64,000 nucleotides of DNA from a candidate division Zixibacteria bacterium RBG-1. Lineage in GTDB: Bacteria > Zixibacteria > MSB-5A5 > DSPP01 > RBG-1. The position numbers and the translations under genes were made by a program. Shown piece after piece: positions 1-64,000 of the stretch. Positions within the stretch are counted from its first letter, which is position 1. The number at the start of each line of letters is the position of its first letter. Below the pieces are notes generated by a model, which was given only the letters and a program-made list of their open reading frames with translations, ran no database searches and was not told the DNA's origin. The DNA lies in the NCBI GenBank assembly GCA_000447245.1, contig AUYT01000001.1, positions 40,825-104,824 of the forward strand, read 5' to 3'.

Positions 1-1409
1 AATAACTTTTGAAAGTACCTGTAAGTATCCTGATAGGCTTGGTAGCTTTCCAGATTTTCCAGGTCCCCTATGTGGGGACTGATAAAAATATCGTTCTCCC
101 TGGCTAAGCCGAAGGTATTCTTGAAGTGTCCACCAGCAGCAAAGATAGGGACCTTGAACTTTTCTTTAACCATCAAAGGCTTGGGGGCAAAACCTCTGGA
201 CCTACGCCAGGCCACTGGCTTATCTAAGATTACACTTACCACAGAATCATCGCAAAATCTTTCAATTTTCCGATTGTGAGTTAGAATTCCATCCGCTAGT
301 CCTGCAACTTTTTTTAGGACTTGTTCATCCCGATATAAAATCGGCTCTTCGGAATTATTGGCTGAAGTCATAACCAAAATCATATCCGATTTTTTCAGAA
401 GAAGATGATGCAAGGGGGTATAAGGAAGCATTACCCCCAGATACTGTAAATTCGGAGCCACCTCGCCCACGATGGGACAGTTCTTTTTTCTGCGAAGTAG
501 AACTATTGGTCTTTCACTGGATTGTAATATTTGCAATTCAGTTGGTGTAACTTCACAACTGTTTTGAATCGTCTCACAATCTTTAGCCATTATGGCAAAT
601 GGCTTGGCAGTTCTTTTTTTTCTTTCCCTCAGTCTTTTAACAGCCTGGGGATTTTTGGCATCACAAGCTAAGTGAAACCCACCAATCCCTTTGACTGCGA
701 TAATTTCTCCTCGCTTTAATCGTGCTATGGTTTCTTCCAGAGGAAGTAGAAAAGACTCTTCCCGGTTTAAAGAGACAAAACCCAAATTTGGACCGCACCT
801 TGGACAGGCATTGGGCTGAGCGTGAAACCTTCGGTTATTAGGATTTTCATACTCACTCTGACATTCTGGACACATTTTGAAATCAGCCATGGAGGTGTAA
901 GGACGGTCATAGGGCAAATCCCGAATTATGGTATAGCGAGGGCCGCAGTTAGTGCAGTTGGTAAAAGGATACTCATATCTTTTATCTTTAAAGTCGAAAA
1001 TTTCCCGTTCACAGTCTGGACAGGTGGCAATATCAGCCGGAACATGTAATTTTAACTCTTGTTTGCCTGCACTTTTCTGAATCTGGAAATCACCGCAGTA
1101 TTGAAGCGGAAGAATCTCTCTATTTACTTCAGTAATAGTTGAGGCTGGTGGTTTTTCACTCTTTAGCTGAACCAGGAATTTTTCCAGAGTCTCGGACTTT
1201 CCTTCCAGGTCGATTATCACACCAGTTGAATTGTTATAGACTCTTCCAGTAAGCCCTAATTTTTTAGCCAGCCGGAATACAAAGGGCCTGAAGCCCACAC
1301 CTTGCACCGTGCCTTTGACCAAAAGTCTCCAGTGCTGACTCTCATCCAAGCCAGCTTTCACATCTGGAACTGTTGTGTAAGCAGAATTAAATATTTTGGT
1401 CTCAGACAT
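1..1409 (-). CDS. hypF: [NiFe]-hydrogenase maturation carbamoyltransferase HypF (N-terminal ~469 aa; C-terminus runs off the window at nt 1)
   Basis: Absent from the ORF track because it is open at the window edge. Manual minus-strand translation from ATG at 1409 gives MSETKIFNSAYTTVPDVKAGLDESQHWRLLVKGTVQGVGFRPFVFRLAKKLGLTGRVYNN (acylphosphatase-like domain). This is followed by paired zinc-finger motifs (CPDCEREIF..FTNCTNCGPRYTII..CPECQSEYENP..RRFHAQPNACPRCGP) and a YrdC-like GIGGFHLACDA segment. No stop was seen down to nt 1. Confidence 0.9.
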   Translation of the reverse strand, partial: MSETKIFNSAYTTVPDVKAGLDESQHWRLLVKGTVQGVGFRPFVFRLAKKLGLTGRVYNNSTGVIIDLEGKSETLEKFLVQLKSEKPPASTITEVNREILPLQYCGDFQIQKSAGKQELKLHVPADIATCPDCEREIFDFKDKRYEYPFTNCTNCGPRYTIIRDLPYDRPYTSMADFKMCPECQSEYENPNNRRFHAQPNACPRCGPNLGFVSLNREESFLLPLEETIARLKRGEIIAVKGIGGFHLACDAKNPQAVKRLRERKKRTAKPFAIMAKDCETIQNSCEVTPTELQILQSSERPIVLLRRKKNCPIVGEVAPNLQYLGVMLPYTPLHHLLLKKSDMILVMTSANNSEEPILYRDEQVLKKVAGLADGILTHNRKIERFCDDSVVSVILDKPVAWRRSRGFAPKPLMVKEKFKVPIFAAGGHFKNTFGLARENDIFISPHIGDLENLESYQAYQDTYRYFQKL

Positions 1410-1923
1410 TTTTTACTTTTCCTTCTATATATATTTCTTCATCTATACTTAACCAAGATTTGACCTGCTCAATTATCATTTGGACAACTTTGGGAATGGA
1501 AGCTTCGACCTCGGGGGTACATTTTTCCGAAAAAGTGGAATAATCCTGAACTTCCACGGCAAAAATTAAAATTTCTTTAGGCCTGGGAATCCCCAACTGA
1601 TCTGCTAAAGCTAGGGTTCCAGACAAGGAGAGATTATGAAAATTTCTTAGGTAAGGATGATTTGTTAAATCTTTAGTTTTGATAACTGAAATGGTTCCGG
1701 GTGGATTTTTTTGCCAATTAATTGAGTCAACAATGATAACTTTTTCAAATCCTGTAATTGTATCTATGAATCCGAATCCAGCTAAAGAGGATTCCTGGTA
1801 TTCTACTTGTGGATGTATAAAAAGAGAGGAGGCCTGTCGAACTGCATAAATTCCTACTCCATCGTCAGAGAGAATAGGGTTACCCAAACCCAGAACCAAG
1901 ATTTTCTCTTTCTGTTTTAACAC
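1402..1923 (-). CDS. Hydrogenase maturation endopeptidase (HycI/HoxW/FrhD family)
   Basis: N-terminal ILVLGLGNPILSDDGVG motif typical of the family. GTG start preceded by a GAGGAG RBS. 8-nt overlap with the hypF start. Lies directly downstream of the hydrogenase large subunit. Confidence 0.85.
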   Translation of the reverse strand: MLKQKEKILVLGLGNPILSDDGVGIYAVRQASSLFIHPQVEYQESSLAGFGFIDTITGFEKVIIVDSINWQKNPPGTISVIKTKDLTNHPYLRNFHNLSLSGTLALADQLGIPRPKEILIFAVEVQDYSTFSEKCTPEVEASIPKVVQMIIEQVKSWLSIDEEIYIEGKVKNV

Positions 1924-1937
1924 AAACTCCTCTCATT

Positions 1938-3401
1938 TTAGAACCGCTCAACTTTGTCTAAGACTTCACCGTCCGGTGACAGGATTCTCACTTCCAAAGG
2001 CATTTCTCCGGGCAGTGAATGGGTAGCGCAGGCAAAACATGGGTCGTAAGCCCGGAAAGCCATTTCGATTTTGTTCAACACCCCTTCTGTAATCTGGACA
2101 CCTCTTTTAATCAGCCCTTGGGCCGCCTTTTTGATTGACATGGAAATAGCCGCGTGATTATTAGTGGTACCGACTATTAAGTTAACTTTTTGCACAATCC
2201 CTTTTTCATCAGTGATGTAATGGTGATATAAAGTACCCCTAGGGGCTTCTACACAACCGACTCCTTCATCTGGAGTGGCAGTTGGTATAACTCGGATTTC
2301 CCTTCCAGTGATTTGGGGATCAACTACAAGCTCTAACGCCCTTTCAGCGGCGTACATTAGTTCAATCACCCTAGCCCAGTGGGTAGCCAATGTGGCATGA
2401 ACTGGTTTCCCACCCAAGGTTTTGTAGAATCTTTCATATTCGGCCTGAGCTAAGGGAGTGGCCATTCCATCCGCGGCATTTAATCTGGATAAAGGAGTAG
2501 CCCGGTAGACACCCGAATCCTGACCATCCACAAATCCTTTCCAGCCCAGTTTTTTCAGGTAGGGAAATTTTAAGTAAGTCCAGCTCTCCACATGTTCGGC
2601 TAAAACCTGCTGATAATCTTGGGCATCGAATTTGATAAATTCTTTACCCAGAGTGTCTATTACCCTGATTTTTCCCTCATAGAAATTGACTCTATTTTTC
2701 TCATCCACAGTCCCCATCGAGTAGGTCTTGTGCGTATAGGTATTCCCCAAGATTAAATCTACATAAGCCTTGTTGGCTAGCACAACATCTTCAAATATTT
2801 TTAAGGTGAACTTGGCAAACTCCACCATCTCCTTAGCGTAACCTTCAATTTTCGCTCTTTCCTCTTCGTTAATCCCTTTTGACACTCCACCCGGTAAAGA
2901 GGTTACCGGATGTATGGCTTTGCCTCCTAAGATGGTCAGAATCTCATGAGCCATAGAACGGAGATGGATTACTTTTTTGCCAACATCCAAGCCTACTTTC
3001 CGAATTACACCCAGAATGTTTCTCTCTGCCGCTGGAGCTTCGGGTCCGACCACAAAGTCCGGTCCTCCTAAGGCATAAAAATGAACCGTGTGGTCTGCTA
3101 CATAAAAAACAGCATATAAAAGCTCTCTTAATTTCTTGGCCGTAGGAGGTATTTGCACATGATACACCGCATCGCAAGCCTTGGCTGAAGCCATGTGATG
3201 GGCTTCCGGGCAGACCCCGCATATGCGGGTCAATATCCGAGGTAGTTCCTCTACTGGTCGACCTTCACAAAATTTTTCGAACCCTCTTAGCTCTGGAACC
3301 AGAAAATAGCAGTTAGCTACCTCACCCTGTTCATCCAGGAAAATATCAATTTTACCATGCCCTTCTAAGCGAGTGATAGGATCAATAGATATCTTTTTCA
3401 T
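1938..3401 (-). CDS. mvhA: [NiFe]-hydrogenase large subunit, Mvh/Vhu-like (group 3c type)
   Basis: RLEGHG and RICGVCPEAHH (RxCGxCxxxH) near the N-terminus. DPCFACATH (DPCxxCxxH) near the C-terminus, followed by a 26-aa tail of the kind removed by the endopeptidase. Context with mvhG/mvhD/hdrABC. Confidence 0.9.
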   Translation of the reverse strand: MKKISIDPITRLEGHGKIDIFLDEQGEVANCYFLVPELRGFEKFCEGRPVEELPRILTRICGVCPEAHHMASAKACDAVYHVQIPPTAKKLRELLYAVFYVADHTVHFYALGGPDFVVGPEAPAAERNILGVIRKVGLDVGKKVIHLRSMAHEILTILGGKAIHPVTSLPGGVSKGINEEERAKIEGYAKEMVEFAKFTLKIFEDVVLANKAYVDLILGNTYTHKTYSMGTVDEKNRVNFYEGKIRVIDTLGKEFIKFDAQDYQQVLAEHVESWTYLKFPYLKKLGWKGFVDGQDSGVYRATPLSRLNAADGMATPLAQAEYERFYKTLGGKPVHATLATHWARVIELMYAAERALELVVDPQITGREIRVIPTATPDEGVGCVEAPRGTLYHHYITDEKGIVQKVNLIVGTTNNHAAISMSIKKAAQGLIKRGVQITEGVLNKIEMAFRAYDPCFACATHSLPGEMPLEVRILSPDGEVLDKVERF

Positions 3402-4357
3402 TTTCGATTCCTCCCCAACATAGAGCCAGCCAGACTGAATCTATAAAAAGTTCCCACTGGATCGGCTACGGAATTTACAATCTGCTCTATTTCATCTGGA
3501 TCCTGGGAATCTATCACTGAACTTAAAGCAGCCATCATCTTGGCTCCCTGGTCAGGTGACTCCGGTGCAGCACCATAACAACCCCGGCAGGGAATCCCCA
3601 CTTTGACACACAGGCCACCACAGCCAGAGCGGGTTGCTGGGCCACAGCAGACTATCCCCTGGTCTAAAAGACACTGTGTCTCGTTAGGTATAATTTCATG
3701 GGGACGGTAAAATCTTTTGATCTTTTTTTCTTCTCTAGTCCGGGGACATTCATCACAGCAAGTTTTCAGACCAGCACCCAGAACGGACCCCTGGGGTGGA
3801 AGTGCTTTCCCCTGTATAATGTGTTCCAAAACAGCCCAGATCTGATGCGGTTGAGGCGGACAGCCAGGGATAGTGTAATCTACTGGCACCACGGCCGAAA
3901 GAGGAACCAGTTTCTCCTGAAATTCAGGAATCTCTAACTCTCCTTCAGGTACCTTGGTTACGGGCTGAGGATATACGCCATCTGAGTTTTCTGTAGTAGG
4001 TGTCTCTTTGTAGACTCTTTTGAAAAGACTGTCTTTGCTGTACAAATTAGCTAGTCCAGGGATACACCCTTCGTGAGCACAAGAGCCAAAGGCTACCAAA
4101 ACTTGGGATTTCTCTCTTAGAAGCTCAGCCATTTTTTTGTTTTCTGAAGTGCGGATACCTCCGTTGAAAAGACAGAGGTCAATGGATTTATCCGGCATAG
4201 CTTGGACATCCTTATACTTGGGGTCCATGACACAGGGCCAGAAGACAATCTCAAAATTAGCATCTACTTCTAATATTTTTTCCTCTATATCCAAGACTGC
4301 AATTTCACAGCCACCACAGCTGGCGGCCCAGTATAAAGCTAATTTTGGCTTACTCAT
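3398..4357 (-). CDS. mvhG: [NiFe]-hydrogenase small subunit, MvhG-like
   Basis: N-terminal YWAASCGGCEIAVLD motif, C-terminal Cys-rich cluster region (CPRTREEK..CCGPATRSGCGGLCVKVGIPCRGCYG). ATGA overlap with mvhA at 3398-3401. Confidence 0.85.
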   Translation of the reverse strand: MSKPKLALYWAASCGGCEIAVLDIEEKILEVDANFEIVFWPCVMDPKYKDVQAMPDKSIDLCLFNGGIRTSENKKMAELLREKSQVLVAFGSCAHEGCIPGLANLYSKDSLFKRVYKETPTTENSDGVYPQPVTKVPEGELEIPEFQEKLVPLSAVVPVDYTIPGCPPQPHQIWAVLEHIIQGKALPPQGSVLGAGLKTCCDECPRTREEKKIKRFYRPHEIIPNETQCLLDQGIVCCGPATRSGCGGLCVKVGIPCRGCYGAAPESPDQGAKMMAALSSVIDSQDPDEIEQIVNSVADPVGTFYRFSLAGSMLGRNRK

Positions 4358-4368
4358 ATATATCCTCT

Positions 4369-4797
4369 TTAGGCATTTATCATTTCTTTATTCCGTTGAT
4401 TGAGGGGTCCTAGCGCTCTGATAGTTTCAGTCATTTCGTCTACTACTTTAGCGTATTTATCTCCTTCTGAAGCAGAAATCCATTCGATTCTGAGGCGCTG
4501 TGGGTCAATCCCCTGCTCTTTCAGCATCCTTTTTAAAAACACCGAGCGCCGTAAGGCCTTATAATTGCCTTCTGCATAGTGACAGTCCCCGGGATGACAT
4601 CCCCCTATCAGAACTCCATCTGCACCACAGGCAAAGGCTTTTAAGATAAAAGTTGGGTCTACTCTGCCGGTACACATCACCCGGATAGATCTGACATTAG
4701 GTGCCATTTTCATACGGGAGACCCCGGCTAAGTCCGCACCTGAATAAGCACACCAGTTACACAAAAATCCGACTATTTTGGGTTCGAATTCGTTCAT
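4369..4797 (-). CDS. mvhD: Methyl-viologen-reducing hydrogenase delta subunit, MvhD-like
   Basis: MNEFEPKIVGFLCNWCAYSGADLAG..VMCTGRVD is the typical MvhD signature. Start moved to the ATG at 4797, which forms an ATGA overlap with the hdrA stop. The track's longer ORF (to 4902) overlaps the hdrA coding sequence. Confidence 0.85.
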   Translation of the reverse strand: MNEFEPKIVGFLCNWCAYSGADLAGVSRMKMAPNVRSIRVMCTGRVDPTFILKAFACGADGVLIGGCHPGDCHYAEGNYKALRRSVFLKRMLKEQGIDPQRLRIEWISASEGDKYAKVVDEMTETIRALGPLNQRNKEMINA

Positions 4798-7700
4798 GCT
4801 AAGACCCCTTCGATTTCTGCGTAGATTTGCTGGTCGGTGAATCCTTTGCCAGTTATAGCACTGGCCGGGCAGGTGGCCACACAAGTGCCACACCCTTTGC
4901 ACAGAGCATCATTGATTATGGAAATCTTTTTCTGTTCATCAAACGAGATTGCAAAATAGGGACAGACCGAGTTACACATTCGACAGCCGGAACAGAGCTC
5001 CTCTTTAATCTGGGCTCTGATCGGGTCTATCTCCACCTCCCCTTTCTGGGCAGTAGCCAGAATTCTGGCTGCTGCTGAAGAGGCTTGAGCCACAGTATCC
5101 GGAATATCTTTCGGACCTTGACAACAACCGGCGATATACACTCCGTCGGTCATGGTAGAAGTGGGGTCCAATTTGGGATGCCGCTCCAGGAAAAATCCAT
5201 CCGGCGAGAGTGAAATAGAAAAAAGCTGTCTGACTTTAGCTGTATCCTGACGCGGTTCCAAAGCACTGCACAAGACCACCATATCTACTGGAATTTCTCT
5301 GAATTTCCCAATCAAAGTATCTTCGCAGCGCACTATCAAATGCCCTTCTTCTTTATTAGACCAACCAGACTCTACCACCTCAGCCACCTTTCCTCGGATG
5401 ACATTAGTCCCCTCTAACAAAACCCTTTTATAGAACTCCTCAAATCCTTTCCCATAAGCCCGCATGTCTATGTAAAACTGATAAACTTCAGCTTTAGTAC
5501 GGTCTTTAACTAAGTGAGCAAATTTCAGAGCATACATACAACAAACCCTGGAACAGTACTTGTGGTAATTTTCGTCTCTGGAACCGACGCAGTGAATGAC
5601 AGCTACAGCCCGGGGCGGTTGGCCATTTTTGCACAGAATTTTCCCACCTGTTCCCCCAGTAGCAGATAACATCCGCTCAAATTCTATGCCAGAAAGAACA
5701 TTGTCCAATTTACCATATCCATATTGAGACATCACCCGGGCATCAAACACATCATAGCCAGTAGACAAAAGTATCTGGCCTACTTTGATCTGTTGCACCC
5801 TGTCCTGCATTTCGTGGTCAATAGCTTCCGGGTCACAAACCTTGACGCACTCCAAGCATTCTACACATACTCCGCAATTAAGACATCTGGTAGCTTCTCG
5901 GACCGCTTCCTCTTCGGAGAACCCTATCTCCACTTCTGAAAAATCGCGATTTCTGATTTTGGGATCTAACTTGGACATCTCCACTCGCTTTTGTTTAGGT
6001 AGATCTTTAAACATGGGGGAATAGCGGTGGGGTCGGAAAGTTTCTCCACGTGGGACAATGGGCTTAGGCATATGGGTTTTGAAATCAACCAAGGGCTGGC
6101 CGTTTAGATACTTGTCAATCGATTCAGCTGCCCTTCTTCCCAGCCCCATGGAAGCTATAACGGTTGAGGGACCTAAAACCACATCTCCCCCAGCAAAGAC
6201 CCCCTCCTGATTAGTAACTAAACTATCCTGGTCAACTTGCAGGGTACCCCAGGGAGTCAGTGCTAAATGAGGGACACCTTTTTCATCTGCCAGCACTTCT
6301 ATTTCCGGCTTTTGGCTGATGGCCACGATGATATTATCAAATTCTAACTGATGTTCTGAGCCGGAAATCGAAATCGGTCTGCGCCGGCCAGAGGCATCAG
6401 GCTCCCCTAGCTGCATGTTTACACAGGTCATTTGGAGACTCCGGTGAGCTTTAGCAATCTTAATAGGAGCGATTAAATAATGAATAGCAACCCCTTCTGC
6501 TTCAGTGTCTTCTATTTCGTAAGGGGAGGCCGGCATCTCAGATCTGGTCCGTCGATAATGAATGACTACCCTTTCTGCTCCCAGTCTCAGAGCTGTACGA
6601 GCAGCATCCAAAGCGGTGTTTCCTCCTCCGATGACAGCCACCTTTTTACCCAGAGCAGTCCTTACTCCCAGATTAAATCTTCTCAAAAAATCTACTCCGG
6701 AATACACTCCTTCAGTATTTTCACCAGGAATCTCTATTTTCACTCCACTCTGAGCCCCAATAGCCAAAAAGATTGCTTTAAATCCCTGTTGCTTGAGTTG
6801 TTCTAGACTGAAGGACTTGCCTAAAGTCACATTGGTTCTAAAATCAATCCCTAAGTCTCTTAAATAGCTGATCTCTTCCCTCAAGAGGTGCCGTGGCAAA
6901 CGGTAAGCCGGGATTCCCAAACCTAATAACCCACCCAAAAGCGAGGAGCGCTCGTAGACTGTAACTTGGTAGCCCTTGACGGCCAAATCATGGGCACAGG
7001 TCAGCCCGGCCGGTCCAGAACCTATTATGGCAACTTTTTCCTCTCTTCTTTCTATTTTAGGAGGAACCAACTCAATGTTGCGCTGTCTAGCCCAATCCAA
7101 AGCAAATCTCTTGAGATGTTGGATAGCGATGGGCTGGTCTACGTATCCCCGGTTACATTCGGTTTCACAGGGGTGGTAGCAAACTCTTCCACAGACCGCT
7201 GGCAAGGGATTGCGCAAGCGGATTAATTGGGCCGCCTCTTTGAACTTGCGGTCTCTGATTAAAGCCACATAGCCAGCTGCTTCCTGCCGAATTGGACAGG
7301 CTTCGATACAGGGCGGAGTTTCCTCCTTGTCGATGACATAAGTGTTAGGTACCGCTTGCGGAAAGAGTTTATAAATGGCGGTTTTCTTCCCTAATAGGCC
7401 CTCAAACCAGTTGGGTACTTCAACTGGGCAAGCTTTTACACAAGCCCCGCAGGAAGTGCAAGCATCAGTTACATAGCGAGCCTTGGTCCTGACCGTAACT
7501 GTGAAGTTCCCGATAAACCCCTCTACTTTTTCTACCTCAGAGAGGGTCATCAGGTTGATATTTTTGCGGTGCCCCACCGAGACCATTTTGGGAGTTAGTA
7601 TACAGGCCGCGCAGTCCAGGGTGGGAAAAGTTTTATCAAATTGAGCCATGCGGCCACCGATGGTGGATTCTCTTTCCACCAAATAAACCTGGTTTCCGGA

Positions 7701-8186
7701 CTCGGCAATCTCTAAGGCCGCTTGAATCCCCCCGATTCCTGCTCCCACAATCATAGTATGGGGGTTGATCTTAACATGGGAGATCTCTAATGCTTCCTGC
7801 CAAGCCACTCTTCTTACGGCCGCATTTACGATAGCCTTTGCCTTTTCAGTGGCTTGGGCTCTGTCATCATGAATCCAAGAGCATTGTTCTCTGATGTTAG
7901 CCATCTGGAACAGATAGCGGTTCAGTCCCGCCTCTTCACAGGCTTTACGGAAAGTAAGCTCGTGCATCTGCGGGGAACAAGCTGCCACCACCACCCCATT
8001 CAAGCCCTTTCTCTTGATATACCTCTGCAACATCAGTTGACCTGGTTGAGAGCACATAAACAAATTGTTTGTGGAATACTCAACGTTCGGCTGCTGGGCC
8101 ATAAACTGGGTTACCTCCTCCACATCCACAGTGGCTGCAATATTAGTCCCACAATGGCAGATGAAAACTCCTATTTTTTGATTCAT
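4794..8186 (-). CDS. hdrA: HdrA-like flavoprotein with an inserted GltD/NfnB-like NAD(P)H-binding module (large 'HdrL-type' architecture)
   Basis: IGVFICHCGTNIA; the FAD motif IVGAGIGGIQAALEIAESG..GGRMAQFDKTFPTLDCAACILTPKM; several CxxCxxCxxxCP ferredoxin motifs; C-terminal 2x[4Fe-4S]. An internal stretch PPCIEACP..CGRVCYHPCETECNRG + VAIIGSGPAGLTCAHDLA + VAVIGGGNTALDAA + VFAGGDV resembles the glutamate synthase small subunit/NfnB. Start set at the ATG at 8186 (ATGA overlap with the hdrB stop). Confidence 0.85.
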   Translation of the reverse strand: MNQKIGVFICHCGTNIAATVDVEEVTQFMAQQPNVEYSTNNLFMCSQPGQLMLQRYIKRKGLNGVVVAACSPQMHELTFRKACEEAGLNRYLFQMANIREQCSWIHDDRAQATEKAKAIVNAAVRRVAWQEALEISHVKINPHTMIVGAGIGGIQAALEIAESGNQVYLVERESTIGGRMAQFDKTFPTLDCAACILTPKMVSVGHRKNINLMTLSEVEKVEGFIGNFTVTVRTKARYVTDACTSCGACVKACPVEVPNWFEGLLGKKTAIYKLFPQAVPNTYVIDKEETPPCIEACPIRQEAAGYVALIRDRKFKEAAQLIRLRNPLPAVCGRVCYHPCETECNRGYVDQPIAIQHLKRFALDWARQRNIELVPPKIERREEKVAIIGSGPAGLTCAHDLAVKGYQVTVYERSSLLGGLLGLGIPAYRLPRHLLREEISYLRDLGIDFRTNVTLGKSFSLEQLKQQGFKAIFLAIGAQSGVKIEIPGENTEGVYSGVDFLRRFNLGVRTALGKKVAVIGGGNTALDAARTALRLGAERVVIHYRRTRSEMPASPYEIEDTEAEGVAIHYLIAPIKIAKAHRSLQMTCVNMQLGEPDASGRRRPISISGSEHQLEFDNIIVAISQKPEIEVLADEKGVPHLALTPWGTLQVDQDSLVTNQEGVFAGGDVVLGPSTVIASMGLGRRAAESIDKYLNGQPLVDFKTHMPKPIVPRGETFRPHRYSPMFKDLPKQKRVEMSKLDPKIRNRDFSEVEIGFSEEEAVREATRCLNCGVCVECLECVKVCDPEAIDHEMQDRVQQIKVGQILLSTGYDVFDARVMSQYGYGKLDNVLSGIEFERMLSATGGTGGKILCKNGQPPRAVAVIHCVGSRDENYHKYCSRVCCMYALKFAHLVKDRTKAEVYQFYIDMRAYGKGFEEFYKRVLLEGTNVIRGKVAEVVESGWSNKEEGHLIVRCEDTLIGKFREIPVDMVVLCSALEPRQDTAKVRQLFSISLSPDGFFLERHPKLDPTSTMTDGVYIAGCCQGPKDIPDTVAQASSAAARILATAQKGEVEIDPIRAQIKEELCSGCRMCNSVCPYFAISFDEQKKISIINDALCKGCGTCVATCPASAITGKGFTDQQIYAEIEGVLA

Positions 8187-9061
8187 ACCGCCTCTAATGT
8201 TTTGCTTAGTTTCTCTTTGGAAATATTGATTAAGTTGTATTTCAACCCCAGCTCCTCTTCTGTGGCTCCTAATACCCAACCCAAAAGTTGAGTGAAATAC
8301 CAGATCGGTATTCTGAAATTAGTTTTGAACCTCTTGTTGATTTTTTTTTGATAAGCCTCAAGGTTGATATGACACATGGGACAGGTTGTAATAATCACCT
8401 CAGCCTGGTTTTCATAGGCGCATTCTAAAATCTCTTTAGTAAGCTTAAGGCCTACCTCCGGGAAGGTCGACATAAGCATTCCACCACAGCAACGTACTTT
8501 CACAGGGAAGTAAACTATTTTTCCACCCAGTTCACTGAACAGGTCATCCATAGTAGTTGGGAATTCCCGGTCATCAAACCCTCTTTCAGGTCTTACCAAC
8601 TGACAGCCATAATAAGGAGCAATCCTTAAACCGTTTAAATCTCTTTTGGCAAAGATTTTTATTACCTCAACCCCCACATCATTTACCAGAACATCCAGAG
8701 GATGTCTTACGGTAGTATTCCCATTATATTCCAGCTCTCCAGCTTTGAGGGCCTGATTAACCAGCTCTTTTAAAGCTGGCTGGGCTTTCAGATAGCGATT
8801 GGTCTTGGTCAAAATTGTAAAACAGGAACTGCAGGGAGCTATCACTTCACCACCCATTTTTTCTGCCAAAGCCAAATTTCTAGCTGATATAGAAAAAGCC
8901 ACAGTCTCTTTGACTGACATATATGCTGTAGCTCCACAGCAGTTCCAGTCTGGGATTTCATGCAGTTCCTGACCCAAGAGTCTAAGGACAGTTTTCAGTG
9001 AGACGTCGTAGGCTTGGGCCTGAGATTCCAGACTACAGCCAGGATAATATAAATATTTCAT
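8183..9061 (-). CDS. hdrB: Heterodisulfide reductase subunit B-like (two CCG domains)
   Basis: Two cysteine-rich CCG motifs (DWNCCGA and VRCCGGM), plus YYPGCSL and YYGCQL starts of the two repeats. Sits between hdrC and hdrA. Confidence 0.8.
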   Translation of the reverse strand: MKYLYYPGCSLESQAQAYDVSLKTVLRLLGQELHEIPDWNCCGATAYMSVKETVAFSISARNLALAEKMGGEVIAPCSSCFTILTKTNRYLKAQPALKELVNQALKAGELEYNGNTTVRHPLDVLVNDVGVEVIKIFAKRDLNGLRIAPYYGCQLVRPERGFDDREFPTTMDDLFSELGGKIVYFPVKVRCCGGMLMSTFPEVGLKLTKEILECAYENQAEVIITTCPMCHINLEAYQKKINKRFKTNFRIPIWYFTQLLGWVLGATEEELGLKYNLINISKEKLSKTLEAV

Positions 9062-9762
9062 GCCTGATTCCCTCCCGCTGCAACTTTTTCTTCTACCTCG
9101 GTTGTTGCTGCATAACCTACGGTCCCTAAGAATTCAGAAGTTTCCCTTGAAACCGGTACCGGCTCCCTTTGAGCGCTGGCTATGATTTTGTGGATTTGGT
9201 CCAGTCCTTTAATCCGGCTAGGCCTAAAAGACAAGCGACCGTGAATAAAAAGCTTCCAGGCTAAGGGAGCCATTTGCCAGAATTTTTTCAGCCCGGTTCT
9301 AAAATTAAAACGCCTAATCAAGCCCAACTCATAATTCCGCCCATACTTGTTCACCATTTTCACAAATTGCTCTGACAGATGGTAGACCGGAAACCGGGAG
9401 GGGAATATTCCTTTCTCGATAGCTATTCTCTTTAAAGCGTACAGAATGTCGGTAATTTTAATGCCAGCTGGACATCGAGTAGTACAGACATAGCAAGAAG
9501 CGCAAACCCAGATAGTGCGTGATCTCAAGATTGCCTCAATGTCCCCAGCTCTGAAAAGTGCCATTACCCCCCGAGGAGAAATATCCATAGCATAGCTGAC
9601 CGGGCAGGAGCCGGTACAGGTACCACATTGAATACAGGCTTTTATTTTGTCACCCCCGGGGATAACCTCTAACTGGGATAGAAAGGCACCCCTTAATTCT
9701 CTTTCTGACTTAGACCATACACCCGGTTGGTTCATCTCCAGCGCCATCTTTTCTCCTGCCAT
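9058..9762 (-). CDS. hdrC: Heterodisulfide reductase subunit C-like (4Fe-4S dicluster protein)
   Basis: CIQCGTCTGSCPV and CASCYVCTTRCPA motifs. ATGA overlap with hdrB at 9058-9061. First gene of the co-directional cluster. Confidence 0.8.
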   Translation of the reverse strand: MAGEKMALEMNQPGVWSKSERELRGAFLSQLEVIPGGDKIKACIQCGTCTGSCPVSYAMDISPRGVMALFRAGDIEAILRSRTIWVCASCYVCTTRCPAGIKITDILYALKRIAIEKGIFPSRFPVYHLSEQFVKMVNKYGRNYELGLIRRFNFRTGLKKFWQMAPLAWKLFIHGRLSFRPSRIKGLDQIHKIIASAQREPVPVSRETSEFLGTVGYAATTEVEEKVAAGGNQA

Positions 9763-9924
9763 TTAAAACCTTTCTCATCAGATTTATCCACAAAATTAGT
9801 GCCAAAAATTAAGCCCACTTCTAAAAATTATGACATAGGCAACTAGTTATATTGCAAAAAGTTAGATAAATAAATTTAAATGCTTTTTATTCATCATATT
9901 TGATAAATGGACAATCTGTCACTT

Positions 9925-9940
9925 TGTGATATTTTTCACA
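9925..9940. promoter_or_regulatory. CRP/FNR-family-type palindrome TGTGA-N6-TCACA upstream of hdrC
   Basis: Exact TGTGATATTTTTCACA read at 9925-9940, about 165-180 nt upstream of the hdrC start (9762) in a 220-nt AT-rich intergenic region. Confidence 0.35.
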
Positions 9941-9982
9941 AAACAAGGTAGACATTTCTTCCTCACTAAATTATCACTGTTA

Positions 9983-10492
9983 TTATCTCCTGCGCATCCG
10001 TTGTTCTGGTTTCCAGGGTTCTTCACCACAGGAGAAATAATTGGGATAACGGTGGCATAACTCACTTTCTGCCTGCAAACGCATTTGATGGGAGTATTCC
10101 ATATCAGCTAAGAAGCGGAACATTTTCTTACCTGAGAGTTCCGGAGTTTGCTCGGCTGCATCCAGATAAAAATCCCGGGATTTTCTCTCTTCATCTATAG
10201 CCAGTTGTAGTACCTCAGCTAAAGACTTGTTAGCTATTTTCCCCTTGGTGCTAAAAATAACCGGTAAAACCGATGGCGGAAGTTTCAGCTTTACCTGTGG
10301 GAACAAACGATTATACATATCTTCTAAAATCTTTTGGTGCTGTTTTTCTTCTTTTAGTAACTGTTTGAAGCGACCAGCGACCGTTGCGGAAGCAGTCATC
10401 TGCCCCAATTCTTCATACAAATCTTGCGCATCCATTTCTGAGCGTATGGCTATTCCTAATGCTTCCAGAGAAGTTAAGTGTTTACTTTTCAC
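9983..10492 (-). CDS. Rubrerythrin/erythrin-like diiron ferritin-fold protein (no rubredoxin domain)
   Basis: Four-helix-bundle style ligand pattern: E..(DAQDLYEEL), EEKQHQKILE (ExxH), AIDEERKSRDFY, DMEYSHQMRL (ExxH). Confidence 0.7.
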   Translation of the reverse strand: MKSKHLTSLEALGIAIRSEMDAQDLYEELGQMTASATVAGRFKQLLKEEKQHQKILEDMYNRLFPQVKLKLPPSVLPVIFSTKGKIANKSLAEVLQLAIDEERKSRDFYLDAAEQTPELSGKKMFRFLADMEYSHQMRLQAESELCHRYPNYFSCGEEPWKPEQRMRRR

Positions 10493-11264
10493 CTTATGGT
10501 TCCCCTATCCAATTCATCTTGTATTCGCTATCGGTTATTCGCCTACGCTTGTGAATAAATTCACAATCAATATACGCTAGCTGGAAAGGTTCGTCAAGAA
10601 AAAAATAAGGTTTTTTATAACTTCTTAATTGAAAAGAGTTTACCATATCAATGGAAGCCTAAAACCAATCTGATTAAAAGAGAATTAAGTGAATTATTTC
10701 ATAAGATATAGGGCATAATAAATCCGGAACAATGAACCAGTTTCCAGATTTTTATAGTATTCTTGAAGTTGGCTTAGGTGATTAAAAAAATAAAGTTTTA
10801 GAACGAAATAGTGAAGCTATAAAGGCCAGGAAGTTAAGGACCAACATCCCATAGAAAGGGCTTTCCTACCCTCTCTATAAGTCTTTTAAACCTCCTTGCT
10901 TAACAACTCCTTCAAGTTTGGGCCCTGGCGAAAATATCTTTTAAGGATTCGTAAAACCTAATTTCAGAGCTATTTTTGTAGTTCATCTTATCCCTCTAAT
11001 TATATTTCTTTTATCTTTATTCAAGTTTATAAACTTGTGTAAAGACCGCTTATTGAAAGAATACTTGATTCCCAAAATATAAAATTTAGTCAGACTTTAA
11101 GCAACTTGAAAATTCCCACTCTTGTGGCTCTTTCTAACATTTTTCTAACAAACTAAGCCAAAACATGGTAAAATAAGAAAAAACACCAAGCAATACCAAC
11201 TCAGCCAAGTTGTTGCTGATGTTACAGGTTAGTGCCTGGTGTTTCCTGTTGTTTTAGACAAAAA

Positions 11265-11311
11265 GCAAGCTCATAACTCGAAGGTCGTTGGTTCAAATCC
11301 AATCTCAGCTA
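11265..11311 (+). other. tRNA-like 3' fragment: degenerate CAT anticodon arm, T-arm and acceptor 3' strand, with no 5' half
   Basis: gcaag-CTCATAA-ctcga (only 3 of 5 stem pairs), then GTTGG-TTCAAAT-CCAAT T-arm, then CTCAGCT+A. No complementary AGCTGAG acceptor 5' strand or D-arm lies within 100 nt upstream. Confidence 0.3.
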
Positions 11312-11732
11312 TTTTTTTCTATAAATACCTTGTGCCCTATTTGTGCCCCTTCTAAATCAAAACAAACCAAAATGTGATTTTTGGGTTAGTTCAATCTACT
11401 TTGGTTTATCTCGACGTATTTAGTTATAAAACATAAACTTAAATTCGAATGAAATGCTAAATCGTTGCTATTTCTTATTTTTCTTTTGGGGCTTTTTCGC
11501 TCTGTCACCGCGGAAGTTGTCCCGTTTGAAGGTCGGGAAGTCTCGTCATCCCCGTTCTTTATCACTTCCAACGAGCTTTAGATTGGCCCAAAGATACCCC
11601 AGAAATTTCCTAAAATTATCCCAAAAATATAAAGATATTTTAACCTTCTGGTTGAAAAAGAGTAACTTCTTCCCTTGATTTTTTTAGGAGAGTAGCATAA
11701 TATAGAATAATAAGAAGAAAAGGAGAACTAAG

Positions 11733-12878
11733 ATGAAGGCAAAGATAACAGTAGACAAGAAAGCAGACCTGGCTGGTCCAGGCATTGGCAGCTATGACGA
11801 GTTAGAGAAAATCCTGCCACAGGATTACAGCTCTTTGTTAACCCCAAAAGAAACCATGCAAGCCCTCTTTGAGGTAAAAAATTATATCGAGGAAAATCTG
11901 TGTAAAGAACTCAATCTGACGATGGTTCAGGTTCCTCTGATCGTAGATGTTGAGAGTGGTGTAAATGACCTTCTGGACCGGGATGGTTCACGGACCCCTA
12001 TTCAGTTCCATATTTCCAATGACTATGATAAACACCCCCTCGATGCCCAGGTGGTACAAGCTGCCACCAAGTGGAAGCGCGTGGCACTCAAGCAGTTCGA
12101 AATGAAAGTCGGCGAGGGCTTGTGCACTGACATGCGGGCGGTGCGTAAGGATTACTTCCTGGACCATGACCATAGCGTATATGTAGACCAGTGGGACTGG
12201 GAAAAAGTGATAACTGAAAAGCAGCGTAACCTGAAATCCTTGAAAGAAGTGGTAGAAAAAATCTGGAAAGTTCTCAAGGGGGCTGAGACCCATGTCCAAA
12301 AGCTTTTCCCAAAGTTGAAAACAGACAAGTACCCTAATCTCCCTGAAAAACTTACCTTCTTACATGCCGAAGACATTCTAGATAGATTTCCTAGCCTGCC
12401 GCGCAAGCAGCGTGAGACCGCTATCTTGCAAGAATACCCAGCCATCTTCATCATTGGGATTGGCTGGACTCTCAAGGACAGTTTCCCGCACGAAATGAGA
12501 GCTGCTGACTATGATGACTGGGTCACAGAGACAACTTCAGAGGATGGAAGACCCCGGCATGGTCTTAACGGTGACATTCTGGTCTGGAATCCAGTGACAA
12601 GGCGACGGCATGAATTGACATCCATGGGTATCCGGGTTAACGCCCATACTCTCAAAAAGCAATTAGAGATTACTGGCCAGCTGGATTTCCTTAAGTATCC
12701 ATATCATCAAGCTATAATAAATAACCAGATCCCACTTAGTATTGGTGGTGGCATTGGGCAATCTCGCACCTATATGCTTCTTTTGAAGAAAGCGCACTTA
12801 GGAGAGATCAGTGTTACTGTATGGCCAAAGATACTCAAAGAGATGTGTAAGAAAAAAAATATCTATGTACTGGAGTGA
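11733..12878 (+). CDS. asnA: Aspartate--ammonia ligase (asparagine synthetase A)
   Basis: Class-II aaRS-like AsnA hallmarks, e.g. DWEKVI, LSIGGGIGQSRTYMLLLKKAHLGE. AGGAG RBS upstream of the ATG. About 35 aa longer at the N-terminus than the E. coli AsnA as I remember it. Confidence 0.85.
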   Translation: MKAKITVDKKADLAGPGIGSYDELEKILPQDYSSLLTPKETMQALFEVKNYIEENLCKELNLTMVQVPLIVDVESGVNDLLDRDGSRTPIQFHISNDYDKHPLDAQVVQAATKWKRVALKQFEMKVGEGLCTDMRAVRKDYFLDHDHSVYVDQWDWEKVITEKQRNLKSLKEVVEKIWKVLKGAETHVQKLFPKLKTDKYPNLPEKLTFLHAEDILDRFPSLPRKQRETAILQEYPAIFIIGIGWTLKDSFPHEMRAADYDDWVTETTSEDGRPRHGLNGDILVWNPVTRRRHELTSMGIRVNAHTLKKQLEITGQLDFLKYPYHQAIINNQIPLSIGGGIGQSRTYMLLLKKAHLGEISVTVWPKILKEMCKKKNIYVLE

Positions 12879-13101
12879 ACACCGCTCACCTCAGATACAG
12901 AGGTCAAAAGATGTGTGCTCTTGACCTTGTCATAGGCACCTGTCACAGTAGCTTCAAATAAATTCTAAAATCATCCGGACTCTCCCCTATATAATAGTTT
13001 TTGGATATGTTAGAGATATAAAGACGGGGTGGAAGCTTTTCCGTTTACGAGATCTAAAAGCCTGATCATTCCTGCTTGATTTTTAAATAAAAACTAATAC
13101 T

Positions 13102-13965
13102 CTAAGCATAAATCTTCTCAAAAATCTTATCAGACATCCACAATGTCAAAACACCCAGTAATAGACCAGCCACCACATCTGAAGCATAATGGAAACGGCA
13201 ATAAACCGTAGCTACAAATAAAGTCAGTATAAAAGGGCTTAAAATATAAAACAAAGTTTTGTGATATCTAAAAGCAAAAACCAAAACTACCAAAGCCACC
13301 GCCACATGCGAAGAAGGCATACAGCCGCCGTGAATTCCCCCCAGATCAATAACCCATTTAGCCAGAGGTGTAAAAAGAGGTCCTTGCAACTCCAAAGTAT
13401 GAAAATTACTTAAGGCATACCGAGGTCCTTCAACCGGATAGAGAAGAAAACCCAAATAAGAAATATAAAATGCTACAGCTATGGTGAATAAGAACTGATT
13501 GAATACTTTGTATTCCTTTTTCAGATATAAAGCTATTCCTAAGATGGGGAACAAAAAATAATAGGAAAAATACCCCAAACCCATAACCTCATTCAAAGGA
13601 ACTGATACAATTTTTTCTAACCAGACTGTGGGGTAAACACCCAATAGGTGCTTCTCCAAAGCATTAATCTGGTAATCAAACCACTTGGGAAAAATAATAT
13701 GGACCAAACTGGCAGTCTCCTCATATAAAAAAGTGAATAGAATCATAGGATAGAAATAGCGGATGAATTTCTGCCATGCGGAGGTGTGGGAGGTGGAATG
13801 TACAATAAATAAAATTACCACCGCTATGAGAAGATTGTAAAACAACAAAAACTTCCAGTTATCCAAATTATGACTGAATACCAGAATCAGCAGAATTATC
13901 GAAGAGTTATACCCCAAAGTAAGCACATCTATAGGCCAAAACAGCTTTTTTCCTTCCAGCGGCAT
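13102..13965 (-). CDS. PAP2-superfamily integral membrane phosphatase/transferase-like protein
   Basis: Multi-TM protein with PAP2 motifs PSSHVA and CRFHYASDVVAG near the C-terminus. Confidence 0.7.
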   Translation of the reverse strand: MPLEGKKLFWPIDVLTLGYNSSIILLILVFSHNLDNWKFLLFYNLLIAVVILFIVHSTSHTSAWQKFIRYFYPMILFTFLYEETASLVHIIFPKWFDYQINALEKHLLGVYPTVWLEKIVSVPLNEVMGLGYFSYYFLFPILGIALYLKKEYKVFNQFLFTIAVAFYISYLGFLLYPVEGPRYALSNFHTLELQGPLFTPLAKWVIDLGGIHGGCMPSSHVAVALVVLVFAFRYHKTLFYILSPFILTLFVATVYCRFHYASDVVAGLLLGVLTLWMSDKIFEKIYA

Positions 13966-13971
13966 AAGAAC

Positions 13972-14661
13972 TTAATCCTTTTTCCCTTCCACTACAATAA
14001 TCAACTCTCCCTTAACTTTCCCCTGTTGAAAATATCCCAAAACCTCTGAAACAGCCCCTCTTTTTATTTCCTCAAATTTTTTGGTCAATTCCCGGGCTAC
14101 ACAAATCCTTCTGTCTCCCAAAATCTGCCTAACTTCCTCTAAAAATTTCAACAAGCGGTAGGGAGATTCATAAAAAATCAAGGTTCTTTTTTCTTGGGCT
14201 AATTCTTCCAATCTTCTCCTTCTTTTTTGAGGTTTGTTGGGGAGAAACCCTTCGAAGCTAAATTTATCCGTCGGCAGTCCGGAAACTACCAAAGCCGAAA
14301 TAAAAGCCGCCGGACCCGGGATGGGAACTATCTGAATCTGATTTTCTATGGCTAATTTTATCAATAGATAGCCAGGGTCGGAGATTCCCGGTGTACCTGC
14401 ATCGGAAACCAAGGCAACCGACCTCCCTGACAAGATTTGTTGGATTAACTCCGGACCTTTCTTCTGTTTATTGAAATCATGGTAGCTGGTTAAAGGAGTA
14501 GTTATGCTGTAATTTTTCAGCAAAATTCCGCTATGTCGGGTATCCTCGGCCGCTATTAAATCGACCTGCTTTAGAGTTTCAATGGCCCTTAAAGTTATAT
14601 CCGACAGATTGCCGATGGGGGTACTGACTACATATAAAATTCCGAACTTAGCTTGATTCAT
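13972..14661 (-). CDS. rsmI: 16S rRNA (cytidine1402-2'-O)-methyltransferase RsmI
   Basis: LYVVSTPIGNLSDITLRAIETLKQVDLIAAEDTRHSGILL and the tetrapyrrole-methylase fold pattern. Start placed at the ATG at 14661; the track start at 14706 is a TTG. Confidence 0.9.
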   Translation of the reverse strand: MNQAKFGILYVVSTPIGNLSDITLRAIETLKQVDLIAAEDTRHSGILLKNYSITTPLTSYHDFNKQKKGPELIQQILSGRSVALVSDAGTPGISDPGYLLIKLAIENQIQIVPIPGPAAFISALVVSGLPTDKFSFEGFLPNKPQKRRRRLEELAQEKRTLIFYESPYRLLKFLEEVRQILGDRRICVARELTKKFEEIKRGAVSEVLGYFQQGKVKGELIIVVEGKKD

Positions 14662-14823
14662 CTTCAGATTTTCCTCAAAAATAAGCAAATCTTCTATTAG
14701 GGGCAAGCAGTCAAATCACTTTTGATGCAACCTTTTGAGGATTACTTTGTCTTGACAAATAGATGCTTGAAGTATTATATTGTGAAAAATTTAACAAGAA
14801 GTGAAATCCAAGAGGAGGATTAA

Positions 14824-16722
14824 ATGAAGAAGGTTTTATGTCTTATCAGTGCAGGTTTATTGCTTTTAATCGGCTGGCAATGCAGCCAGACCCCTAAATT
14901 CAAAACTTACCCCCTAGAGACTTTTTTCGACTATAAATCCGTCTCCAGCGCCACCTTTTCACCGGATGAGAAAACTATTGCTTACATTTCCAATGCCAGC
15001 GGGGTTCACAATATCTGGACTGTGCCGACAAGCGGGGGTACCCCTAAACAGTTAACCAATGAGACCAAAAATACCATTTTGTTTGTAACCTGGTGTCCAA
15101 ACCGGGATTCCATGATTTATGGACAGGACGAAGGAGGGAATGAAAATTTTCATATATTTATTATGCCGGCCAAAGGTGGTCCGGCTACTGATCTAACTCC
15201 CGGTAAAGAGGTGAGAGCCCAGATTTTGAAATGGTCCAAGGACGGGAACAGCTTTTTGTATATGAGCAACAAAAGGGACCCTCGACTTTTTGATATTTAC
15301 AAATTTGATCTTGGCACCGGTCAATCAGAGATGCTCTACCAAACCCAGGCAAGCGAATCTTTTGCAGACTGGTCTGATGATGAGAAAAAGCTGGCTTTCT
15401 CTCTTTTTTACGTAGCTACCGATATGGATGTTTTGGTTTATGATATTGAAACACAAAAGATGGAAAATTTAACCGCCCACCCCGGTCAGGGAGAAATTGT
15501 CAACGAACCGGCTACCTTTTCACCGGATTCTAAATGGCTTTACTTTTTGAATGATAAAGATAGCGAATTTATGAAATTGAAACGAATTAATCTAGCTACT
15601 AAAGCAGTGGAAACTGTAGAAGAAACCAACTGGGATGTGATATCAGCCGGATTTTCATTTAACGGTAGATACTTTGTGACTGGTATTAATGAAGACGGTT
15701 CCACCAAAATCAAAATCACGGATTTGCAGCAGAATAAGGAAGTTCCTCTGCCCCAGCTACCTAACGGTGAGATAAAAGGGCTGGAGTTTTCACGCTCGGA
15801 GAGGTACTTGATCTACTACTTCAATGGCGACCGGCAGCCTACCAATCTGTATGTGGTGGATTTACAGAATAATAAAAATCTGCAGCTGACCAATAGCTTA
15901 CCCGAAGAAATTGACCAAAGAATCTTGTCTGAATCAGAGTTGGTGAGATATCCTACCTTTGACGGTAAACAAATTCCTGCTTATCTATACAAACCCCTAG
16001 ACTTGAAACCCGGTGAAAAAGCTCCCGCCATTATTGAAGTGCACGGGGGTCCAATGTTTCAGGAAACTAAAAGATTTGGTCCCTTAAGACAGTTTTTAGT
16101 CAACCATGGTTATGTGCTCTTAGTTCCTAATGTCCGTGGTAGCACAGGCTATGGGAAAACCTATCACATTTTAGATGACCATGATTGGGGTGGTGCTCCT
16201 TTACAAGATGTAGTCTGGGGAAAGAAATATTTAGCCACTCTAGACTATGTAGATACTTCCAAAGTTGTGATTTTAGGAGGAAGCTATGGGGGTTATATGA
16301 CCTTAGCGGGTTTAACTTTTGCTCCCGACGTTTTTGCAGCCGGGGTGGATATCTGTGGGCCATCTAACTTGCAAACCCTCTTAGCTAGTGTACCTCCATA
16401 TTGGGAGCCATTCATAAAATATTTCCATCGGGAAGTGGGAGATCCCAAAAAGGATCAAAAGTTTTTGAAAGAAAGATCCCCTTTGTTTTCGGCTGACAGA
16501 ATCCAGAGACCTCTGTTTGTGATTCAGGGTGCCAACGACCCCAGAGTCAAACAACAGGAATCTGACCAGATTGTGGATGCTCTGAAGAAAAAAGGTGGGG
16601 TTGTGGAATACATGATTTTCCCGGATGAAGGGCACGGTTTACGCAAAAAAGAAAACCAGATTAAAGCTTACAACAAAGTCAGAGAGTTTCTAGACCAGTA
16701 TATCATGAATAAAGCCTCATAA
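14824..16722 (+). CDS. S9 family serine peptidase (prolyl oligopeptidase/acylaminoacyl-peptidase type) with an N-terminal beta-propeller
   Basis: Signal/lipoprotein-like N-terminus. TolB-like propeller repeats ([20 protein letters not shown]). Catalytic GGSYGGYM nucleophile elbow, plus GANDPRV and DEGHG at the C-terminus. AGGAGG RBS. Confidence 0.9.
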
Positions 16723-16740
16723 GTATAATTTAAACCCTAA

Positions 16741-16786
16741 CAAGAAAGTAACCTCTTTAAACTGAGAGGTTACTTTCTTGTTTTTA
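16741..16786 (+). terminator. Rho-independent terminator between convergent genes
   Basis: Perfect 15-bp stem caagaaagtaacctc / gaggttactttcttg with a 10-nt loop, followed by TTTTT. Confidence 0.7.
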
Positions 16787-16850
16787 TGGAAATTTTTTTG
16801 GATTAATCTGGGCAATAAAGCTTTAGTCTGCAGAGAACAGATTAAAGCCA

Positions 16851-17750
16851 TCAGTAAGTCTCTATCTCTAACTGCAGGATTTTCCCTTTGATAATCAAAT
16901 TAATTTTAGATTTAGCTTTGGAAAAGTCAGGAGTGGTAAACCCTTCTGCTGTATGGATTAAACTAATATTGGAAAAGGAGCTGCTGGTAAGTCTAGTCAA
17001 ATTTTGAATGGATAGGCCAGCTTCTTTGGGAACTTTCAATTTCAGATAACCAACCTTGGATTTTACTTTACAATCCAACTGCCCTGGTCTTAAGGGTAGT
17101 TTTACTTCGGTGCCGTTAATTTTCAAATCCAGGTCTAAATTTTTCAGATTCAGCCGGCTTAAATCCAGAGTGGCTTCCGAAACCTTGGAAAAAATTTGGA
17201 GGTCTAAGGGTAGGTTGTCGTTAAAGATAACCTTGGAAACATGTTCGGGAGAATCAAAATGAAGCGGAAACGGCATTTTATCCTTCTGGTAAATTTCTAA
17301 AATTCCTCGGGAATCTTCAATGGTCCACTTACATTCCGGTTTTTCCAGAAAATAAGTCAGACTACAAACTGCAATATTTTGACTTCCTCCGGATAAATTG
17401 AGCTCTCTTCCTCCGATATCTATGACCGCGCTAATCTCCTTGACCTTGGTGGACTTTTCCACCTCCCAGTTGAAATATTGGGGTTCAGAAAACCATTTGA
17501 TATCCCGGTGCTCTACCAACAGTGCGGGTCCTAAAATGGCTAAACACCATATTAGGGGTGACAATAGAGCCAATAAATTAAGCTTGCTGCTGCGAAAAAT
17601 CAGCTCAATTCCCCAGGCCACCAGGAAAATGGGCCAGAGCTTCAAAATTGACCACCACACCGACCAGCCCACCTGACCCAGATTATTTAATAAAAAAACC
17701 AAACCGACTGAAATTAGGATTATCCCGTTGCGAATTTTTTTGATATTCAT
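16851..17750 (-). CDS. Membrane protein with a LiaI/LiaF-like N-terminal TM region and a DUF4097/LiaG-like beta-rich C-terminal domain
   Basis: N-terminal LVFLLNNLG...LWPIFLVAWG hydrophobic pattern, long beta-rich C-terminal part. Immediately downstream of two PspC-domain genes, a commonly seen arrangement. Confidence 0.5.
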   Translation of the reverse strand: MNIKKIRNGIILISVGLVFLLNNLGQVGWSVWWSILKLWPIFLVAWGIELIFRSSKLNLLALLSPLIWCLAILGPALLVEHRDIKWFSEPQYFNWEVEKSTKVKEISAVIDIGGRELNLSGGSQNIAVCSLTYFLEKPECKWTIEDSRGILEIYQKDKMPFPLHFDSPEHVSKVIFNDNLPLDLQIFSKVSEATLDLSRLNLKNLDLDLKINGTEVKLPLRPGQLDCKVKSKVGYLKLKVPKEAGLSIQNLTRLTSSSFSNISLIHTAEGFTTPDFSKAKSKINLIIKGKILQLEIETY

Positions 17751-17751
17751 C

Positions 17752-18150
17752 TTAGGCCGATTTGAAAAGTACTACAATTCCTATGACAATCAGAAGCAGG
17801 GGCCATAATTTGCTAAACTGAAACCAAGGAACAAAATTACTGGCCAGAAATATAAATCCCAAGATTAATAGAATCAAACCGGCCAAAAGTCGGCCCCGGT
17901 CCCCTTTGTATTCAGAGGTCTCTGAACTGGGGGCTTCTTCCATTGTAGCGACAGCCTCATTGCCTTCCGGTGCTTTAGGAATGATGAGCCAGCCCAGAAA
18001 ATATATCAGGATAGCGGCTCCTCCGGCAAACACTAAAAGTACCGTCAGTAACCTAATGATAACTGGGTCAACGTCAAAATACTCCGCCATCCCCCCACAA
18101 ACCCCGGCAATCATAACGTCTTTGCGAGAACGATAAAGTCTTTTGGTCAT
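17752..18150 (-). CDS. PspC domain-containing membrane protein
   Basis: LYRSRKDVMIAGVCGGMAEYFDVDPVIIRLL PspC signature, additional C-terminal TM pair. AGGAG RBS. Confidence 0.8.
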   Translation of the reverse strand: MTKRLYRSRKDVMIAGVCGGMAEYFDVDPVIIRLLTVLLVFAGGAAILIYFLGWLIIPKAPEGNEAVATMEEAPSSETSEYKGDRGRLLAGLILLILGFIFLASNFVPWFQFSKLWPLLLIVIGIVVLFKSA

Positions 18151-18184
18151 CTTTGCTCCTTGGTGATTTCCAATCTGCTGTAAA

Positions 18185-18397
18185 TTAGGTAGTTTTTGCT
18201 TGCGCTAAATTTTCCGGTTTTTTGGGAATAAAAATCCAAGCTAAAATATAAGCCAAAATCCCGGTCCCGAAGCCTAAAATTGCAATTAACCAAATAACCC
18301 GCACCAATACCGGGTCGACATTCAAATATTCCCCCACCCCGCTGCAGACTCCGGCAATTATTTTATCCTGGGTATTTCTATAGATTCTTCTTGCCAT
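18185..18397 (-). CDS. PspC domain-containing small membrane protein
   Basis: IYRNTQDKIIAGVCSGVGEYLNVDPVLVRVIW PspC signature. GGAGGG RBS. Confidence 0.8.
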   Translation of the reverse strand: MARRIYRNTQDKIIAGVCSGVGEYLNVDPVLVRVIWLIAILGFGTGILAYILAWIFIPKKPENLAQAKTT

Positions 18398-18475
18398 ACA
18401 CCCTCCTTCTGAACAGCTATTTAATTAGACGGCTGACTTACCACAAAGTTGCATAAAATGGAAACACTGTTTCCT

Positions 18476-19219
18476 TTATTTTGTCTCAGCTTCACCGGTC
18501 ATTCTGACAAATCTTACCGGAATGACTGTCTCTTTTTTCATTCCTTCTGGAGTTTTGGTTATCACCATCAATTCCTGATTCCCGTTTCCGATCGGTAACA
18601 CCATTCTGGCTCCCAGCTTCAACTGGTCATATAACGGCTGGGGAATGTGGTCAGGTGCCGCGGTCAAAATTATTCCGTCAAACGGAGCATGTTCTTCCCA
18701 GCCCTGATAGCCATCTCCTACTTTGACTTCCACATTTTTGTATCCCAATTTTTTTAAGGTTTCATCTGCTTTTAGAGCCAGTGGTTCTACAATCTCGATG
18801 GAATATACCTGGGAGCAAATTTCTGCTAAAACTGCGGCCTGATAGCCGGAGCCGGTTCCAATTTCTAATACCTTCTCTCCCCTTTTTAAATTCAATAGTT
18901 CGGTCATCAGAGCTACTATATAAGGTTGCGAGATAGTTTGTTCATGCCCAATGGGAAGCGGTCCATCGGTGTAAGCCACATCCTGCAGATCGGCTGCTAC
19001 AAAAAGATGTCGGGGGACTTTTTTCATAGCTTGCAAAATCAAAGGATTCTTGATTCCCCGGCTTTCAATCTGGGCTACCACCATTTGCTCTCTTCTGTGA
19101 GCAAAAACCTCGTCATCTGAACTTTCTTTCATCTTGTCCCCTTTTTTTTCCTTCTGACAAGAGGTAAAAAATATCCCCATAAATAAAAGTGAAACTATAA
19201 AGCCTAAAGTTCTTAACAT
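18476..19219 (-). CDS. pcm: Protein-L-isoaspartate O-methyltransferase with an N-terminal signal/lipoprotein-like leader
   Basis: VPRHLFV, TISQPYIVALM and the SAM motif VLEIGTGSGYQAAVLAE. Confidence 0.9.
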   Translation of the reverse strand: MLRTLGFIVSLLFMGIFFTSCQKEKKGDKMKESSDDEVFAHRREQMVVAQIESRGIKNPLILQAMKKVPRHLFVAADLQDVAYTDGPLPIGHEQTISQPYIVALMTELLNLKRGEKVLEIGTGSGYQAAVLAEICSQVYSIEIVEPLALKADETLKKLGYKNVEVKVGDGYQGWEEHAPFDGIILTAAPDHIPQPLYDQLKLGARMVLPIGNGNQELMVITKTPEGMKKETVIPVRFVRMTGEAETK

Positions 19220-19285
19220 TAACTTCTTCTATAAGGATAAACTCACAGAGAATCTCTGTCAATAATTTTTCAGGCTATTCGAATT

Positions 19286-20290
19286 TTAGAGGTGAGTAAG
19301 ATTATAAATCAACAATTCCAAACTGATTTTGGGCGAGGAAAGATTGGACCTCAAATCCAATTCTGTCTTATACAGATATTCGAGTGCTTTTTCTAATTGT
19401 GATTGGCTGAAATTTTTAACCTGCTCAGAATATTTCCTGACCACAAAAGCTCTTTTCCCCAGATTTAAATATTCTACCAGTCCGGCCCAGTCTCTTTTGG
19501 GATAGGCCTTGGTTCTCAAAAGCCCCACAAAATGGTCTGCTATCCAATAATTGACAGTGCTAGGCGTCTCTCCATATAACAAAATTTCATCCAAAGTACC
19601 CAGGGCTTTCCGGGTATCTTTCTGGACAATTTGATCGGCTAATTGATAGACCTTCCATTTTTCAGAAGCAACCACTACCTTTTCTATATCTTCTTTTTTT
19701 ATATTTTCTCTTTCTCCAACATAGGTGACAATTTTCTCAATTTCTCTGGACAACAGATTCAGGTTATTTCCTCCGGTTTCTTCTAAGAATTTAGTGGCTC
19801 CTGAATCTATTTTTTTCTTTTTAGTGGCAAACTGTTCTGCTATCCATTTGGAAAGAGAAACACCTTTGAAATCGGCAAAATTAACTATGACTCCAAAATC
19901 AGAGATGGTTGCATAAAGTTTATCTTTTTCACTTAATTCAGTTGCCAGTAAAATCAAGCACGTAGTTTTAGGAATGTGAAGCAAAAATTCACTTAATTGT
20001 TTTTTTTCGGATAATTCAAACTTGTTAGCATCTTTAACAATGACTAAGCGTCTTTCAGAGCCAACTGGAACTGTGGAAGCTAAATTAATTATACCTGAAA
20101 TTTCAGACTCTTCAGCATCAAAGTAGTTTAAATTGAAGCTTTCCAGACCGGGAGGAATTAACTTTTGAGTTAGAAGCTCCAGGTCCTCTTTTTTAATAAA
20201 GTCTTCTTCTCCCAGAAAAAGATATACTGTGGCAATGTTCCCCTTTTCAATTTGTTTTTTGAAGTCTGAACCATTTATACCTTTTTTCAT
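19286..20290 (-). CDS. holA: DNA polymerase III subunit delta
   Basis: N-terminal VYLFLGEEDFIKKE pattern, with length and helical C-terminal domain typical of HolA. Confidence 0.8.
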   Translation of the reverse strand: MKKGINGSDFKKQIEKGNIATVYLFLGEEDFIKKEDLELLTQKLIPPGLESFNLNYFDAEESEISGIINLASTVPVGSERRLVIVKDANKFELSEKKQLSEFLLHIPKTTCLILLATELSEKDKLYATISDFGVIVNFADFKGVSLSKWIAEQFATKKKKIDSGATKFLEETGGNNLNLLSREIEKIVTYVGERENIKKEDIEKVVVASEKWKVYQLADQIVQKDTRKALGTLDEILLYGETPSTVNYWIADHFVGLLRTKAYPKRDWAGLVEYLNLGKRAFVVRKYSEQVKNFSQSQLEKALEYLYKTELDLRSNLSSPKISLELLIYNLTHL

Positions 20291-20301
20291 ATTTAGAGCA
20301 A

Positions 20302-21228
20302 TTATAACTTTCCAATAGCTAAGTAGATTTTTTCTTTCTGGTCCTCAAGAATATATTTCATTCTTTTGCTTTTCCCATTCTTCCATATTAATGGATTATT
20401 AAGAGCAGGTTTAGGTCTTCCTTTAGAACGGTTATTACCTGTTATGACTAACCCAACTCTTTTGTCACTTGAAGCAACAAAATGAAAATTGCTAATTGCT
20501 GGAATGAACCTACCACTATAAGGTTTATGAGACGGATTCAATATACACCATTTTTTATTTTGAATTTTCCATAGATGTGATAAAAACCTATCTGAGCGTG
20601 AATTTTCTTCAATCCTAGGCTTTTCATTTTCTCTATTTTCCTTATTAAAAATGTTATTTTCTCCACATATCAGTAAAAAACAAGGGTATTCACTATGTTT
20701 AGCAATCAATTTTTGCCTGATTTTTTTCAATCTTTGTATAAATTCTGTTATTTTTTTCATAGATTTTTTATTGGAACTATAAAACTGTATTTCAAGACAT
20801 TCGGTTACTCTATTTCTGTTAGCTTTTGACTGTAAAATATAGTAATGGCCAGATATTTCCGCTAAATAAGTTTTAATTAGTGAATCCGTCATAGCTTGGC
20901 CAATAAGCTTGATAATTAACTCTTTAGGTTCTTTTTTAGTTGTTTTAAAAGACCACCCAGCGTGTATAACAACATTACACTTCTTTTGACTTGCGATATT
21001 TTTTACAACAGAAATAATTTTTTTAGCAGACACGCGTTTGGATTGTATATATTTTTTAGCACTTGCAGATGATACGAATAATAATTTACTTCGTTTTTTA
21101 ATTGGAAAAAGTCTAGTTTCAATAGACTGATTGTTCTTAACTCTGGGTCTTAAACTTTTCACTTTGATTCCAAAATTTCTAGTAAAGCATCTATCCCCAA
21201 AATATAACTTCTCCAGCCCAAACCGCAA
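20302..21228 (-). CDS. Hypothetical protein, very basic, AT-rich orphan
   Basis: Long uninterrupted ORF, co-directional with its neighbours. Only a TTG at the ORF-track start and no early ATG, so the true start is uncertain. I recognise no family. Confidence 0.5.
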
Positions 21229-21280
21229 ATCTGTCCCCTACAGGCCGGCGTAATCTTGGTTTTCCTGGCTAAAAACAGGG

Positions 21281-23530
21281 TCAATGCAGCAGTTCCACCA
21301 GCTTATTTATATCATTAACAGGCCTCTGACAGACATAGTTTTCGCATACATAGGCGGTGGTCTTCCCGTCTTGCATTTTAAAACCTTCGCTGAAGGGAAT
21401 TAATTTTTCCAATTCCTCACCGGCTGGACCATCCAAATGAAAAGCCAACACTTTGTTGGGCAAAAATCTTTGATTTATGGCTTTCAGCATCTCAAAAGTT
21501 TCCGGGTAGTTTAAATTTCCGGCTAAGACAATCTCCTTGGCCGGTCCTAAGTAAAAATCCAAACCGCACAGCATTTGAGCGTAGGCGGTGGGCTGTTTTT
21601 CTATTGCTCCGGAAAACCTCTGCAACATTAAAGAAGCTTTTTTCTCCCAATCCCCGTTCATGGTCAACCGCCCTAATTTTAATAAATCTAGAAGCGCTAT
21701 GGAATTTCCCGAAGGGATAGCCCCATCGTAAAATTCTTTAGTTTTAGAGATTAATTCTTCGTTATATTTGCCGCTGAAGAAAAATCCAAAATTCTCAGTA
21801 TCCCAGAACAAATCCAGCATATCACCGGTCAGCCGAACTGCCTCTTTGAGGTATTTAACTTCGAAGCTGGCTTCATACAAGTCGATTAACCCGGCAATAA
21901 AGAAGGCGTAATCATCTAAATAAGCCGGGATGGTTCCTTGTCCTTCACGGTATCGCTTCAAAAGTTTTCCATCCTTTTGAAGTTTATTTAAAACAAAATC
22001 GGCTGATTTTTTGGCAGCCATTAAATAAGTTTCATCTCCTAAAACCTGTGAGCCGTAAGCCAACGAGGATATCATAAGCCCGTTCCAATCCGTCAAAATT
22101 TTATCATCTTTATGCGGATGAATTCTTTTTTCCCTTTCTGAAAAAAGCTTCTCTCTCCCTTTTTCTAATATCTCTTTTAATTTTGGAACTGGAATATCAT
22201 TTTTCTTGGCAAATTCTTCAACTGGGACGGTGATATTTAGAATTGAGGTTTTGTGCTCAAAATTTCCTAAATCTAAAACTGCATAAAAACTGTTGAAATT
22301 TTCACCATCTTTTTCACCTAAAATCTTTTTGACCTCTTCCGGTCTCCAGACATAAAACTTTCCTTCTTCACCTTCGCTATCCGCATCCTCGGCTGAATGA
22401 AACCCATCTTCTTTATCTGTCATATCCCGCAAGACATATTTAAAAATATCCCGAGCTACTTCGGCATAGAGCGGATTTTTAGTTATCTGATACCCCTCTA
22501 AATAAGCTTTGGATAAAGTGGCCTGGTCATAAAGCATCTTTTCAAAATGGGGAACCAGCCAGCGGGCATCCGTGGAATAGCGGTGAAATCCTCCTCCGAT
22601 ATGGTCCTGGATACCGCCGTAAGCCATCTTCTGCAAAGTTTTTTCCACCATCTCTAATGCTTTTACTTCTTTGGTCCTGTGATAATATCTAAGCAGAAAT
22701 GAAAGGTTATGAGGTGAAGGAAATTTAGGGGCTGAGCCAAAACCGCCATAAATCGAATCAAAACGGTCCGCATATTCTGTAAAAGCTTTCTCCAAAAATT
22801 CCTGGGAAAGTTTCAGGGAGGTATCCGATTCGATCTCTTTCTGTAAAAAATCAGTTATGGAGCTGGCTGATTCCAATAGCTCTTCTTTCTGATTTTTCCA
22901 AGCATCAGTCACGGATAATAAGACCTTCTTAAAGCTGGGGATTCCGTATCTATCTTCGGTGGGAAAATAAGTCCCTCCGTAGAACGGTTTTTTATCCGGA
23001 GTCAAAAAAATAGACAAAGGCCAGCCGCCCGAGCCGGTCAGAGCCATTACCGCCTGCATATAGACATTATCCACATCCGGGCGTTCTTCTCTGTCGACTT
23101 TGATGGGGACAAAATTCTGGTTTAAAATCTGGGCTATCTCTTCATTTTCGAAGGATTCTTTTTCCATCACATGGCACCAATGGCAGGTGGAATAACCGAT
23201 GGAAAGAAAAATCGGCTTATTCTCTTTTTTGGCTTTGGCAAAGGCCTCTTCCCCCCAAGGATACCAGTCGACTGGGTTATTGGCATGCTGCAAAAGATAG
23301 GGAGATTTTTCCTTGGCTAAACGGTTGCTGTATTTATGAGTTTTTGAATCTTCCTTTTCCCCCACCTGCAAATTCCCTCCTTTATCTTCTCCTGAAATGG
23401 CTTTGGAACAAAACCAATCTGACTTTATGACCCAAAATATAAATAAAACCAAAATTGCTACAATGGGAATTAAGCCAAGAACTTTACCTCTCTTAAAAAA
23501 ACTTTTTCCTGCATCTTTAGGTTGACTCAT
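21281..23530 (-). CDS. Thioredoxin-domain protein of the DUF255/YyaL (SPATA20-like) family
   Basis: [39 protein letters not shown], followed by a long alpha/alpha-toroid-like region. N-terminal TM anchor. Confidence 0.9.
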
Positions 23531-23631
23531 CTCTAATCAATATAAAATTTGGTAGCTTTCTATAGCCAAAATCTATTAAGTGGTAAAACTAGAGATTCTT
23601 AAATTAGCCAACAAAATCAACAATCTTGATT

Positions 23632-24669
23632 CTAAATAATTTTTTTCTCCAGATTCGCAAATTTCACCTTGGTCTCCACTGTAGTATGCTCTTTCCCATC
23701 TATAATAACATACGGATAGATAAAGTAATTTAAGTCCACCGAATTACCTTTAGGGTCAATTTTAATGTCTCTGCCTATGGTGAAAGCCACTCTATTTTCA
23801 TCCAAACCGCCGAAGAAAAATTCTTTTTTCTCCGGGTGTTTTTGGGCTTCCGAAGCATCTACCGGTATCCAGCCGAACTCGTCCACATAAAATTCCGCCC
23901 AGCAGTGATAACCGGGCAATTCCCCCTGGGTTTGAGCTTCAGGCAGCGGAAATCCCATTACAAAGCGGGTCGGAATGCCTGAAGCTCTGGCCATCCCGAT
24001 AAACAGAGAGTGAAAGTCCGTGCAGTTTCCCTTTCGCACATCACAAGCATATAAGGCATCCCCTCTCCCCCATCCGGTTCCGCTTTTATCATATTCCACG
24101 GTTCCGACTATATAATCGTAAATGACTTTAGCTTTTTGCATCTCGGTCATCTCTTTTTGTATAACTTTTTGGGCTTCCAAAGCTATCTTACCGTCAATGG
24201 GAACCAGCCGGTCCGGCAAAAGAAAGCGCTTCAAGTTATTTTCAGAGATTTTGCCTTCTTTGGTTGTGTGATTCTCCTTTAAACTGTAAGCTTTCCTTTT
24301 AACCGACAAATCTAAGTTCAATTCCAGCACTGATGGAACTTCTTTTGACAGCTGAATTTTTAAAATCGAATTTCCATATTCCGGTTCTTTGTAAACTGAA
24401 TAAGTATAAGCCGATTTTATTTTTACATCAGAAATCTCTTGATATCTGTCAGATTCTGGAACAGGTAAAAACAAAAGCAGCTCTTTGGTATCCTTAGGAA
24501 TCTGCTCTACTTTTACTGAATAAGTCAGCTGAAAATTTCTGGTCTTGGCATTGGTTTCAGAAACGCTTTTACTCCTGGACCAGGAAGCAATTAAAATACC
24601 CAACGCGGTAAAAATAATCCCGGCAGAAAAAAGTTTTACCAAGACCTTCTTATGAGACAGCTTGGACAT
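23632..24669 (-). CDS. Transglutaminase-like cysteine protease family protein (membrane-anchored)
   Basis: Core GNCTDFHSLFIGMARASGIPTR (Cys), YHCWAEFY (His), PVDASE (Asp). Confidence 0.85.
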   Translation of the reverse strand: MSKLSHKKVLVKLFSAGIIFTALGILIASWSRSKSVSETNAKTRNFQLTYSVKVEQIPKDTKELLLFLPVPESDRYQEISDVKIKSAYTYSVYKEPEYGNSILKIQLSKEVPSVLELNLDLSVKRKAYSLKENHTTKEGKISENNLKRFLLPDRLVPIDGKIALEAQKVIQKEMTEMQKAKVIYDYIVGTVEYDKSGTGWGRGDALYACDVRKGNCTDFHSLFIGMARASGIPTRFVMGFPLPEAQTQGELPGYHCWAEFYVDEFGWIPVDASEAQKHPEKKEFFFGGLDENRVAFTIGRDIKIDPKGNSVDLNYFIYPYVIIDGKEHTTVETKVKFANLEKKII

Positions 24670-24729
24670 TATGATAGGGCTTTCTATCTTGAGATGTCGC
24701 TTAACCGATGTTTAGTCGAATCGCCGTTC

Positions 24730-25212
24730 TTACTTAGAAGTCGGCTTGCGCACCCACAATCCTTTTTCCTCGGCCCAGCTGTAGCGGGGTTTCCCTTCTT
24801 CCTTATGAATTGAAATCTCTGTCACCATGAGGCCGTTTTCATCCTGTTTCATAAAGAAATCCAAATCGTACATTTTATCATTGGTGGCTTTGAAGTCAGA
24901 ACAGGCGAAATACAGATTCTCACCTACTTGAGAAAGTTTGTCTTGGTGAACTTTAGTTAAGGTCAGCTCTAAGGATTTTTTAATCGAAGGGTCGTAAATC
25001 AGTAAATATCCGCCTTTGAGCTTAGAGTCCTCATCTACATAATCACTTATCCCCTTGGCTAAATCTGCTGTAGTGAGAGAAGCAGTTTCCTTTTGGGGAT
25101 GCTCTTGTTTAGTGGTTTTAGGTTGCTGTTTGGGATGCTCTGGATGTTCTTGAGCCCAGGCAAAACTGAAAAACAGAAAGCCAATCAATGTTGCTAAATA
25201 AGCTTTCTTCAT
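24730..25212 (-). CDS. Secreted hypothetical protein with EHP-repeat N-terminal linker
   Basis: Signal peptide MKKAYLATLIGFLFFSFAWA, then QEHPEHPKQQPKTTKQEHPQKE low-complexity segment. AGGAGG RBS. Confidence 0.6.
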   Translation of the reverse strand: MKKAYLATLIGFLFFSFAWAQEHPEHPKQQPKTTKQEHPQKETASLTTADLAKGISDYVDEDSKLKGGYLLIYDPSIKKSLELTLTKVHQDKLSQVGENLYFACSDFKATNDKMYDLDFFMKQDENGLMVTEISIHKEEGKPRYSWAEEKGLWVRKPTSK

Positions 25213-25398
25213 AAAATCCTCCTTGGTTAATGGTAGACTGTTTCTTAACTAAGAAAAATTCTCGTTTAGAATTGATACGTGACTAACCTTAGCTTTCATA
25301 ATAACAGGATAAAAATAATCTAAGAGTTTGAAATTATTTATAAGAGAATTCCAGAAATAGTCTTAATCTTTATGGCAATATATGTAGAATTATTAAAA

Positions 25399-25470
25399 TA
25401 GCGGCGAAGGGATTTGAACCCCTGACCAAAGGATTATGATTCCTCTGCTCTACCGCTGAGCTACGCCGCC
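25399..25470 (-). tRNA. tRNA with anticodon CAT (elongator Met, or Ile2 if lysidine-modified)
   Basis: The reverse complement folds as GGCGGCG-TA-GCTC-AGCGGTA-GAGC-A-GAGGA-ATCATAA-TCCTT-TGGTC-AGGGG-TTCAAAT-CCCTT-CGCCGCT. No encoded CCA. G1-U72 wobble. It lacks the GGG/CCC anticodon stem of initiator tRNA. Confidence 0.9.
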
Positions 25471-25770
25471 ATCAAGGTCTTTAAATGTTATAGCTTTATT
25501 TAAGCTTTGTCAAGGAAAACCAGTTTCAGGTAAACCTGCTCTATACACAGTGGGTATTTGGTGGAAAATACAAAACTACCATTGCCCGCAGCTAACCAAG
25601 TAGGGGGGCAAGTGGGACTTGGCTAACTTTTAAGCAACGGTAGTTTAAAATTTCCCCTTTTTCTTTCTTTTATACTATTAAAATAGAAATTTGTTTGACC
25701 AAAAATAACCCCTTTTTATAAGAAAGTTGTTATAATTTAGAAGGTCTTTTGGAAATAGCAAGAAAAAATT

Positions 25771-26256
25771 TCAACCCAGCTTATAACCAATCTTTCTTAA
25801 GAACTCCTTTCTCTGAGCCACATCTTTTTCAGTTTCAATCCCTTTGGGTGAAGAGCCGTCGATTACCCCCAAAATCCCCCGACCTTGTTTGGTTTCTCCG
25901 AGAATTACTTCAACCGGATTGGCTGTGGCACAATATATAGAACAAACCTCGGGACAGTCCTTGACTGCCTTTAAAACATTGATAGGAAAGGCATCCCTCA
26001 TGTATATCAAAAAAGTATGCCCAGCCCCTATCTGCTGGGCTGAAATTTCCGCCTGTTTCTTTAAATCCGGGTCATTTCCCTCGGAACGGACTAGAGAGGG
26101 ACCGGAAGCCTCACAAAACGCCAGGCCGAATTTGATACCCGGGACTGAATTTACCAGCGCTTCATATAAATCTTCTGCGGTTTTGATAAAATGGGTCTGC
26201 CCTAAGATTACGTTGGCACCTTCGGGTATGGGTAATTTATAGGTAATGGTTTCCAT
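25771..26256 (-). CDS. Adenosine-specific-kinase-like (PF04008-type) small protein
   Basis: About 160 aa. The segment [43 protein letters not shown] resembles that family from memory. Start set at the ATG at 26256 with a GGAG RBS; the track start is a TTG. Confidence 0.5.
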
Positions 26257-26310
26257 TCTCAACTCCGTTTACTGTTAGAAAATAAATAGTATCTAAGGTT
26301 TTGGCAAATA

Positions 26311-26340
26311 AAAAAAGTCCTAGAAAAAATCTAGGACTTT
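26311..26340 (-). terminator. Rho-independent terminator downstream of the S8 protease gene
   Basis: 10-bp stem aagtcctaga / tctaggactt with loop AAAAA. On the minus strand it is followed by a run of seven T. Confidence 0.65.
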
Positions 26341-26372
26341 AATTTCAATCTATGTCTTTCCCAGAAAAAAAG

Positions 26373-29249
26373 TTAAGTACCTATACAACATTGGTTGTAA
26401 GGCACAGGTCGGGGACCGTTTCTAAATATGAAATTCACCAAGTAAACAATATCGGGTAACAGAATGGCGTTGTCAAAATTCACATCACCTCTACAGAAAG
26501 GGTTAGGAGTCGGCCCGGATTTGAAAAGAAAATTTATCAAAACAATTATGTCCGACAACAGCACCTTTCCGTCTCCGGTAACATCCCCGGCTCTGTGAGT
26601 GCAGGTTGCCATCGGAAACAGCTCGGTGGCTTTAATCCTAGCCCGGTCGGCAAAAATTAAAAGATTAGTCAGATTATTGGCAGCCACAAAAGCCATAATA
26701 GAGGTTATGGAATCCCCTGGAGCAATACTGTATGGACCGGAAGCAATAGTCATAGAGCCATCATCTGCTGAGGACTTAGCAGTGTCGATGAATCCTTCCG
26801 ACATCCACACATATTTTTCAGTATCGCTAATCCCGTCATAAACTATAGAATCGTTAACCAAAGCTTTGAAAGAGGTCACTCCCACAGTATCTAAAACGGC
26901 AATCCCTCTATAACGGGAGTTACTTCCTCCGTGCCACATGTACCCGATATTATTACTCCGGTTTAGACCGACAAAATCTTGTAAGCTGGGCAAATCCCAA
27001 TCTGTGTAACTTCCAATTCTTAAATTGCTTACTGGACTGGCTCCTTCATTATAAGCTGTATAACTGAAGATGACGAAATCATCAAACATAGTATCCGAGA
27101 AAGCAAAAGTCCTTTGGACAATTTTTAGGTCTAAGGGAGATTCGGCTTTCTCATCATTAAATATGGAGATGGTCTGTTGGCTTCCTTCACGGCCAGGAGA
27201 AATTTCGAGCATATCCCCCTGGGGAGCTACCGCAAAATCACTATCCGACATGAATCCGGTCCAATCTCTGGCACCGTCGGAAACATGAGAGATATCAGTG
27301 CCAATTAAAAGAGCCGCTTCAAAAAGGTCGTCGGTTCCTCCTACCTTAGGATAGATGAACCCTTTTCCTCCCAGAGGAGTTATGGAAATGTTGGATAAAC
27401 CGTACTGCCCAAAATTGGATATGGTAAAAATCACGTTCCCGGTATCCACATCCACCAAACTTCTTACGGGCTTGGCGGTGACGTAGAAAACTAAAGGCCA
27501 GTTCTCCTCATAACCCCCATCCCCTTTCATTTGCAGGTTAAAGGTCAATTTTTCACCCGGAAGGGCGCCGGGACTGACTTGAAAGATAAGCTGCTGGGCG
27601 AAGTTTACGGAGAATCCATCCCGGGGAATAGTTCCATAAAAGGCAGAATCTTGGGTTACGGTAGCAGAACTGGTGGTGCTGGTTAGAATAGCATAAACAT
27701 TGGTGGCAGCCAGACCGGTATTCTTTACCGTAATAAGAGCTGACAAAGCATCTCCCGGATCAGGGATGCTGTCATTATTGTCAGATAGTTCGATGGTAAA
27801 GACAAAAATCCTCGGGACCGTGACAGCCGGAAGTGAATCTATGGCTCTTTTGACATTGATTATTCCCCAGCCATAAGCGTTATCTTGACCAACAGCTCCC
27901 AAATCAGTGGCTGAAACCATTAAAGCCCTTTTGATTTCATCCGGCGTGGCGTTGGGATTGACCTGTCTTAAAATCGCCACTGCTCCAGCCACATGTGGAG
28001 CTGAAAAGGAGGTGCCGCTCTGGTTGGTATAACCTCCAAACCTGTTACTGGTCCGGATAAGTTCTCCCGGAGCCACTACCTCTGGTTTTATACTGACCCC
28101 ATCACAATCCGAAGGTCCACGACTGCTAAAGCCGGAAATAACATTACTGGAATTTACAGAGCCGACCGCAAAGCAGTTAAAATCGGTGGTGGCTCGGTTA
28201 GCGGGATTTCGAATGGTTTGAGCAGCGGTTCCTTCATTCCCCGCCGCAAATATAACCACTGCTCCGGCCGCCTCTAAGTTATCAATTACCTTCCAGTACA
28301 AAGGAAGACAACCTACATTAGCTGTTGGAATCCCCCAGGAATTATTCACTGCATCCGGAACGTCGGTTATGGTATTGGGATTTCCGTCCGGGTCAGAAGC
28401 CCATTGTAAGGCCTCTATTTCCACCGACCAGGTGGCGCCTATGTCTATGGCTCGAGCCGCTATCCACTGGGCTTCTATAGCCACTCCTACTGTATCATTG
28501 GTAACCAGAGAAGCTCCACACATCACTCCCATAGTCCCTGTGCCATGTCCGGCTACTCCACCAATATTGTCAGCCGGAAAAGTGCTTTTATAAACCGGGT
28601 CAAACCAGCTTTCAGCTACAGTTCCACCATTCACCCCTCTCCACCGGCCTGCCAAAGCGACATGATTGCCGTTGACCCCGGTATCTATATTACATAACAA
28701 TCTTCCGGCTCCTTCATAACCCAAACCCCAGGCCGAATCCACCTTTATGGCTTTAATGCCAGGTTCAACGCCTACCAAAGATCCGGCTACAGAGACCACC
28801 TCCACCGGTTTTATTATTTCTGGCTTGGGCTGGGCATAAACGGTTTCCACATCCCCCCGGGTGGCTAATTTTTCCACTTCTCTTTTGGTTGCCTTGACCC
28901 AAACCAGATTTGCTATCCAAAAGGCCTTATAGTCCTCAACTTCTCCTTTTTCTTTTTGGGTTTGCAGATAATTTAACAAGCCGGTTTGAGAGCTTTGAGC
29001 TTTCTGTTTCAGAGCCTCGATAACAATTTTATGACTGGTAGCTCGGTCAGCTTTGGTAGCTTTAAATTCGGATTTCAATTTGGCCATATCCACCTGGTCT
29101 TTCAAATCCAAAAGAACAGAGAAAAATTCAGTCGAAGCTCCCTGATTTAAAAGGGTTTGAAGGTACGGTTCCAAATCTGCCGCAAAAGAGGTGGCCAAAG
29201 CCAAACAAAAAAATAAGGTTCCCAAAATAAAAAAAGATTTTTTAAACAT
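26373..29249 (-). CDS. Secreted subtilisin-like (S8) serine protease with a C-terminal double dockerin-like module
   Basis: Signal peptide MFKKSFFILGTLFFCLALATSFA. Catalytic motifs NIDTGVNGNH (Asp), GHGTGTMGVM (His), SGTSFSAPHVAGAVAIL (Ser). C-terminus GDVTGDGKVLLSDIIVLINFLFKSGPTPNPFCRGDVNFDNAILLPDIVYLVNFIFRNGPRPVPYNQCCIGT. Start at the ATG at 29249 with an AGGAG RBS. Confidence 0.9.
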   Translation of the reverse strand: MFKKSFFILGTLFFCLALATSFAADLEPYLQTLLNQGASTEFFSVLLDLKDQVDMAKLKSEFKATKADRATSHKIVIEALKQKAQSSQTGLLNYLQTQKEKGEVEDYKAFWIANLVWVKATKREVEKLATRGDVETVYAQPKPEIIKPVEVVSVAGSLVGVEPGIKAIKVDSAWGLGYEGAGRLLCNIDTGVNGNHVALAGRWRGVNGGTVAESWFDPVYKSTFPADNIGGVAGHGTGTMGVMCGASLVTNDTVGVAIEAQWIAARAIDIGATWSVEIEALQWASDPDGNPNTITDVPDAVNNSWGIPTANVGCLPLYWKVIDNLEAAGAVVIFAAGNEGTAAQTIRNPANRATTDFNCFAVGSVNSSNVISGFSSRGPSDCDGVSIKPEVVAPGELIRTSNRFGGYTNQSGTSFSAPHVAGAVAILRQVNPNATPDEIKRALMVSATDLGAVGQDNAYGWGIINVKRAIDSLPAVTVPRIFVFTIELSDNNDSIPDPGDALSALITVKNTGLAATNVYAILTSTTSSATVTQDSAFYGTIPRDGFSVNFAQQLIFQVSPGALPGEKLTFNLQMKGDGGYEENWPLVFYVTAKPVRSLVDVDTGNVIFTISNFGQYGLSNISITPLGGKGFIYPKVGGTDDLFEAALLIGTDISHVSDGARDWTGFMSDSDFAVAPQGDMLEISPGREGSQQTISIFNDEKAESPLDLKIVQRTFAFSDTMFDDFVIFSYTAYNEGASPVSNLRIGSYTDWDLPSLQDFVGLNRSNNIGYMWHGGSNSRYRGIAVLDTVGVTSFKALVNDSIVYDGISDTEKYVWMSEGFIDTAKSSADDGSMTIASGPYSIAPGDSITSIMAFVAANNLTNLLIFADRARIKATELFPMATCTHRAGDVTGDGKVLLSDIIVLINFLFKSGPTPNPFCRGDVNFDNAILLPDIVYLVNFIFRNGPRPVPYNQCCIGT

Positions 29250-29693
29250 TAAGACTCCTTTTAGTGAAGATTTTTGGCACTCGGTTTTCTTTCTCAATTA
29301 GGATGATACATACACCTCTTTAAATATAATCAATTTTTATTATTTAACAAGCCCTTTTTGAAAGCACCGGTTTACCTGTTGAGGAAAGCAGCCTTGAATA
29401 GCCGGCAACTTCCCTAATTTAAAAAAAGTGCACCCTCAGCTGTTAAAATTGATACGAATTGACGAAGCCCGGTTTTTGGAATTGTGCAAAAAATGACGTA
29501 TGCCGAATATTGATTTTTTTATGAGAATTTACCTGCTCGACTTATGGGAGTCTCTTTTTTGTTCCCCCAACCCACTGTTAAATAGCACGGCTAACCAGCA
29601 GGTCGAAGTCAAATCCTTTAAGCCGATTTTAGAATTCGCCCTGTGAGGGGTAGTTTTGCTTGGCAAAAAATCCAAACCTATTTATCTTAGCCT

Positions 29694-30821
29694 ATGCCCT
29701 TACAAGAAACCATCCTTAAATTAGCCCAGATTAATCCGACCACCACCCCTTTTTTCAGCATCTATCTTAATACTTTAAAACCCCGAGGCAAGAAATCCAG
29801 CGGGGAGGTTTTTTTGCGAAAGATGATTTTACAGTTTGAAAATTTTCATTCCGAGTATGGATATGACGCTTCCTCGGTCAAGAAAGAAAAAGCTTTTTTA
29901 GAGAAAACCTTAAATGAGCTTACTTTTTCCCAGGCGGCCGGCTATGCTGTTTTTGTCAACAGCAGCCAGCATATTTATGAAACCCGGCAGCTCCCTTACT
30001 CTCCTGCCGATCAGTTTTTTTGCCAGCTGACCGCCAATCTCTATCCTTTGGTGAGGTTACAGCATGATTTGGAAAATTATGTGGCTGTAGTTTTGGATAC
30101 CCGCCAAGCCAAGATTTTCACCATCGGTTTAGGGAAAATCGTAGAGACCAAAATCCTGGAAAAAGAAGAGTTTGTAGATGTCCGTCTCAAAGAAAAGCTG
30201 GGGCGCTATAAAGTTTATAAGAACAAATTGGAAAGAAAACTTGACCTGTATATAGAAAATTTTGTGGAAGAAGTGCTCAAAGATGTAAAGCAGAAAGTCT
30301 CTGACCAAGCGGGTTTTTCTTTTTTTGCCGGGGATGAAGTGATTCTACCAGTAGTTGATAAAAAACTTTCCGGCCTCAAAAATTTTGAACATGGTTTTTT
30401 AAAAATTGATATCAAGACCCCTGCTCCTGAAGTTTTGTCTAAATCCTTAGCCGGCTTCAAGAAAAGCAAAAAGCAAAAACGGACCCAAATCTTACAAGAG
30501 TTTTTGGAACATTTGGGTTCCGGCAGAAAAATAATCTCCGGTTTTGAAAAAGCGTTTGAAAATTTCAAAAATGACAATATCCTGACTTTGATAGTGGGCT
30601 TAGCCCCCGGCTACGAAATCTGTTTTTGCCCTTTTTGCTGGTATTGGGAAAAAACCATCAAGTTAAAAACCTGCCCCAATTGTAATCTGCCTTTGGAAGT
30701 GGTGGATTACAGACACAAGCTGGTAAATTTAGCTTACCGATTCGGGGTAAAATTTCATTTTGTGGAAGAAAAGCCGGAATTTAAGAAAAAAGAAGGTGTG
30801 GGGGCTTATCTCAAAAGATAG
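29694..30821 (+). CDS. aeRF1/Pelota-like (bacterial 'baeRF1'-type) protein with a C-terminal zinc ribbon; no GGQ
   Basis: N-terminal FFSIYLNT; central YVAVVLDTRQAKIF strand; C-terminal G..KIISGFEKAFENFKNDNILTLIV. These resemble the three-domain eRF1/Pelota layout from memory. CPFCWYWEK...CPNCNLPL is a 4-Cys ribbon. There is no obvious RBS. Confidence 0.4.
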   Translation: MPLQETILKLAQINPTTTPFFSIYLNTLKPRGKKSSGEVFLRKMILQFENFHSEYGYDASSVKKEKAFLEKTLNELTFSQAAGYAVFVNSSQHIYETRQLPYSPADQFFCQLTANLYPLVRLQHDLENYVAVVLDTRQAKIFTIGLGKIVETKILEKEEFVDVRLKEKLGRYKVYKNKLERKLDLYIENFVEEVLKDVKQKVSDQAGFSFFAGDEVILPVVDKKLSGLKNFEHGFLKIDIKTPAPEVLSKSLAGFKKSKKQKRTQILQEFLEHLGSGRKIISGFEKAFENFKNDNILTLIVGLAPGYEICFCPFCWYWEKTIKLKTCPNCNLPLEVVDYRHKLVNLAYRFGVKFHFVEEKPEFKKKEGVGAYLKR

Positions 30822-30869
30822 TGCAGGGACTAAAGGTATGGAGATTTCCCAAAACTTGTGGTTGAGTTT

Positions 30870-32033
30870 TTAATTAACTTCTGGTTTCTTTAATAACAAT
30901 TTCTTTAAAATCGGGGGTGTCATCACGGTGGTAACCACCACCATAAATATTACCACTGCATATAAATCCGCTTCGATAGCTTGAGAACTTAGACCCACCG
31001 CGGCAATGATCATCCCCACTTCTCCTCGGGGAACCATTCCTACCCCTATGGTGACTGCTGACTTAAACCCCATTTTTAGAGCAGCTAATCCGCAGCCGAT
31101 TAATTTTCCTAAAACTGCAAAGAGCGTAATCAACAGGGCGGCCAGCCAGATATCCGACTGGGTGAAAACCGATAAATCCACTTTGGTACCCAGCATTACA
31201 AAAAAGAAGGGGACTAAAAAATCGAATAATGATTCAGTTTTGCTGGCTAATTCGAATTTGGAATTGAATTCGGATAAAACCATGCCGGCCATAAAAGCCC
31301 CTACTATAGCGGCGATTTCTAAGTAGCTGGCTAAAGCCGAAAGGCCCAGACAAATTACAATAGCTGAAGCAAAAACTGCGTTCCGGACTCTTAGATTGGC
31401 TACTTTGGGAACAATAAATTTTCGGGTTAGCTTGGGACCTATTAAAATCAAAAACAAAACAAAGCCAATGGCTTCTAGAAGAACCAAACCGATTTTTAGA
31501 TAGGAAACCGTTCCTTGTCCGGCTCCGGTAACGACTGCCAAAACTATCATTCCTAAAATATCATCTATGACTGCGGCACCCAGGATGACTCTGGCAATTT
31601 CTGTATCTATTACTTTTAGATCGGCTAAAACCCGGGCGGTTATTCCCACACTGGTGGCGACCATGGCCGCCCCGATGAACATTGCTTCGATGGTGCTATG
31701 GTCTACGATTAAGGTGTACAGATAGCCAAAAATAAAGGGGAAAATCACTCCCAAAGTGGCTACCAGCAAAGCCCTTTTGCCTACTTTTAAAATTTCATCT
31801 ATTCCGGTTTGCAATCCTACTGTGAAAAGCAAAATTATTACCCCGATTTCAGCTAAAACATCATAGATTTGGGCTGGCTCAATTATATTTAATACATAGG
31901 GGCCAATGATTATTCCGGCTAAAATTTCACCGATGACGGCCGGCTGATGCAGTTGCTCAAAGATTTCCCCCATTATTTTGGCGGAAAGAAAAATCAGAAA
32001 TAAACCGAATAGAATTTGAGTTATTCCATCCAT
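30870..32033 (-). CDS. Cation:proton antiporter (CPA2 / Na+-H+ exchanger family)
   Basis: About 12-TM protein with typical LSAKIMGEIFEQLHQPAVIGEILAGIIIGP N-terminus and PRGEVG motif. Confidence 0.85.
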   Translation of the reverse strand: MDGITQILFGLFLIFLSAKIMGEIFEQLHQPAVIGEILAGIIIGPYVLNIIEPAQIYDVLAEIGVIILLFTVGLQTGIDEILKVGKRALLVATLGVIFPFIFGYLYTLIVDHSTIEAMFIGAAMVATSVGITARVLADLKVIDTEIARVILGAAVIDDILGMIVLAVVTGAGQGTVSYLKIGLVLLEAIGFVLFLILIGPKLTRKFIVPKVANLRVRNAVFASAIVICLGLSALASYLEIAAIVGAFMAGMVLSEFNSKFELASKTESLFDFLVPFFFVMLGTKVDLSVFTQSDIWLAALLITLFAVLGKLIGCGLAALKMGFKSAVTIGVGMVPRGEVGMIIAAVGLSSQAIEADLYAVVIFMVVVTTVMTPPILKKLLLKKPEVN

Positions 32034-32114
32034 GCTAAAACTAATTTAGCGGGGAAGTAAAACTAAGTCAATAAAATTTGCTTTGATGTTCTAAAGACGA
32101 GGAGTTAGAAGTTT

Positions 32115-33777
32115 CTAATTTCCAATACAGCAGTCGTCATAAGGTATTGGTGGAATTCCAGTTTTGAATAGATAATTTATGAGATAGACTACATCTGAAA
32201 GTTTTATCTTGCGGTCAAAATTGGGGTCATAGGCACACTTAGAGGTTGTCAAAGTATCTCCTCGGAAAAGATAATCTATGATTTGTATGATATCTGAAAA
32301 GCCTACCACTGTATCTCCGCTGGCGTCTCCGGGTTTGGCATTGCAGATATCGCTGTCGTGGTAGTTGTTGGTTCGGCGGTTGTTATGTCCGTAGGTGCCC
32401 CACTGGACCGAGCTGGCATCGTATTGGACTCCTAAATTATAAAGATACACATAAGCATAAAACTCCGCTGGATATCCTACCCCCTGTATGGTCACAATTA
32501 AGACACTCAAAGAATCACTTTTATCTACATCTCCTACGGCTGGAGCCAGAAGCCAAGGGTCCCCAATGAGCCTAATTGGATAGCCGGCTAACAAACTGCC
32601 ATTTAAAGAATAGGCGAAGACCTCCGTGCCTGAGATAGAATTCCCTGACCTTACCAATAAAATATCTATTGAATCATTATTATCTAAATCCACCAAAATC
32701 GGCTGATGGTCAAATTGGTAGTTCACTTCTAAGGGCCAGCCCGGATAAAACTCACCGTTGGGTTTTAGGATATTTATATACCCCCAAGAGTAAAGCACTA
32801 TTTCCAGCTCACCATCTTTATCTAAATCCCCGGCTACAGGTCCAGACCAAGGAGCATATATCAGTTGTTTAGGCCATCCCGAAAGCAGCTCTCCTTTCCA
32901 GTTAAACACCTCCACTGCCCCAGTTATCCGAGGCCAATCGTCTGGGTTACCGGCACCTCGGACAGCTATTATCTCCAAATTTCCATCTTTATTTAAATCC
33001 GCCAAAAGCGGAGAGCAACGATCCATATATTGAGTATATACTGTATCCACAGGCGCTTTAGGCCATCCCTCTACCAATTCCCCGGTATAACGCCAGGCCC
33101 AAGCAGAATCAAAAGCCAAAGCCACAACCTCTTTATAGCCATCTCCGTCTATATCTCCTACGGCTGGACAACCTCTTATAAATCCAGGGTGAATGGGATC
33201 AGTTTTTATTGTCTTGGGCCAGCCGGGGAGAAAAGTTCCATCAAGTTTATAAACATATATATCCTTCCCCCAAACCTCCTGGAAAATAATTTCTTTATTT
33301 CCATCATTATCCAAATCAGCCGGGACCGGCGGAGAAGCCGACTGTGCAGGAGTCCAGACAGGAAAATTAGTCCAGCTATTTCCCTTTTCGTCAATTATAT
33401 CTAATAACCCCTCTCGGGTAATGTTCACAATTTCATTTTTTTCCATCCCCATCTAAGTCAGCCGCCGAAGTTCCTCCATAAGGAAAGGGAGTTTCTTGCT
33501 TCGGAAAACCGCTCAAACTACTCCCCTGATAATCCCAAACATGCAAATATCCATCTCCTAAATGTAAAACAATTTCCAATCCGGGAATTGTATCTATTTC
33601 TGCTAAGGTATTGCTGAAATAGGGAAGCATAAAATTAGGATAACGACCTATGACCAGCGGGAAATTAGGGTACAAAACTGGCGGTGCAGAAAGAACAATA
33701 CCGATATTCAGCAAAATCAATAAAAAAATTAAAACAATGAATTTAACTTCTTTCAAAATCTCAAACATGGTATTCAT
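32115..33777 (-). pseudogene. Secreted FG-GAP/VCBS-repeat protein with a C-terminal double dockerin-like module, split by a +1-nt frameshift in an A7 run
   Basis: ORFs 33433..33777 (signal peptide ... SAADLDGDGKK*) and 32115..33452 overlap by 20 nt. Removing one A from the coding-strand A7 run (33436-33442) gives the continuous DLDGDGKNEIVN. C-terminus ...GDASGDTVVGFSDIIQIIDYLF...DPNFDRKIKLSDVVYLINYLFKTGIPPIPYDDCCIGN. Confidence 0.75.
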
Positions 33778-33797
33778 ACCTGTTCAAATGTTTTAAA

Positions 33798-33828
33798 ATT
33801 CGGGGAGGGTTTCAAGCCCTCCCCGAAT
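33798..33828 (-). terminator. Hairpin terminator downstream of 33838..34266
   Basis: 12-bp stem attcggggaggg / ccctccccgaat with a 7-nt loop, followed on the minus strand by TTTTAAAA. Confidence 0.6.
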
Positions 33829-33837
33829 GCCTCGCGA

Positions 33838-34266
33838 CTACGGGTGGTCGCAAGTAACCGCTGTGAAGTGCTGTTGGTATACCGTGGTTCCCGGATGCCA
33901 ATACACCGAATCTCTAGATTCGGGAGAAACTCCGCCAGTGTGGGCAAGGTCTGGGAAGAGTTTATAATATCCGGTTTGATTATCTATATCGTCGGGGGTG
34001 ACTAACCACTTATAACCGGCACCAAAGTGCGTCACCTCTCCATAGGTGACATAAGCTAGTCCTCCTGCGGTCCACTTGTAGACAAGTACGCGGTCACCCA
34101 CGCCATACTCGCAGTCGATTCCGTCATAGAAGATACTACCTGTTATAGCTTCATCCCCGCCACCAGCGGAATCTTGGGCTTGAATCACTGGCTGAGCAAT
34201 AAAATAACCTATTAAGCCAACAGTGACAAAACCTATTAAGAATAATAAAAATGTTTTCTTTCTCAT
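33838..34266 (-). CDS. Small secreted hypothetical protein
   Basis: Signal peptide MRKKTFLLFLIGFVTVGLIGYFIAQPVIQA. GGAAGGAG RBS. No recognisable family. Confidence 0.6.
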   Translation of the reverse strand: MRKKTFLLFLIGFVTVGLIGYFIAQPVIQAQDSAGGGDEAITGSIFYDGIDCEYGVGDRVLVYKWTAGGLAYVTYGEVTHFGAGYKWLVTPDDIDNQTGYYKLFPDLAHTGGVSPESRDSVYWHPGTTVYQQHFTAVTCDHP

Positions 34267-34405
34267 TTTAATTCTCCTTCCATGAGATTAAAATTTTAGA
34301 GTTTAATTTTTTAAATCAGCGTTAGCAGATAAATAAAAAGCCCAGCTTCTATCCGCCTTTACTTACTGGCGGGCAAAAGCCGGGCTTCGACTAAATCAGC
34401 TAACC

Positions 34406-34420
34406 TATATATATATATAT
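34406..34420. repeat. (TA)7 dinucleotide microsatellite in an intergenic region
   Basis: tatatatatatatat read directly, upstream of 33838..34266 and downstream of 34496..34960. Confidence 0.9.
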
Positions 34421-34495
34421 CATTTACACCTCGTGGAATTTCTACACTAAATTTACGTCATCTTTTTCAAATGTCAAGTCTTAATTACAATTATT

Positions 34496-34960
34496 TCAAA
34501 TCTCCCAATAAAAACCACCTTTGAAATCCTTATCCTTTATTTTCACCCAATACAATATTTCATATTTCCCCTTTTCCGCTAATTTGAAATAATGACAGAA
34601 ATGATTGGTCATATACATGGTAGTCTTAATCTGGTCTTCTTTCTTAGGGGTAATCACTTTTACTTTAACCGTAGCATCTGTGATTTCTTTGCCGGTCTTC
34701 TCATCTTTAATAGTCACCGCAAAATGATGAGTCATGCTTTTATCCATACTCAGCATGGCCTCTTCCCCTTGGGCTAACTCTTTATCCGTCTTTTTCGTTT
34801 TATCCAAAAAATCCTTATTGGGTAATATTTCAAAAGCGAGTTTGTAGCCGTCTATGGCAATTTCTTTGATTCTCGCAGGCAACTTCTTCTCTTCTGCGGC
34901 ACAACCGAGAATGCTTAAGCTAAATAGAATCGCTAAACTAAAATGCAAAAAAGTTTTCAT
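34496..34960 (-). CDS. Lipoprotein, hypothetical (possibly YtkA/FixH-like Ig-fold), last gene of the metal-efflux cluster
   Basis: Lipobox LSILGC. His/Met-containing beta-rich body (MTHHFAVTIKDEKTGKEITDATVKVKV...MYMTNHFCHYF). GAGGAG RBS 15 nt after the stop of the upstream YHS gene. Confidence 0.6.
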   Translation of the reverse strand: MKTFLHFSLAILFSLSILGCAAEEKKLPARIKEIAIDGYKLAFEILPNKDFLDKTKKTDKELAQGEEAMLSMDKSMTHHFAVTIKDEKTGKEITDATVKVKVITPKKEDQIKTTMYMTNHFCHYFKLAEKGKYEILYWVKIKDKDFKGGFYWEI

Positions 34961-34974
34961 AAGTACTCCTCTTA

Positions 34975-35136
34975 TTAAAATTCTTCCTCTTTCTCTTCAA
35001 TAAAATCTGGGGGGGATTGCTCGAATTCTTCTTTACATGTTTTGGAACAGAAATAAAAGATTTTCCCTTTATAAATGTAAGTTTCCTGAGCTTGGCCGTG
35101 TTTTACTTCCATACCGCACACCGGGTCAGTCGGCAT
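34975..35136 (-). CDS. YHS-domain (TRASH-type) small metal-binding protein, 53 aa
   Basis: Below the ORF-track size cutoff. Manual translation: MPTDPVCGMEVKHGQAQETYIYKGKIFYFCSKTCKEEFEQSPPDFIEEKEEEF, with the canonical DPVCGM...YYFCS..C motif. AAGGAGG RBS. Confidence 0.8.
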   Translation of the reverse strand: MPTDPVCGMEVKHGQAQETYIYKGKIFYFCSKTCKEEFEQSPPDFIEEKEEEF

Positions 35137-35183
35137 TTTGTCCTCCTTTTCGCCAAAAGCGGATTCTCCTTAAGCGGAGATTT

Positions 35184-35375
35184 TTAACGTGAGCCTTTTT
35201 CATCTTTAGGGATTTTAAGTTTGCGCACGTCTTCCCAGTAATATTTTTTAGGGTTTTTTTCGAACTCTTTTTGACACTTATCCGAACAAAAGAAATAAAA
35301 TTTCCTCTGGTACAAAATTTTATGACTGTTTTCTTCTTTATTTATTTTTTTATGACAGACTGGGTCAAAATACAT
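35184..35375 (-). CDS. YHS-domain-like small protein, 63 aa
   Basis: MYFDPVCHKKINKEENSHKILYQRKFYFFCSDKCQKEFEKNPKKY. Start moved to the ATG at 35375 because the upstream part of the track ORF overlaps the 3' end of cusA. Confidence 0.75.
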   Translation of the reverse strand: MYFDPVCHKKINKEENSHKILYQRKFYFFCSDKCQKEFEKNPKKYYWEDVRKLKIPKDEKGSR

Positions 35376-35386
35376 ATAATTAATTT

Positions 35387-38300
35387 CTAATGTAAAGTAA
35401 TCCCGGAAATTTTCAAAGTCCCTCTCTTCAAGGCTCTTTCTTTCATTATGCCAAAAATAGCCGGTGTTACAATTAATACGTGAATAGCCGAGGTAATCAC
35501 GCCTCCAATCATAGGAGCGGTTATGGGCTTCATTACATCCGAACCGGTTCCGGTTGACCACATAATTGGTATTAAACCTATTAAAGTTGTTCCAACTGTC
35601 ATTAGCTTAGGCCTTAACCTTAAAACCGCTCCTTCTAAGATAGCCTCGTATAATTCTTTTTTTCCTACTGGTCCAGCTCTCAATTTTCTATCTAAGGCTT
35701 CGTGCAAATAAACCACCATTACTACTCCGGTTTCAACTGCAATTCCAAACAGGGCTATAAATCCTACCCAGACTGCTACAGAAAAATTATAACCTAAAAG
35801 ATACTGCAAAAGAACTCCTCCCACCAAAGCAAAAGGGACCGATAACATAATGATTAAAGACTCCCAGAAATCTTTAAAGGTAAAATAAAGTAAAATAAAG
35901 ATTATAGCAATCACCATCGGAACTAAGAGTTGCAATCTTTTCTTGGCTCGAATCTGATTTTCATATTGCCCTGACCAGGTAACATAATATCCCGAAGGTA
36001 AATCCAGCTCTTTTTCTAATTTGGCCTTGGCTTCGTCTACAAATCCTCCGATGTCTCTTCCTACTACGTTTAAAAACACCACCGAACGTAATAAACTATT
36101 CTCAGAGAAAATTGAAGGAGGTCCAGGAGTTATTTTTATATCCGTTAATTGTTCTAAAGGAATTTGAGCTCCGGAGGGAGTGGGAACTAAAACCCTTTTT
36201 AAAGCCTCTAGATTATCTCGATATTCTCTTAAATATCTAATTCGAATTGGGAACCTTTGACGACCTTCAACCGTATTGGTTAAATTCATTCCTCCTACTG
36301 CGGTCTCAATTATATCTTGTACCTCTCCCACATTAATTCCATAGCGTGCCGCCTGCTCTCTTTTGATAGCTATATCAATATATTTTCCACCGACCACTCT
36401 TTCGGAAACAACTCCGGTTGCCCCCCGAACATCTTTTAAGATTTTTTCAGCTTGGAGCGATAAATCATTCAGAACTTTTAAGTCTGAACCTAAAACCTTT
36501 ACTCCTATATCCGTTCTTACTCCGGTGGAAAGCATGTTGATGCGGTTGATAATTGGCATGGTCCAAGCATTTCTCACCCCTGGGATTTTTAACAGGTTGT
36601 CCAGTTCGTGAATAATTTTTTCTCTGGTCATCCCTTCCCGCCACTGGTGCTTGGGCTTTAGCAGTACAATGGTTTCAATCATTGAAATCGGAGCCGGGTC
36701 AGTGGCGGTTTCGGCTCTGCCCACTTTTCCTAAGACCTCTGCTACTTCTGGAAAACTTTTAATGATTTTATCCTGGACTTGTAAAATTCTTTTGGCTTCA
36801 GTAATATTTACATTAGGTAGAGTAATTGGCATAAATAAAAGTGACCCCTCATCCAAAGGAGGCATAAATTCTTTTCCAATCCGACCAGCTAAAAAAATGG
36901 TAAAAATTAAAATTAATCCATTCACTATCAGGGTTCGGACTTTGTATTTTAAAGCCAATTTTATAATCGGTTGGTAAATTTTAATGAAAAATCTGGAGAG
37001 TGGATTTTTTTCTTCTGGTCGTAATTTTCCCTTGAGTAAGAAAGTTATCAAAACCGGAATTAATGTTATAGCAATGATAGCCGCTCCTGACATAACCGAA
37101 GTTTTGGTAAAAGCTAAAGGTCGAAAAAGTTTTCCCTCCTGTCCCTGAAGTAAGAAAACTGGCAAGAAAGATATAATCAGTATCAATAAAGAAAAGAAAA
37201 TCGGTCTACCCACCTGTTGACAGGCTTTTAAAACCACCGGGGTAATATCTTTAAGTTTTTCTTTTGATTCGCTTAAATGCCTGTAAGCGTTTTCCACCAT
37301 TATAATGGTGGCATCCACTAAAACTCCTATGGCAATCGCGATTCCACCTAAGGACATAATATTAGAGGTGATTTTCAAATAATACATAGCGATAAAACCG
37401 ATTAAGACTGCCACCGGTATCGAAATTATGGCCGCTAAAGAAGCTTTAAAGTGAAACAGAAATATAAAAATTACCACACTTACAATTACACTGATTTCAA
37501 TTAAATTCTCTTTTAAAGTGGCAATCGATTTTTCAATTAACTCTGCCCTATCATAAGCGGTTTTGATTTCAACCCCGGGAGGTAAACCTTTCTCTAGCTC
37601 TTTTATTTTGGCTTTAACCCGGTCAATGACTGCTTTGGCATTTTCCAAATACCGCATAACCACAATCCCACCCACCACTTCTCCATCCCCATTCTTATCT
37701 AAAAGCCCCCTTCTAATATCTGAACCCAATTGTACAATCCCTAAATTTCTGACATAAATCGGCACCCCATTTTTATCTACTCCCACTACTATATTTTCAA
37801 TATCTTGAGTAGATCTTATATAACCTAAACCTCTGACCACATATTCCATATCCGAAGCTTCAATTAATTTTCCTCCCACATCATTGTTACTTCTTTCCAC
37901 CGCCATTTTTACTTGCGAAACTGGAATCTTATAAGCCAAAAGCTTGTTGGGATCCAAATCGATTTGGTATTGTTTGACAAAACCACCGATGGAGGCTACC
38001 TCCACCACGCCTGGAACAGAATTTAACTGATAGCGGATGTACCAATCTTGAATAGCTCTCAGTTCTCCTAAATCATAATCTTCTCCTTCCACTGTGTACC
38101 AGAAGACATGCCCTACCCCTGTCCCATCTGGTCCCAAAGTAGGTCTAACACCCATGGGGAGTAACCCTTGGGCATAACTCAATCTTTCCAAAACCCGGGT
38201 TCGAGCCCAGTACAGGTCAATTTTATCTTCAAAAATGACATAGATCATAGAGTAGCCGAAAGCCGATTCTGCTCTGACCACTCTTATGCCTGGCAGACCT

Positions 38301-38521
38301 TGCAAATTGGCAGCCAAAGGATAAGTTATTTGGTCCTCGATAGTCTGGGGAGACCTTCCGGGCCATTCGGTGAAAACAATCACTTGATTGTCAGATAAAT
38401 CCGGAATAGCATCTAAGGGAGTATGCAGTAAAGCCCAAATTCCCCATCCAACTACAACAATAAAAAGGAGAAGAATGATAAATTTGTTAGCAACCGATTT
38501 TTCAATTATTTTTTCAATCAT
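35387..38521 (-). CDS. cusA: CusA/CzcA-family heavy-metal efflux RND pump
   Basis: 1044-aa 12-TM RND protein. Its N-terminus IEKIIEKSVANKFIILLLFIVVVGWGIWA and overall pattern are typical of the HME-RND family. Flanked by adaptor and TolC-like genes. Confidence 0.92.
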   Translation of the reverse strand: MIEKIIEKSVANKFIILLLFIVVVGWGIWALLHTPLDAIPDLSDNQVIVFTEWPGRSPQTIEDQITYPLAANLQGLPGIRVVRAESAFGYSMIYVIFEDKIDLYWARTRVLERLSYAQGLLPMGVRPTLGPDGTGVGHVFWYTVEGEDYDLGELRAIQDWYIRYQLNSVPGVVEVASIGGFVKQYQIDLDPNKLLAYKIPVSQVKMAVERSNNDVGGKLIEASDMEYVVRGLGYIRSTQDIENIVVGVDKNGVPIYVRNLGIVQLGSDIRRGLLDKNGDGEVVGGIVVMRYLENAKAVIDRVKAKIKELEKGLPPGVEIKTAYDRAELIEKSIATLKENLIEISVIVSVVIFIFLFHFKASLAAIISIPVAVLIGFIAMYYLKITSNIMSLGGIAIAIGVLVDATIIMVENAYRHLSESKEKLKDITPVVLKACQQVGRPIFFSLLILIISFLPVFLLQGQEGKLFRPLAFTKTSVMSGAAIIAITLIPVLITFLLKGKLRPEEKNPLSRFFIKIYQPIIKLALKYKVRTLIVNGLILIFTIFLAGRIGKEFMPPLDEGSLLFMPITLPNVNITEAKRILQVQDKIIKSFPEVAEVLGKVGRAETATDPAPISMIETIVLLKPKHQWREGMTREKIIHELDNLLKIPGVRNAWTMPIINRINMLSTGVRTDIGVKVLGSDLKVLNDLSLQAEKILKDVRGATGVVSERVVGGKYIDIAIKREQAARYGINVGEVQDIIETAVGGMNLTNTVEGRQRFPIRIRYLREYRDNLEALKRVLVPTPSGAQIPLEQLTDIKITPGPPSIFSENSLLRSVVFLNVVGRDIGGFVDEAKAKLEKELDLPSGYYVTWSGQYENQIRAKKRLQLLVPMVIAIIFILLYFTFKDFWESLIIMLSVPFALVGGVLLQYLLGYNFSVAVWVGFIALFGIAVETGVVMVVYLHEALDRKLRAGPVGKKELYEAILEGAVLRLRPKLMTVGTTLIGLIPIMWSTGTGSDVMKPITAPMIGGVITSAIHVLIVTPAIFGIMKERALKRGTLKISGITLH

Positions 38522-38532
38522 TTTTTTAAAAT

Positions 38533-39918
38533 TTAATGCTGGTGCTCTTCTTGTTTTTTATCTTTTTCCAAAGACTCTATAGTTAGATCTTCCATATTCA
38601 TTTCCTCTTCGCTGGCAATAGGAGTTTCCATCTCAGACATGGCTGCTCCACCCAACATCAACTGACTTTCTGAATCCAAAAGGAATCCGGCCTTGCTAAC
38701 CACTTTCTCTCCTTCTTTTAATCCCTCTAAGATGGAATGGTAATCTGCTGATTTGATTCCGGTTTTAACCTCTCGGGGCTGAAAAACTCCCGCTTCAACC
38801 TGGACCCAGACTATTTCTTTTTTACCGGTGCTTAAAACTGCCGTGGCCGGGACTACCAGGCTCTTTCCGGAGGCAACTTTTATCTTGGCATTCACATACA
38901 TTTCCGGCTTGAGCTTTTCTGCCGAATTGTGGAACTCAGCTCTTATGCTTAAAGTTCTGGTCAAAGGATTTAGAGTGGGAGCAATGAAGTTAATTTTTCC
39001 GAAAAAAACTTCTCCCGGATAGGCCTGGGTGGTCACTTCCACTTTTTGTCCCAATTTCACAAAGGAGATTTCATATTCATAGATATCGGCGTACATCCAG
39101 ACCACTGCTAAATCATCAATCTGGAAAAAATCCTGCCCCTCTGATACATACTGCCCTTCCACTATCTCCTTTTTGGTTATGATCCCACCGATGGGAGCAA
39201 AAATTGTCATAGTGGTTTGAACTTTTTTGCTGGTCTCTATATTCAAAATCTGCTCTTCGGTAATCCCCCACAACAAAAGTTTGTTTTTGGTGGATTCTAC
39301 TAAACTTTGGGTAAGCGCAATCTGATCTGTTGAGGAAGAAGATTTTGTTTTCTCAAAATTCTCTAGGGCTAATATGTATTCCTGTTGAGTGGTGACCAAA
39401 TCCGGGCTGTAAATCTCCAGCAAAGGTTCTCCTTTTTTTACTTTTTCACCAGTAAAGTTCACATGCAGTTTTTCCACTCTTCCACTGAAACGGGCCGCTA
39501 TATGGGCTTGTCTGGTCTCGTTGTAATCGATTTTACCGACCGTGTTTATTTCTCTTTCCAGGGACTTATATTCAACGGTGCTGACACCTACATTGGCTAA
39601 AATCATCTCTGACGGAGATAGGCGGACTTCATTGATTCCTTTGCCGGATAAAAACGGAACTTCCGACCTTTTCTTTTTGATTAACTCCATGCCGCAAAAT
39701 TTGGATACTCCCGGGGTTTCTGATGCTTCCGGATATCCCATAGGACAGACATACACATACTCGCTGGCCTCCGCGGAAGCAGATTTTTTGGAAGCAAACC
39801 AATCTTTCGGCAGAAGGAAAAACCACCCGATGGCTAACACCAGTCCGATTATTAACAGATAAAATGCTAGGGTCCCCCATCTTTTTCTCTTTTGATTTTC
39901 AAATTGTGTTTCAGTCAT
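38533..39918 (-). CDS. cusB: RND efflux periplasmic adaptor (CusB-like) with an N-terminal CPM heavy-metal-binding motif
   Basis: YVCPMGYPEASETPGVSKFCGMELIKK metal-binding segment, then barrel-sandwich/beta-barrel adaptor motifs. Start set at the ATG at 39918 with an AGGAGG RBS. Confidence 0.85.
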   Translation of the reverse strand: MTETQFENQKRKRWGTLAFYLLIIGLVLAIGWFFLLPKDWFASKKSASAEASEYVYVCPMGYPEASETPGVSKFCGMELIKKKRSEVPFLSGKGINEVRLSPSEMILANVGVSTVEYKSLEREINTVGKIDYNETRQAHIAARFSGRVEKLHVNFTGEKVKKGEPLLEIYSPDLVTTQQEYILALENFEKTKSSSSTDQIALTQSLVESTKNKLLLWGITEEQILNIETSKKVQTTMTIFAPIGGIITKKEIVEGQYVSEGQDFFQIDDLAVVWMYADIYEYEISFVKLGQKVEVTTQAYPGEVFFGKINFIAPTLNPLTRTLSIRAEFHNSAEKLKPEMYVNAKIKVASGKSLVVPATAVLSTGKKEIVWVQVEAGVFQPREVKTGIKSADYHSILEGLKEGEKVVSKAGFLLDSESQLMLGGAAMSEMETPIASEEEMNMEDLTIESLEKDKKQEEHQH

Positions 39919-39962
39919 AAATCCTCCTGTAAAACAAAAAGGTAGTGGGGGCACTGTTCCCC

Positions 39963-41222
39963 TTATTCTCTTAAATCTACGCCAACCGCCTGCTCTAAAT
40001 TGGCAAACGCTTCCTGGTAATCCACTAAAGCTTGATAATATCCCAATTGAATATCTTTTAAAGTCCTCTCGGATTCTAACAAAGTTAAAAAATCTACTTT
40101 TTCGGTTTGATAACTTTGGGTAGCTGCTTGCAAAGATTGCTGGGCTTGAGGCAGGATGCTGTTTTTATATAGTTCAAAGATTCTTTCTTTGGTTTTCAGT
40201 CTGATATAAGCATCTTGCACTTCCAAAGCCACCAGATTGTACGTGTTATTTAAGCTGGCTTGTAGATTTTCTTTTTCTCTTTGTGCCATGCGCAATTCCG
40301 CATTTTCCTTTTGTAAAAACCATAGAGGAACCGAAGCAAACACTTCAAAATCCCACCCTCTAAAGCCAGAAAGAGAGGTAACCCTTCCCAGCTTTACCAT
40401 AAAATCCGGAGCATAATTCCATTTGGCAAAACCCACTTGGGCTTTAGTTTTTTCTAACTGATATTGAACTACTTTGATTTGGGGTCGGTTTTGTTTAGCC
40501 ATTTCCTGCAATTGGGCCAGTTCATATTTTAAACTATCTTTTTTTACTTCTTCTGGTAGATGTAAGGGAGAATTCACTGCTTTATTCATCAGAATATTTA
40601 ACTGAGCCACATTGATGGCTAACCCTTGGTCTGTTTCTAAAAGCTCATTGTTCATCAAACTCAATTCCACTTGGATTTTTAAGACATCCGGCTGGCTGGC
40701 TTTTCCCACCATATACTGGGTCTGGGTTATTTTGGAAAAGTTACTCAAAATCTCCACGTGATGATGAATCACTTCCATAGCTTTTAAGCCAAAATAATAT
40801 TGGTAATAGGCCTTCTTGGCCTGGGTCAAAACTTCCCGCACCTTTTCTCTATATTCTTCTTCAAAAGCATTACTTTCTTTTACCGCCGCTTTTCTCTGTA
40901 ACAGAAGTTTGCTGGGGAAAGGGATATTTTGCTGCACATAATATTTTTTATAGGCACTCTGGCTGAAATCGAAATTGTTGGGGATGTCTTCATACATTAT
41001 CCCTATCATGGGGTCTTCCAAGGCCCAGGAAGTGGACACTGAAGCTTTCTTGGCTTCCCACATTTTTTGGGATGCTAAAATCTCCGGATTTTTACCGGCA
41101 ACTTCACTTAGCACCTCTTTTAAGCTGATGGTTTCGAGATTGGGCTGAGACCAGCCTGGTTTTGAAAGAAGTATGCTTGTGATAGCAAGTTGCAGAAGTA
41201 ATCTGGTTATTGAAAATTTCAT
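39963..41222 (-). CDS. TolC-family outer membrane efflux protein (CusC-like)
   Basis: Signal peptide and two OEP repeats with a coiled-coil heptad-like pattern. First large gene of the cluster. Confidence 0.85.
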   Translation of the reverse strand: MKFSITRLLLQLAITSILLSKPGWSQPNLETISLKEVLSEVAGKNPEILASQKMWEAKKASVSTSWALEDPMIGIMYEDIPNNFDFSQSAYKKYYVQQNIPFPSKLLLQRKAAVKESNAFEEEYREKVREVLTQAKKAYYQYYFGLKAMEVIHHHVEILSNFSKITQTQYMVGKASQPDVLKIQVELSLMNNELLETDQGLAINVAQLNILMNKAVNSPLHLPEEVKKDSLKYELAQLQEMAKQNRPQIKVVQYQLEKTKAQVGFAKWNYAPDFMVKLGRVTSLSGFRGWDFEVFASVPLWFLQKENAELRMAQREKENLQASLNNTYNLVALEVQDAYIRLKTKERIFELYKNSILPQAQQSLQAATQSYQTEKVDFLTLLESERTLKDIQLGYYQALVDYQEAFANLEQAVGVDLRE

Positions 41223-41236
41223 ATTTTTATTGGACT

Positions 41237-41401
41237 TTAATGATTGATTTCATTTACTGCTTCTGAATTATGGTGATGGGTGGTTTCTCCCTGTTTGTCT
41301 TCCATTAAGGAATACAGGATGATGAAAATTACAATTAAAAAAATCCACAAAAGCCCGGCAAAATGCCAGGGGTATTTTTTTAGGATTTGGAGCGCTTTCA
41401 T
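41237..41401 (-). CDS. Possible 54-aa single-TM protein with a His-rich tail
   Basis: Manual translation: MKALQILKKYPWHFAGLLWIFLIVIFIILYSLMEDKQGETTHHHNSEAVNEINH. Ends 15 nt before the TolC-like gene. No clear RBS. Confidence 0.3.
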   Translation of the reverse strand: MKALQILKKYPWHFAGLLWIFLIVIFIILYSLMEDKQGETTHHHNSEAVNEINH

Positions 41402-41598
41402 TTTTAAATAGGTAATGCAAGCTTTATGCCAGCTTTGAATAAATTTTGTCAGGTTGGTATCTGGTTATAGCTTCATCTGTTAGCTAAAGTTGATTTTTTG
41501 AGGAAAATTTCTTTGCTTGATTTTTTGTATGATTTGCTACAGTGGTAGTGCAAATGCTACAGTGGGGGAGTTTTCTCTTCTTTATAAATCGAGTAGGG

Positions 41599-41753
41599 GC
41601 GAAGTTTATCTTCGCTCGAATTTAGGGTGGAGACAAGTTCCACCCCTACGCGGGTGATTTTATCACCACTTTTTTATCCTCCCCTCGAAGGGAGGCGGTC
41701 TTCATAGGCGGAGATTTGATTCCCCGCCGATTCTATGGGTCGGGAAAGGACCC
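41599..41753. repeat. Cluster of six short GC-rich hairpins (REP-like)
   Basis: gcgaag/cttcgc, gggtgga/tccaccc, ggtgat/atcacc(+T6), cctccc/gggagg, ggcgg/ccgcc and gggtc/gaccc, read consecutively in an otherwise AT-rich spacer. Confidence 0.45.
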
Positions 41754-41897
41754 TTCAGGGCGGGGTTATCAATTTGGGGCCAAAAGTCCCAAGATCTATT
41801 AACTTGTAATTTTAGGAAAAGTATCTCAATTTCAGGGAAGTTGTATTTTCATTTGTCTAGAATTCTGCGTATAATGGTTAAGGCAGGAGGAAAGAAA

Positions 41898-42164
41898 ATG
41901 AAAAAAATAATCTTTTTACTTAGTTTTTTAGTTTTAGCCAGTTTGGGAGTAACTACCAAAGCTTTTGCTGTGCATGGATGTAATAGTTCTACTTCTCATA
42001 ATTATGGTCGCTTTTCCCCACCGGTCTCTTATTACTCCTCTAATTATCGTCCTTATTCTTTTGCTTCCCGTAATTATTACTCATTTCCCCGCCAACCTAA
42101 ATTTTTCAGACATCACTTTCGGCATAATTACCAACCGCATTTTCGCAATTACTGTAATTACTAA
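41898..42164 (+). CDS. Small secreted Tyr/Arg/Phe/His/Asn-rich low-complexity protein (88 aa)
   Basis: AGGAGG RBS, signal peptide MKKIIFLLSFLVLASLGVTTKAFA. Mature part is VHGCNSSTSHNYGRFSPPVSYYSSNYRPYSFASRNYYSFPRQPKFFRHHFRHNYQPHFRNYCNY. A strong terminator follows. Confidence 0.6.
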   Translation: MKKIIFLLSFLVLASLGVTTKAFAVHGCNSSTSHNYGRFSPPVSYYSSNYRPYSFASRNYYSFPRQPKFFRHHFRHNYQPHFRNYCNY

Positions 42165-42182
42165 TAAAAAACTTGCTAAAAG

Positions 42183-42212
42183 AGCCCCTTTTAAGGGGCT
42201 TTTTTATTTTTT
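42183..42212 (+). terminator. Rho-independent terminator
   Basis: agcccc / ggggct stem followed by TTTTTATTTTTTT. Confidence 0.8.
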
Positions 42213-42357
42213 TGATGCTTGTGCTAAAAATTGCTTGACTGTGGGGGTTTTTTGAGGTAATTTGAGTATGTCTAATTTGAGTTTAAAGGTCCCTCTCCTC
42301 TTAGGGGAGGTTTACCTCGAGTGTAATCGAGAGGGCAAGGGAGGGGTTAGTGTAGCG

Positions 42358-42396
42358 GTCGGATTCATCCTGAGCCGGTCGAAGGATTTATCCGAC
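42358..42396. repeat. Long imperfect GC-rich hairpin containing the core ATCCTGAGCCGGTCGAAGGA
   Basis: gtcggat..atcct[gagccggtcga]aggat..atccgac. The core matches the copy at 44093-44112 at 17 of 20 positions. Confidence 0.5.
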
Positions 42397-42454
42397 TCTG
42401 TTTTTGATGTGCGATGAATCGCACCGCTACGAAGAGAATTTTAGGGGAGATTTA

Positions 42455-44062
42455 ATGAAGAAAAGCTACTTTTTTATTATTGGCATTGTGTTTCTGCTCA
42501 CATTTTTTAAAATTTCATTTTCTCAAAGTCCGGATTCGATACCGTTTGCACCGGCAATTAATTATCCCACTGGTGCAAATCCCCTGTCAGTATTTGCTTC
42601 CGATTTAGACGAAGACGGTGACAATGATTTGGCATTAGTAAATACATCAAGTAGTTTGGTTTCAATTTATATGAATGATGGGAATGGCACATTCGGACCA
42701 AAAGTCGACTACGGAATAGGAAAAACTCATTTCTCTCTTTTTGTTTCTGACTTGGATGGAGATACTTATGAAGATTTGGCAGTAGCAAATTGGGATAATA
42801 ATGATGTATCTCTTTACAAAAATACTGGTAACGGCACATTTTCACCTCAAAGTAACCTTGGGGCAGGCAATCGTGCTTCCTCAGTTTTCGCTTCAGACCT
42901 AGACGGAGATACAGATAAAGACCTGGCAGTTGCAAATTCTAACGCCAGCACGGTATCAATACTAAAAAACAATGGTGATGGGACTTTTGCTCCAAGCGTG
43001 TCTTATGAAATAGGGGGCTATCCTCTTTCAGTTTTTGCTGCAGATTTAGATGGAGACGGAGACAACGATTTAGCGTTACCAAATGGCGGTACTGCTGTGG
43101 CAGTGTTAATGAACAATGGAGACGGTACTTTTGCCACAAAAGTAGAGTACGGTACTGGAGAGGCACCATTTTCGGTTTTTGTGGCAGATCTAGACGGGGA
43201 TGGCGACCGAGACTTGGCCACAGCAAATGTCAATTATGGTACCGCTTCAGTTCTAAAAAACAATGGGGACGGATCTTTCTTTGGAAGAACCGATTATTTC
43301 ATGGGTGATTTTTGCCGTTGGGTTATTGCTTCGGATTTGGACGGCGATGGGGACCAAGAATTAGTAACTGCAAACCAAGGTAGTGGGACCATTTCAATTC
43401 TGAAGAACAATGGGGCAGGAGTTTTTTTTGCCAAAGTTGATTACTTTGTTGGAAATAGTCCTACTTCAATTTTTGCTTCAGATTTAAATGGCGATGGACA
43501 CCAAGATTTAGCAGTGACCTTATTAAGCGACAGTGTCTCTATACTAATGAATTTATCTTGTCTTCTTGCTCCACAAATAATGTCACTCCAACCGTTACAA
43601 GTGGTAGAAAACGAGAGTTTAATTGTCCCAGTATCTGTTTATGGAAGTTGCCCACAAATTCCTACTCTCTCCGCCCTCACCCTCCCTCCCAACTCCTCCT
43701 TCTTCGACTCCGGCAACGGCTCCGGCTCTTTCACCTTCACCCCGGATTTCACCCAAAGCGGAATCTATAATGTCACCTTCATCGCCTGCGACACAGTCGC
43801 CTGTGACAGCGAAACCGTCCAAATCACCGTCAACTGCGGCGAAACCAAACGAGGCGACCCCAATGGAAACGGACAAATCACTCTGCCCGATATCATCTAC
43901 TTAGTCAACTATGTCTTCAAATACGGACCAGCTCCGGTCCCGGAAAAATGCGACGGGGATGCCAACAACGACACCCAGGTCAACCTGTCCGACATCCTGT
44001 ATTTAGTCAACTACGTCATCAGAGATGGTCCACCTCCCCAGCCGCCAACCTGCTGCTTGTAG
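42455..44062 (+). CDS. Secreted FG-GAP/VCBS-repeat protein with an Ig-like domain and a C-terminal double dockerin-like module
   Basis: Signal peptide MKKSYFFIIGIVFLLTFFKISFSQ. About 7 repeats of the type F.SDLDGDGD.DLAV.N....VS.L.NNGDGTF. C-terminus GDPNGNGQITLPDIIYLVNYVFKYGPAPVPEKCDGDANNDTQVNLSDILYLVNYVIRDGPPPQPPTCCL. Confidence 0.85.
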   Translation: MKKSYFFIIGIVFLLTFFKISFSQSPDSIPFAPAINYPTGANPLSVFASDLDEDGDNDLALVNTSSSLVSIYMNDGNGTFGPKVDYGIGKTHFSLFVSDLDGDTYEDLAVANWDNNDVSLYKNTGNGTFSPQSNLGAGNRASSVFASDLDGDTDKDLAVANSNASTVSILKNNGDGTFAPSVSYEIGGYPLSVFAADLDGDGDNDLALPNGGTAVAVLMNNGDGTFATKVEYGTGEAPFSVFVADLDGDGDRDLATANVNYGTASVLKNNGDGSFFGRTDYFMGDFCRWVIASDLDGDGDQELVTANQGSGTISILKNNGAGVFFAKVDYFVGNSPTSIFASDLNGDGHQDLAVTLLSDSVSILMNLSCLLAPQIMSLQPLQVVENESLIVPVSVYGSCPQIPTLSALTLPPNSSFFDSGNGSGSFTFTPDFTQSGIYNVTFIACDTVACDSETVQITVNCGETKRGDPNGNGQITLPDIIYLVNYVFKYGPAPVPEKCDGDANNDTQVNLSDILYLVNYVIRDGPPPQPPTCCL

Positions 44063-44078
44063 TTCTGCCATCCTGAAC

Positions 44079-44117
44079 CCTTCGCTTCGTTTATCCTGAG
44101 CTTGCCGAAGGACTCAG
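44079..44117. repeat. GC-rich hairpin repeat containing the core ATCCTGAGCTTGCCGAAGGA
   Basis: ccttcg...cgaagg stem. The core is in the same orientation as the copy at 42367-42386. Confidence 0.5.
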
Positions 44118-44155
44118 AATGACAAAAGACATTTTTTTATTCTTACATACCATCA

Positions 44156-44186
44156 ACAAAAAAGCCCCTTTAAACGGGGCTTTTTC
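44156..44186. terminator. Bidirectional rho-independent terminator between convergent genes
   Basis: agcccc / ggggct stem (loop tttaaac), flanked by an A-run upstream and a T-run downstream. Confidence 0.7.
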
Positions 44187-44211
44187 ATTATGAAGGATAA
44201 TCTAAAATTCT

Positions 44212-44832
44212 TTAAGGGCTGCTGAACACATAATTGACCAAGAGCAGTATGTCAGTCAAATCCACTCTGGCGTCTTCGTTCATATCACCCGATAAAAAGA
44301 AGGGAATCGGCTCCGGACCTCCTCTGAAGACGTAGTTGACCACGTAGACAATGTCGATTAAGGTGATTTTCTCATCTCCGTTGGCATCTCCCGGGGTATA
44401 TAATTCATATTCACTGATATCACAGCAGGAGCCGTTGGTTTGAATAGCCAGAGTCACCAGACGCGGCACCACATACAACAGCAGTTTTTTCTTCCAGACC
44501 TTGCCGGTTTGGGTGGTAATCTGAAGCTCCAGCTCGCCTCCTAAGGAATCCGAGCCGGGGGCTATGCCAAAGCTAAACACAGCTGTATCCGACAGGGTTG
44601 GCTGTATATTGCCAAAATCAACAAAGGTTGGTGTAAAATTAACCACCCAGGGGGGAGAACTGATCAAAGCCACGGCCACACCATGTAAGGGCTGGCTACC
44701 GGTATTTTCAATTATCAAAGTGTAGATATTCCCCACCGAGGAATTCTCCACCTCATAAGCCATAAGGGGTGAAAAGGCCGTCAACCACATCCCGCTCAAA
44801 ATTAAAATGATATGTAGTAGTTTTTTCAGCAT
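44212..44832 (-). CDS. Secreted protein: beta-sandwich-like N-domain plus a double dockerin-like module lacking the terminal Cys-Cys
   Basis: Signal peptide; GDANGDEKITLIDIVYVVNYVFRGGPEPIPFFLSGDMNEDARVDLTDILLLVNYVFSSP at the C-terminus. Confidence 0.7.
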   Translation of the reverse strand: MLKKLLHIILILSGMWLTAFSPLMAYEVENSSVGNIYTLIIENTGSQPLHGVAVALISSPPWVVNFTPTFVDFGNIQPTLSDTAVFSFGIAPGSDSLGGELELQITTQTGKVWKKKLLLYVVPRLVTLAIQTNGSCCDISEYELYTPGDANGDEKITLIDIVYVVNYVFRGGPEPIPFFLSGDMNEDARVDLTDILLLVNYVFSSP

Positions 44833-44837
44833 CAGCT

Positions 44838-45752
44838 TTACTGAATTTTAAATTGCTTGATTTTTTCCTGAGTTATTTTCTGCAACCTGGCTGCATCCTG
44901 GGGATTCAGATTCTTTTGAGCTGGAATCTCCTGTAAAGTTTTTTCTAAAATTTCTGTGGCTTTGGCAAACTCCTTTTTTTCTGCATACAGGTCAGCCAAA
45001 TTTTTCTTAACATCCCAGAACAAAGCCAGTTTCCCGAATTTTTCTAAGAATTGAGTATTTATGGCAATGGCTCGGTCTAATTCGCCTTTTTCCTGATAAA
45101 GTTTGGCCAAAAACAAATAGGCTTCCCGATGCGGCCTGATCCAGGCTTGAGTATAAATCGGTAAGGTTCGCTTTTCTTCCAATTTTGTGATTCTGGCTAG
45201 ATCTTCTTCCTCCCATAAGCCCTGGGGATATTTATCAGTCAATTTAGCTATGGTTTCTATGGCTAAATCTAGGTTACTTTGAGAACTGTGGCATTTGGCT
45301 ATCTTCAAGTAAGCCAGATCAGAACTGTAGGTAGGGTACTTTTCATAATACTGGTATAGCTCATTGATAAAAGAAATCTCAACTTCACTGATATAATTTC
45401 TCCACAAGAAACTCTCCTCTAATTTCTTGGCTTGCGGATACTCCGTTACTACTCTCTGATAGTATCCCAGGGCCTCCTCATATTTTCCTAATTTTTCGGC
45501 CGTCTCTCCGGCTTTTAGCAAGGCCTCATCGGCCCAAGAGCTTTGCGGATGGGTTTCAACAAAATGCAAAAGCCGGGAAATTATCACTTCCGGGGAGGTG
45601 TTATAAAAATTCTCGAAAGATTTCATATATTCCTGCACGTCTGATGCTCCGTTTAGTGGGTAATTCAGCTTATCCTTGGCAAACACATCAATCCTCCCAC
45701 CAAATAAACTGCATAATAATATGGCAAATAGAATGACTTTATCTCTTTTCAT
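44838..45752 (-). CDS. Secreted TPR-repeat protein
   Basis: Signal peptide. Repeated A..AL...G.YEEAL.YY..V...YP type TPR units (e.g. WADEALLKAGETAEKLGKYEEALGYYQRVVTEYP). ATGA overlap with the upstream gene. Confidence 0.8.
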   Translation of the reverse strand: MKRDKVILFAILLCSLFGGRIDVFAKDKLNYPLNGASDVQEYMKSFENFYNTSPEVIISRLLHFVETHPQSSWADEALLKAGETAEKLGKYEEALGYYQRVVTEYPQAKKLEESFLWRNYISEVEISFINELYQYYEKYPTYSSDLAYLKIAKCHSSQSNLDLAIETIAKLTDKYPQGLWEEEDLARITKLEEKRTLPIYTQAWIRPHREAYLFLAKLYQEKGELDRAIAINTQFLEKFGKLALFWDVKKNLADLYAEKKEFAKATEILEKTLQEIPAQKNLNPQDAARLQKITQEKIKQFKIQ

Positions 45753-47404
45753 GGCTCCGCATTTCTTAAGCTTTGTTCTAAATATTGATTGGGGTCGGGG
45801 GCTTGTAAATCAAAGGTGCGAATAAAATTACTTCCGGCTCCCTTTTCAATCCAATACACCTCATTGGGTGCTGTGGCTCCATGACAGGCCTGCCAAATAG
45901 ATGGATTCACGGCATCAATCTCAATGGGGAAGAGCTTGAACAGAGAATAAACATACTCCTCCCAAGTCCCGATAAAATGATTGGCAAAAGAGGGGTCGTA
46001 TATTTCCCCGGCAAAATTGCAGAAAACATGGTCCGAAACGATTAGCTGTTGAACCAGGTTGTTAATTCCTTGCACTGAATCCACCCGCAGGCACTCAGTA
46101 TAATTTTCCCAGGGAGAGCCGAATCCCAGGGCTACATGGTGAAACCCCACCCCGTTTATCCCCTGGGAGGCCAGTAAATCGTAGAAGAAGGATGCCCAAT
46201 TCCCACAGGCTCCTCTCTGTTGGTCCAAAAACAAGCCGGTGGTGAAGATTCCCCCCGAATTGGGAAATTGATATTGAACCCCGGTTTGCTCCAAGATACT
46301 TCTTTGGATGTAGTGGTCGGTAAAGGACTTATCGGATAATTGCACCGGGGGTGCCCACTGGCAAGACCACTTCATAATCTGCACATAGGTTTGGTCTGTC
46401 ACTTCCTTCCAGGTGGAGTATAGAATATGGGTGGTGCTTTGCTGTCCAAAGTAACGGTAGATTCTCCCATCCAGATAGTAATACCGAATATTAATAGTAA
46501 AAGCAGTATCTCGGGTAACCAGATTGGGAACAACCGGGGCGAAAGGTGTAAACTCTACATAGTATCCGCTATTGATTTCGACCTTATCCACCGTATACCA
46601 AGGATTTCCCACCAGAATTTGCGGAGAACCGACCGGAATCCTGAATCCTTCACTGTCGCTGGCCATCTTCATTTTTATTTTGATGGCACTTCCTTTCACA
46701 AAAGCTATGGGATAGTTGTAATTATCTTCATCGGTTAGGTTATCATCGTCTCCCATATAAGGGTAATCGTCATGAGGCATAGGCAGAGGTCTGATGGTGT
46801 TGGAGTCGATGTCCAGACTTTTTATTTTCCACTCATAGGCCGGGATCGAATAGTCTGTGGCCGTAAAGGGAGTTTGTCTGTGAAAAATTAAAGGGCTGGA
46901 AGCCGGGGTCAACCCATCTTTAAAGGTGAGCTGGGTCATCCCCACTCTGACCACATAGAACTCCAAAATAGCGCTACAAGAGGCAAAGTCCGCCTTTCTT
47001 TTGGCATAAAGTAAAACCCGGTACTTGCCGGTGGTGGCGAATTGACCGTTTTTTTTCTTTCCGTCCCAGATTTTGATATTGGTCCCGGGGGGCAAGAGCT
47101 CTTTGTCCATAATTTTTTTAATTTCTATGGCATCCATCAGGATTTTCATGGTGACCCAGGATGAATCGGATATGGTATAAATAACCGGAAGCCCGGGTGA
47201 ACCGGTCAGTCTGGGGTCGATGACTTTGTAGCTTTGTTCGGAGAGGTTGATGCAGAATTTGTTGACCAAATCCCCTTTGATTTCAACTTTCTCTTCGATT
47301 CCGGTAGGGACCTGGGCTAAAACGGATATAGTACTCCCCACCACGATTAGAGAAAAAATAATTGATTTGAAAATCAAAGAAGTTTTAACTTTCCTGGTCC
47401 TCAA
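45749..47404 (-). CDS. Secreted protein with a FlgD-Ig-like N-domain and a possible transglutaminase/papain-like C-terminal core
   Basis: IKIWDGKKKNGQFATTGKYRVLLYA resembles FlgD-Ig. GACGNWASFFYDLLASQGI (Cys) and SDHVFCNFAGEIYDPS (His/Asp) resemble a transglutaminase-like triad. TTG start with a GAGG RBS, followed by a signal peptide. Confidence 0.6.
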   Translation of the reverse strand: MRTRKVKTSLIFKSIIFSLIVVGSTISVLAQVPTGIEEKVEIKGDLVNKFCINLSEQSYKVIDPRLTGSPGLPVIYTISDSSWVTMKILMDAIEIKKIMDKELLPPGTNIKIWDGKKKNGQFATTGKYRVLLYAKRKADFASCSAILEFYVVRVGMTQLTFKDGLTPASSPLIFHRQTPFTATDYSIPAYEWKIKSLDIDSNTIRPLPMPHDDYPYMGDDDNLTDEDNYNYPIAFVKGSAIKIKMKMASDSEGFRIPVGSPQILVGNPWYTVDKVEINSGYYVEFTPFAPVVPNLVTRDTAFTINIRYYYLDGRIYRYFGQQSTTHILYSTWKEVTDQTYVQIMKWSCQWAPPVQLSDKSFTDHYIQRSILEQTGVQYQFPNSGGIFTTGLFLDQQRGACGNWASFFYDLLASQGINGVGFHHVALGFGSPWENYTECLRVDSVQGINNLVQQLIVSDHVFCNFAGEIYDPSFANHFIGTWEEYVYSLFKLFPIEIDAVNPSIWQACHGATAPNEVYWIEKGAGSNFIRTFDLQAPDPNQYLEQSLRNAEP

Positions 47405-47636
47405 GTATCCTAACCTCTCTTAACCTTACTCCCCCTCGGTGTTGCTTTGGAAAAGATGTTATTTCCCACTTTATTTTAACATAAAAACGGCGTTTTGTCA
47501 AGCGAAATCTTTGGCAAAGAGCTATTCATAAGGGGGTTAGTTAGCTCTCAAAGTTTAAAAATTCCCGAACCGTCATCATTTTGAGGTCAAAAATTTCTGC
47601 TTTCATCAACTCACTGGCAGTGCACAAATTAGCACA

Positions 47637-47656
47637 ATGTTTCACGTGAAACATTT
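47637..47656. promoter_or_regulatory. Perfect 20-bp palindrome AATGTTTCAC|GTGAAACATT
   Basis: Read directly. Lies in the 295-nt spacer between 47699..48730 and 45749..47404, both on the minus strand. Confidence 0.35.
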
Positions 47657-47698
47657 TAAAGTTTTTTTCTCTCATCTAGAACCTACATTTGCTTACTT

Positions 47699-48730
47699 CT
47701 ATCTGCGACTTACCCAAATGTCAGTACCTCCAATGCTACCCGGTCTGCCACCCGAAGCAAAATAAAGGCTTAAACCATCATAAGTCATGCTAGGAGAAAG
47801 GCAACGGAAGGAATCATTCACGGGAGAAGGTACAGTATCGGCTACACTCCAGTCCCCACTCTCAAAATAAGAAGCATATATCTGGGGACCATAGAAATTC
47901 CATCTTATGAAGTGCAGCATTTTCCCGTCTGCAGAAATATTAGGGTCATCTTCTGTGAAATTGGCGTTAACTCCTGGCCCCAAAGGGACTGAGGTGCCCC
48001 ACCCAGACCCATTCCATGTGCTAACTCTAATACCGAAGACAGAATTAAAATAAAGTTTGTTATTATCAGCAGTAAGTGAGGGAGATCCCTCGTCGTATGC
48101 AGTATTGATATTAGCACCTAAGTTTATGGGTTCTCCCCATTCGCCCAAAGAACTGTCCCAAACAGACATCCAAATATCGTCTCCTCCTAATCCTGTGAGT
48201 CTTTCTGACTCAAAAAATAGTCTTTTTCCATCAGCTGTGACGAAGGGTTTCGCTTCATAATAAGCACTGTTAACCTTTCCAGGTATTCTGACCGGCACAC
48301 TCCAAGATAAACCATCCCACACTGAATAGTAAATGTCGTCAGATCCTAATGTCCCTAGGCTAGCAAAATAAAGAGTATTACCATCTGGTGATATACAAGG
48401 CGTTACTTCAGCACCCGCAGTATTCACCGGCGGTCCTAAATTCTGCGGCTCTCCCCAGAGAGGACAACCATCTGGAACAGGTCCCCCTTTAAAAACATAA
48501 TTCACCAGATAAATCAAATCAGTCAGATTGGTCTGGCAGTTGGCATTCACATCCCCGGAAAAGCGAATAGCAGGCGAAGGTCCCCCCTTAAAGATATAAT
48601 TCACCAGATAAACAATATCGCCCAAGTTTACTTTGGAATCGTTATTCACATCACCGGGAATTAAAGCATAAGCAGATGAGAGATAGAGAAAAAGATAAAA
48701 TACCAAAAGTAAAGATAATGTCTTAAACAT
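47699..48730 (-). CDS. Secreted TolB-like (PD40) beta-propeller protein with an N-terminal double dockerin-like module
   Basis: Signal peptide, then GDVNNDSKVNLGDIVYLVNYIFKGGPSPAIRFSGDVNANCQTNLTDLIYLVNYVFKGGPVPDGCP. Then repeated P.N....E..P.IS.DG..LYF units. Confidence 0.8.
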   Translation of the reverse strand: MFKTLSLLLVFYLFLYLSSAYALIPGDVNNDSKVNLGDIVYLVNYIFKGGPSPAIRFSGDVNANCQTNLTDLIYLVNYVFKGGPVPDGCPLWGEPQNLGPPVNTAGAEVTPCISPDGNTLYFASLGTLGSDDIYYSVWDGLSWSVPVRIPGKVNSAYYEAKPFVTADGKRLFFESERLTGLGGDDIWMSVWDSSLGEWGEPINLGANINTAYDEGSPSLTADNNKLYFNSVFGIRVSTWNGSGWGTSVPLGPGVNANFTEDDPNISADGKMLHFIRWNFYGPQIYASYFESGDWSVADTVPSPVNDSFRCLSPSMTYDGLSLYFASGGRPGSIGGTDIWVSRR

Positions 48731-48769
48731 CTTTTAAGCCCCTATTTAGAACTATAAAATTAAGAGTAT

Positions 48770-49840
48770 TTAATTCTTAATCTTTCCGCCTACTACTTCA
48801 ATCTTCGGCTTTTCCGAACCAAAAACCTCCCCTATGATTTTAGCTTCTTTAACCCCCTGCTGGTGTAAAGCGTTAAGCAAACTTTCAGCTCTTTCTTTGG
48901 AAATAGAAATGAAAAGCCCTCCGGAAGTCTGCGGGTCAAAGAAAAGCTCCTGCATCACAGGAGAAATTCCCTCTTCAAATTCAATATTATCCCCAACCGC
49001 CTGCTGATTCGATTCGGTCATACCCATCCTGACCCCTTTGGCAATCATATCCAAACTTTCCGGGTAGTGGGGAATTTCATTGGCATACAATCTGATTCCA
49101 ACTTTACTTGCTCGAGCCACTTCCCAGGCATGTTCCGCCAAGCCGAATCCGCTGATATCTGTGGCAGCTGAAGCGTTATATTCCACCATTAAGCGGCTGG
49201 CTACCTCATTTAAGCGGGCCATGTTAAGACACACTTTTCTCACAATTTCATCCGATATCAATCCTAATTTCTTCCCGTGAACTATCACGCCGGTCCCGAT
49301 TAACTTGGTTAGAACTAGGATATCTCCGGCTTGCGCCGTAGAATTTCTTTTGATTTCGCTGGTTTTAGCAATTCCGGTAACTGCTAAACCATATTTTAAT
49401 TCATCATCTTTGACAGTGTGCCCTCCCAATAAAACTGCTCCGGCTTGGTTGAGAGTTTCCAAGCCCCCTCTTAGGATTTCCGCCAAGAACTGCTTATCAA
49501 TTCCTCGTGAGGGAAAACAGCATAAATTTAAAGCGGTCAGGGGACGACCACCCATGGCGTAGATGTCGGACAGCGAATTGGCTGCTGCTACTTTGCCGAA
49601 TAGAAACGGGTCATCAATAACCGGGGTAATAAAATCAGCGGTCTGGACTAAATTCAGGTCGTCTGTGAGGCGGAATACTCCCCCGTCGTCGGAGGTCTCA
49701 AATCCGACTACCACATTTTCATTGGGCATCTGGGTTATATCTTTGACGATTTCAGCTAAGTCCACCGGACTTAATTTTCCGGCTCAGCCACCGGACTTAG
49801 CAAAACCAGTCAACTTGCAAGTTTTACTTTTCTCCATCAT
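48770..49840 (-). CDS. selD: Selenide, water dikinase (selenophosphate synthetase) with in-frame UGA (selenocysteine) at codon 19
   Basis: The track ORF (from 49765) lacks the SelD N-terminus. Extending upstream in frame gives MMEKSKTCKLTGFAKSGG-TGA-AGKLSPVDLAEIV, which matches the conserved G(U/C)G.KLSP active-site loop. The TGA is at 49784-49786. The AIR-synthase-like body is intact. Confidence 0.88.
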
Positions 49841-50043
49841 ATCTATTAGTTTGCCACTTGCGTGGGGAAATCCCCACGGTGGATAAAAAGCATACGAAAA
49901 TATATCAAAAACATTAAATTTATCAAGCGCTTTGGGCAACCCGGCCAGGCGGGAAATCCCTTTTTGAAGGTTGGCTTAGTTCCCCCAGGTTCAGGGCTTA
50001 AATCTTAAAACCCAGGGAAAATTAATTTTTATGGTGACGGGAC

Positions 50044-50072
50044 TTGACATTTGGGATTTAAGTTCGTAAATT
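50044..50072 (+). promoter_or_regulatory. Sigma70-like promoter (TTGACA-17-TAAATT), 7 nt upstream of the ATG at 50080
   Basis: ttgaca at 50044-50049, a 17-nt spacer, taaatt at 50067-50072. No RBS between the -10 element and the ATG, so the transcript may be leaderless. Confidence 0.3.
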
Positions 50073-50079
50073 AGAATTT

Positions 50080-52455
50080 ATGCCGTTGGGAGTTAAGATT
50101 ACCAGTTGCGGATTTTTTTTATTTTTAGGGTTGAGTTTATCCTCAATACTTTTGGCTTTTGAACCAATTTTTGATACCTGGTTAAGCTACGAAGTAAGTG
50201 ATAATCCACAAGCGGTCTATGCCTCAGATGTTGACGGTGATGGAGACAGCGACCTGATAGTGGTCAGCTATAACCTTAATGCAGTTTCCATCTTAAAAAA
50301 CAACGGAGACGGCACTTTTTCCGGCAACCAGAATTATGGCACGGGGAATGGTCCGGTTGCGGTTGCCGTGGGAGACCTGGACGGAGACACCGACCCAGAT
50401 TTAGCAGTAACCAATTCGGCTTTTTTGGTTAATACCGTTTCGGTTTTAAAAAACAATGGGAATGGCACTTTCGCCCTCAAAGTTGATTACAAAACCGGAA
50501 GCTCTCCCTACGGGGTGGTCACGGCTGACTTAGACAGAGATAACGACTTAGATTTAGCTGTGGTTAACGGAGTGGACAGCAGTGTTTCAATTTTAAAGAA
50601 CAACGGAGATGGAACTTTTGCCGCTAAAGTTGATTATAGAGCAGGCAATAATCCCCGGGGAATTTTTGCGGCTGACGTCAATGGAGATACCGCTTTGGAT
50701 TTGGTGGTTGCCAATTTCGGCAGTTCCAACGTCTCGGTGTTGAGAAATAATGGGAACAGTACTTTTGCACCCAGAGTGGATTATCCGGTAAAATTAGATG
50801 ATGGTCCCTTTTCTGTCTTTGTCCAAGATTTGGATAATGACTTTTTCCTTGATATAATCACCAGTAATTTTTATGGCAGCAATGTCTCGGTTCTGCGAAA
50901 TAACGGAGACGGCACCTTCGCTCCCCGAGTCAACTACACCACCGGCAACAATCCTTTCTCAGTCTATGTTAAGGACTTAGATGCAGATGGTTATGCGGAT
51001 ATCGTCTCTGCCAATCGTTCGGGTCACAGTATTTCTGTTCTAAAAAACAACGGGAACGGCACTTTCGCTCCTAAAGCTGACTACCCTTCTGGCAACCTTC
51101 CCCTCTCGGTTTTTGTCTCTGATTTGGACTCTGATTTTGATCCCGATATCATAGCCGCCAATTCGGGAAGTAATTCGGTTTCGTTGTATCGCAACAACGG
51201 TCAAGGAAGGTTTTCCACGGTCACCGATTATGTAACCAGCGTAACCCCCCGCTCGGTTTTTGTTTTCGACGTGGATTTAGACCAGGATAAAGATTTGGCT
51301 ATTGCCAATGCCGGCAGTCACACCGTTTCGATATTCAAGAATAGTGGAAATGGAACTTTTCCAATTAAAGTAGAGTACGGCACCGGTATAGCTCCGGTGG
51401 CGGTGGCCGCCGCTGATTTGGATGGTGACGAAGACCAGGACCTGGCCATAGCCAATTCCGGCAATAATACTGTTACTATTTACAGAAACGATGGCCTGGG
51501 AGGTTACCAAGGAATTGAATCTCGAGACGATTATCCTACCGGTAAGTATCCTTACTCGCTTGCCATAAACAATTTCGACCGGGACGTGGATTTGGATATT
51601 CTGGTGGCTAATGGCGATGATAGTACTCTTTCCCTTTTAAGAAATCTGGATACGGCCATTTTCGAAGCGGAAGAATTTATTAACACCGGCCCCAATCCCC
51701 GCTCGGTTATTATGGCGGACCTGGACAAAGACGGATATCAGGATATTGCTGTGGCTAATTCGGGGAACGACACTTTAGTCACTTTTGTCAAGGCCTACCG
51801 TTTTGAATATACCACAGGTAATAGCCCCAGCTCTGTATTCGCGGCCGACTTGAATGGGGATGGTTTTTTGGATTTAGCGGTTTCCAATTATCTTGACCAT
51901 ACGGTTTCGGTTTTTATTAACAAAGGGGATAGCACTTTTTATCCCCGGACGGATTTTAGAACCGCCAAAAACCCCAATGCCATTGTAGCCGCAGATTTTG
52001 ACCGGGATGGAGATAATGATTTGGCGGTTTCCGGTTGGAATGCTAACGCGGTAACTTTATTGAGGAATAACGGAAGCGGTTTCTTTTCAGTCAGAGTGGA
52101 TTATGGGGTGGGCACCGGACCGACCTCCTTGGCCGCCACCGACTTAGATTTTCCAGCCGACGGAGTCCCGGAGCTTCTGGTTACCAATTCCGCCGGTAAT
52201 ACTCTTTCGATTTTGAAGAATATAGCGCCACCTTGTGCAGGTAAAATCGCGGACCTAAACGGTGATAATCGAATTCTGCTTTCGGACATCGTGTTTTTGA
52301 TCAATATTGTTTTTCGCGCTGAACTCCCCCCCAGTCCATTCTGTCGGGTAGATGTAGACGGAAACGGCTCTATCAATGTCTCAGATATTATCCGCTTGGT
52401 CAACTATCTTTTCAAAAGTGGCGAACTGGTTTTGACTGACGTTTGCTGCTTCTAA
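50080..52455 (+). CDS. Large secreted FG-GAP/VCBS-repeat protein with a C-terminal double dockerin-like module
   Basis: Signal peptide. About 11-12 repeats (e.g. DVDGDGDSDLIVVSYNLNAVSILKNNGDGTF). C-terminus ADLNGDNRILLSDIVFLINIVFRAELPPSPFCRVDVDGNGSINVSDIIRLVNYLFKSGELVLTDVCCF. Confidence 0.85.
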   Translation: MPLGVKITSCGFFLFLGLSLSSILLAFEPIFDTWLSYEVSDNPQAVYASDVDGDGDSDLIVVSYNLNAVSILKNNGDGTFSGNQNYGTGNGPVAVAVGDLDGDTDPDLAVTNSAFLVNTVSVLKNNGNGTFALKVDYKTGSSPYGVVTADLDRDNDLDLAVVNGVDSSVSILKNNGDGTFAAKVDYRAGNNPRGIFAADVNGDTALDLVVANFGSSNVSVLRNNGNSTFAPRVDYPVKLDDGPFSVFVQDLDNDFFLDIITSNFYGSNVSVLRNNGDGTFAPRVNYTTGNNPFSVYVKDLDADGYADIVSANRSGHSISVLKNNGNGTFAPKADYPSGNLPLSVFVSDLDSDFDPDIIAANSGSNSVSLYRNNGQGRFSTVTDYVTSVTPRSVFVFDVDLDQDKDLAIANAGSHTVSIFKNSGNGTFPIKVEYGTGIAPVAVAAADLDGDEDQDLAIANSGNNTVTIYRNDGLGGYQGIESRDDYPTGKYPYSLAINNFDRDVDLDILVANGDDSTLSLLRNLDTAIFEAEEFINTGPNPRSVIMADLDKDGYQDIAVANSGNDTLVTFVKAYRFEYTTGNSPSSVFAADLNGDGFLDLAVSNYLDHTVSVFINKGDSTFYPRTDFRTAKNPNAIVAADFDRDGDNDLAVSGWNANAVTLLRNNGSGFFSVRVDYGVGTGPTSLAATDLDFPADGVPELLVTNSAGNTLSILKNIAPPCAGKIADLNGDNRILLSDIVFLINIVFRAELPPSPFCRVDVDGNGSINVSDIIRLVNYLFKSGELVLTDVCCF

Positions 52456-52488
52456 GTAATCTTGAGTTTTGGCCTCCAGTGGCTTAAC

Positions 52489-52893
52489 TTAGCTTTTCTT
52501 GAATTTTTTCTCAATATAAATTCTCCAGGGATTCCAATAATGTTTGCGCCAGCCTCGATTGATGGCTTTATAGACTTTATCCGGGAGATTGGCGTGGACC
52601 AAGTGAATCTGTCCCCCGCCTTTGACTTTGCTGAAATTCAAAATTAGGATGGAATCTAAATCGGTTTTTTCCCAATCATGTTCTCTCCAGGCCTGAACTA
52701 TCATTTTTTGGGGGACAATAGCTAAGTTCTTACCGGATAGATAAGGAGGAACGCTGAAATTGGCACCGACTTTTCTGCTTGCGTAAGTTTTATGGCCGCA
52801 GGCAGCTGAATGTTTTTTTGCATTTATATAAATTTCAAATAATTCCTCCGGTGCTATATTAAATCTTACCTTCTGCTCGATGGTCTTAGGCAT
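52489..52893 (-). CDS. SRPBCC-superfamily protein (AHSA1/Aha1-like domain)
   Basis: 134 aa, pattern ...PEELFEIY....H.......VGANFS...G..L.....IVQAWR...W....DS.L.L.F....GG.I.L.H..LP......I..GW..HYW.PW. AAGGAG RBS. Confidence 0.7.
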   Translation of the reverse strand: MPKTIEQKVRFNIAPEELFEIYINAKKHSAACGHKTYASRKVGANFSVPPYLSGKNLAIVPQKMIVQAWREHDWEKTDLDSILILNFSKVKGGGQIHLVHANLPDKVYKAINRGWRKHYWNPWRIYIEKKFKKS

Positions 52894-52961
52894 AATTTCT
52901 CCTTTTGGCTATCTGATTTTATTTTTGGTCTTAAGCAATCGGAAAGAAATTTACTCGGGAT

Positions 52962-53987
52962 TTACGTTTTGTGAGCCAATTTTTCTTCTTCCTTCTGCTC
53001 CATCACGTTGGTGGAATAACCCGGGAAAACTCTTAATTCCGGATAGATGGAGTGAGCCGCGTAGTTGACAGCCACGGCCGCATCCGAAAAACCGGTGCAG
53101 ATTAGGCGTAATTTACCCTCATAAGTAGCTACGTCGCCGGCCGCGTAGACTCCGCTTAAGTTAGTTTCCATTCTGGGATTTACTTTGATGGTTGAGCCGG
53201 CCAGTTCCAATCCCCATTCTTTGATGGGACCTAAGTTGGGAGTGTAACCGATGCAACATAAAATAGTATCCACATCCAAAGTTTTTTCTTGATTTACGGA
53301 TTTATCCACGATTATGGCACCCTGGATATGGTCATTTCCCAAAATCTCTTTTAATTCGGTGTGGGTGTGAACTTCTATATTTGAATTCATCAGCTGTCGC
53401 ACACTGGAGGCGGCGGCTAAAAATTTATTGGAGCGGTGGATTAAGTAAATTCCTTTAGCCATATCTTTCAAATGCAAAGCCCAGTCTAAAGCCGTATCTC
53501 CTCCCCCAATCACTAAAAGCTTTTTGCCCCGGAAAAATTCGGTATCCTTGACCATATAATAAAGACCGCGATTTTCAAATTTTTTTGCCGACTCTGGCTC
53601 TAATTTTCGGGGAGTAAAAACCCCGGCGCCGGCGGTCAAGATCACTTTTTTGCTGAAATGCTCTGCTTTATCCGTGGTTAATTTGATAGCCCGGTCTTCC
53701 AGATAAAAAATCTGCTGCACTTTTTCCTCCAGGCAGATTTTAGGATTATACTGCTGGGCCTGTTTATGCAAGTTAAGAGCTAAGTCGGTGGCTAAGATTT
53801 TGGGAAAGCCGGCCACATCGTAAACAAATTTTTGGGGATAGAGAGTGGTCAGCTGACCTCCTATTTGGGGCAGGCAATCGATTATTTTGCAGTTTAAATC
53901 TCTGAAGCCGGCGTAGTAAGCGGCAAAAAGTCCCACCGGTCCGGCTCCGATTACGGTTATATCGTAAGTCTTTTGGTCTGTATTCAT
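52962..53987 (-). CDS. Thioredoxin-reductase-like ferredoxin--NADP+ reductase (YumC type)
   Basis: YDITVIGAGPVGLFAAYYAGFRDL...IGGQLTTLYPQKFVYDVAGFP, LLVIGGGDTALDWA, VYAAGDVATY. ATGA overlap with the ferredoxin gene. Confidence 0.85.
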   Translation of the reverse strand: MNTDQKTYDITVIGAGPVGLFAAYYAGFRDLNCKIIDCLPQIGGQLTTLYPQKFVYDVAGFPKILATDLALNLHKQAQQYNPKICLEEKVQQIFYLEDRAIKLTTDKAEHFSKKVILTAGAGVFTPRKLEPESAKKFENRGLYYMVKDTEFFRGKKLLVIGGGDTALDWALHLKDMAKGIYLIHRSNKFLAAASSVRQLMNSNIEVHTHTELKEILGNDHIQGAIIVDKSVNQEKTLDVDTILCCIGYTPNLGPIKEWGLELAGSTIKVNPRMETNLSGVYAAGDVATYEGKLRLICTGFSDAAVAVNYAAHSIYPELRVFPGYSTNVMEQKEEEKLAHKT

Positions 53988-54415
53988 TCGGTTTTGCCTT
54001 CGGTTTGAGATGGCTGGCTGGCCGGGTTGGACCGGGACAAATTCAGGGCCTTCTCTTTTTCTTTGATCAAGGCTTCGATTTTGGTTACATCTTCATTTAA
54101 TAAACTGCTCCGGTAAGGCGGGATTTCGACTATTATATCTCCGTAAATTTTACTCTGACAACCTAAGCGGGAAGTAGGGGCCAGCCCTTCGGCTTCCTCT
54201 AATTCATCCTGCTCCTCTTCGGTTTTCCGGGAGAGTTTTTCCATGCCATCCTTGACTATAACATGACAGGTGGAGCAGGCGCAGTTTCCTCCGCAGTTAT
54301 GCTCCAGGCGGATATCATTATCCATAGCCACATCCAAAAGCGACTGACCTTCTTCGGCTTCCACAGTTTTATTGACCGGCAAAAAAGTCACCTTAGGCAT
54401 AAGCTCATCGACCAT
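53984..54415 (-). CDS. fdx: [2Fe-2S] ferredoxin (adrenodoxin/ISC Fdx type) with a C-terminal extension
   Basis: NCGGNCACSTCHV ... TSRLGCQ cluster ligands. Confidence 0.85.
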   Translation of the reverse strand: MVDELMPKVTFLPVNKTVEAEEGQSLLDVAMDNDIRLEHNCGGNCACSTCHVIVKDGMEKLSRKTEEEQDELEEAEGLAPTSRLGCQSKIYGDIIVEIPPYRSSLLNEDVTKIEALIKEKEKALNLSRSNPASQPSQTEGKTE

Positions 54416-54662
54416 TTTTTTTGCTCTGAAAAACCAAAAATGGATTTTTGACTTCTCCGTAATTGATGGAGGAGGCGTACTGAGATAATTTAGCGGTTAC
54501 CATCATATAAGCCCAGGTTGGAATGGGGACCGGTCCGCAGCCCTGAACCAAGACCCGTTTACCTTTATACTGTTCCCAATTAAAATTTTCGACTGCCTGG
54601 CGGAAGGGCTCTTCCTGAATTATTTGACCATTAACCAAACTGGTAATATCGATGACTTTCAT
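54405..54662 (-). CDS. DUF2480-like small protein (single repeat)
   Basis: VLVQGCGPVPIPTWAYMMVTAKLSQYASSINYGEVKNPFLVFQ resembles, from memory, the repeat unit of DUF2480 proteins found next to Fe-S assembly genes. Confidence 0.4.
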   Translation of the reverse strand: MKVIDITSLVNGQIIQEEPFRQAVENFNWEQYKGKRVLVQGCGPVPIPTWAYMMVTAKLSQYASSINYGEVKNPFLVFQSKKNGR

Positions 54663-54704
54663 TTATGTCGAGTTTAAGCGAGACATTTAGCTGATTAAAA
54701 AATT

Positions 54705-54756
54705 TATGGTCAAACATAGTCAAGAATTATAGTATGTTTGACCATTCTTGACTAGG
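54705..54756. promoter_or_regulatory. Operator-like array of GTCAA/TTGAC half-sites upstream of the DUF2480-fdx-FNR unit
   Basis: TATGGTCAAACATAGTCAAGAATTATAGTATGTTTGACCATTCTTGACTAGG contains two interleaved 11-bp inverted repeats. It shares two modules with the array at 55148-55220. Confidence 0.4.
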
Positions 54757-54775
54757 GTAGATTGGCTCACCGAGT

Positions 54776-55099
54776 CTAAGCCGAAAAGGAATGCCCGCAA
54801 CCGCAGCTTTTCTTAGCATTGGGATTGACAAATTTAAATCCCCCTCCTAAAAGGTCGCCGGTGTAATCCAATGTGGTTCCCATCAGGTATAGAAGAGAGC
54901 GGATGTCGACTGCGACTTTCACTCCGTCAAAGTCATAGACTTTGTCCTGCTCGGTGATTTTTTCATCGAAGCTCATCAGGTAGTTCAAACCGGAGCAGCC
55001 CCCGGCTTCCACCCCTACCCTCAGATACATATTTTGAGCGTTCTGTTTTTCAATCAGACGCTTGGCTTCTTTTATGGCTCTTTCACTTAGAGTTATCAT
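54776..55099 (-). CDS. Iron-sulfur cluster insertion/assembly protein, HesB/IscA/SufA/ErpA family
   Basis: MITLSERAIKEAKRL..., GGCSGL and C-terminal CGCGHSF. Start at the ATG at 55099 with an AAGGA RBS. Confidence 0.9.
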   Translation of the reverse strand: MITLSERAIKEAKRLIEKQNAQNMYLRVGVEAGGCSGLNYLMSFDEKITEQDKVYDFDGVKVAVDIRSLLYLMGTTLDYTGDLLGGGFKFVNPNAKKSCGCGHSFSA

Positions 55100-55147
55100 A
55101 ATTCCTTGCTCCAATATAAATATACGGATGGTTTGGCCATCTATTTA

Positions 55148-55220
55148 ATGGTCAACTAAATGTTGACCTATTGACCATTCTTGACTATGGTCAACCATAG
55201 TATCATATTTGACTATCGAC
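55148..55220. promoter_or_regulatory. Operator-like array of GTCAA/TTGAC half-sites upstream of the IscA-family gene
   Basis: GGTCAAC-TAAAT-GTTGACC palindrome (55150-55168), then TTGACCATTCTTGACTA (55171-55187) and TATGGTCAACCATAGT (55187-55202). Confidence 0.4.
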
Positions 55221-55519
55221 TTTAAAGTAATAAAAAAATGCTATTTGTCAAGAGGGTTATATGTACTTGCAGAAGCAAGTCTAAGAACACTGCCTAAAAG
55301 CTCTTGAATACACTTAAAAATTTGTAATCTACTGCAGATTGTATGAAGCATCTTGCACAAGCTTTGTTCAGAAATTGTGCTGGTAAATTTGAGTGAATTT
55401 TTCTAGTCATTTCTATCTTGTTTAAATTGAACATCTTACTTGGGGCTTAAAATCAGGGCCTGATACTTTCTGGTCAATTTTATTACAAGGCACTCTTTTT
55501 GCTCAAAGGGAGTGTGGTT

Positions 55520-56158
55520 ATGGGTGCAGAAAAACTTATCAACGGCTTCAAAAGAGGCTTCCCTCCCCAGTGGCTGGAAAGGCAGTCGGAGCCCAAAATC
55601 GGGAAAGATGAAAAAGGGTATTTCATCTATACCATCAGTGAAAATACCAAAGTTTACTTCGAAGAATATTATCAGTTTTTAGAAAAAATAGAGCAAAAGT
55701 GCCAGCTTGACCTGTCCAGCTTAGAGGGAAAATTGAGCCAGACTCCTCCGACCCGGTCTGAGAGTCTGGCCTATTACCGGGCCCGCAAGATTATCCTAGA
55801 CTTACTTCTGAAAAATATCTTCTCCTTTTATTCTGACTCCAGCAATTTAGGGGTGATTATGACCCCCTGGTGTTTCGGGACTGTCATGTTAGAAAAAGTG
55901 GAAATCTACAAAGACCGGATTGCCCGGGGAGAAGCCAACGACCCCGACGTGGGGGATTTCCCCTTTTATGTGTTAGGGTACATTGATGAAATTTACAAAA
56001 ATACCCTGCTGGAGCTTTTTGAGTTTCCGGAAAAAGCATTTTCGGTCAGATGGCAGTACACCGAGCTTCTGAAAAGATATTCCAAGGTTCTATCCAACGT
56101 AACCGCTTCTTTGCAGAGCATCTTATTCTTAGCTAAAAATCAAAACCAGGAAACCTAA
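55520..56158 (+). CDS. Hypothetical protein
   Basis: Uninterrupted ORF. ATG at 55520 with a GGGAG RBS. No family recognised. Confidence 0.55.
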   Translation: MGAEKLINGFKRGFPPQWLERQSEPKIGKDEKGYFIYTISENTKVYFEEYYQFLEKIEQKCQLDLSSLEGKLSQTPPTRSESLAYYRARKIILDLLLKNIFSFYSDSSNLGVIMTPWCFGTVMLEKVEIYKDRIARGEANDPDVGDFPFYVLGYIDEIYKNTLLELFEFPEKAFSVRWQYTELLKRYSKVLSNVTASLQSILFLAKNQNQET

Positions 56159-56159
56159 T

Positions 56160-56435
56160 GTGCATGACTATAATCTGGTGAACTGGAGTTTTACCTTTGA
56201 CCCCATTTACTGGGATGCCATTCATTTTTTGGGCTCTTATTTTCTGGTTTCAGTTTTGCATTATGGCCTGGGACTTTCCCTGGAAGATGCCTGTGTGGTA
56301 GCATTTACTCTGGGACTGGCCTGGGAAGTCAAAGATGTCTGGAAAGATGACGGTTTCGGAGTGAAGGATTTGAGTCTGGATGGAGCAGCTATTGGACTGT
56401 ACTGGAAGATCCATCTGGGCAAGAAAAAGCACTGA
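56160..56435 (+). CDS. Hypothetical small membrane protein
   Basis: GTG start abutting the upstream stop (TAATGTG). Two or three hydrophobic segments (FLGSYFLVSVLHYGLGL, VVAFTLGLAW). Confidence 0.45.
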   Translation: MHDYNLVNWSFTFDPIYWDAIHFLGSYFLVSVLHYGLGLSLEDACVVAFTLGLAWEVKDVWKDDGFGVKDLSLDGAAIGLYWKIHLGKKKH

Positions 56436-56642
56436 CGGCGGCATTGTCACTTGTGCATTTTAGGCAATTTTACCCTCTAATTTAGTGAAAATTTCTCCTA
56501 TTTTCTGAGCTTATCTCCCTCATTTTGCTCCCTTTTTATACAATTTTTTTTTATATTTTTTCCTGTATAAATCTTGCTCCGCAAAATGCCGAAATAATAG
56601 GTGAGTGCAGCTTTGCCCGGACACTTTGAACCCAGGAACCAA

Positions 56643-57014
56643 ATGTTGACCCGAAAAGTCCTGATTGTAGATGACAACATCAATATGTCCAGTTTGTTAG
56701 GGGATATTTTGGAGGTATTTCAGTGTCAAAGCACCCAAGCCAACGACGGCGAAGAAGCCCTGCGGTTTCTGAAAGAAGAAGAGTACGACTTAGTCATAAC
56801 CGATATGCGGATGCCCAAAATGAGCGGGCTGGATTTATTGAGATTTGTCAAAGATAATTATCCTAAGCTGCCGGTGGTGGTCATTTCCGGTTTTAACTTA
56901 GGACCGCCACAGGATGCTATGGTGGCTGAAATTGCGGATGGTTTTTTGAGCAAGCCCTTCAAAGTTGAAGATATAGAAAAGCTTCTAAAAAAATTGTTGA
57001 AAATTCCTACCTAA
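56643..57014 (+). CDS. Stand-alone response-regulator receiver (CheY-like) protein
   Basis: KVLIVDDN, DLVITDMRMPKMSG (phospho-acceptor Asp), VVVISGF, GFLSKPF. Start set at the ATG at 56643. Confidence 0.85.
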   Translation: MLTRKVLIVDDNINMSSLLGDILEVFQCQSTQANDGEEALRFLKEEEYDLVITDMRMPKMSGLDLLRFVKDNYPKLPVVVISGFNLGPPQDAMVAEIADGFLSKPFKVEDIEKLLKKLLKIPT

Positions 57015-57030
57015 ATTAATAAAAAATTCT

Positions 57031-58647
57031 CTACAAACAGCATTCCCTATTTTTCACCGGTGCTGGACCGGATTTAAAAATAAAATTAATTAGGTACATA
57101 ATATCTGAGAGTTGAATATTACTATCAGCATTGGCATCACCTCGGCAGAAAGGATTGGGGGCGGGTTGAGATTTGAAGAGATAATTGATGAGGGTAACAA
57201 TATCAGGTAAAAGAATTTTATTATCTGCCGTAGCATCTCCGGCTAAAGCAATACAGTCAAATTGAATACATTTAATGGTGAGGTAATCATAACTACTGGG
57301 ATAGGACAACCTACTCGAACTACCCACTACATAAACATTCCCTTTATCATCAACTTTTAAAGCGGAAGGAAAGTCATTACCGTTGGCGGGACCGTCGTAA
57401 TGTCTTACCCAGACTGTATCCCCTTCTGGAGTATACTTAAGCGTGGCATAGTCATAATCAAGATAAAGGTTACTGCGACCAGTAACATATACATTTCCAA
57501 AAACGTCAACGTCTAAGGCAATGGCTATTTCATCATTGTCCCAAGGACCGTTATAAACTCTTTGCCATACGACATCTCCATTAGCAGCATACTTTATGGT
57601 ACCGTAATCCGTGTTTGGAAATGATCCAACTACTCCCGTCACGTACACATTTCCACTGTCATCAACTGTTAAAGCTCTAGATTCATCACTGGAACCATAT
57701 AGTCCACCATCGTGATATTTTAGCCATAAAAGATTTCCATTAAGGTCATACTTGAGGGTAACATAATCAAATAAAGTTACAGTATCAGATGTCCTGCCCG
57801 TAACATAAACATTCCCACTCCTATCTATATCTAAATCCCAAGGAATGTCGGAGCCGTGAGCTGGTCCGTCGAAACGCCGCAACCATAGAGTGTCTCCGTT
57901 GGGAGAATACTTAATAGTAACTATATCCCCAAAAGTGATGGTATCAAAACTAATACCAGTCACGTACGCATTCCCGCTGTCATCCACTGTTAAAGCAGTA
58001 GCAATATCATCACTGTTTCCGGGTCCGTTATAACGTCTTACCCATATTGTATCTCCATCTGGACCATACTTTATGGTAGCGTAGTCATCTCCTGTAATAC
58101 CACCCCAACTTGTGCCTGTCACATACACATTCTCTTTTCCGTCGATTGCCAAAGTGGTGGCCAGATCTCTGTTATTCACAGGTCCATTATAGCGTCTGAC
58201 CCATAGTATGGCACCATTACTAGAATACTTTATTGTGGCGTAATCAAAATAAGTTACTCCCCACTGGCCATCACTACTCCCAGTTACATATACATTACCT
58301 TTTCCATCTACTTTTATAGAAGTAGCAATATCGTCACCCGAAGCGGGTCCGTCGTATGTTCTTACCCATAAGATATTTCCATTAGGTGCATACTTAACTG
58401 TTGTATAATCAAGATAAGTGCCATTGCCATAGCTACCACCAGTCACATATACATTTCCGCTATCATCCACGGCCAATGCAGTAGCTGAATCTACTCCATT
58501 TCCCGGACCATTATAACGTCTTACCCAAGCCGTGTCCACCTGAGCCAAGACAGAAATATTGAAAAGAAATGTTAATAATAGTAGAATAGCTTTTTTGACT
58601 TTCAAACTTCCCTCCCTAAATTTCTCTGTGGCAGTAATATAATACAT
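57031..58647 (-). CDS. Secreted SBBP-type beta-propeller repeat protein with a C-terminal double dockerin-like module
   Basis: About 8 repeats of W.RRYNGPGN..D.A.A..VD.SGNVYVTG....DY.T.KY. C-terminus GDATADNKILLPDIVTLINYLFKSQPAPNPFCRGDANADSNIQLSDIMYLINFIFKSGPAPVKNRECCL. Confidence 0.85.
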   Translation of the reverse strand: MYYITATEKFREGSLKVKKAILLLLTFLFNISVLAQVDTAWVRRYNGPGNGVDSATALAVDDSGNVYVTGGSYGNGTYLDYTTVKYAPNGNILWVRTYDGPASGDDIATSIKVDGKGNVYVTGSSDGQWGVTYFDYATIKYSSNGAILWVRRYNGPVNNRDLATTLAIDGKENVYVTGTSWGGITGDDYATIKYGPDGDTIWVRRYNGPGNSDDIATALTVDDSGNAYVTGISFDTITFGDIVTIKYSPNGDTLWLRRFDGPAHGSDIPWDLDIDRSGNVYVTGRTSDTVTLFDYVTLKYDLNGNLLWLKYHDGGLYGSSDESRALTVDDSGNVYVTGVVGSFPNTDYGTIKYAANGDVVWQRVYNGPWDNDEIAIALDVDVFGNVYVTGRSNLYLDYDYATLKYTPEGDTVWVRHYDGPANGNDFPSALKVDDKGNVYVVGSSSRLSYPSSYDYLTIKCIQFDCIALAGDATADNKILLPDIVTLINYLFKSQPAPNPFCRGDANADSNIQLSDIMYLINFIFKSGPAPVKNRECCL

Positions 58648-58710
58648 AAGTTGATAAAGAGCAAGAAGTAGTTGCTTTTTAAAGCTTATCCTGTATTATT
58701 TACTACTTTA

Positions 58711-59400
58711 ATGAGTGGAATCGAAGAAAATTTAAGCCGACTTAGAGCTAAAATTTTCAAAGCTTGTGAAAAAGTAAAAAGGAATCCCCAGGAAATAAAA
58801 ATAGTAGCAGTTACCAAGAATGTAGCGGTCGAAAAGATAAATGAGGCTCTCGACTGTGGGATTGAAATAATCGGAGAAAATAAGGTCCAGGAAGCCCAGG
58901 CCAAGTATGACCAGATAGATAAAAAAGTTTTGTGGCATCTGGTAGGGCATCTGCAGACCAATAAAGTCAAAAAAGCCCTGGAGATTTTTGAGATGATACA
59001 ATCGGTGGACAGTTTAAAGTTGGCGGAAGAAATAGACCGCAGAGCTAAAGAAAAAAATGAAATTTTTCCGATTCTAATTGAAGTTAATACCTCAGGGGAG
59101 CCGACCAAGTATGGAGTAAAACCGGAACAGACCGAAAATCTAATTAGAGAGATGCAGAAACTGGAGAATTTAAGGATTAGAGGATTAATGACTGTCGGAC
59201 CTGCAAGCGATGATAAGCAAAAAGTTCGTCAGGCCTTCCGGCAGCTAAGAGGAATTTATGAAAAACTGGAGAAAGTAAAAATGTCTAATCTTGAGTTAGA
59301 GTATTTATCTATGGGAATGAGCTCTGATTTTGAGGAAGCTATCGAAGAAGGGTCCAATATGTTGAGAATCGGGACGGCCATTTTCGGTCCCAGGAGTTAG
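58711..59400 (+). CDS. yggS: YggS-family pyridoxal-phosphate homeostasis protein
   Basis: VAVTKN (PLP lysine), WHLVGHLQTNKVK, SMGMSSDFEEAIEEGSNMLRIGTAIFG. Confidence 0.9.
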   Translation: MSGIEENLSRLRAKIFKACEKVKRNPQEIKIVAVTKNVAVEKINEALDCGIEIIGENKVQEAQAKYDQIDKKVLWHLVGHLQTNKVKKALEIFEMIQSVDSLKLAEEIDRRAKEKNEIFPILIEVNTSGEPTKYGVKPEQTENLIREMQKLENLRIRGLMTVGPASDDKQKVRQAFRQLRGIYEKLEKVKMSNLELEYLSMGMSSDFEEAIEEGSNMLRIGTAIFGPRS

Positions 59401-59403
59401 AAT

Positions 59404-59934
59404 ATGAAGCTGACAGCTCTGGATATCAAAAAACAGGAGTTCTCCAAGGCCTTTCGGGGTTTTGATAAGTTGGAAGTATCCGCTTTTTTGGAAATCGTGG
59501 CTGAAGAGTTTGAGCAGCTATTAGGCCTAAACAACGGACTGCAGGAAAAAATCAAAGAGCTGGAAGAATCTTTGGAAAATTATAAAAAGATGGAGGAGTC
59601 CTGGCAGAATACCCTGGTAACCGTGCAAAAATCATTGGATGAAGCCAAGCTGGCGACTCAAAAAGAAAGCCAGCTAATTTTAAGAGAAGCCCAGGTCCAA
59701 AGAGAGCAGATTTTAAAAGAGGCCGAAAAAGAAGTCTATACTTTAAAACAAAAAATGTCTCGCCTGCAAGAATTAAAACAGGAGTTTTTGACTCACTTTA
59801 AAGCCTTCTTGGATAACCAGGATAACCTTTTGGACAACTTTGCCCAGGATAAAAAAATCGAAAAAATCGTGGAACAGACCTTCACTGACTTAGAAAGGGT
59901 GGAAAAAGAGGACCTGCCGGATACGGAAGTCTAA
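59404..59934 (+). CDS. DivIVA-domain cell-division protein
   Basis: MKLTALDIKKQEFSKAFRGFDKLEVSAFLE N-terminal DivIVA motif followed by a coiled coil. Confidence 0.8.
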   Translation: MKLTALDIKKQEFSKAFRGFDKLEVSAFLEIVAEEFEQLLGLNNGLQEKIKELEESLENYKKMEESWQNTLVTVQKSLDEAKLATQKESQLILREAQVQREQILKEAEKEVYTLKQKMSRLQELKQEFLTHFKAFLDNQDNLLDNFAQDKKIEKIVEQTFTDLERVEKEDLPDTEV

Positions 59935-59936
59935 TT

Positions 59937-60770
59937 ATGTCTACCCCTAATTTAAAGCAGCAGATTACCGAAGCTGTTAATTTCATCCGCACCAAAACCA
60001 AATTAGAACCCCGGATTGGAATTATCTTGGGGACCGGCCTAGGGTCTCTGGCTTCCGGAATTAAGTTGGAGACGACGGTGGGATATGAAACCATTCCCCA
60101 TTTTCCGGTTTCTACGGTGGAAAGCCATGCCGGAAAACTTTTATTCGGAGATTTGAGTGGTAACAAAGTGGTGGCCATGCAGGGCAGGTTTCATTATTAC
60201 GAAGGGTATTCGATGCAGCAGGTTACTTTTCCGGTGCGGGTTATGAAGGCCCTGGGAATTAAAATCTTGATTGTCTCCAATGCCTGCGGCGGTTTAAATC
60301 CGCAGTTTAAGTCCGGAGATTTGATGTTGATTACAGACCATATCAATCTGCAGGGAGATAATCCTTTGATTGGACCCAATGATGAAACTTTGGGACCCCG
60401 TTTTCCGGACATGTATAATTGCTATGACAAAGAGTTAGTCCAGCTGGCTGAAAATGTGGCTTTGAATTTAGGGATGAAACTGAACCGGGGAGTTTATGTT
60501 TCAGTTTCCGGACCGAATCTGGAAACCGCGGCTGAATATCGGTTCTTGAGAACCATTGGGGCGGATGTTGTAGGAATGTCCACGGTTCCCGAAGTAATCG
60601 TAGCCCGGCATCAGGGAACCAAAGTTTTGGGATTTTCTATTATCACGGATATGGGACTGCCGGACGCTTTAAAACCCACCAGTCTGGAAGAAATCATCGC
60701 CTGCGCCAATAAGTCTGAACCGCTTCTAAGACAACTTATCTCCGAGGTTGTTGAAAAAATCAAGTTCTAA
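59937..60770 (+). CDS. Purine nucleoside phosphorylase (trimeric PNP/PunA type)
   Basis: IGIILGTGLGSLA, GRFHYYEGY, VSGPNLETAAEYRF, GADVVGMSTVPEVIVARH. Confidence 0.9.
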   Translation: MSTPNLKQQITEAVNFIRTKTKLEPRIGIILGTGLGSLASGIKLETTVGYETIPHFPVSTVESHAGKLLFGDLSGNKVVAMQGRFHYYEGYSMQQVTFPVRVMKALGIKILIVSNACGGLNPQFKSGDLMLITDHINLQGDNPLIGPNDETLGPRFPDMYNCYDKELVQLAENVALNLGMKLNRGVYVSVSGPNLETAAEYRFLRTIGADVVGMSTVPEVIVARHQGTKVLGFSIITDMGLPDALKPTSLEEIIACANKSEPLLRQLISEVVEKIKF

Positions 60771-60845
60771 TGGTTAGACTCGTTCCCCTGCGGGATAAAC
60801 CGATATGTCAGAGTGAATAAACTCACCATAAACGTATAATTATTT

Positions 60846-63800
60846 ATGTATCAGGAATTCGGGAAGAAATTTTCTTTTCCGGAATTAGAGGAGGAGATTT
60901 TAAAATTCTGGAAAGAAAATAAAATTTTTGAGAAATCACTTGAAATCCGTCAAAACTCCCCTCGTTTTGTCTTTTATGAAGGTCCACCCACGGCTAACGG
61001 CAGACCCGGAATTCATCACGTGATTTCCCGGACCACCAAAGACTTGGTCTGCAGATACAAAACTATGCAGGGGTTTCTGGTGGAAAGAAAAGCAGGCTGG
61101 GATACCCACGGTCTGCCGGTGGAACTGGAAGTTGAAAAAGAGCTGAAATTAGAAAATAAAGCCAAAATTATCGAATACGGGATTGCCAAGTTCAACCAAA
61201 AGTGCCGGGAATCGGTTTTTAAATACAAAAAAGACTGGGACTGGCTGACCGAAAGAATCGGCTACTGGCTGGATTTGGAGGATGCTTACATCACCTGCTC
61301 CAATGAATATATTGAAACCATCTGGTGGATTTTATCCGAGTATCACAAAAAAGGAATGATTTACAGAGGGGACAAGATTGTTCCCTGGTGTCCCCGCTGT
61401 GGTACAGGTCTCTCCAGCCACGAAGTAGCTTTAGGGTATGACCAGGTGGAAGACCCTTCGGTTTTTGTGAAAGTAGCTTTAGAAGATAAGCCCGACACTT
61501 TTTTCCTAGTCTGGACAACCACACCCTGGACTTTAATCTCCAATGTTTCTCTGGCTTTAAATCCGGAGGCTACTTATGTGGAAGTCTTGCACAATAAGGA
61601 GAAATTGATTTTAGCCAAAGACCGCTTGGAAGTATTGAAGGGTGATTATACGATTGAAAAAGAGTTCAAAGGCAAAGATTTAGAGAAAACCAAATATAGA
61701 CCTCTGTTCACCTTTGTTAAAATTGACAAGCCGGCCTATTACTCCAACGTGGCTGATTTTGTCAGCTTAGGAGAAGGAACCGGGATTGTGCATATTGCAC
61801 CGGCTTTCGGAGCTGATGATTACAATTTGGGACAAAAGTATAATTTGCCCAAGCCGCAACCGATTGATGATGCCGGAAAGTTCACTGTTGAAGTTACCCA
61901 CTGGCAAGGGATGTTTATTAAGGATGCCGACCCTCTGATTATCCAGGATTTGAAAAAAAGAGGGCTTCTATATAAAGAGGAAAAATATCTGCACAGTTAC
62001 CCTTTCTGCTGGAGATGCGATACACCTTTGATTTATTATGCTAGAAAATCCTGGTACATCAAGACCACTGCTTATAAAGATAAGCTGATCAAAAACAACA
62101 ATATGATTAACTGGGTTCCTGCTGAAGTAGGTAAAGGGAGATTCGGAGAATGGCTGGAAAATAATGTGGACTGGTCTTTGTCCCGAGAGAGATTCTGGGG
62201 CACCCCTTTGAATATCTGGGTTTGTGAAAAATGCCAGAGTGAGAAATCTATTGGAAGCATCGGTGAATTAAGAAAATCAGGCGAAAATATTCCCGAACCA
62301 TTAGATTTGCACAAACCTTATGTGGACCAAATAAGTTTGAAATGTGAAAAATGCCAAGGCAAAATGGTCAGAACACCGGAGGTAATCGACGTCTGGTTTG
62401 ACTCCGGGGCTATGCCATATGCTCAGTGGCATTACCCTTTTGAAAACAAAGATAGATTTGAGAAAAATTTCCCGGCTGATTTTATCTCCGAAGCCATTGA
62501 CCAGACCCGGGGCTGGTTTTATTCCCTGCTGGCAATTTCTACTTTCCTATCCGACCAGCCCGCTTATAAGAATGTTATCGTAATCGAATTCATTCAGGAT
62601 AAATTCGGCCAGAAGATGAGTAAATCCAAAGGCAATGTGGTGGAACCGGAAACGATTCTGAATAAAGACGGTGCAGATGCTTTGCGCTGGTACTTACTTT
62701 CGGTCAGCCAGCCCTGGATTCCTACTAAGTTTGACCCCCAAGGTGTGACTGAGGTTACAAGCAAATTTTTAGGGACCCTGGTTAACACTTATTCCTTCTG
62801 GGCACTGTATGCCAACATTGATAAATTCAAACCTAATCAGGTTGAAATAGAAGTCGCAGAAAGACCGGACATCGACCGCTGGCTGGTATCTAAATTAAGC
62901 AGTTTGGTGCAAAAAGTTAACCGATCTTTAGAAGAATATGAGCTGACCAGAGTGGCTCGCTGGATTTCTGATTTTGTAATCGATGATTTATCCAACTGGT
63001 ATGTCAGAAGAAACCGCCGCAGATTTTGGAAATCCAAAGAAGATAAGGATAAATTATCCGCTTATCAGACCTTGGGGGAAGCCCTGGTCACGGTTTGTAA
63101 ATTATCTGCTCCCTATATCCCTTTTACTTCGGAGAAAATTTATCAGGAGCTGGTGGCCAAGGTTGTGCCTGGTTCTCCCCGAAGTGTTCACCTGGATAGA
63201 TTCCCTCAAGCCGAGACGACTTATATCGATTCGGCTTTGGAAGAAAAAATGGAGGATTTAATCAAAGTGGTAACTTTGGGTAGGGCTTGTCGTAATAAAG
63301 CCAAAGTAAAAGTAAGACAACCCTTAGAAGAGATGCTGGTGGTTCTGCCGGACAGTGAAAAAATCAAAGCCGTTCAAGAGCTTTCCTATTTGATAGCCGA
63401 GGAAATCAATGTCAAGAAGGTAAATTTTCTGGACAAGAAAACCAGTCTGGTCACTTATCAAGCCAAGCCCAATTTTGCTAATTTGGGACCGAAGTTCGGG
63501 GCTAAGGTAAGCAAGGTGGCCAATCGCATCTCCGCTTTGAGCCCGGTCGAGATTGAAAGCCTGAAAAAAAACGGAAAAATCACTTTACAAATTGAAAACG
63601 ACACTATAACTTTAGAGACCTTTGACCTGGAGGTAGTGGAAAATCCGGTGGAAGGGTTCGCGGTGGAGACAGAGAATGGCTATCAGGTGGCTCTGAAATT
63701 GGCCCTGACCGAGGAGTTAAAAGATGAAGGATTTGCCCGGGAGCTGGTCAATAAAATTCAGACTCAGAGAAAAGAGTCCGGGTTTCAGGTTACCGACAGG

Positions 63801-63974
63801 ATTAAAATTGCTATGCAGGTATCAGATAGGATAAGAAAAGCGGTGGCAGGTTTTAAAGATTATATTCAAAAAGAGACCTTAGCCGATGATATTATTTTGC
63901 AGGAGAAGGAGAGCGACTTCAAATTGTGGGATATCAACGGAGAAAAAGCTTACATTCGCCTGCAAAAGGTATAA
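60846..63974 (+). CDS. ileS: Isoleucine--tRNA ligase (type 2, long form)
   Basis: PTANGRPGIHHV (HIGH region), WTTTPWTL editing-domain motif, KMSKSKGN. 1042 aa. Confidence 0.95.
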   Translation: MYQEFGKKFSFPELEEEILKFWKENKIFEKSLEIRQNSPRFVFYEGPPTANGRPGIHHVISRTTKDLVCRYKTMQGFLVERKAGWDTHGLPVELEVEKELKLENKAKIIEYGIAKFNQKCRESVFKYKKDWDWLTERIGYWLDLEDAYITCSNEYIETIWWILSEYHKKGMIYRGDKIVPWCPRCGTGLSSHEVALGYDQVEDPSVFVKVALEDKPDTFFLVWTTTPWTLISNVSLALNPEATYVEVLHNKEKLILAKDRLEVLKGDYTIEKEFKGKDLEKTKYRPLFTFVKIDKPAYYSNVADFVSLGEGTGIVHIAPAFGADDYNLGQKYNLPKPQPIDDAGKFTVEVTHWQGMFIKDADPLIIQDLKKRGLLYKEEKYLHSYPFCWRCDTPLIYYARKSWYIKTTAYKDKLIKNNNMINWVPAEVGKGRFGEWLENNVDWSLSRERFWGTPLNIWVCEKCQSEKSIGSIGELRKSGENIPEPLDLHKPYVDQISLKCEKCQGKMVRTPEVIDVWFDSGAMPYAQWHYPFENKDRFEKNFPADFISEAIDQTRGWFYSLLAISTFLSDQPAYKNVIVIEFIQDKFGQKMSKSKGNVVEPETILNKDGADALRWYLLSVSQPWIPTKFDPQGVTEVTSKFLGTLVNTYSFWALYANIDKFKPNQVEIEVAERPDIDRWLVSKLSSLVQKVNRSLEEYELTRVARWISDFVIDDLSNWYVRRNRRRFWKSKEDKDKLSAYQTLGEALVTVCKLSAPYIPFTSEKIYQELVAKVVPGSPRSVHLDRFPQAETTYIDSALEEKMEDLIKVVTLGRACRNKAKVKVRQPLEEMLVVLPDSEKIKAVQELSYLIAEEINVKKVNFLDKKTSLVTYQAKPNFANLGPKFGAKVSKVANRISALSPVEIESLKKNGKITLQIENDTITLETFDLEVVENPVEGFAVETENGYQVALKLALTEELKDEGFARELVNKIQTQRKESGFQVTDRIKIAMQVSDRIRKAVAGFKDYIQKETLADDIILQEKESDFKLWDINGEKAYIRLQKV

Positions 63975-64000
63975 AGGGGCGGCTTTTTAGAGGAGGCTGG

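Follow-up and report, generated by a model that had tools for sequence, protein, structure and literature searches.

Seven exported proteins encoded in a stretch of 64,000 nucleotides of Zixibacteria DNA (the window, to which all positions refer) almost certainly carry genuine type I-like dockerins, with two F-hand repeats in a three-helix fold. We infer that the cysteines of most of these modules form disulfide staples, probable as bonds and putative in the pairing proposed below. The best overall explanation, stapled type I-like dockerins that dock exoproteins to a partner, stands at even chances, a judgement that combines the near-certain dockerin identity, the probable staples and a slightly less than even chance that the partner is of cohesin type.

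Seven dockerin modules on unrelated exported proteins

Exactly seven ORFs in the window contain the double F-hand module of about 70 aa:

p1, 26373..29297 (-): secreted subtilase, Peptidase_S8 at aa 197-478 (Pfam); C-terminal 4-Cys dockerin at 26376-26603 (-), ending CCIGT, cysteines at aa 899, 935, 970 and 971
p2, 32115-33452, or 32115..33777 with the upstream fragment (-): FG-GAP repeat protein (Pfam); C-terminal 4-Cys dockerin at 32118-32345 (-), ending CCIGN
p3, 42404..44062 (+): FG-GAP and Big_9 protein (Pfam); C-terminal 4-Cys dockerin at 43835-44059 (+), ending CCL
p4, 44212..44832 (-): 206 aa with signal peptide, beta domain of ~7 strands and dockerin; module at 44215-44427 (-), lacking the tail and internal Cys
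p5, 47699..48730 (-): PD40 (TolB-like) propeller (Pfam); N-terminal dockerin at 48464-48664 (-), directly behind the signal peptide
p6, 50080..52455 (+): FG-GAP protein with 13 repeats (Pfam); C-terminal 4-Cys dockerin at 52234-52452 (+), ending CCF
p7, 57031..58647 (-): SBBP beta-propeller protein (Pfam); C-terminal 4-Cys dockerin at 57034-57255 (-), ending CCL, used for the AF2 model

A frameshift within an A-run near 33436-33443 divides the p2 gene: the listed ORF (32115-33452) is its 3' part, and the upstream fragment 33433-33777 encodes the first FG-GAP repeat as well as the signal peptide. p4 likely closes an operon with genes for a TPR protein (44838-45752) and for a 551-aa secreted protein (45749-47404). 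All carriers are Sec-exported and otherwise unrelated; their Zixibacteria host is an anaerobe, as indicated by its Mvh/Hdr hydrogenase genes. Its IleRS, at 88% identity to that of RBG_16_40_9, places it in Zixibacteria.

The first-pass annotation had described seven secreted proteins sharing a double dockerin-like module, and both the ORFs and a window-wide scan confirm this. An HMM trained on the seven modules and run against the six-frame translation of the 64 kb recovers only these seven, with E-values of 3.5e-29 to 4e-37, so the finding is far beyond chance. Pfam Dockerin_1 matches 7/7 modules with 20.9-36 bits (cutoff 22.9). The p7 module as modelled by AF2 (pLDDT 89.9) has helices at 30-41, 50-53 and 63-74, and the 32 PDB structures that match it best are without exception dockerins. 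Their target TM-scores range from 0.52 to 0.87 and reach at least 0.70 for 29 of the 32 (0.86 against 2ccl_B and 0.87 against 1ohz_B), at sequence identities of 15-31%. In all 14 loops of the seven modules, Asp occupies calcium-loop positions 1 and 12; position 3 is N/T/S/D and position 5 is D/N, likewise in 14/14. The dockerin-type double F-hand proposed at first is thus borne out by Pfam and by a fold that matches dockerins alone, and so is the distinctive tail YLxNYLFKxGPxP, near-invariant behind each loop.

The module is not the new tag it had seemed to be. It belongs to a huge family of 39,314 representative clusters at 50% identity, whose Zixibacteria members are publicly annotated at NCBI as "dockerin type I repeat-containing protein" or Dockerin_1. 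The helix signature YLxNYLFKGGPxP shows almost no variation over thousands of proteins of several phyla. Among 615 modules, 343 are internal (tandem ones included) and 75 N-terminal, and some members of the family are arrays of 4-12 dockerins in tandem that lack any other domain.

Cysteine sets and their possible roles

The C...C...CC pattern described earlier is present in five modules of the window, with the motifs CTHRAGD, CNAKPGD, CGETKRGD, CAGKIAD and CIALAGD before repeat 1 and FCRGD (in two modules), KCAYD, KCDGD and FCRVD between the repeats. C1 lies just ahead of loop 1, C2 just ahead of loop 2 in the short middle helix (C1-C2 spacing 36-38 residues), and the C3C4 pair follows 34-35 residues after C2, 8-10 residues past the last helix. 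In 5/6 C-terminal modules of the window the pair is 0-4 residues from the C-terminus, and the same holds for most 4-Cys modules elsewhere. Two modules differ: p5 has a two-Cys set, located in loop 2 (NANC) and after GPVPDG, and the sole cysteines of p4 are a conserved CC pair 12-13 residues upstream of the first loop, as in its homologue P0186.

The family as a whole does not share the four cysteines, which are one of several discrete co-varying sets. In 239 non-redundant C-terminal modules, C1 and C2 occur together in 52 of the 57 with a CC tail and in 18 of the 182 without (odds ratio 95, p = 4e-31), and 25 of those 52 4-Cys modules have C1 exactly at -1. A single tail Cys is associated with the loop-2 Cys (p = 2e-7) and in some modules occurs with C1 alone. 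Even numbers of Cys per module are favoured (0: 12, 1: 11, 2: 91, 3: 37, 4: 53, 5: 15), although odd counts are not rare. The most common classes have two Cys only, C1 + tail (78 modules) and loop 2 + tail (77); C2 + tail (12) is a further two-Cys class. A small class of six modules has C1 at -3 to -5 and C2 without a tail Cys. A terminal CC is therefore not obligatory, as had been asked at first; among the C-terminal modules of related loci it is a minority subtype (5/42, against 34/42 with a single terminal Cys). Comparison with Dockerin_1 gives ordinary family membership, with cysteines that are not shared throughout the family yet form co-varying sets. In the p6 orthologue of Zixibacteria RBG_16_40_9 the four Cys and the CCF end are all retained while the remaining module has diverged, and the p7-like P0126, P0144 and P0150 likewise have all four.

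Because each putative staple also exists alone as a two-Cys class, the 4-Cys pattern looks like two superposed staples. C1, C2 and C3C4 would form two intramolecular disulfides that fasten the C-terminal tail to the N-terminal segment and to the inter-repeat linker, a putative covalent counterpart of the non-covalent N/C-terminal clasp of clostridial and ruminococcal dockerins. p5 may represent an alternative one-disulfide solution, from the loop-2 Cys to the tail Cys. The six C1 + C2 modules without tail Cys make another pairing possible for the window's subtype, with a C1-C2 bond and a vicinal C3-C4 bond. The host being an anaerobe, reducing sediment may lower the stability of extracellular disulfides.

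The anoxic habitat also speaks for an improbable alternative, in which the four cysteines would be a Zn, Fe or Cu site, or the vicinal pair a redox-active or soft-metal dithiol controlling docking. Three chain segments seem to bring the four cysteines together, and the lone CC of p4 and P0186 could not make an ordinary inter-segment disulfide. In MerA, vicinal cysteines at the C-terminus are ligands for Hg, and thioredoxin reductases can have a C-terminal Cys-Cys or Cys-Sec pair that is redox-active. However, the commonest classes have just two Cys, which suits a disulfide and is too few for a tetrahedral metal site. Even Cys counts dominate, no His, Asp or other ligand co-varies with the cysteines, and none of the modules examined has Sec in place of Cys, although the host decodes Sec; the stop codons behind all modules are TAA or TAG. 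The first-pass annotation had offered a terminal modification or sorting signal beside the staples, and only the staples are upheld, by the coordinated Cys sets. The terminal position of the CC, and a Cys within the last few residues of 39/42 C-terminal modules of related loci, would suit a new C-terminal sorting tag for processing, lipidation or covalent anchoring, which we regard as very improbable. The CC strictly co-varies with the two upstream cysteines, and no bacterial pathway is known to modify a C-terminal Cys-Cys. A terminal signal is unlikely because the same cysteine logic, including tail-equivalent cysteines, recurs in N-terminal (p5) and internal modules with hundreds of residues behind them, and because nothing follows the CC in the 239 modules by way of conservation, hydrophobic helix or basic tail.

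Proposed docking partner and display

By analogy with Cloacimonadota, the stapled module would be a calcium-dependent plug through which proteases, propellers and FG-GAP proteins attach to a partner whose gene lies elsewhere in the genome, possibly a cohesin-type scaffold or anchor displayed via the type IX secretion pathway. The earlier statement that the window holds no recognisable cohesin agrees with the Pfam scans, which gave none in any window ORF they covered. Searches of six giant members of the family, of the regions around three other dockerin genes and, with a clostridial cohesin profile (weak), of 1.4 Mb of related loci found no cohesin either; they reached a small fraction of any Zixibacteria genome. 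The dedicated anchoring system proposed at first stays conjectural because no receptor was found.

These negative searches are consistent with a less probable alternative, dockerins that bind no cohesin and serve adhesion to polysaccharide, envelope or an outer-membrane protein, dockerin-dockerin self-association, or as a rigid calcium-stabilised spacer. Tandem members with up to 12 dockerins alone do not fit a simple enzyme-on-scaffold picture and reverse the logic of poly-cohesin scaffold and mono-dockerin enzyme; modules are also N-terminal and internal, and the near-invariant helix signature is easier to reconcile with a single shared ligand than with many cohesin specificities that co-evolve. 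Outside cellulosomes, dockerin-like modules are reportedly more widespread than cohesins. Against this, all experimentally characterised dockerins of this fold bind cohesin, a Cloacimonadota cohesin scaffoldin is reported alongside the same kind of dockerin-tagged S8 peptidases, and the limited reach of the searches weakens their negative outcome. Extremely improbable is the idea that the dockerin itself directs outer-membrane export in Zixibacteria, in place of the T9SS C-terminal domain (CTD). It is suggested by p7 homologues of Ignavibacteria, KSB1, Calditrichaeota and Niastella, which have a Por_Secre_tail T9SS domain exactly at the dockerin's C-terminal place, and by loci that mostly hold one tag or the other (dockerin only 19, CTD only 34, both 3). 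The window has no T9SS CTD, but proteins of Zixibacteria loci do, and the varied placement of the modules again disagrees. The Zixibacteria protein L007:755-1861 (dockerin N-terminal, T9SS CTD C-terminal), P0012 and P0076 carry both tags, so the dockerin is a passenger rather than the export signal.

Relation to known systems

Type I dockerins of clostridial and ruminococcal cellulosomes (PF00404; 1OHZ_B, 2CCL_B, 4DH2_D) share with the modules described here the duplicated F-hand of ~22 residues with Asp/Asn ligands at 1, 3, 5 and 12, the three-helix fold and the C-terminal position on secreted signal-peptide proteins. They differ in lacking the near-invariant tail after each loop and the co-varying cysteine sets, and in possessing the Ser-Thr recognition pair at loop positions 10-11, absent here; the low identity to solved dockerins, the diderm candidate phylum as host, and a cargo of protease, beta-propellers and FG-GAP proteins instead of carbohydrate-active enzymes set the Zixibacteria modules further apart. 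In several solved dockerins, R. flavefaciens ScaA among them, the segment at -1 to -3 ahead of the first loop touches residues behind the last helix, stabilising the fold and the binding surface, and mutations in this segment reduce Tm and cohesin binding (PMC3821032). These clasp segments are where C1 (at -1 or -5) and the tail cysteines lie. The known clasps are non-covalent, by stacking or salt bridges (PMC3821032), whereas the contact here would be covalent, with a second putative bond reaching the inter-repeat linker.

Ca. Stygibacter (Cloacimonadota) has C-terminal dockerins on signal-peptide S8/S53, C25, GH18 and GH57 enzymes and a 3,755-aa scaffoldin that combines tandem cohesins with CBMs and a surface-attachment CTD (PMC8542988), for which type IX-type attachment was inferred there, citing Lasica et al. 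2017. This proposed cellulosome-like system resembles ours in the uncultured anaerobic host, the dockerin-tagged S8 peptidase and the T9SS CTDs of Zixibacteria loci; it differs in its cohesins, none having been found here, and its description in PMC8542988 contains no cysteine staples. The T9SS CTD (Por_Secre_tail, PF18962) is likewise a common C-terminal tag on diverse exoproteins, at the same place on homologous SBBP propellers of Ignavibacteria, KSB1, Calditrichaeota and Bacteroidota, but is an unrelated beta-sandwich in fold and sequence that can share a protein with a dockerin.

Anaerobic fungi also use disulfide-rich dockerins as a small extracellular docking module, as proposed for the Zixibacteria modules, though theirs are non-homologous, fold differently and lack F-hand calcium sites. 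The dockerin module itself is well known and already annotated; the extra cysteine cross-links would be a modest novelty.

Module architecture of the seven carriers

Between 26.4 and 58.6 kb, seven proteins (p1 to p7) possess a common module of about 70 residues, according to ORF listing and translation.

Carriers of the module, with their other domains according to Pfam
p1: 26373-29297, minus strand; Peptidase_S8
p2: 32115-33452, minus strand; FG-GAP/FG-GAP_3
p3: 42404-44062, plus strand; FG-GAP/FG-GAP_3 and Big_9
p4: 44212-44832, minus strand; 206 aa, no recognisable other domain
p5: 47699-48730, minus strand; PD40
p6: 50080-52455, plus strand; FG-GAP/FG-GAP_3
p7: 57031-58647, minus strand; SBBP

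The Pfam matches agree with the catalytic and scaffold domains assigned in the first-pass annotation, whose observation of seven double-module proteins was also right: a profile HMM of the seven modules matches exactly p1 to p7 in the six-frame translation of the whole window (E-values 3.5e-29 to 4e-37). All carriers possess a Sec-type signal peptide with the exception of the p2 ORF, the 3' portion of a gene that a frameshift in an A-run has broken (33433-33460, minus strand, ...GAT GGA AAA AAA TGA...). The 5' fragment (33433-33777) contains a signal peptide and a weak FG-GAP match; deletion of one A rejoins it to p2 and restores the FG-GAP consensus DLDGDGKNEIV. Possible causes of the frameshift are a sequencing error, pseudogene formation and slippage-prone phase variation. 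The p4 gene likely belongs to a three-gene operon (44212-47404, minus strand), together with those of a 304-aa TPR protein and an unknown secreted protein of 551 aa.

Several further genes are found in the window. A heavy-metal-type RND efflux operon with an OEP outer-membrane factor, an HlyD_D23/CusB-like adaptor and an ACR_tran pump, followed by a small YtkA-like lipoprotein, is located between p2 and p3 (34496-41222, minus strand). A Mvh-type [NiFe] hydrogenase cluster (1402-9762, minus strand) comprises a maturation protease, the large and small subunits and MvhD/FlpD; HdrA-, HdrB/CCG- and HdrC-like genes and a rubrerythrin come after it. These genes indicate an anaerobic, flavin-based electron-bifurcating metabolism. 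The sole match in the Rfam scan is a tRNA.

All seven modules match Pfam Dockerin_1 (PF00404) with 20.9-36 bits, straddling the curated gathering cutoff of 22.9 bits. Four modules reach the cutoff (p4 36.0, p5 35.4, p6 24.5, p7 22.9 bits), and three fall short of it by 0.7-2 bits (p1 21.1, p2 20.9, p3 22.2 bits). In the alignment of the seven modules, each with two tandem F-hands, the calcium-ligand positions 1, 3, 5 and 12 are occupied throughout: positions 1 and 12 are D in 14 of 14 loops, position 3 is N/T/S/D and position 5 is D/N in all 14, and position 9 is variable. An AlphaFold2 model of the p7 module (127-sequence alignment, mean pLDDT 89.9) displays the three-helix dockerin fold with helices at residues 30-41, 50-53 and 63-74, the first and third antiparallel. 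In a Foldseek search of the model against the PDB, dockerins account for all of the best 32 matches (target TM-scores 0.52-0.87, at least 0.70 in 29 of the 32; rmsd 1.4-3.7 Å), and no non-dockerin has a probability above 0.02. Profile matches, calcium ligands, model and structural matches together place the modules, first described as merely dockerin-like, inside the dockerin fold family, an assignment that we regard as nearly certain. They form a recognisable sub-branch of it, with a nearly invariant signature after each loop, D-[IV]-[IV]-Y-L-[IV]-N-Y-[LIV]-F-K-x-G-P-x-P.

This core identification has already been made by automatic annotation. When a profile was run against 1.84 billion representative proteins, 39,314 clusters matched at E ≤ 1e-3 and 9,739 at the stricter E ≤ 1e-10; some family proteins possess up to 12 tandem modules. 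PF00404 is pre-annotated in about 110 of 120 family matches from an annotated collection, the NCBI name being 'dockerin type I repeat-containing protein [candidate division Zixibacteria]'. Related Zixibacteria loci contain up to six modules in 16-21 kb at a strict threshold. The tag is therefore already known, and its density in the window is typical of the lineage. The loci closest to p7 are from Zixibacteria MAGs; the IleRS at the window end is 88% identical to that of Zixibacteria RBG_16_40_9 and 60-68% identical to those of many other Zixibacteria. An RBG_16_40_9 contig (L085, MEWL01000123.1) is syntenic with window positions 54.7-59.4 kb and lacks the p7 gene between the response regulator and YggS, and an uncalled 547-aa dockerin ORF without window counterpart (L085:4687-6327, with cysteines at loop 2 and in the tail) is found a few kb away. 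This indicates that dockerin-tagged genes are variable cargo with presence/absence turnover even among close relatives.

Cysteine sets of the modules

The cysteine motifs quoted in the first-pass annotation for p1, p2, p3, p6 and p7 were exactly reproduced. In the window, C1 is located 5-6 residues before the Gly/Ala opening loop 1, C2 two residues before the loop-2 Gly, and the adjacent tail pair CC (C3 and C4) 8-10 residues past the last helix. Spacing is regular (C1-C2 36-38 residues, C2-C3 34-35), and CC lies 1-3 residues before the stop in the five proteins, followed by IGT, IGN, L, F and L. P4 possesses a conserved adjacent CC as its sole cysteines, in the linker before the dockerin. In p5 the module is N-terminal, with a cysteine pair at loop 2 and tail, and is followed by 250 residues.

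Cysteines were counted in 687 non-redundant modules from retrieved proteins and loci, a query-biased sample whose frequencies are therefore not population estimates. Among C-terminal modules, C1 and C2 are both present in 52 of 57 with a CC tail versus 18 of 182 without (odds ratio 95, Fisher p = 4e-31). A single tail Cys accompanies either a loop-2 Cys ('NCD', p = 2e-7) or C1 alone. Even numbers are favoured: 12 C-terminal modules contain no cysteine, 11 one, 91 two, 37 three, 53 four and 15 five; Cys-free modules thus also occur. The two-Cys classes comprise C1 plus tail (78 modules), loop 2 plus tail (77) and C2 plus tail (12). A less biased sample of 45 modules, 42 of them C-terminal, comes from loci fetched via the SBBP domain. 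Its C-terminal modules have a single tail Cys in 34 cases, CC in only five and none in three; a Cys near the terminus is therefore usual, and CC, far from obligatory, is a minority subtype for which the window lineage is enriched. On the syntenic RBG_16_40_9 contig, the orthologue of p6 retains PPC..., ...ACEGD... and ...GGCCF* with many other module residues changed, and the p7-like proteins P0126, P0144 and P0150 retain C...C...RECCL or KECCL. Where orthology is traceable, the four cysteines are conserved.

The first-pass annotation had proposed either two stapling disulfides or a terminal modification or sorting signal. Co-variation of the cysteine sets makes the disulfides the probable reading. 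The terminal signal is made unlikely by modules at other positions: besides that of p5, the wider sample contains 343 internal and 75 N-terminal modules, whose cysteines follow the same logic. No hydrophobic stretch follows CC, nor is the next residue conserved among 52 modules. A tripartite C-terminal signal of the LPXTG, PEP-CTERM, GlyGly-CTERM or MYXO-CTERM type, in which a motif precedes a hydrophobic helix and a basic tail, was rejected, as CC is followed by just 1-3 residues in the five window proteins. The proposed staples use the same chain segments as the intramolecular dockerin clasp, for which several crystal structures show contacts between positions -1 to -3 ahead of loop 1 and residues past the last helix (PMC3821032); clasp mutations in ScaADoc cut the Tm from 61 to 41-55 °C and make cohesin binding about tenfold weaker (PMC3821032). 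The co-varying cysteines are found in both clasp segments, before loop 1 and after helix 3, C1 being exactly at -1 in 25 of 52 four-Cys modules and at -5 in the window type. Staples are preferred to a signal because of the N-terminal and internal modules, the lack of conservation after CC and this identity with the known clasp segments; from the sequence pattern, a covalent clasp would be the most economical reading of the cysteines.

The four-Cys pattern may be understood as two superposed staples, C1-tail and C2-tail, because each putative bond exists alone as a two-Cys class. In the p7 model, C2 itself (residue 51) belongs to the short middle helix (50-53). A C1-C2 bond plus a vicinal C3-C4 bond is a possible alternative, suggested by a small class of six modules with C1 (at -3/-5) and C2 and no tail Cys. 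A metal site would also bring the four cysteines together and is less likely because the two-Cys classes dominate. Neither the staple nor the metal model explains the lone CC that p4 and its homologue P0186 keep as their only cysteines. It seems improbable that the subfamily is no passive plug and that its converging four-Cys cluster with a vicinal pair acts as a thiol switch or cross-linker, docking covalently (by a disulfide to the receptor) or in a redox- or metal-gated manner to a non-cohesin receptor; such a receptor would explain both the poly-dockerins and the unseen cohesins.

Replacement of a staple Cys by selenocysteine was considered on account of a weak NCBIfam match of p4 to 'Omp28-related selenoprotein' and of a Sec-containing SelD in the window, and was rejected: re-translation of all loci with TGA as U revealed only ordinary TGA stops after modules. 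The window modules all end in TAA or TAG, and the literature search found no paper pairing Omp28 with a selenoprotein. Downstream of the SBBP-dockerin genes of two MAGs (L017 and L002), TGA after ...GPAPCI is followed by an in-frame conserved x-QFRVC and a second stop, probably no more than 3' DNA conserved between close orthologues, with Sec read-through as the alternative. In the SelD gene (48770-49840, minus strand), the glycine-rich motif near the N-terminus is interrupted by an in-frame TGA (...KSGG[TGA]AGKLSP...), which makes SelD a selenoprotein in its own right and shows that Sec is decoded by the organism. The mechanical ORF of SelD begins past the TGA, and p5 follows on this strand after 39 nt. 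A possible extracytoplasmic thiol-redox protein of 749 aa (21281-23530, minus strand) combines an N-terminal membrane segment with a Thioredox_DsbH (DUF255) domain; a link to the cysteine-rich dockerins is speculative.

Docking partner and relation to type IX secretion

As noted in the first-pass annotation, no cohesin is recognisable in the window: Pfam scans of its ORFs other than HdrA and IleRS, with unannotated ORFs at E ≤ 1, contain no Cohesin (PF00963) match. Neither the neighbourhoods of three other dockerin genes nor six giant family proteins contain one, and about 1.4 Mb of related loci plus 269 family proteins have no match under E = 0.3 to a low-sensitivity profile of three CipA cohesins. 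No scaffoldin or anchor with cohesins, as in a cellulosome-like system, was thus found in the window or in the few related loci searched, which are a small part of any genome. Receptor candidates at 45749-47404 (the 551-aa protein), 29694-30821, 33838-34266, 34496-34960 and 55499-56158 were rejected for want of a Cohesin or informative Pfam, PDB or PADLOC match. The p4 N-terminal domain, considered as a hidden cohesin, shows only about seven strands over some 95 residues in a low-confidence AF2 model (three-sequence alignment, pLDDT 38). The ORF at 29694-30821 (plus strand, 375 aa) weakly matches the bacterial archaeo-eukaryotic release factor family 10 (baeRF); its C-terminal part contains a four-Cys motif, CFCPFC...CPNC, that resembles a zinc ribbon.

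By analogy, the modules may dock to a cohesin-type partner, a proposal that we make tentatively; Ca. Stygibacter (Cloacimonadota) is the best precedent. Non-cellulosomal dockerins without known cohesins have reportedly been under discussion since Peer et al. in 2009. P0001-P0011 (e.g. P0001, P0008) consist almost wholly of 6-12 tandem dockerins, each with its own cysteine set, and such poly-dockerins do not fit readily into the classical scaffoldin model.

The C-terminal domain (CTD) of type IX secretion (T9SS) is a beta-sandwich of about 80 residues with a C-terminal match to PF18962/TIGR04183. None of p1 to p7 matches Por_Secre_tail, and a local CTD HMM has no match in the whole window; the same HMM has many in Ignavibacteria, KSB1 and Bacteroidota loci. 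In p7 homologues from Ignavibacteria, KSB1, Calditrichaeota and Niastella, a Por_Secre_tail ends the protein at the position of the Zixibacteria dockerin. By the local CTD profile, 34 loci contain the CTD only, 19 the dockerin only and three both, and CTD proteins are also present in Zixibacteria loci. Three proteins combine the two tags: L007:755-1861 (Zixibacteria MAG JBARPA010000258.1) carries its dockerin N-terminally and its CTD C-terminally, P0012 joins four tandem Cys-rich dockerins to a CTD-like tail that scores below the Pfam cutoff, and in P0076 a CTD accompanies three internal dockerins. Because dockerin and CTD occur on single proteins, the dockerin is a passenger domain, and its role as a replacement export signal is rejected.

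Significance of the sub-branch

The literature search found no paper pairing Zixibacteria with dockerin. New, in that no description was found in the literature searched, are the co-varying cysteine sets, which are probably disulfide clasps; the alternation of dockerins with T9SS CTDs on homologous proteins is new in a limited sense. The dockerin branch is environmental and very large, is centred on Zixibacteria and neighbouring candidate phyla, and tags non-carbohydrate-active exoproteins. Discrete cysteine sets, resembling covalent forms of the stabilising clasp, have been gained in it repeatedly. Dockerins serve as the standard case of modular protein assembly outside the cell and find wide use in synthetic biology; the staples, if confirmed, would offer a natural way of making them hyper-stable. 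The identity of the partner would show how the cell surface is organised in Zixibacteria, an abundant uncultured sediment phylum.
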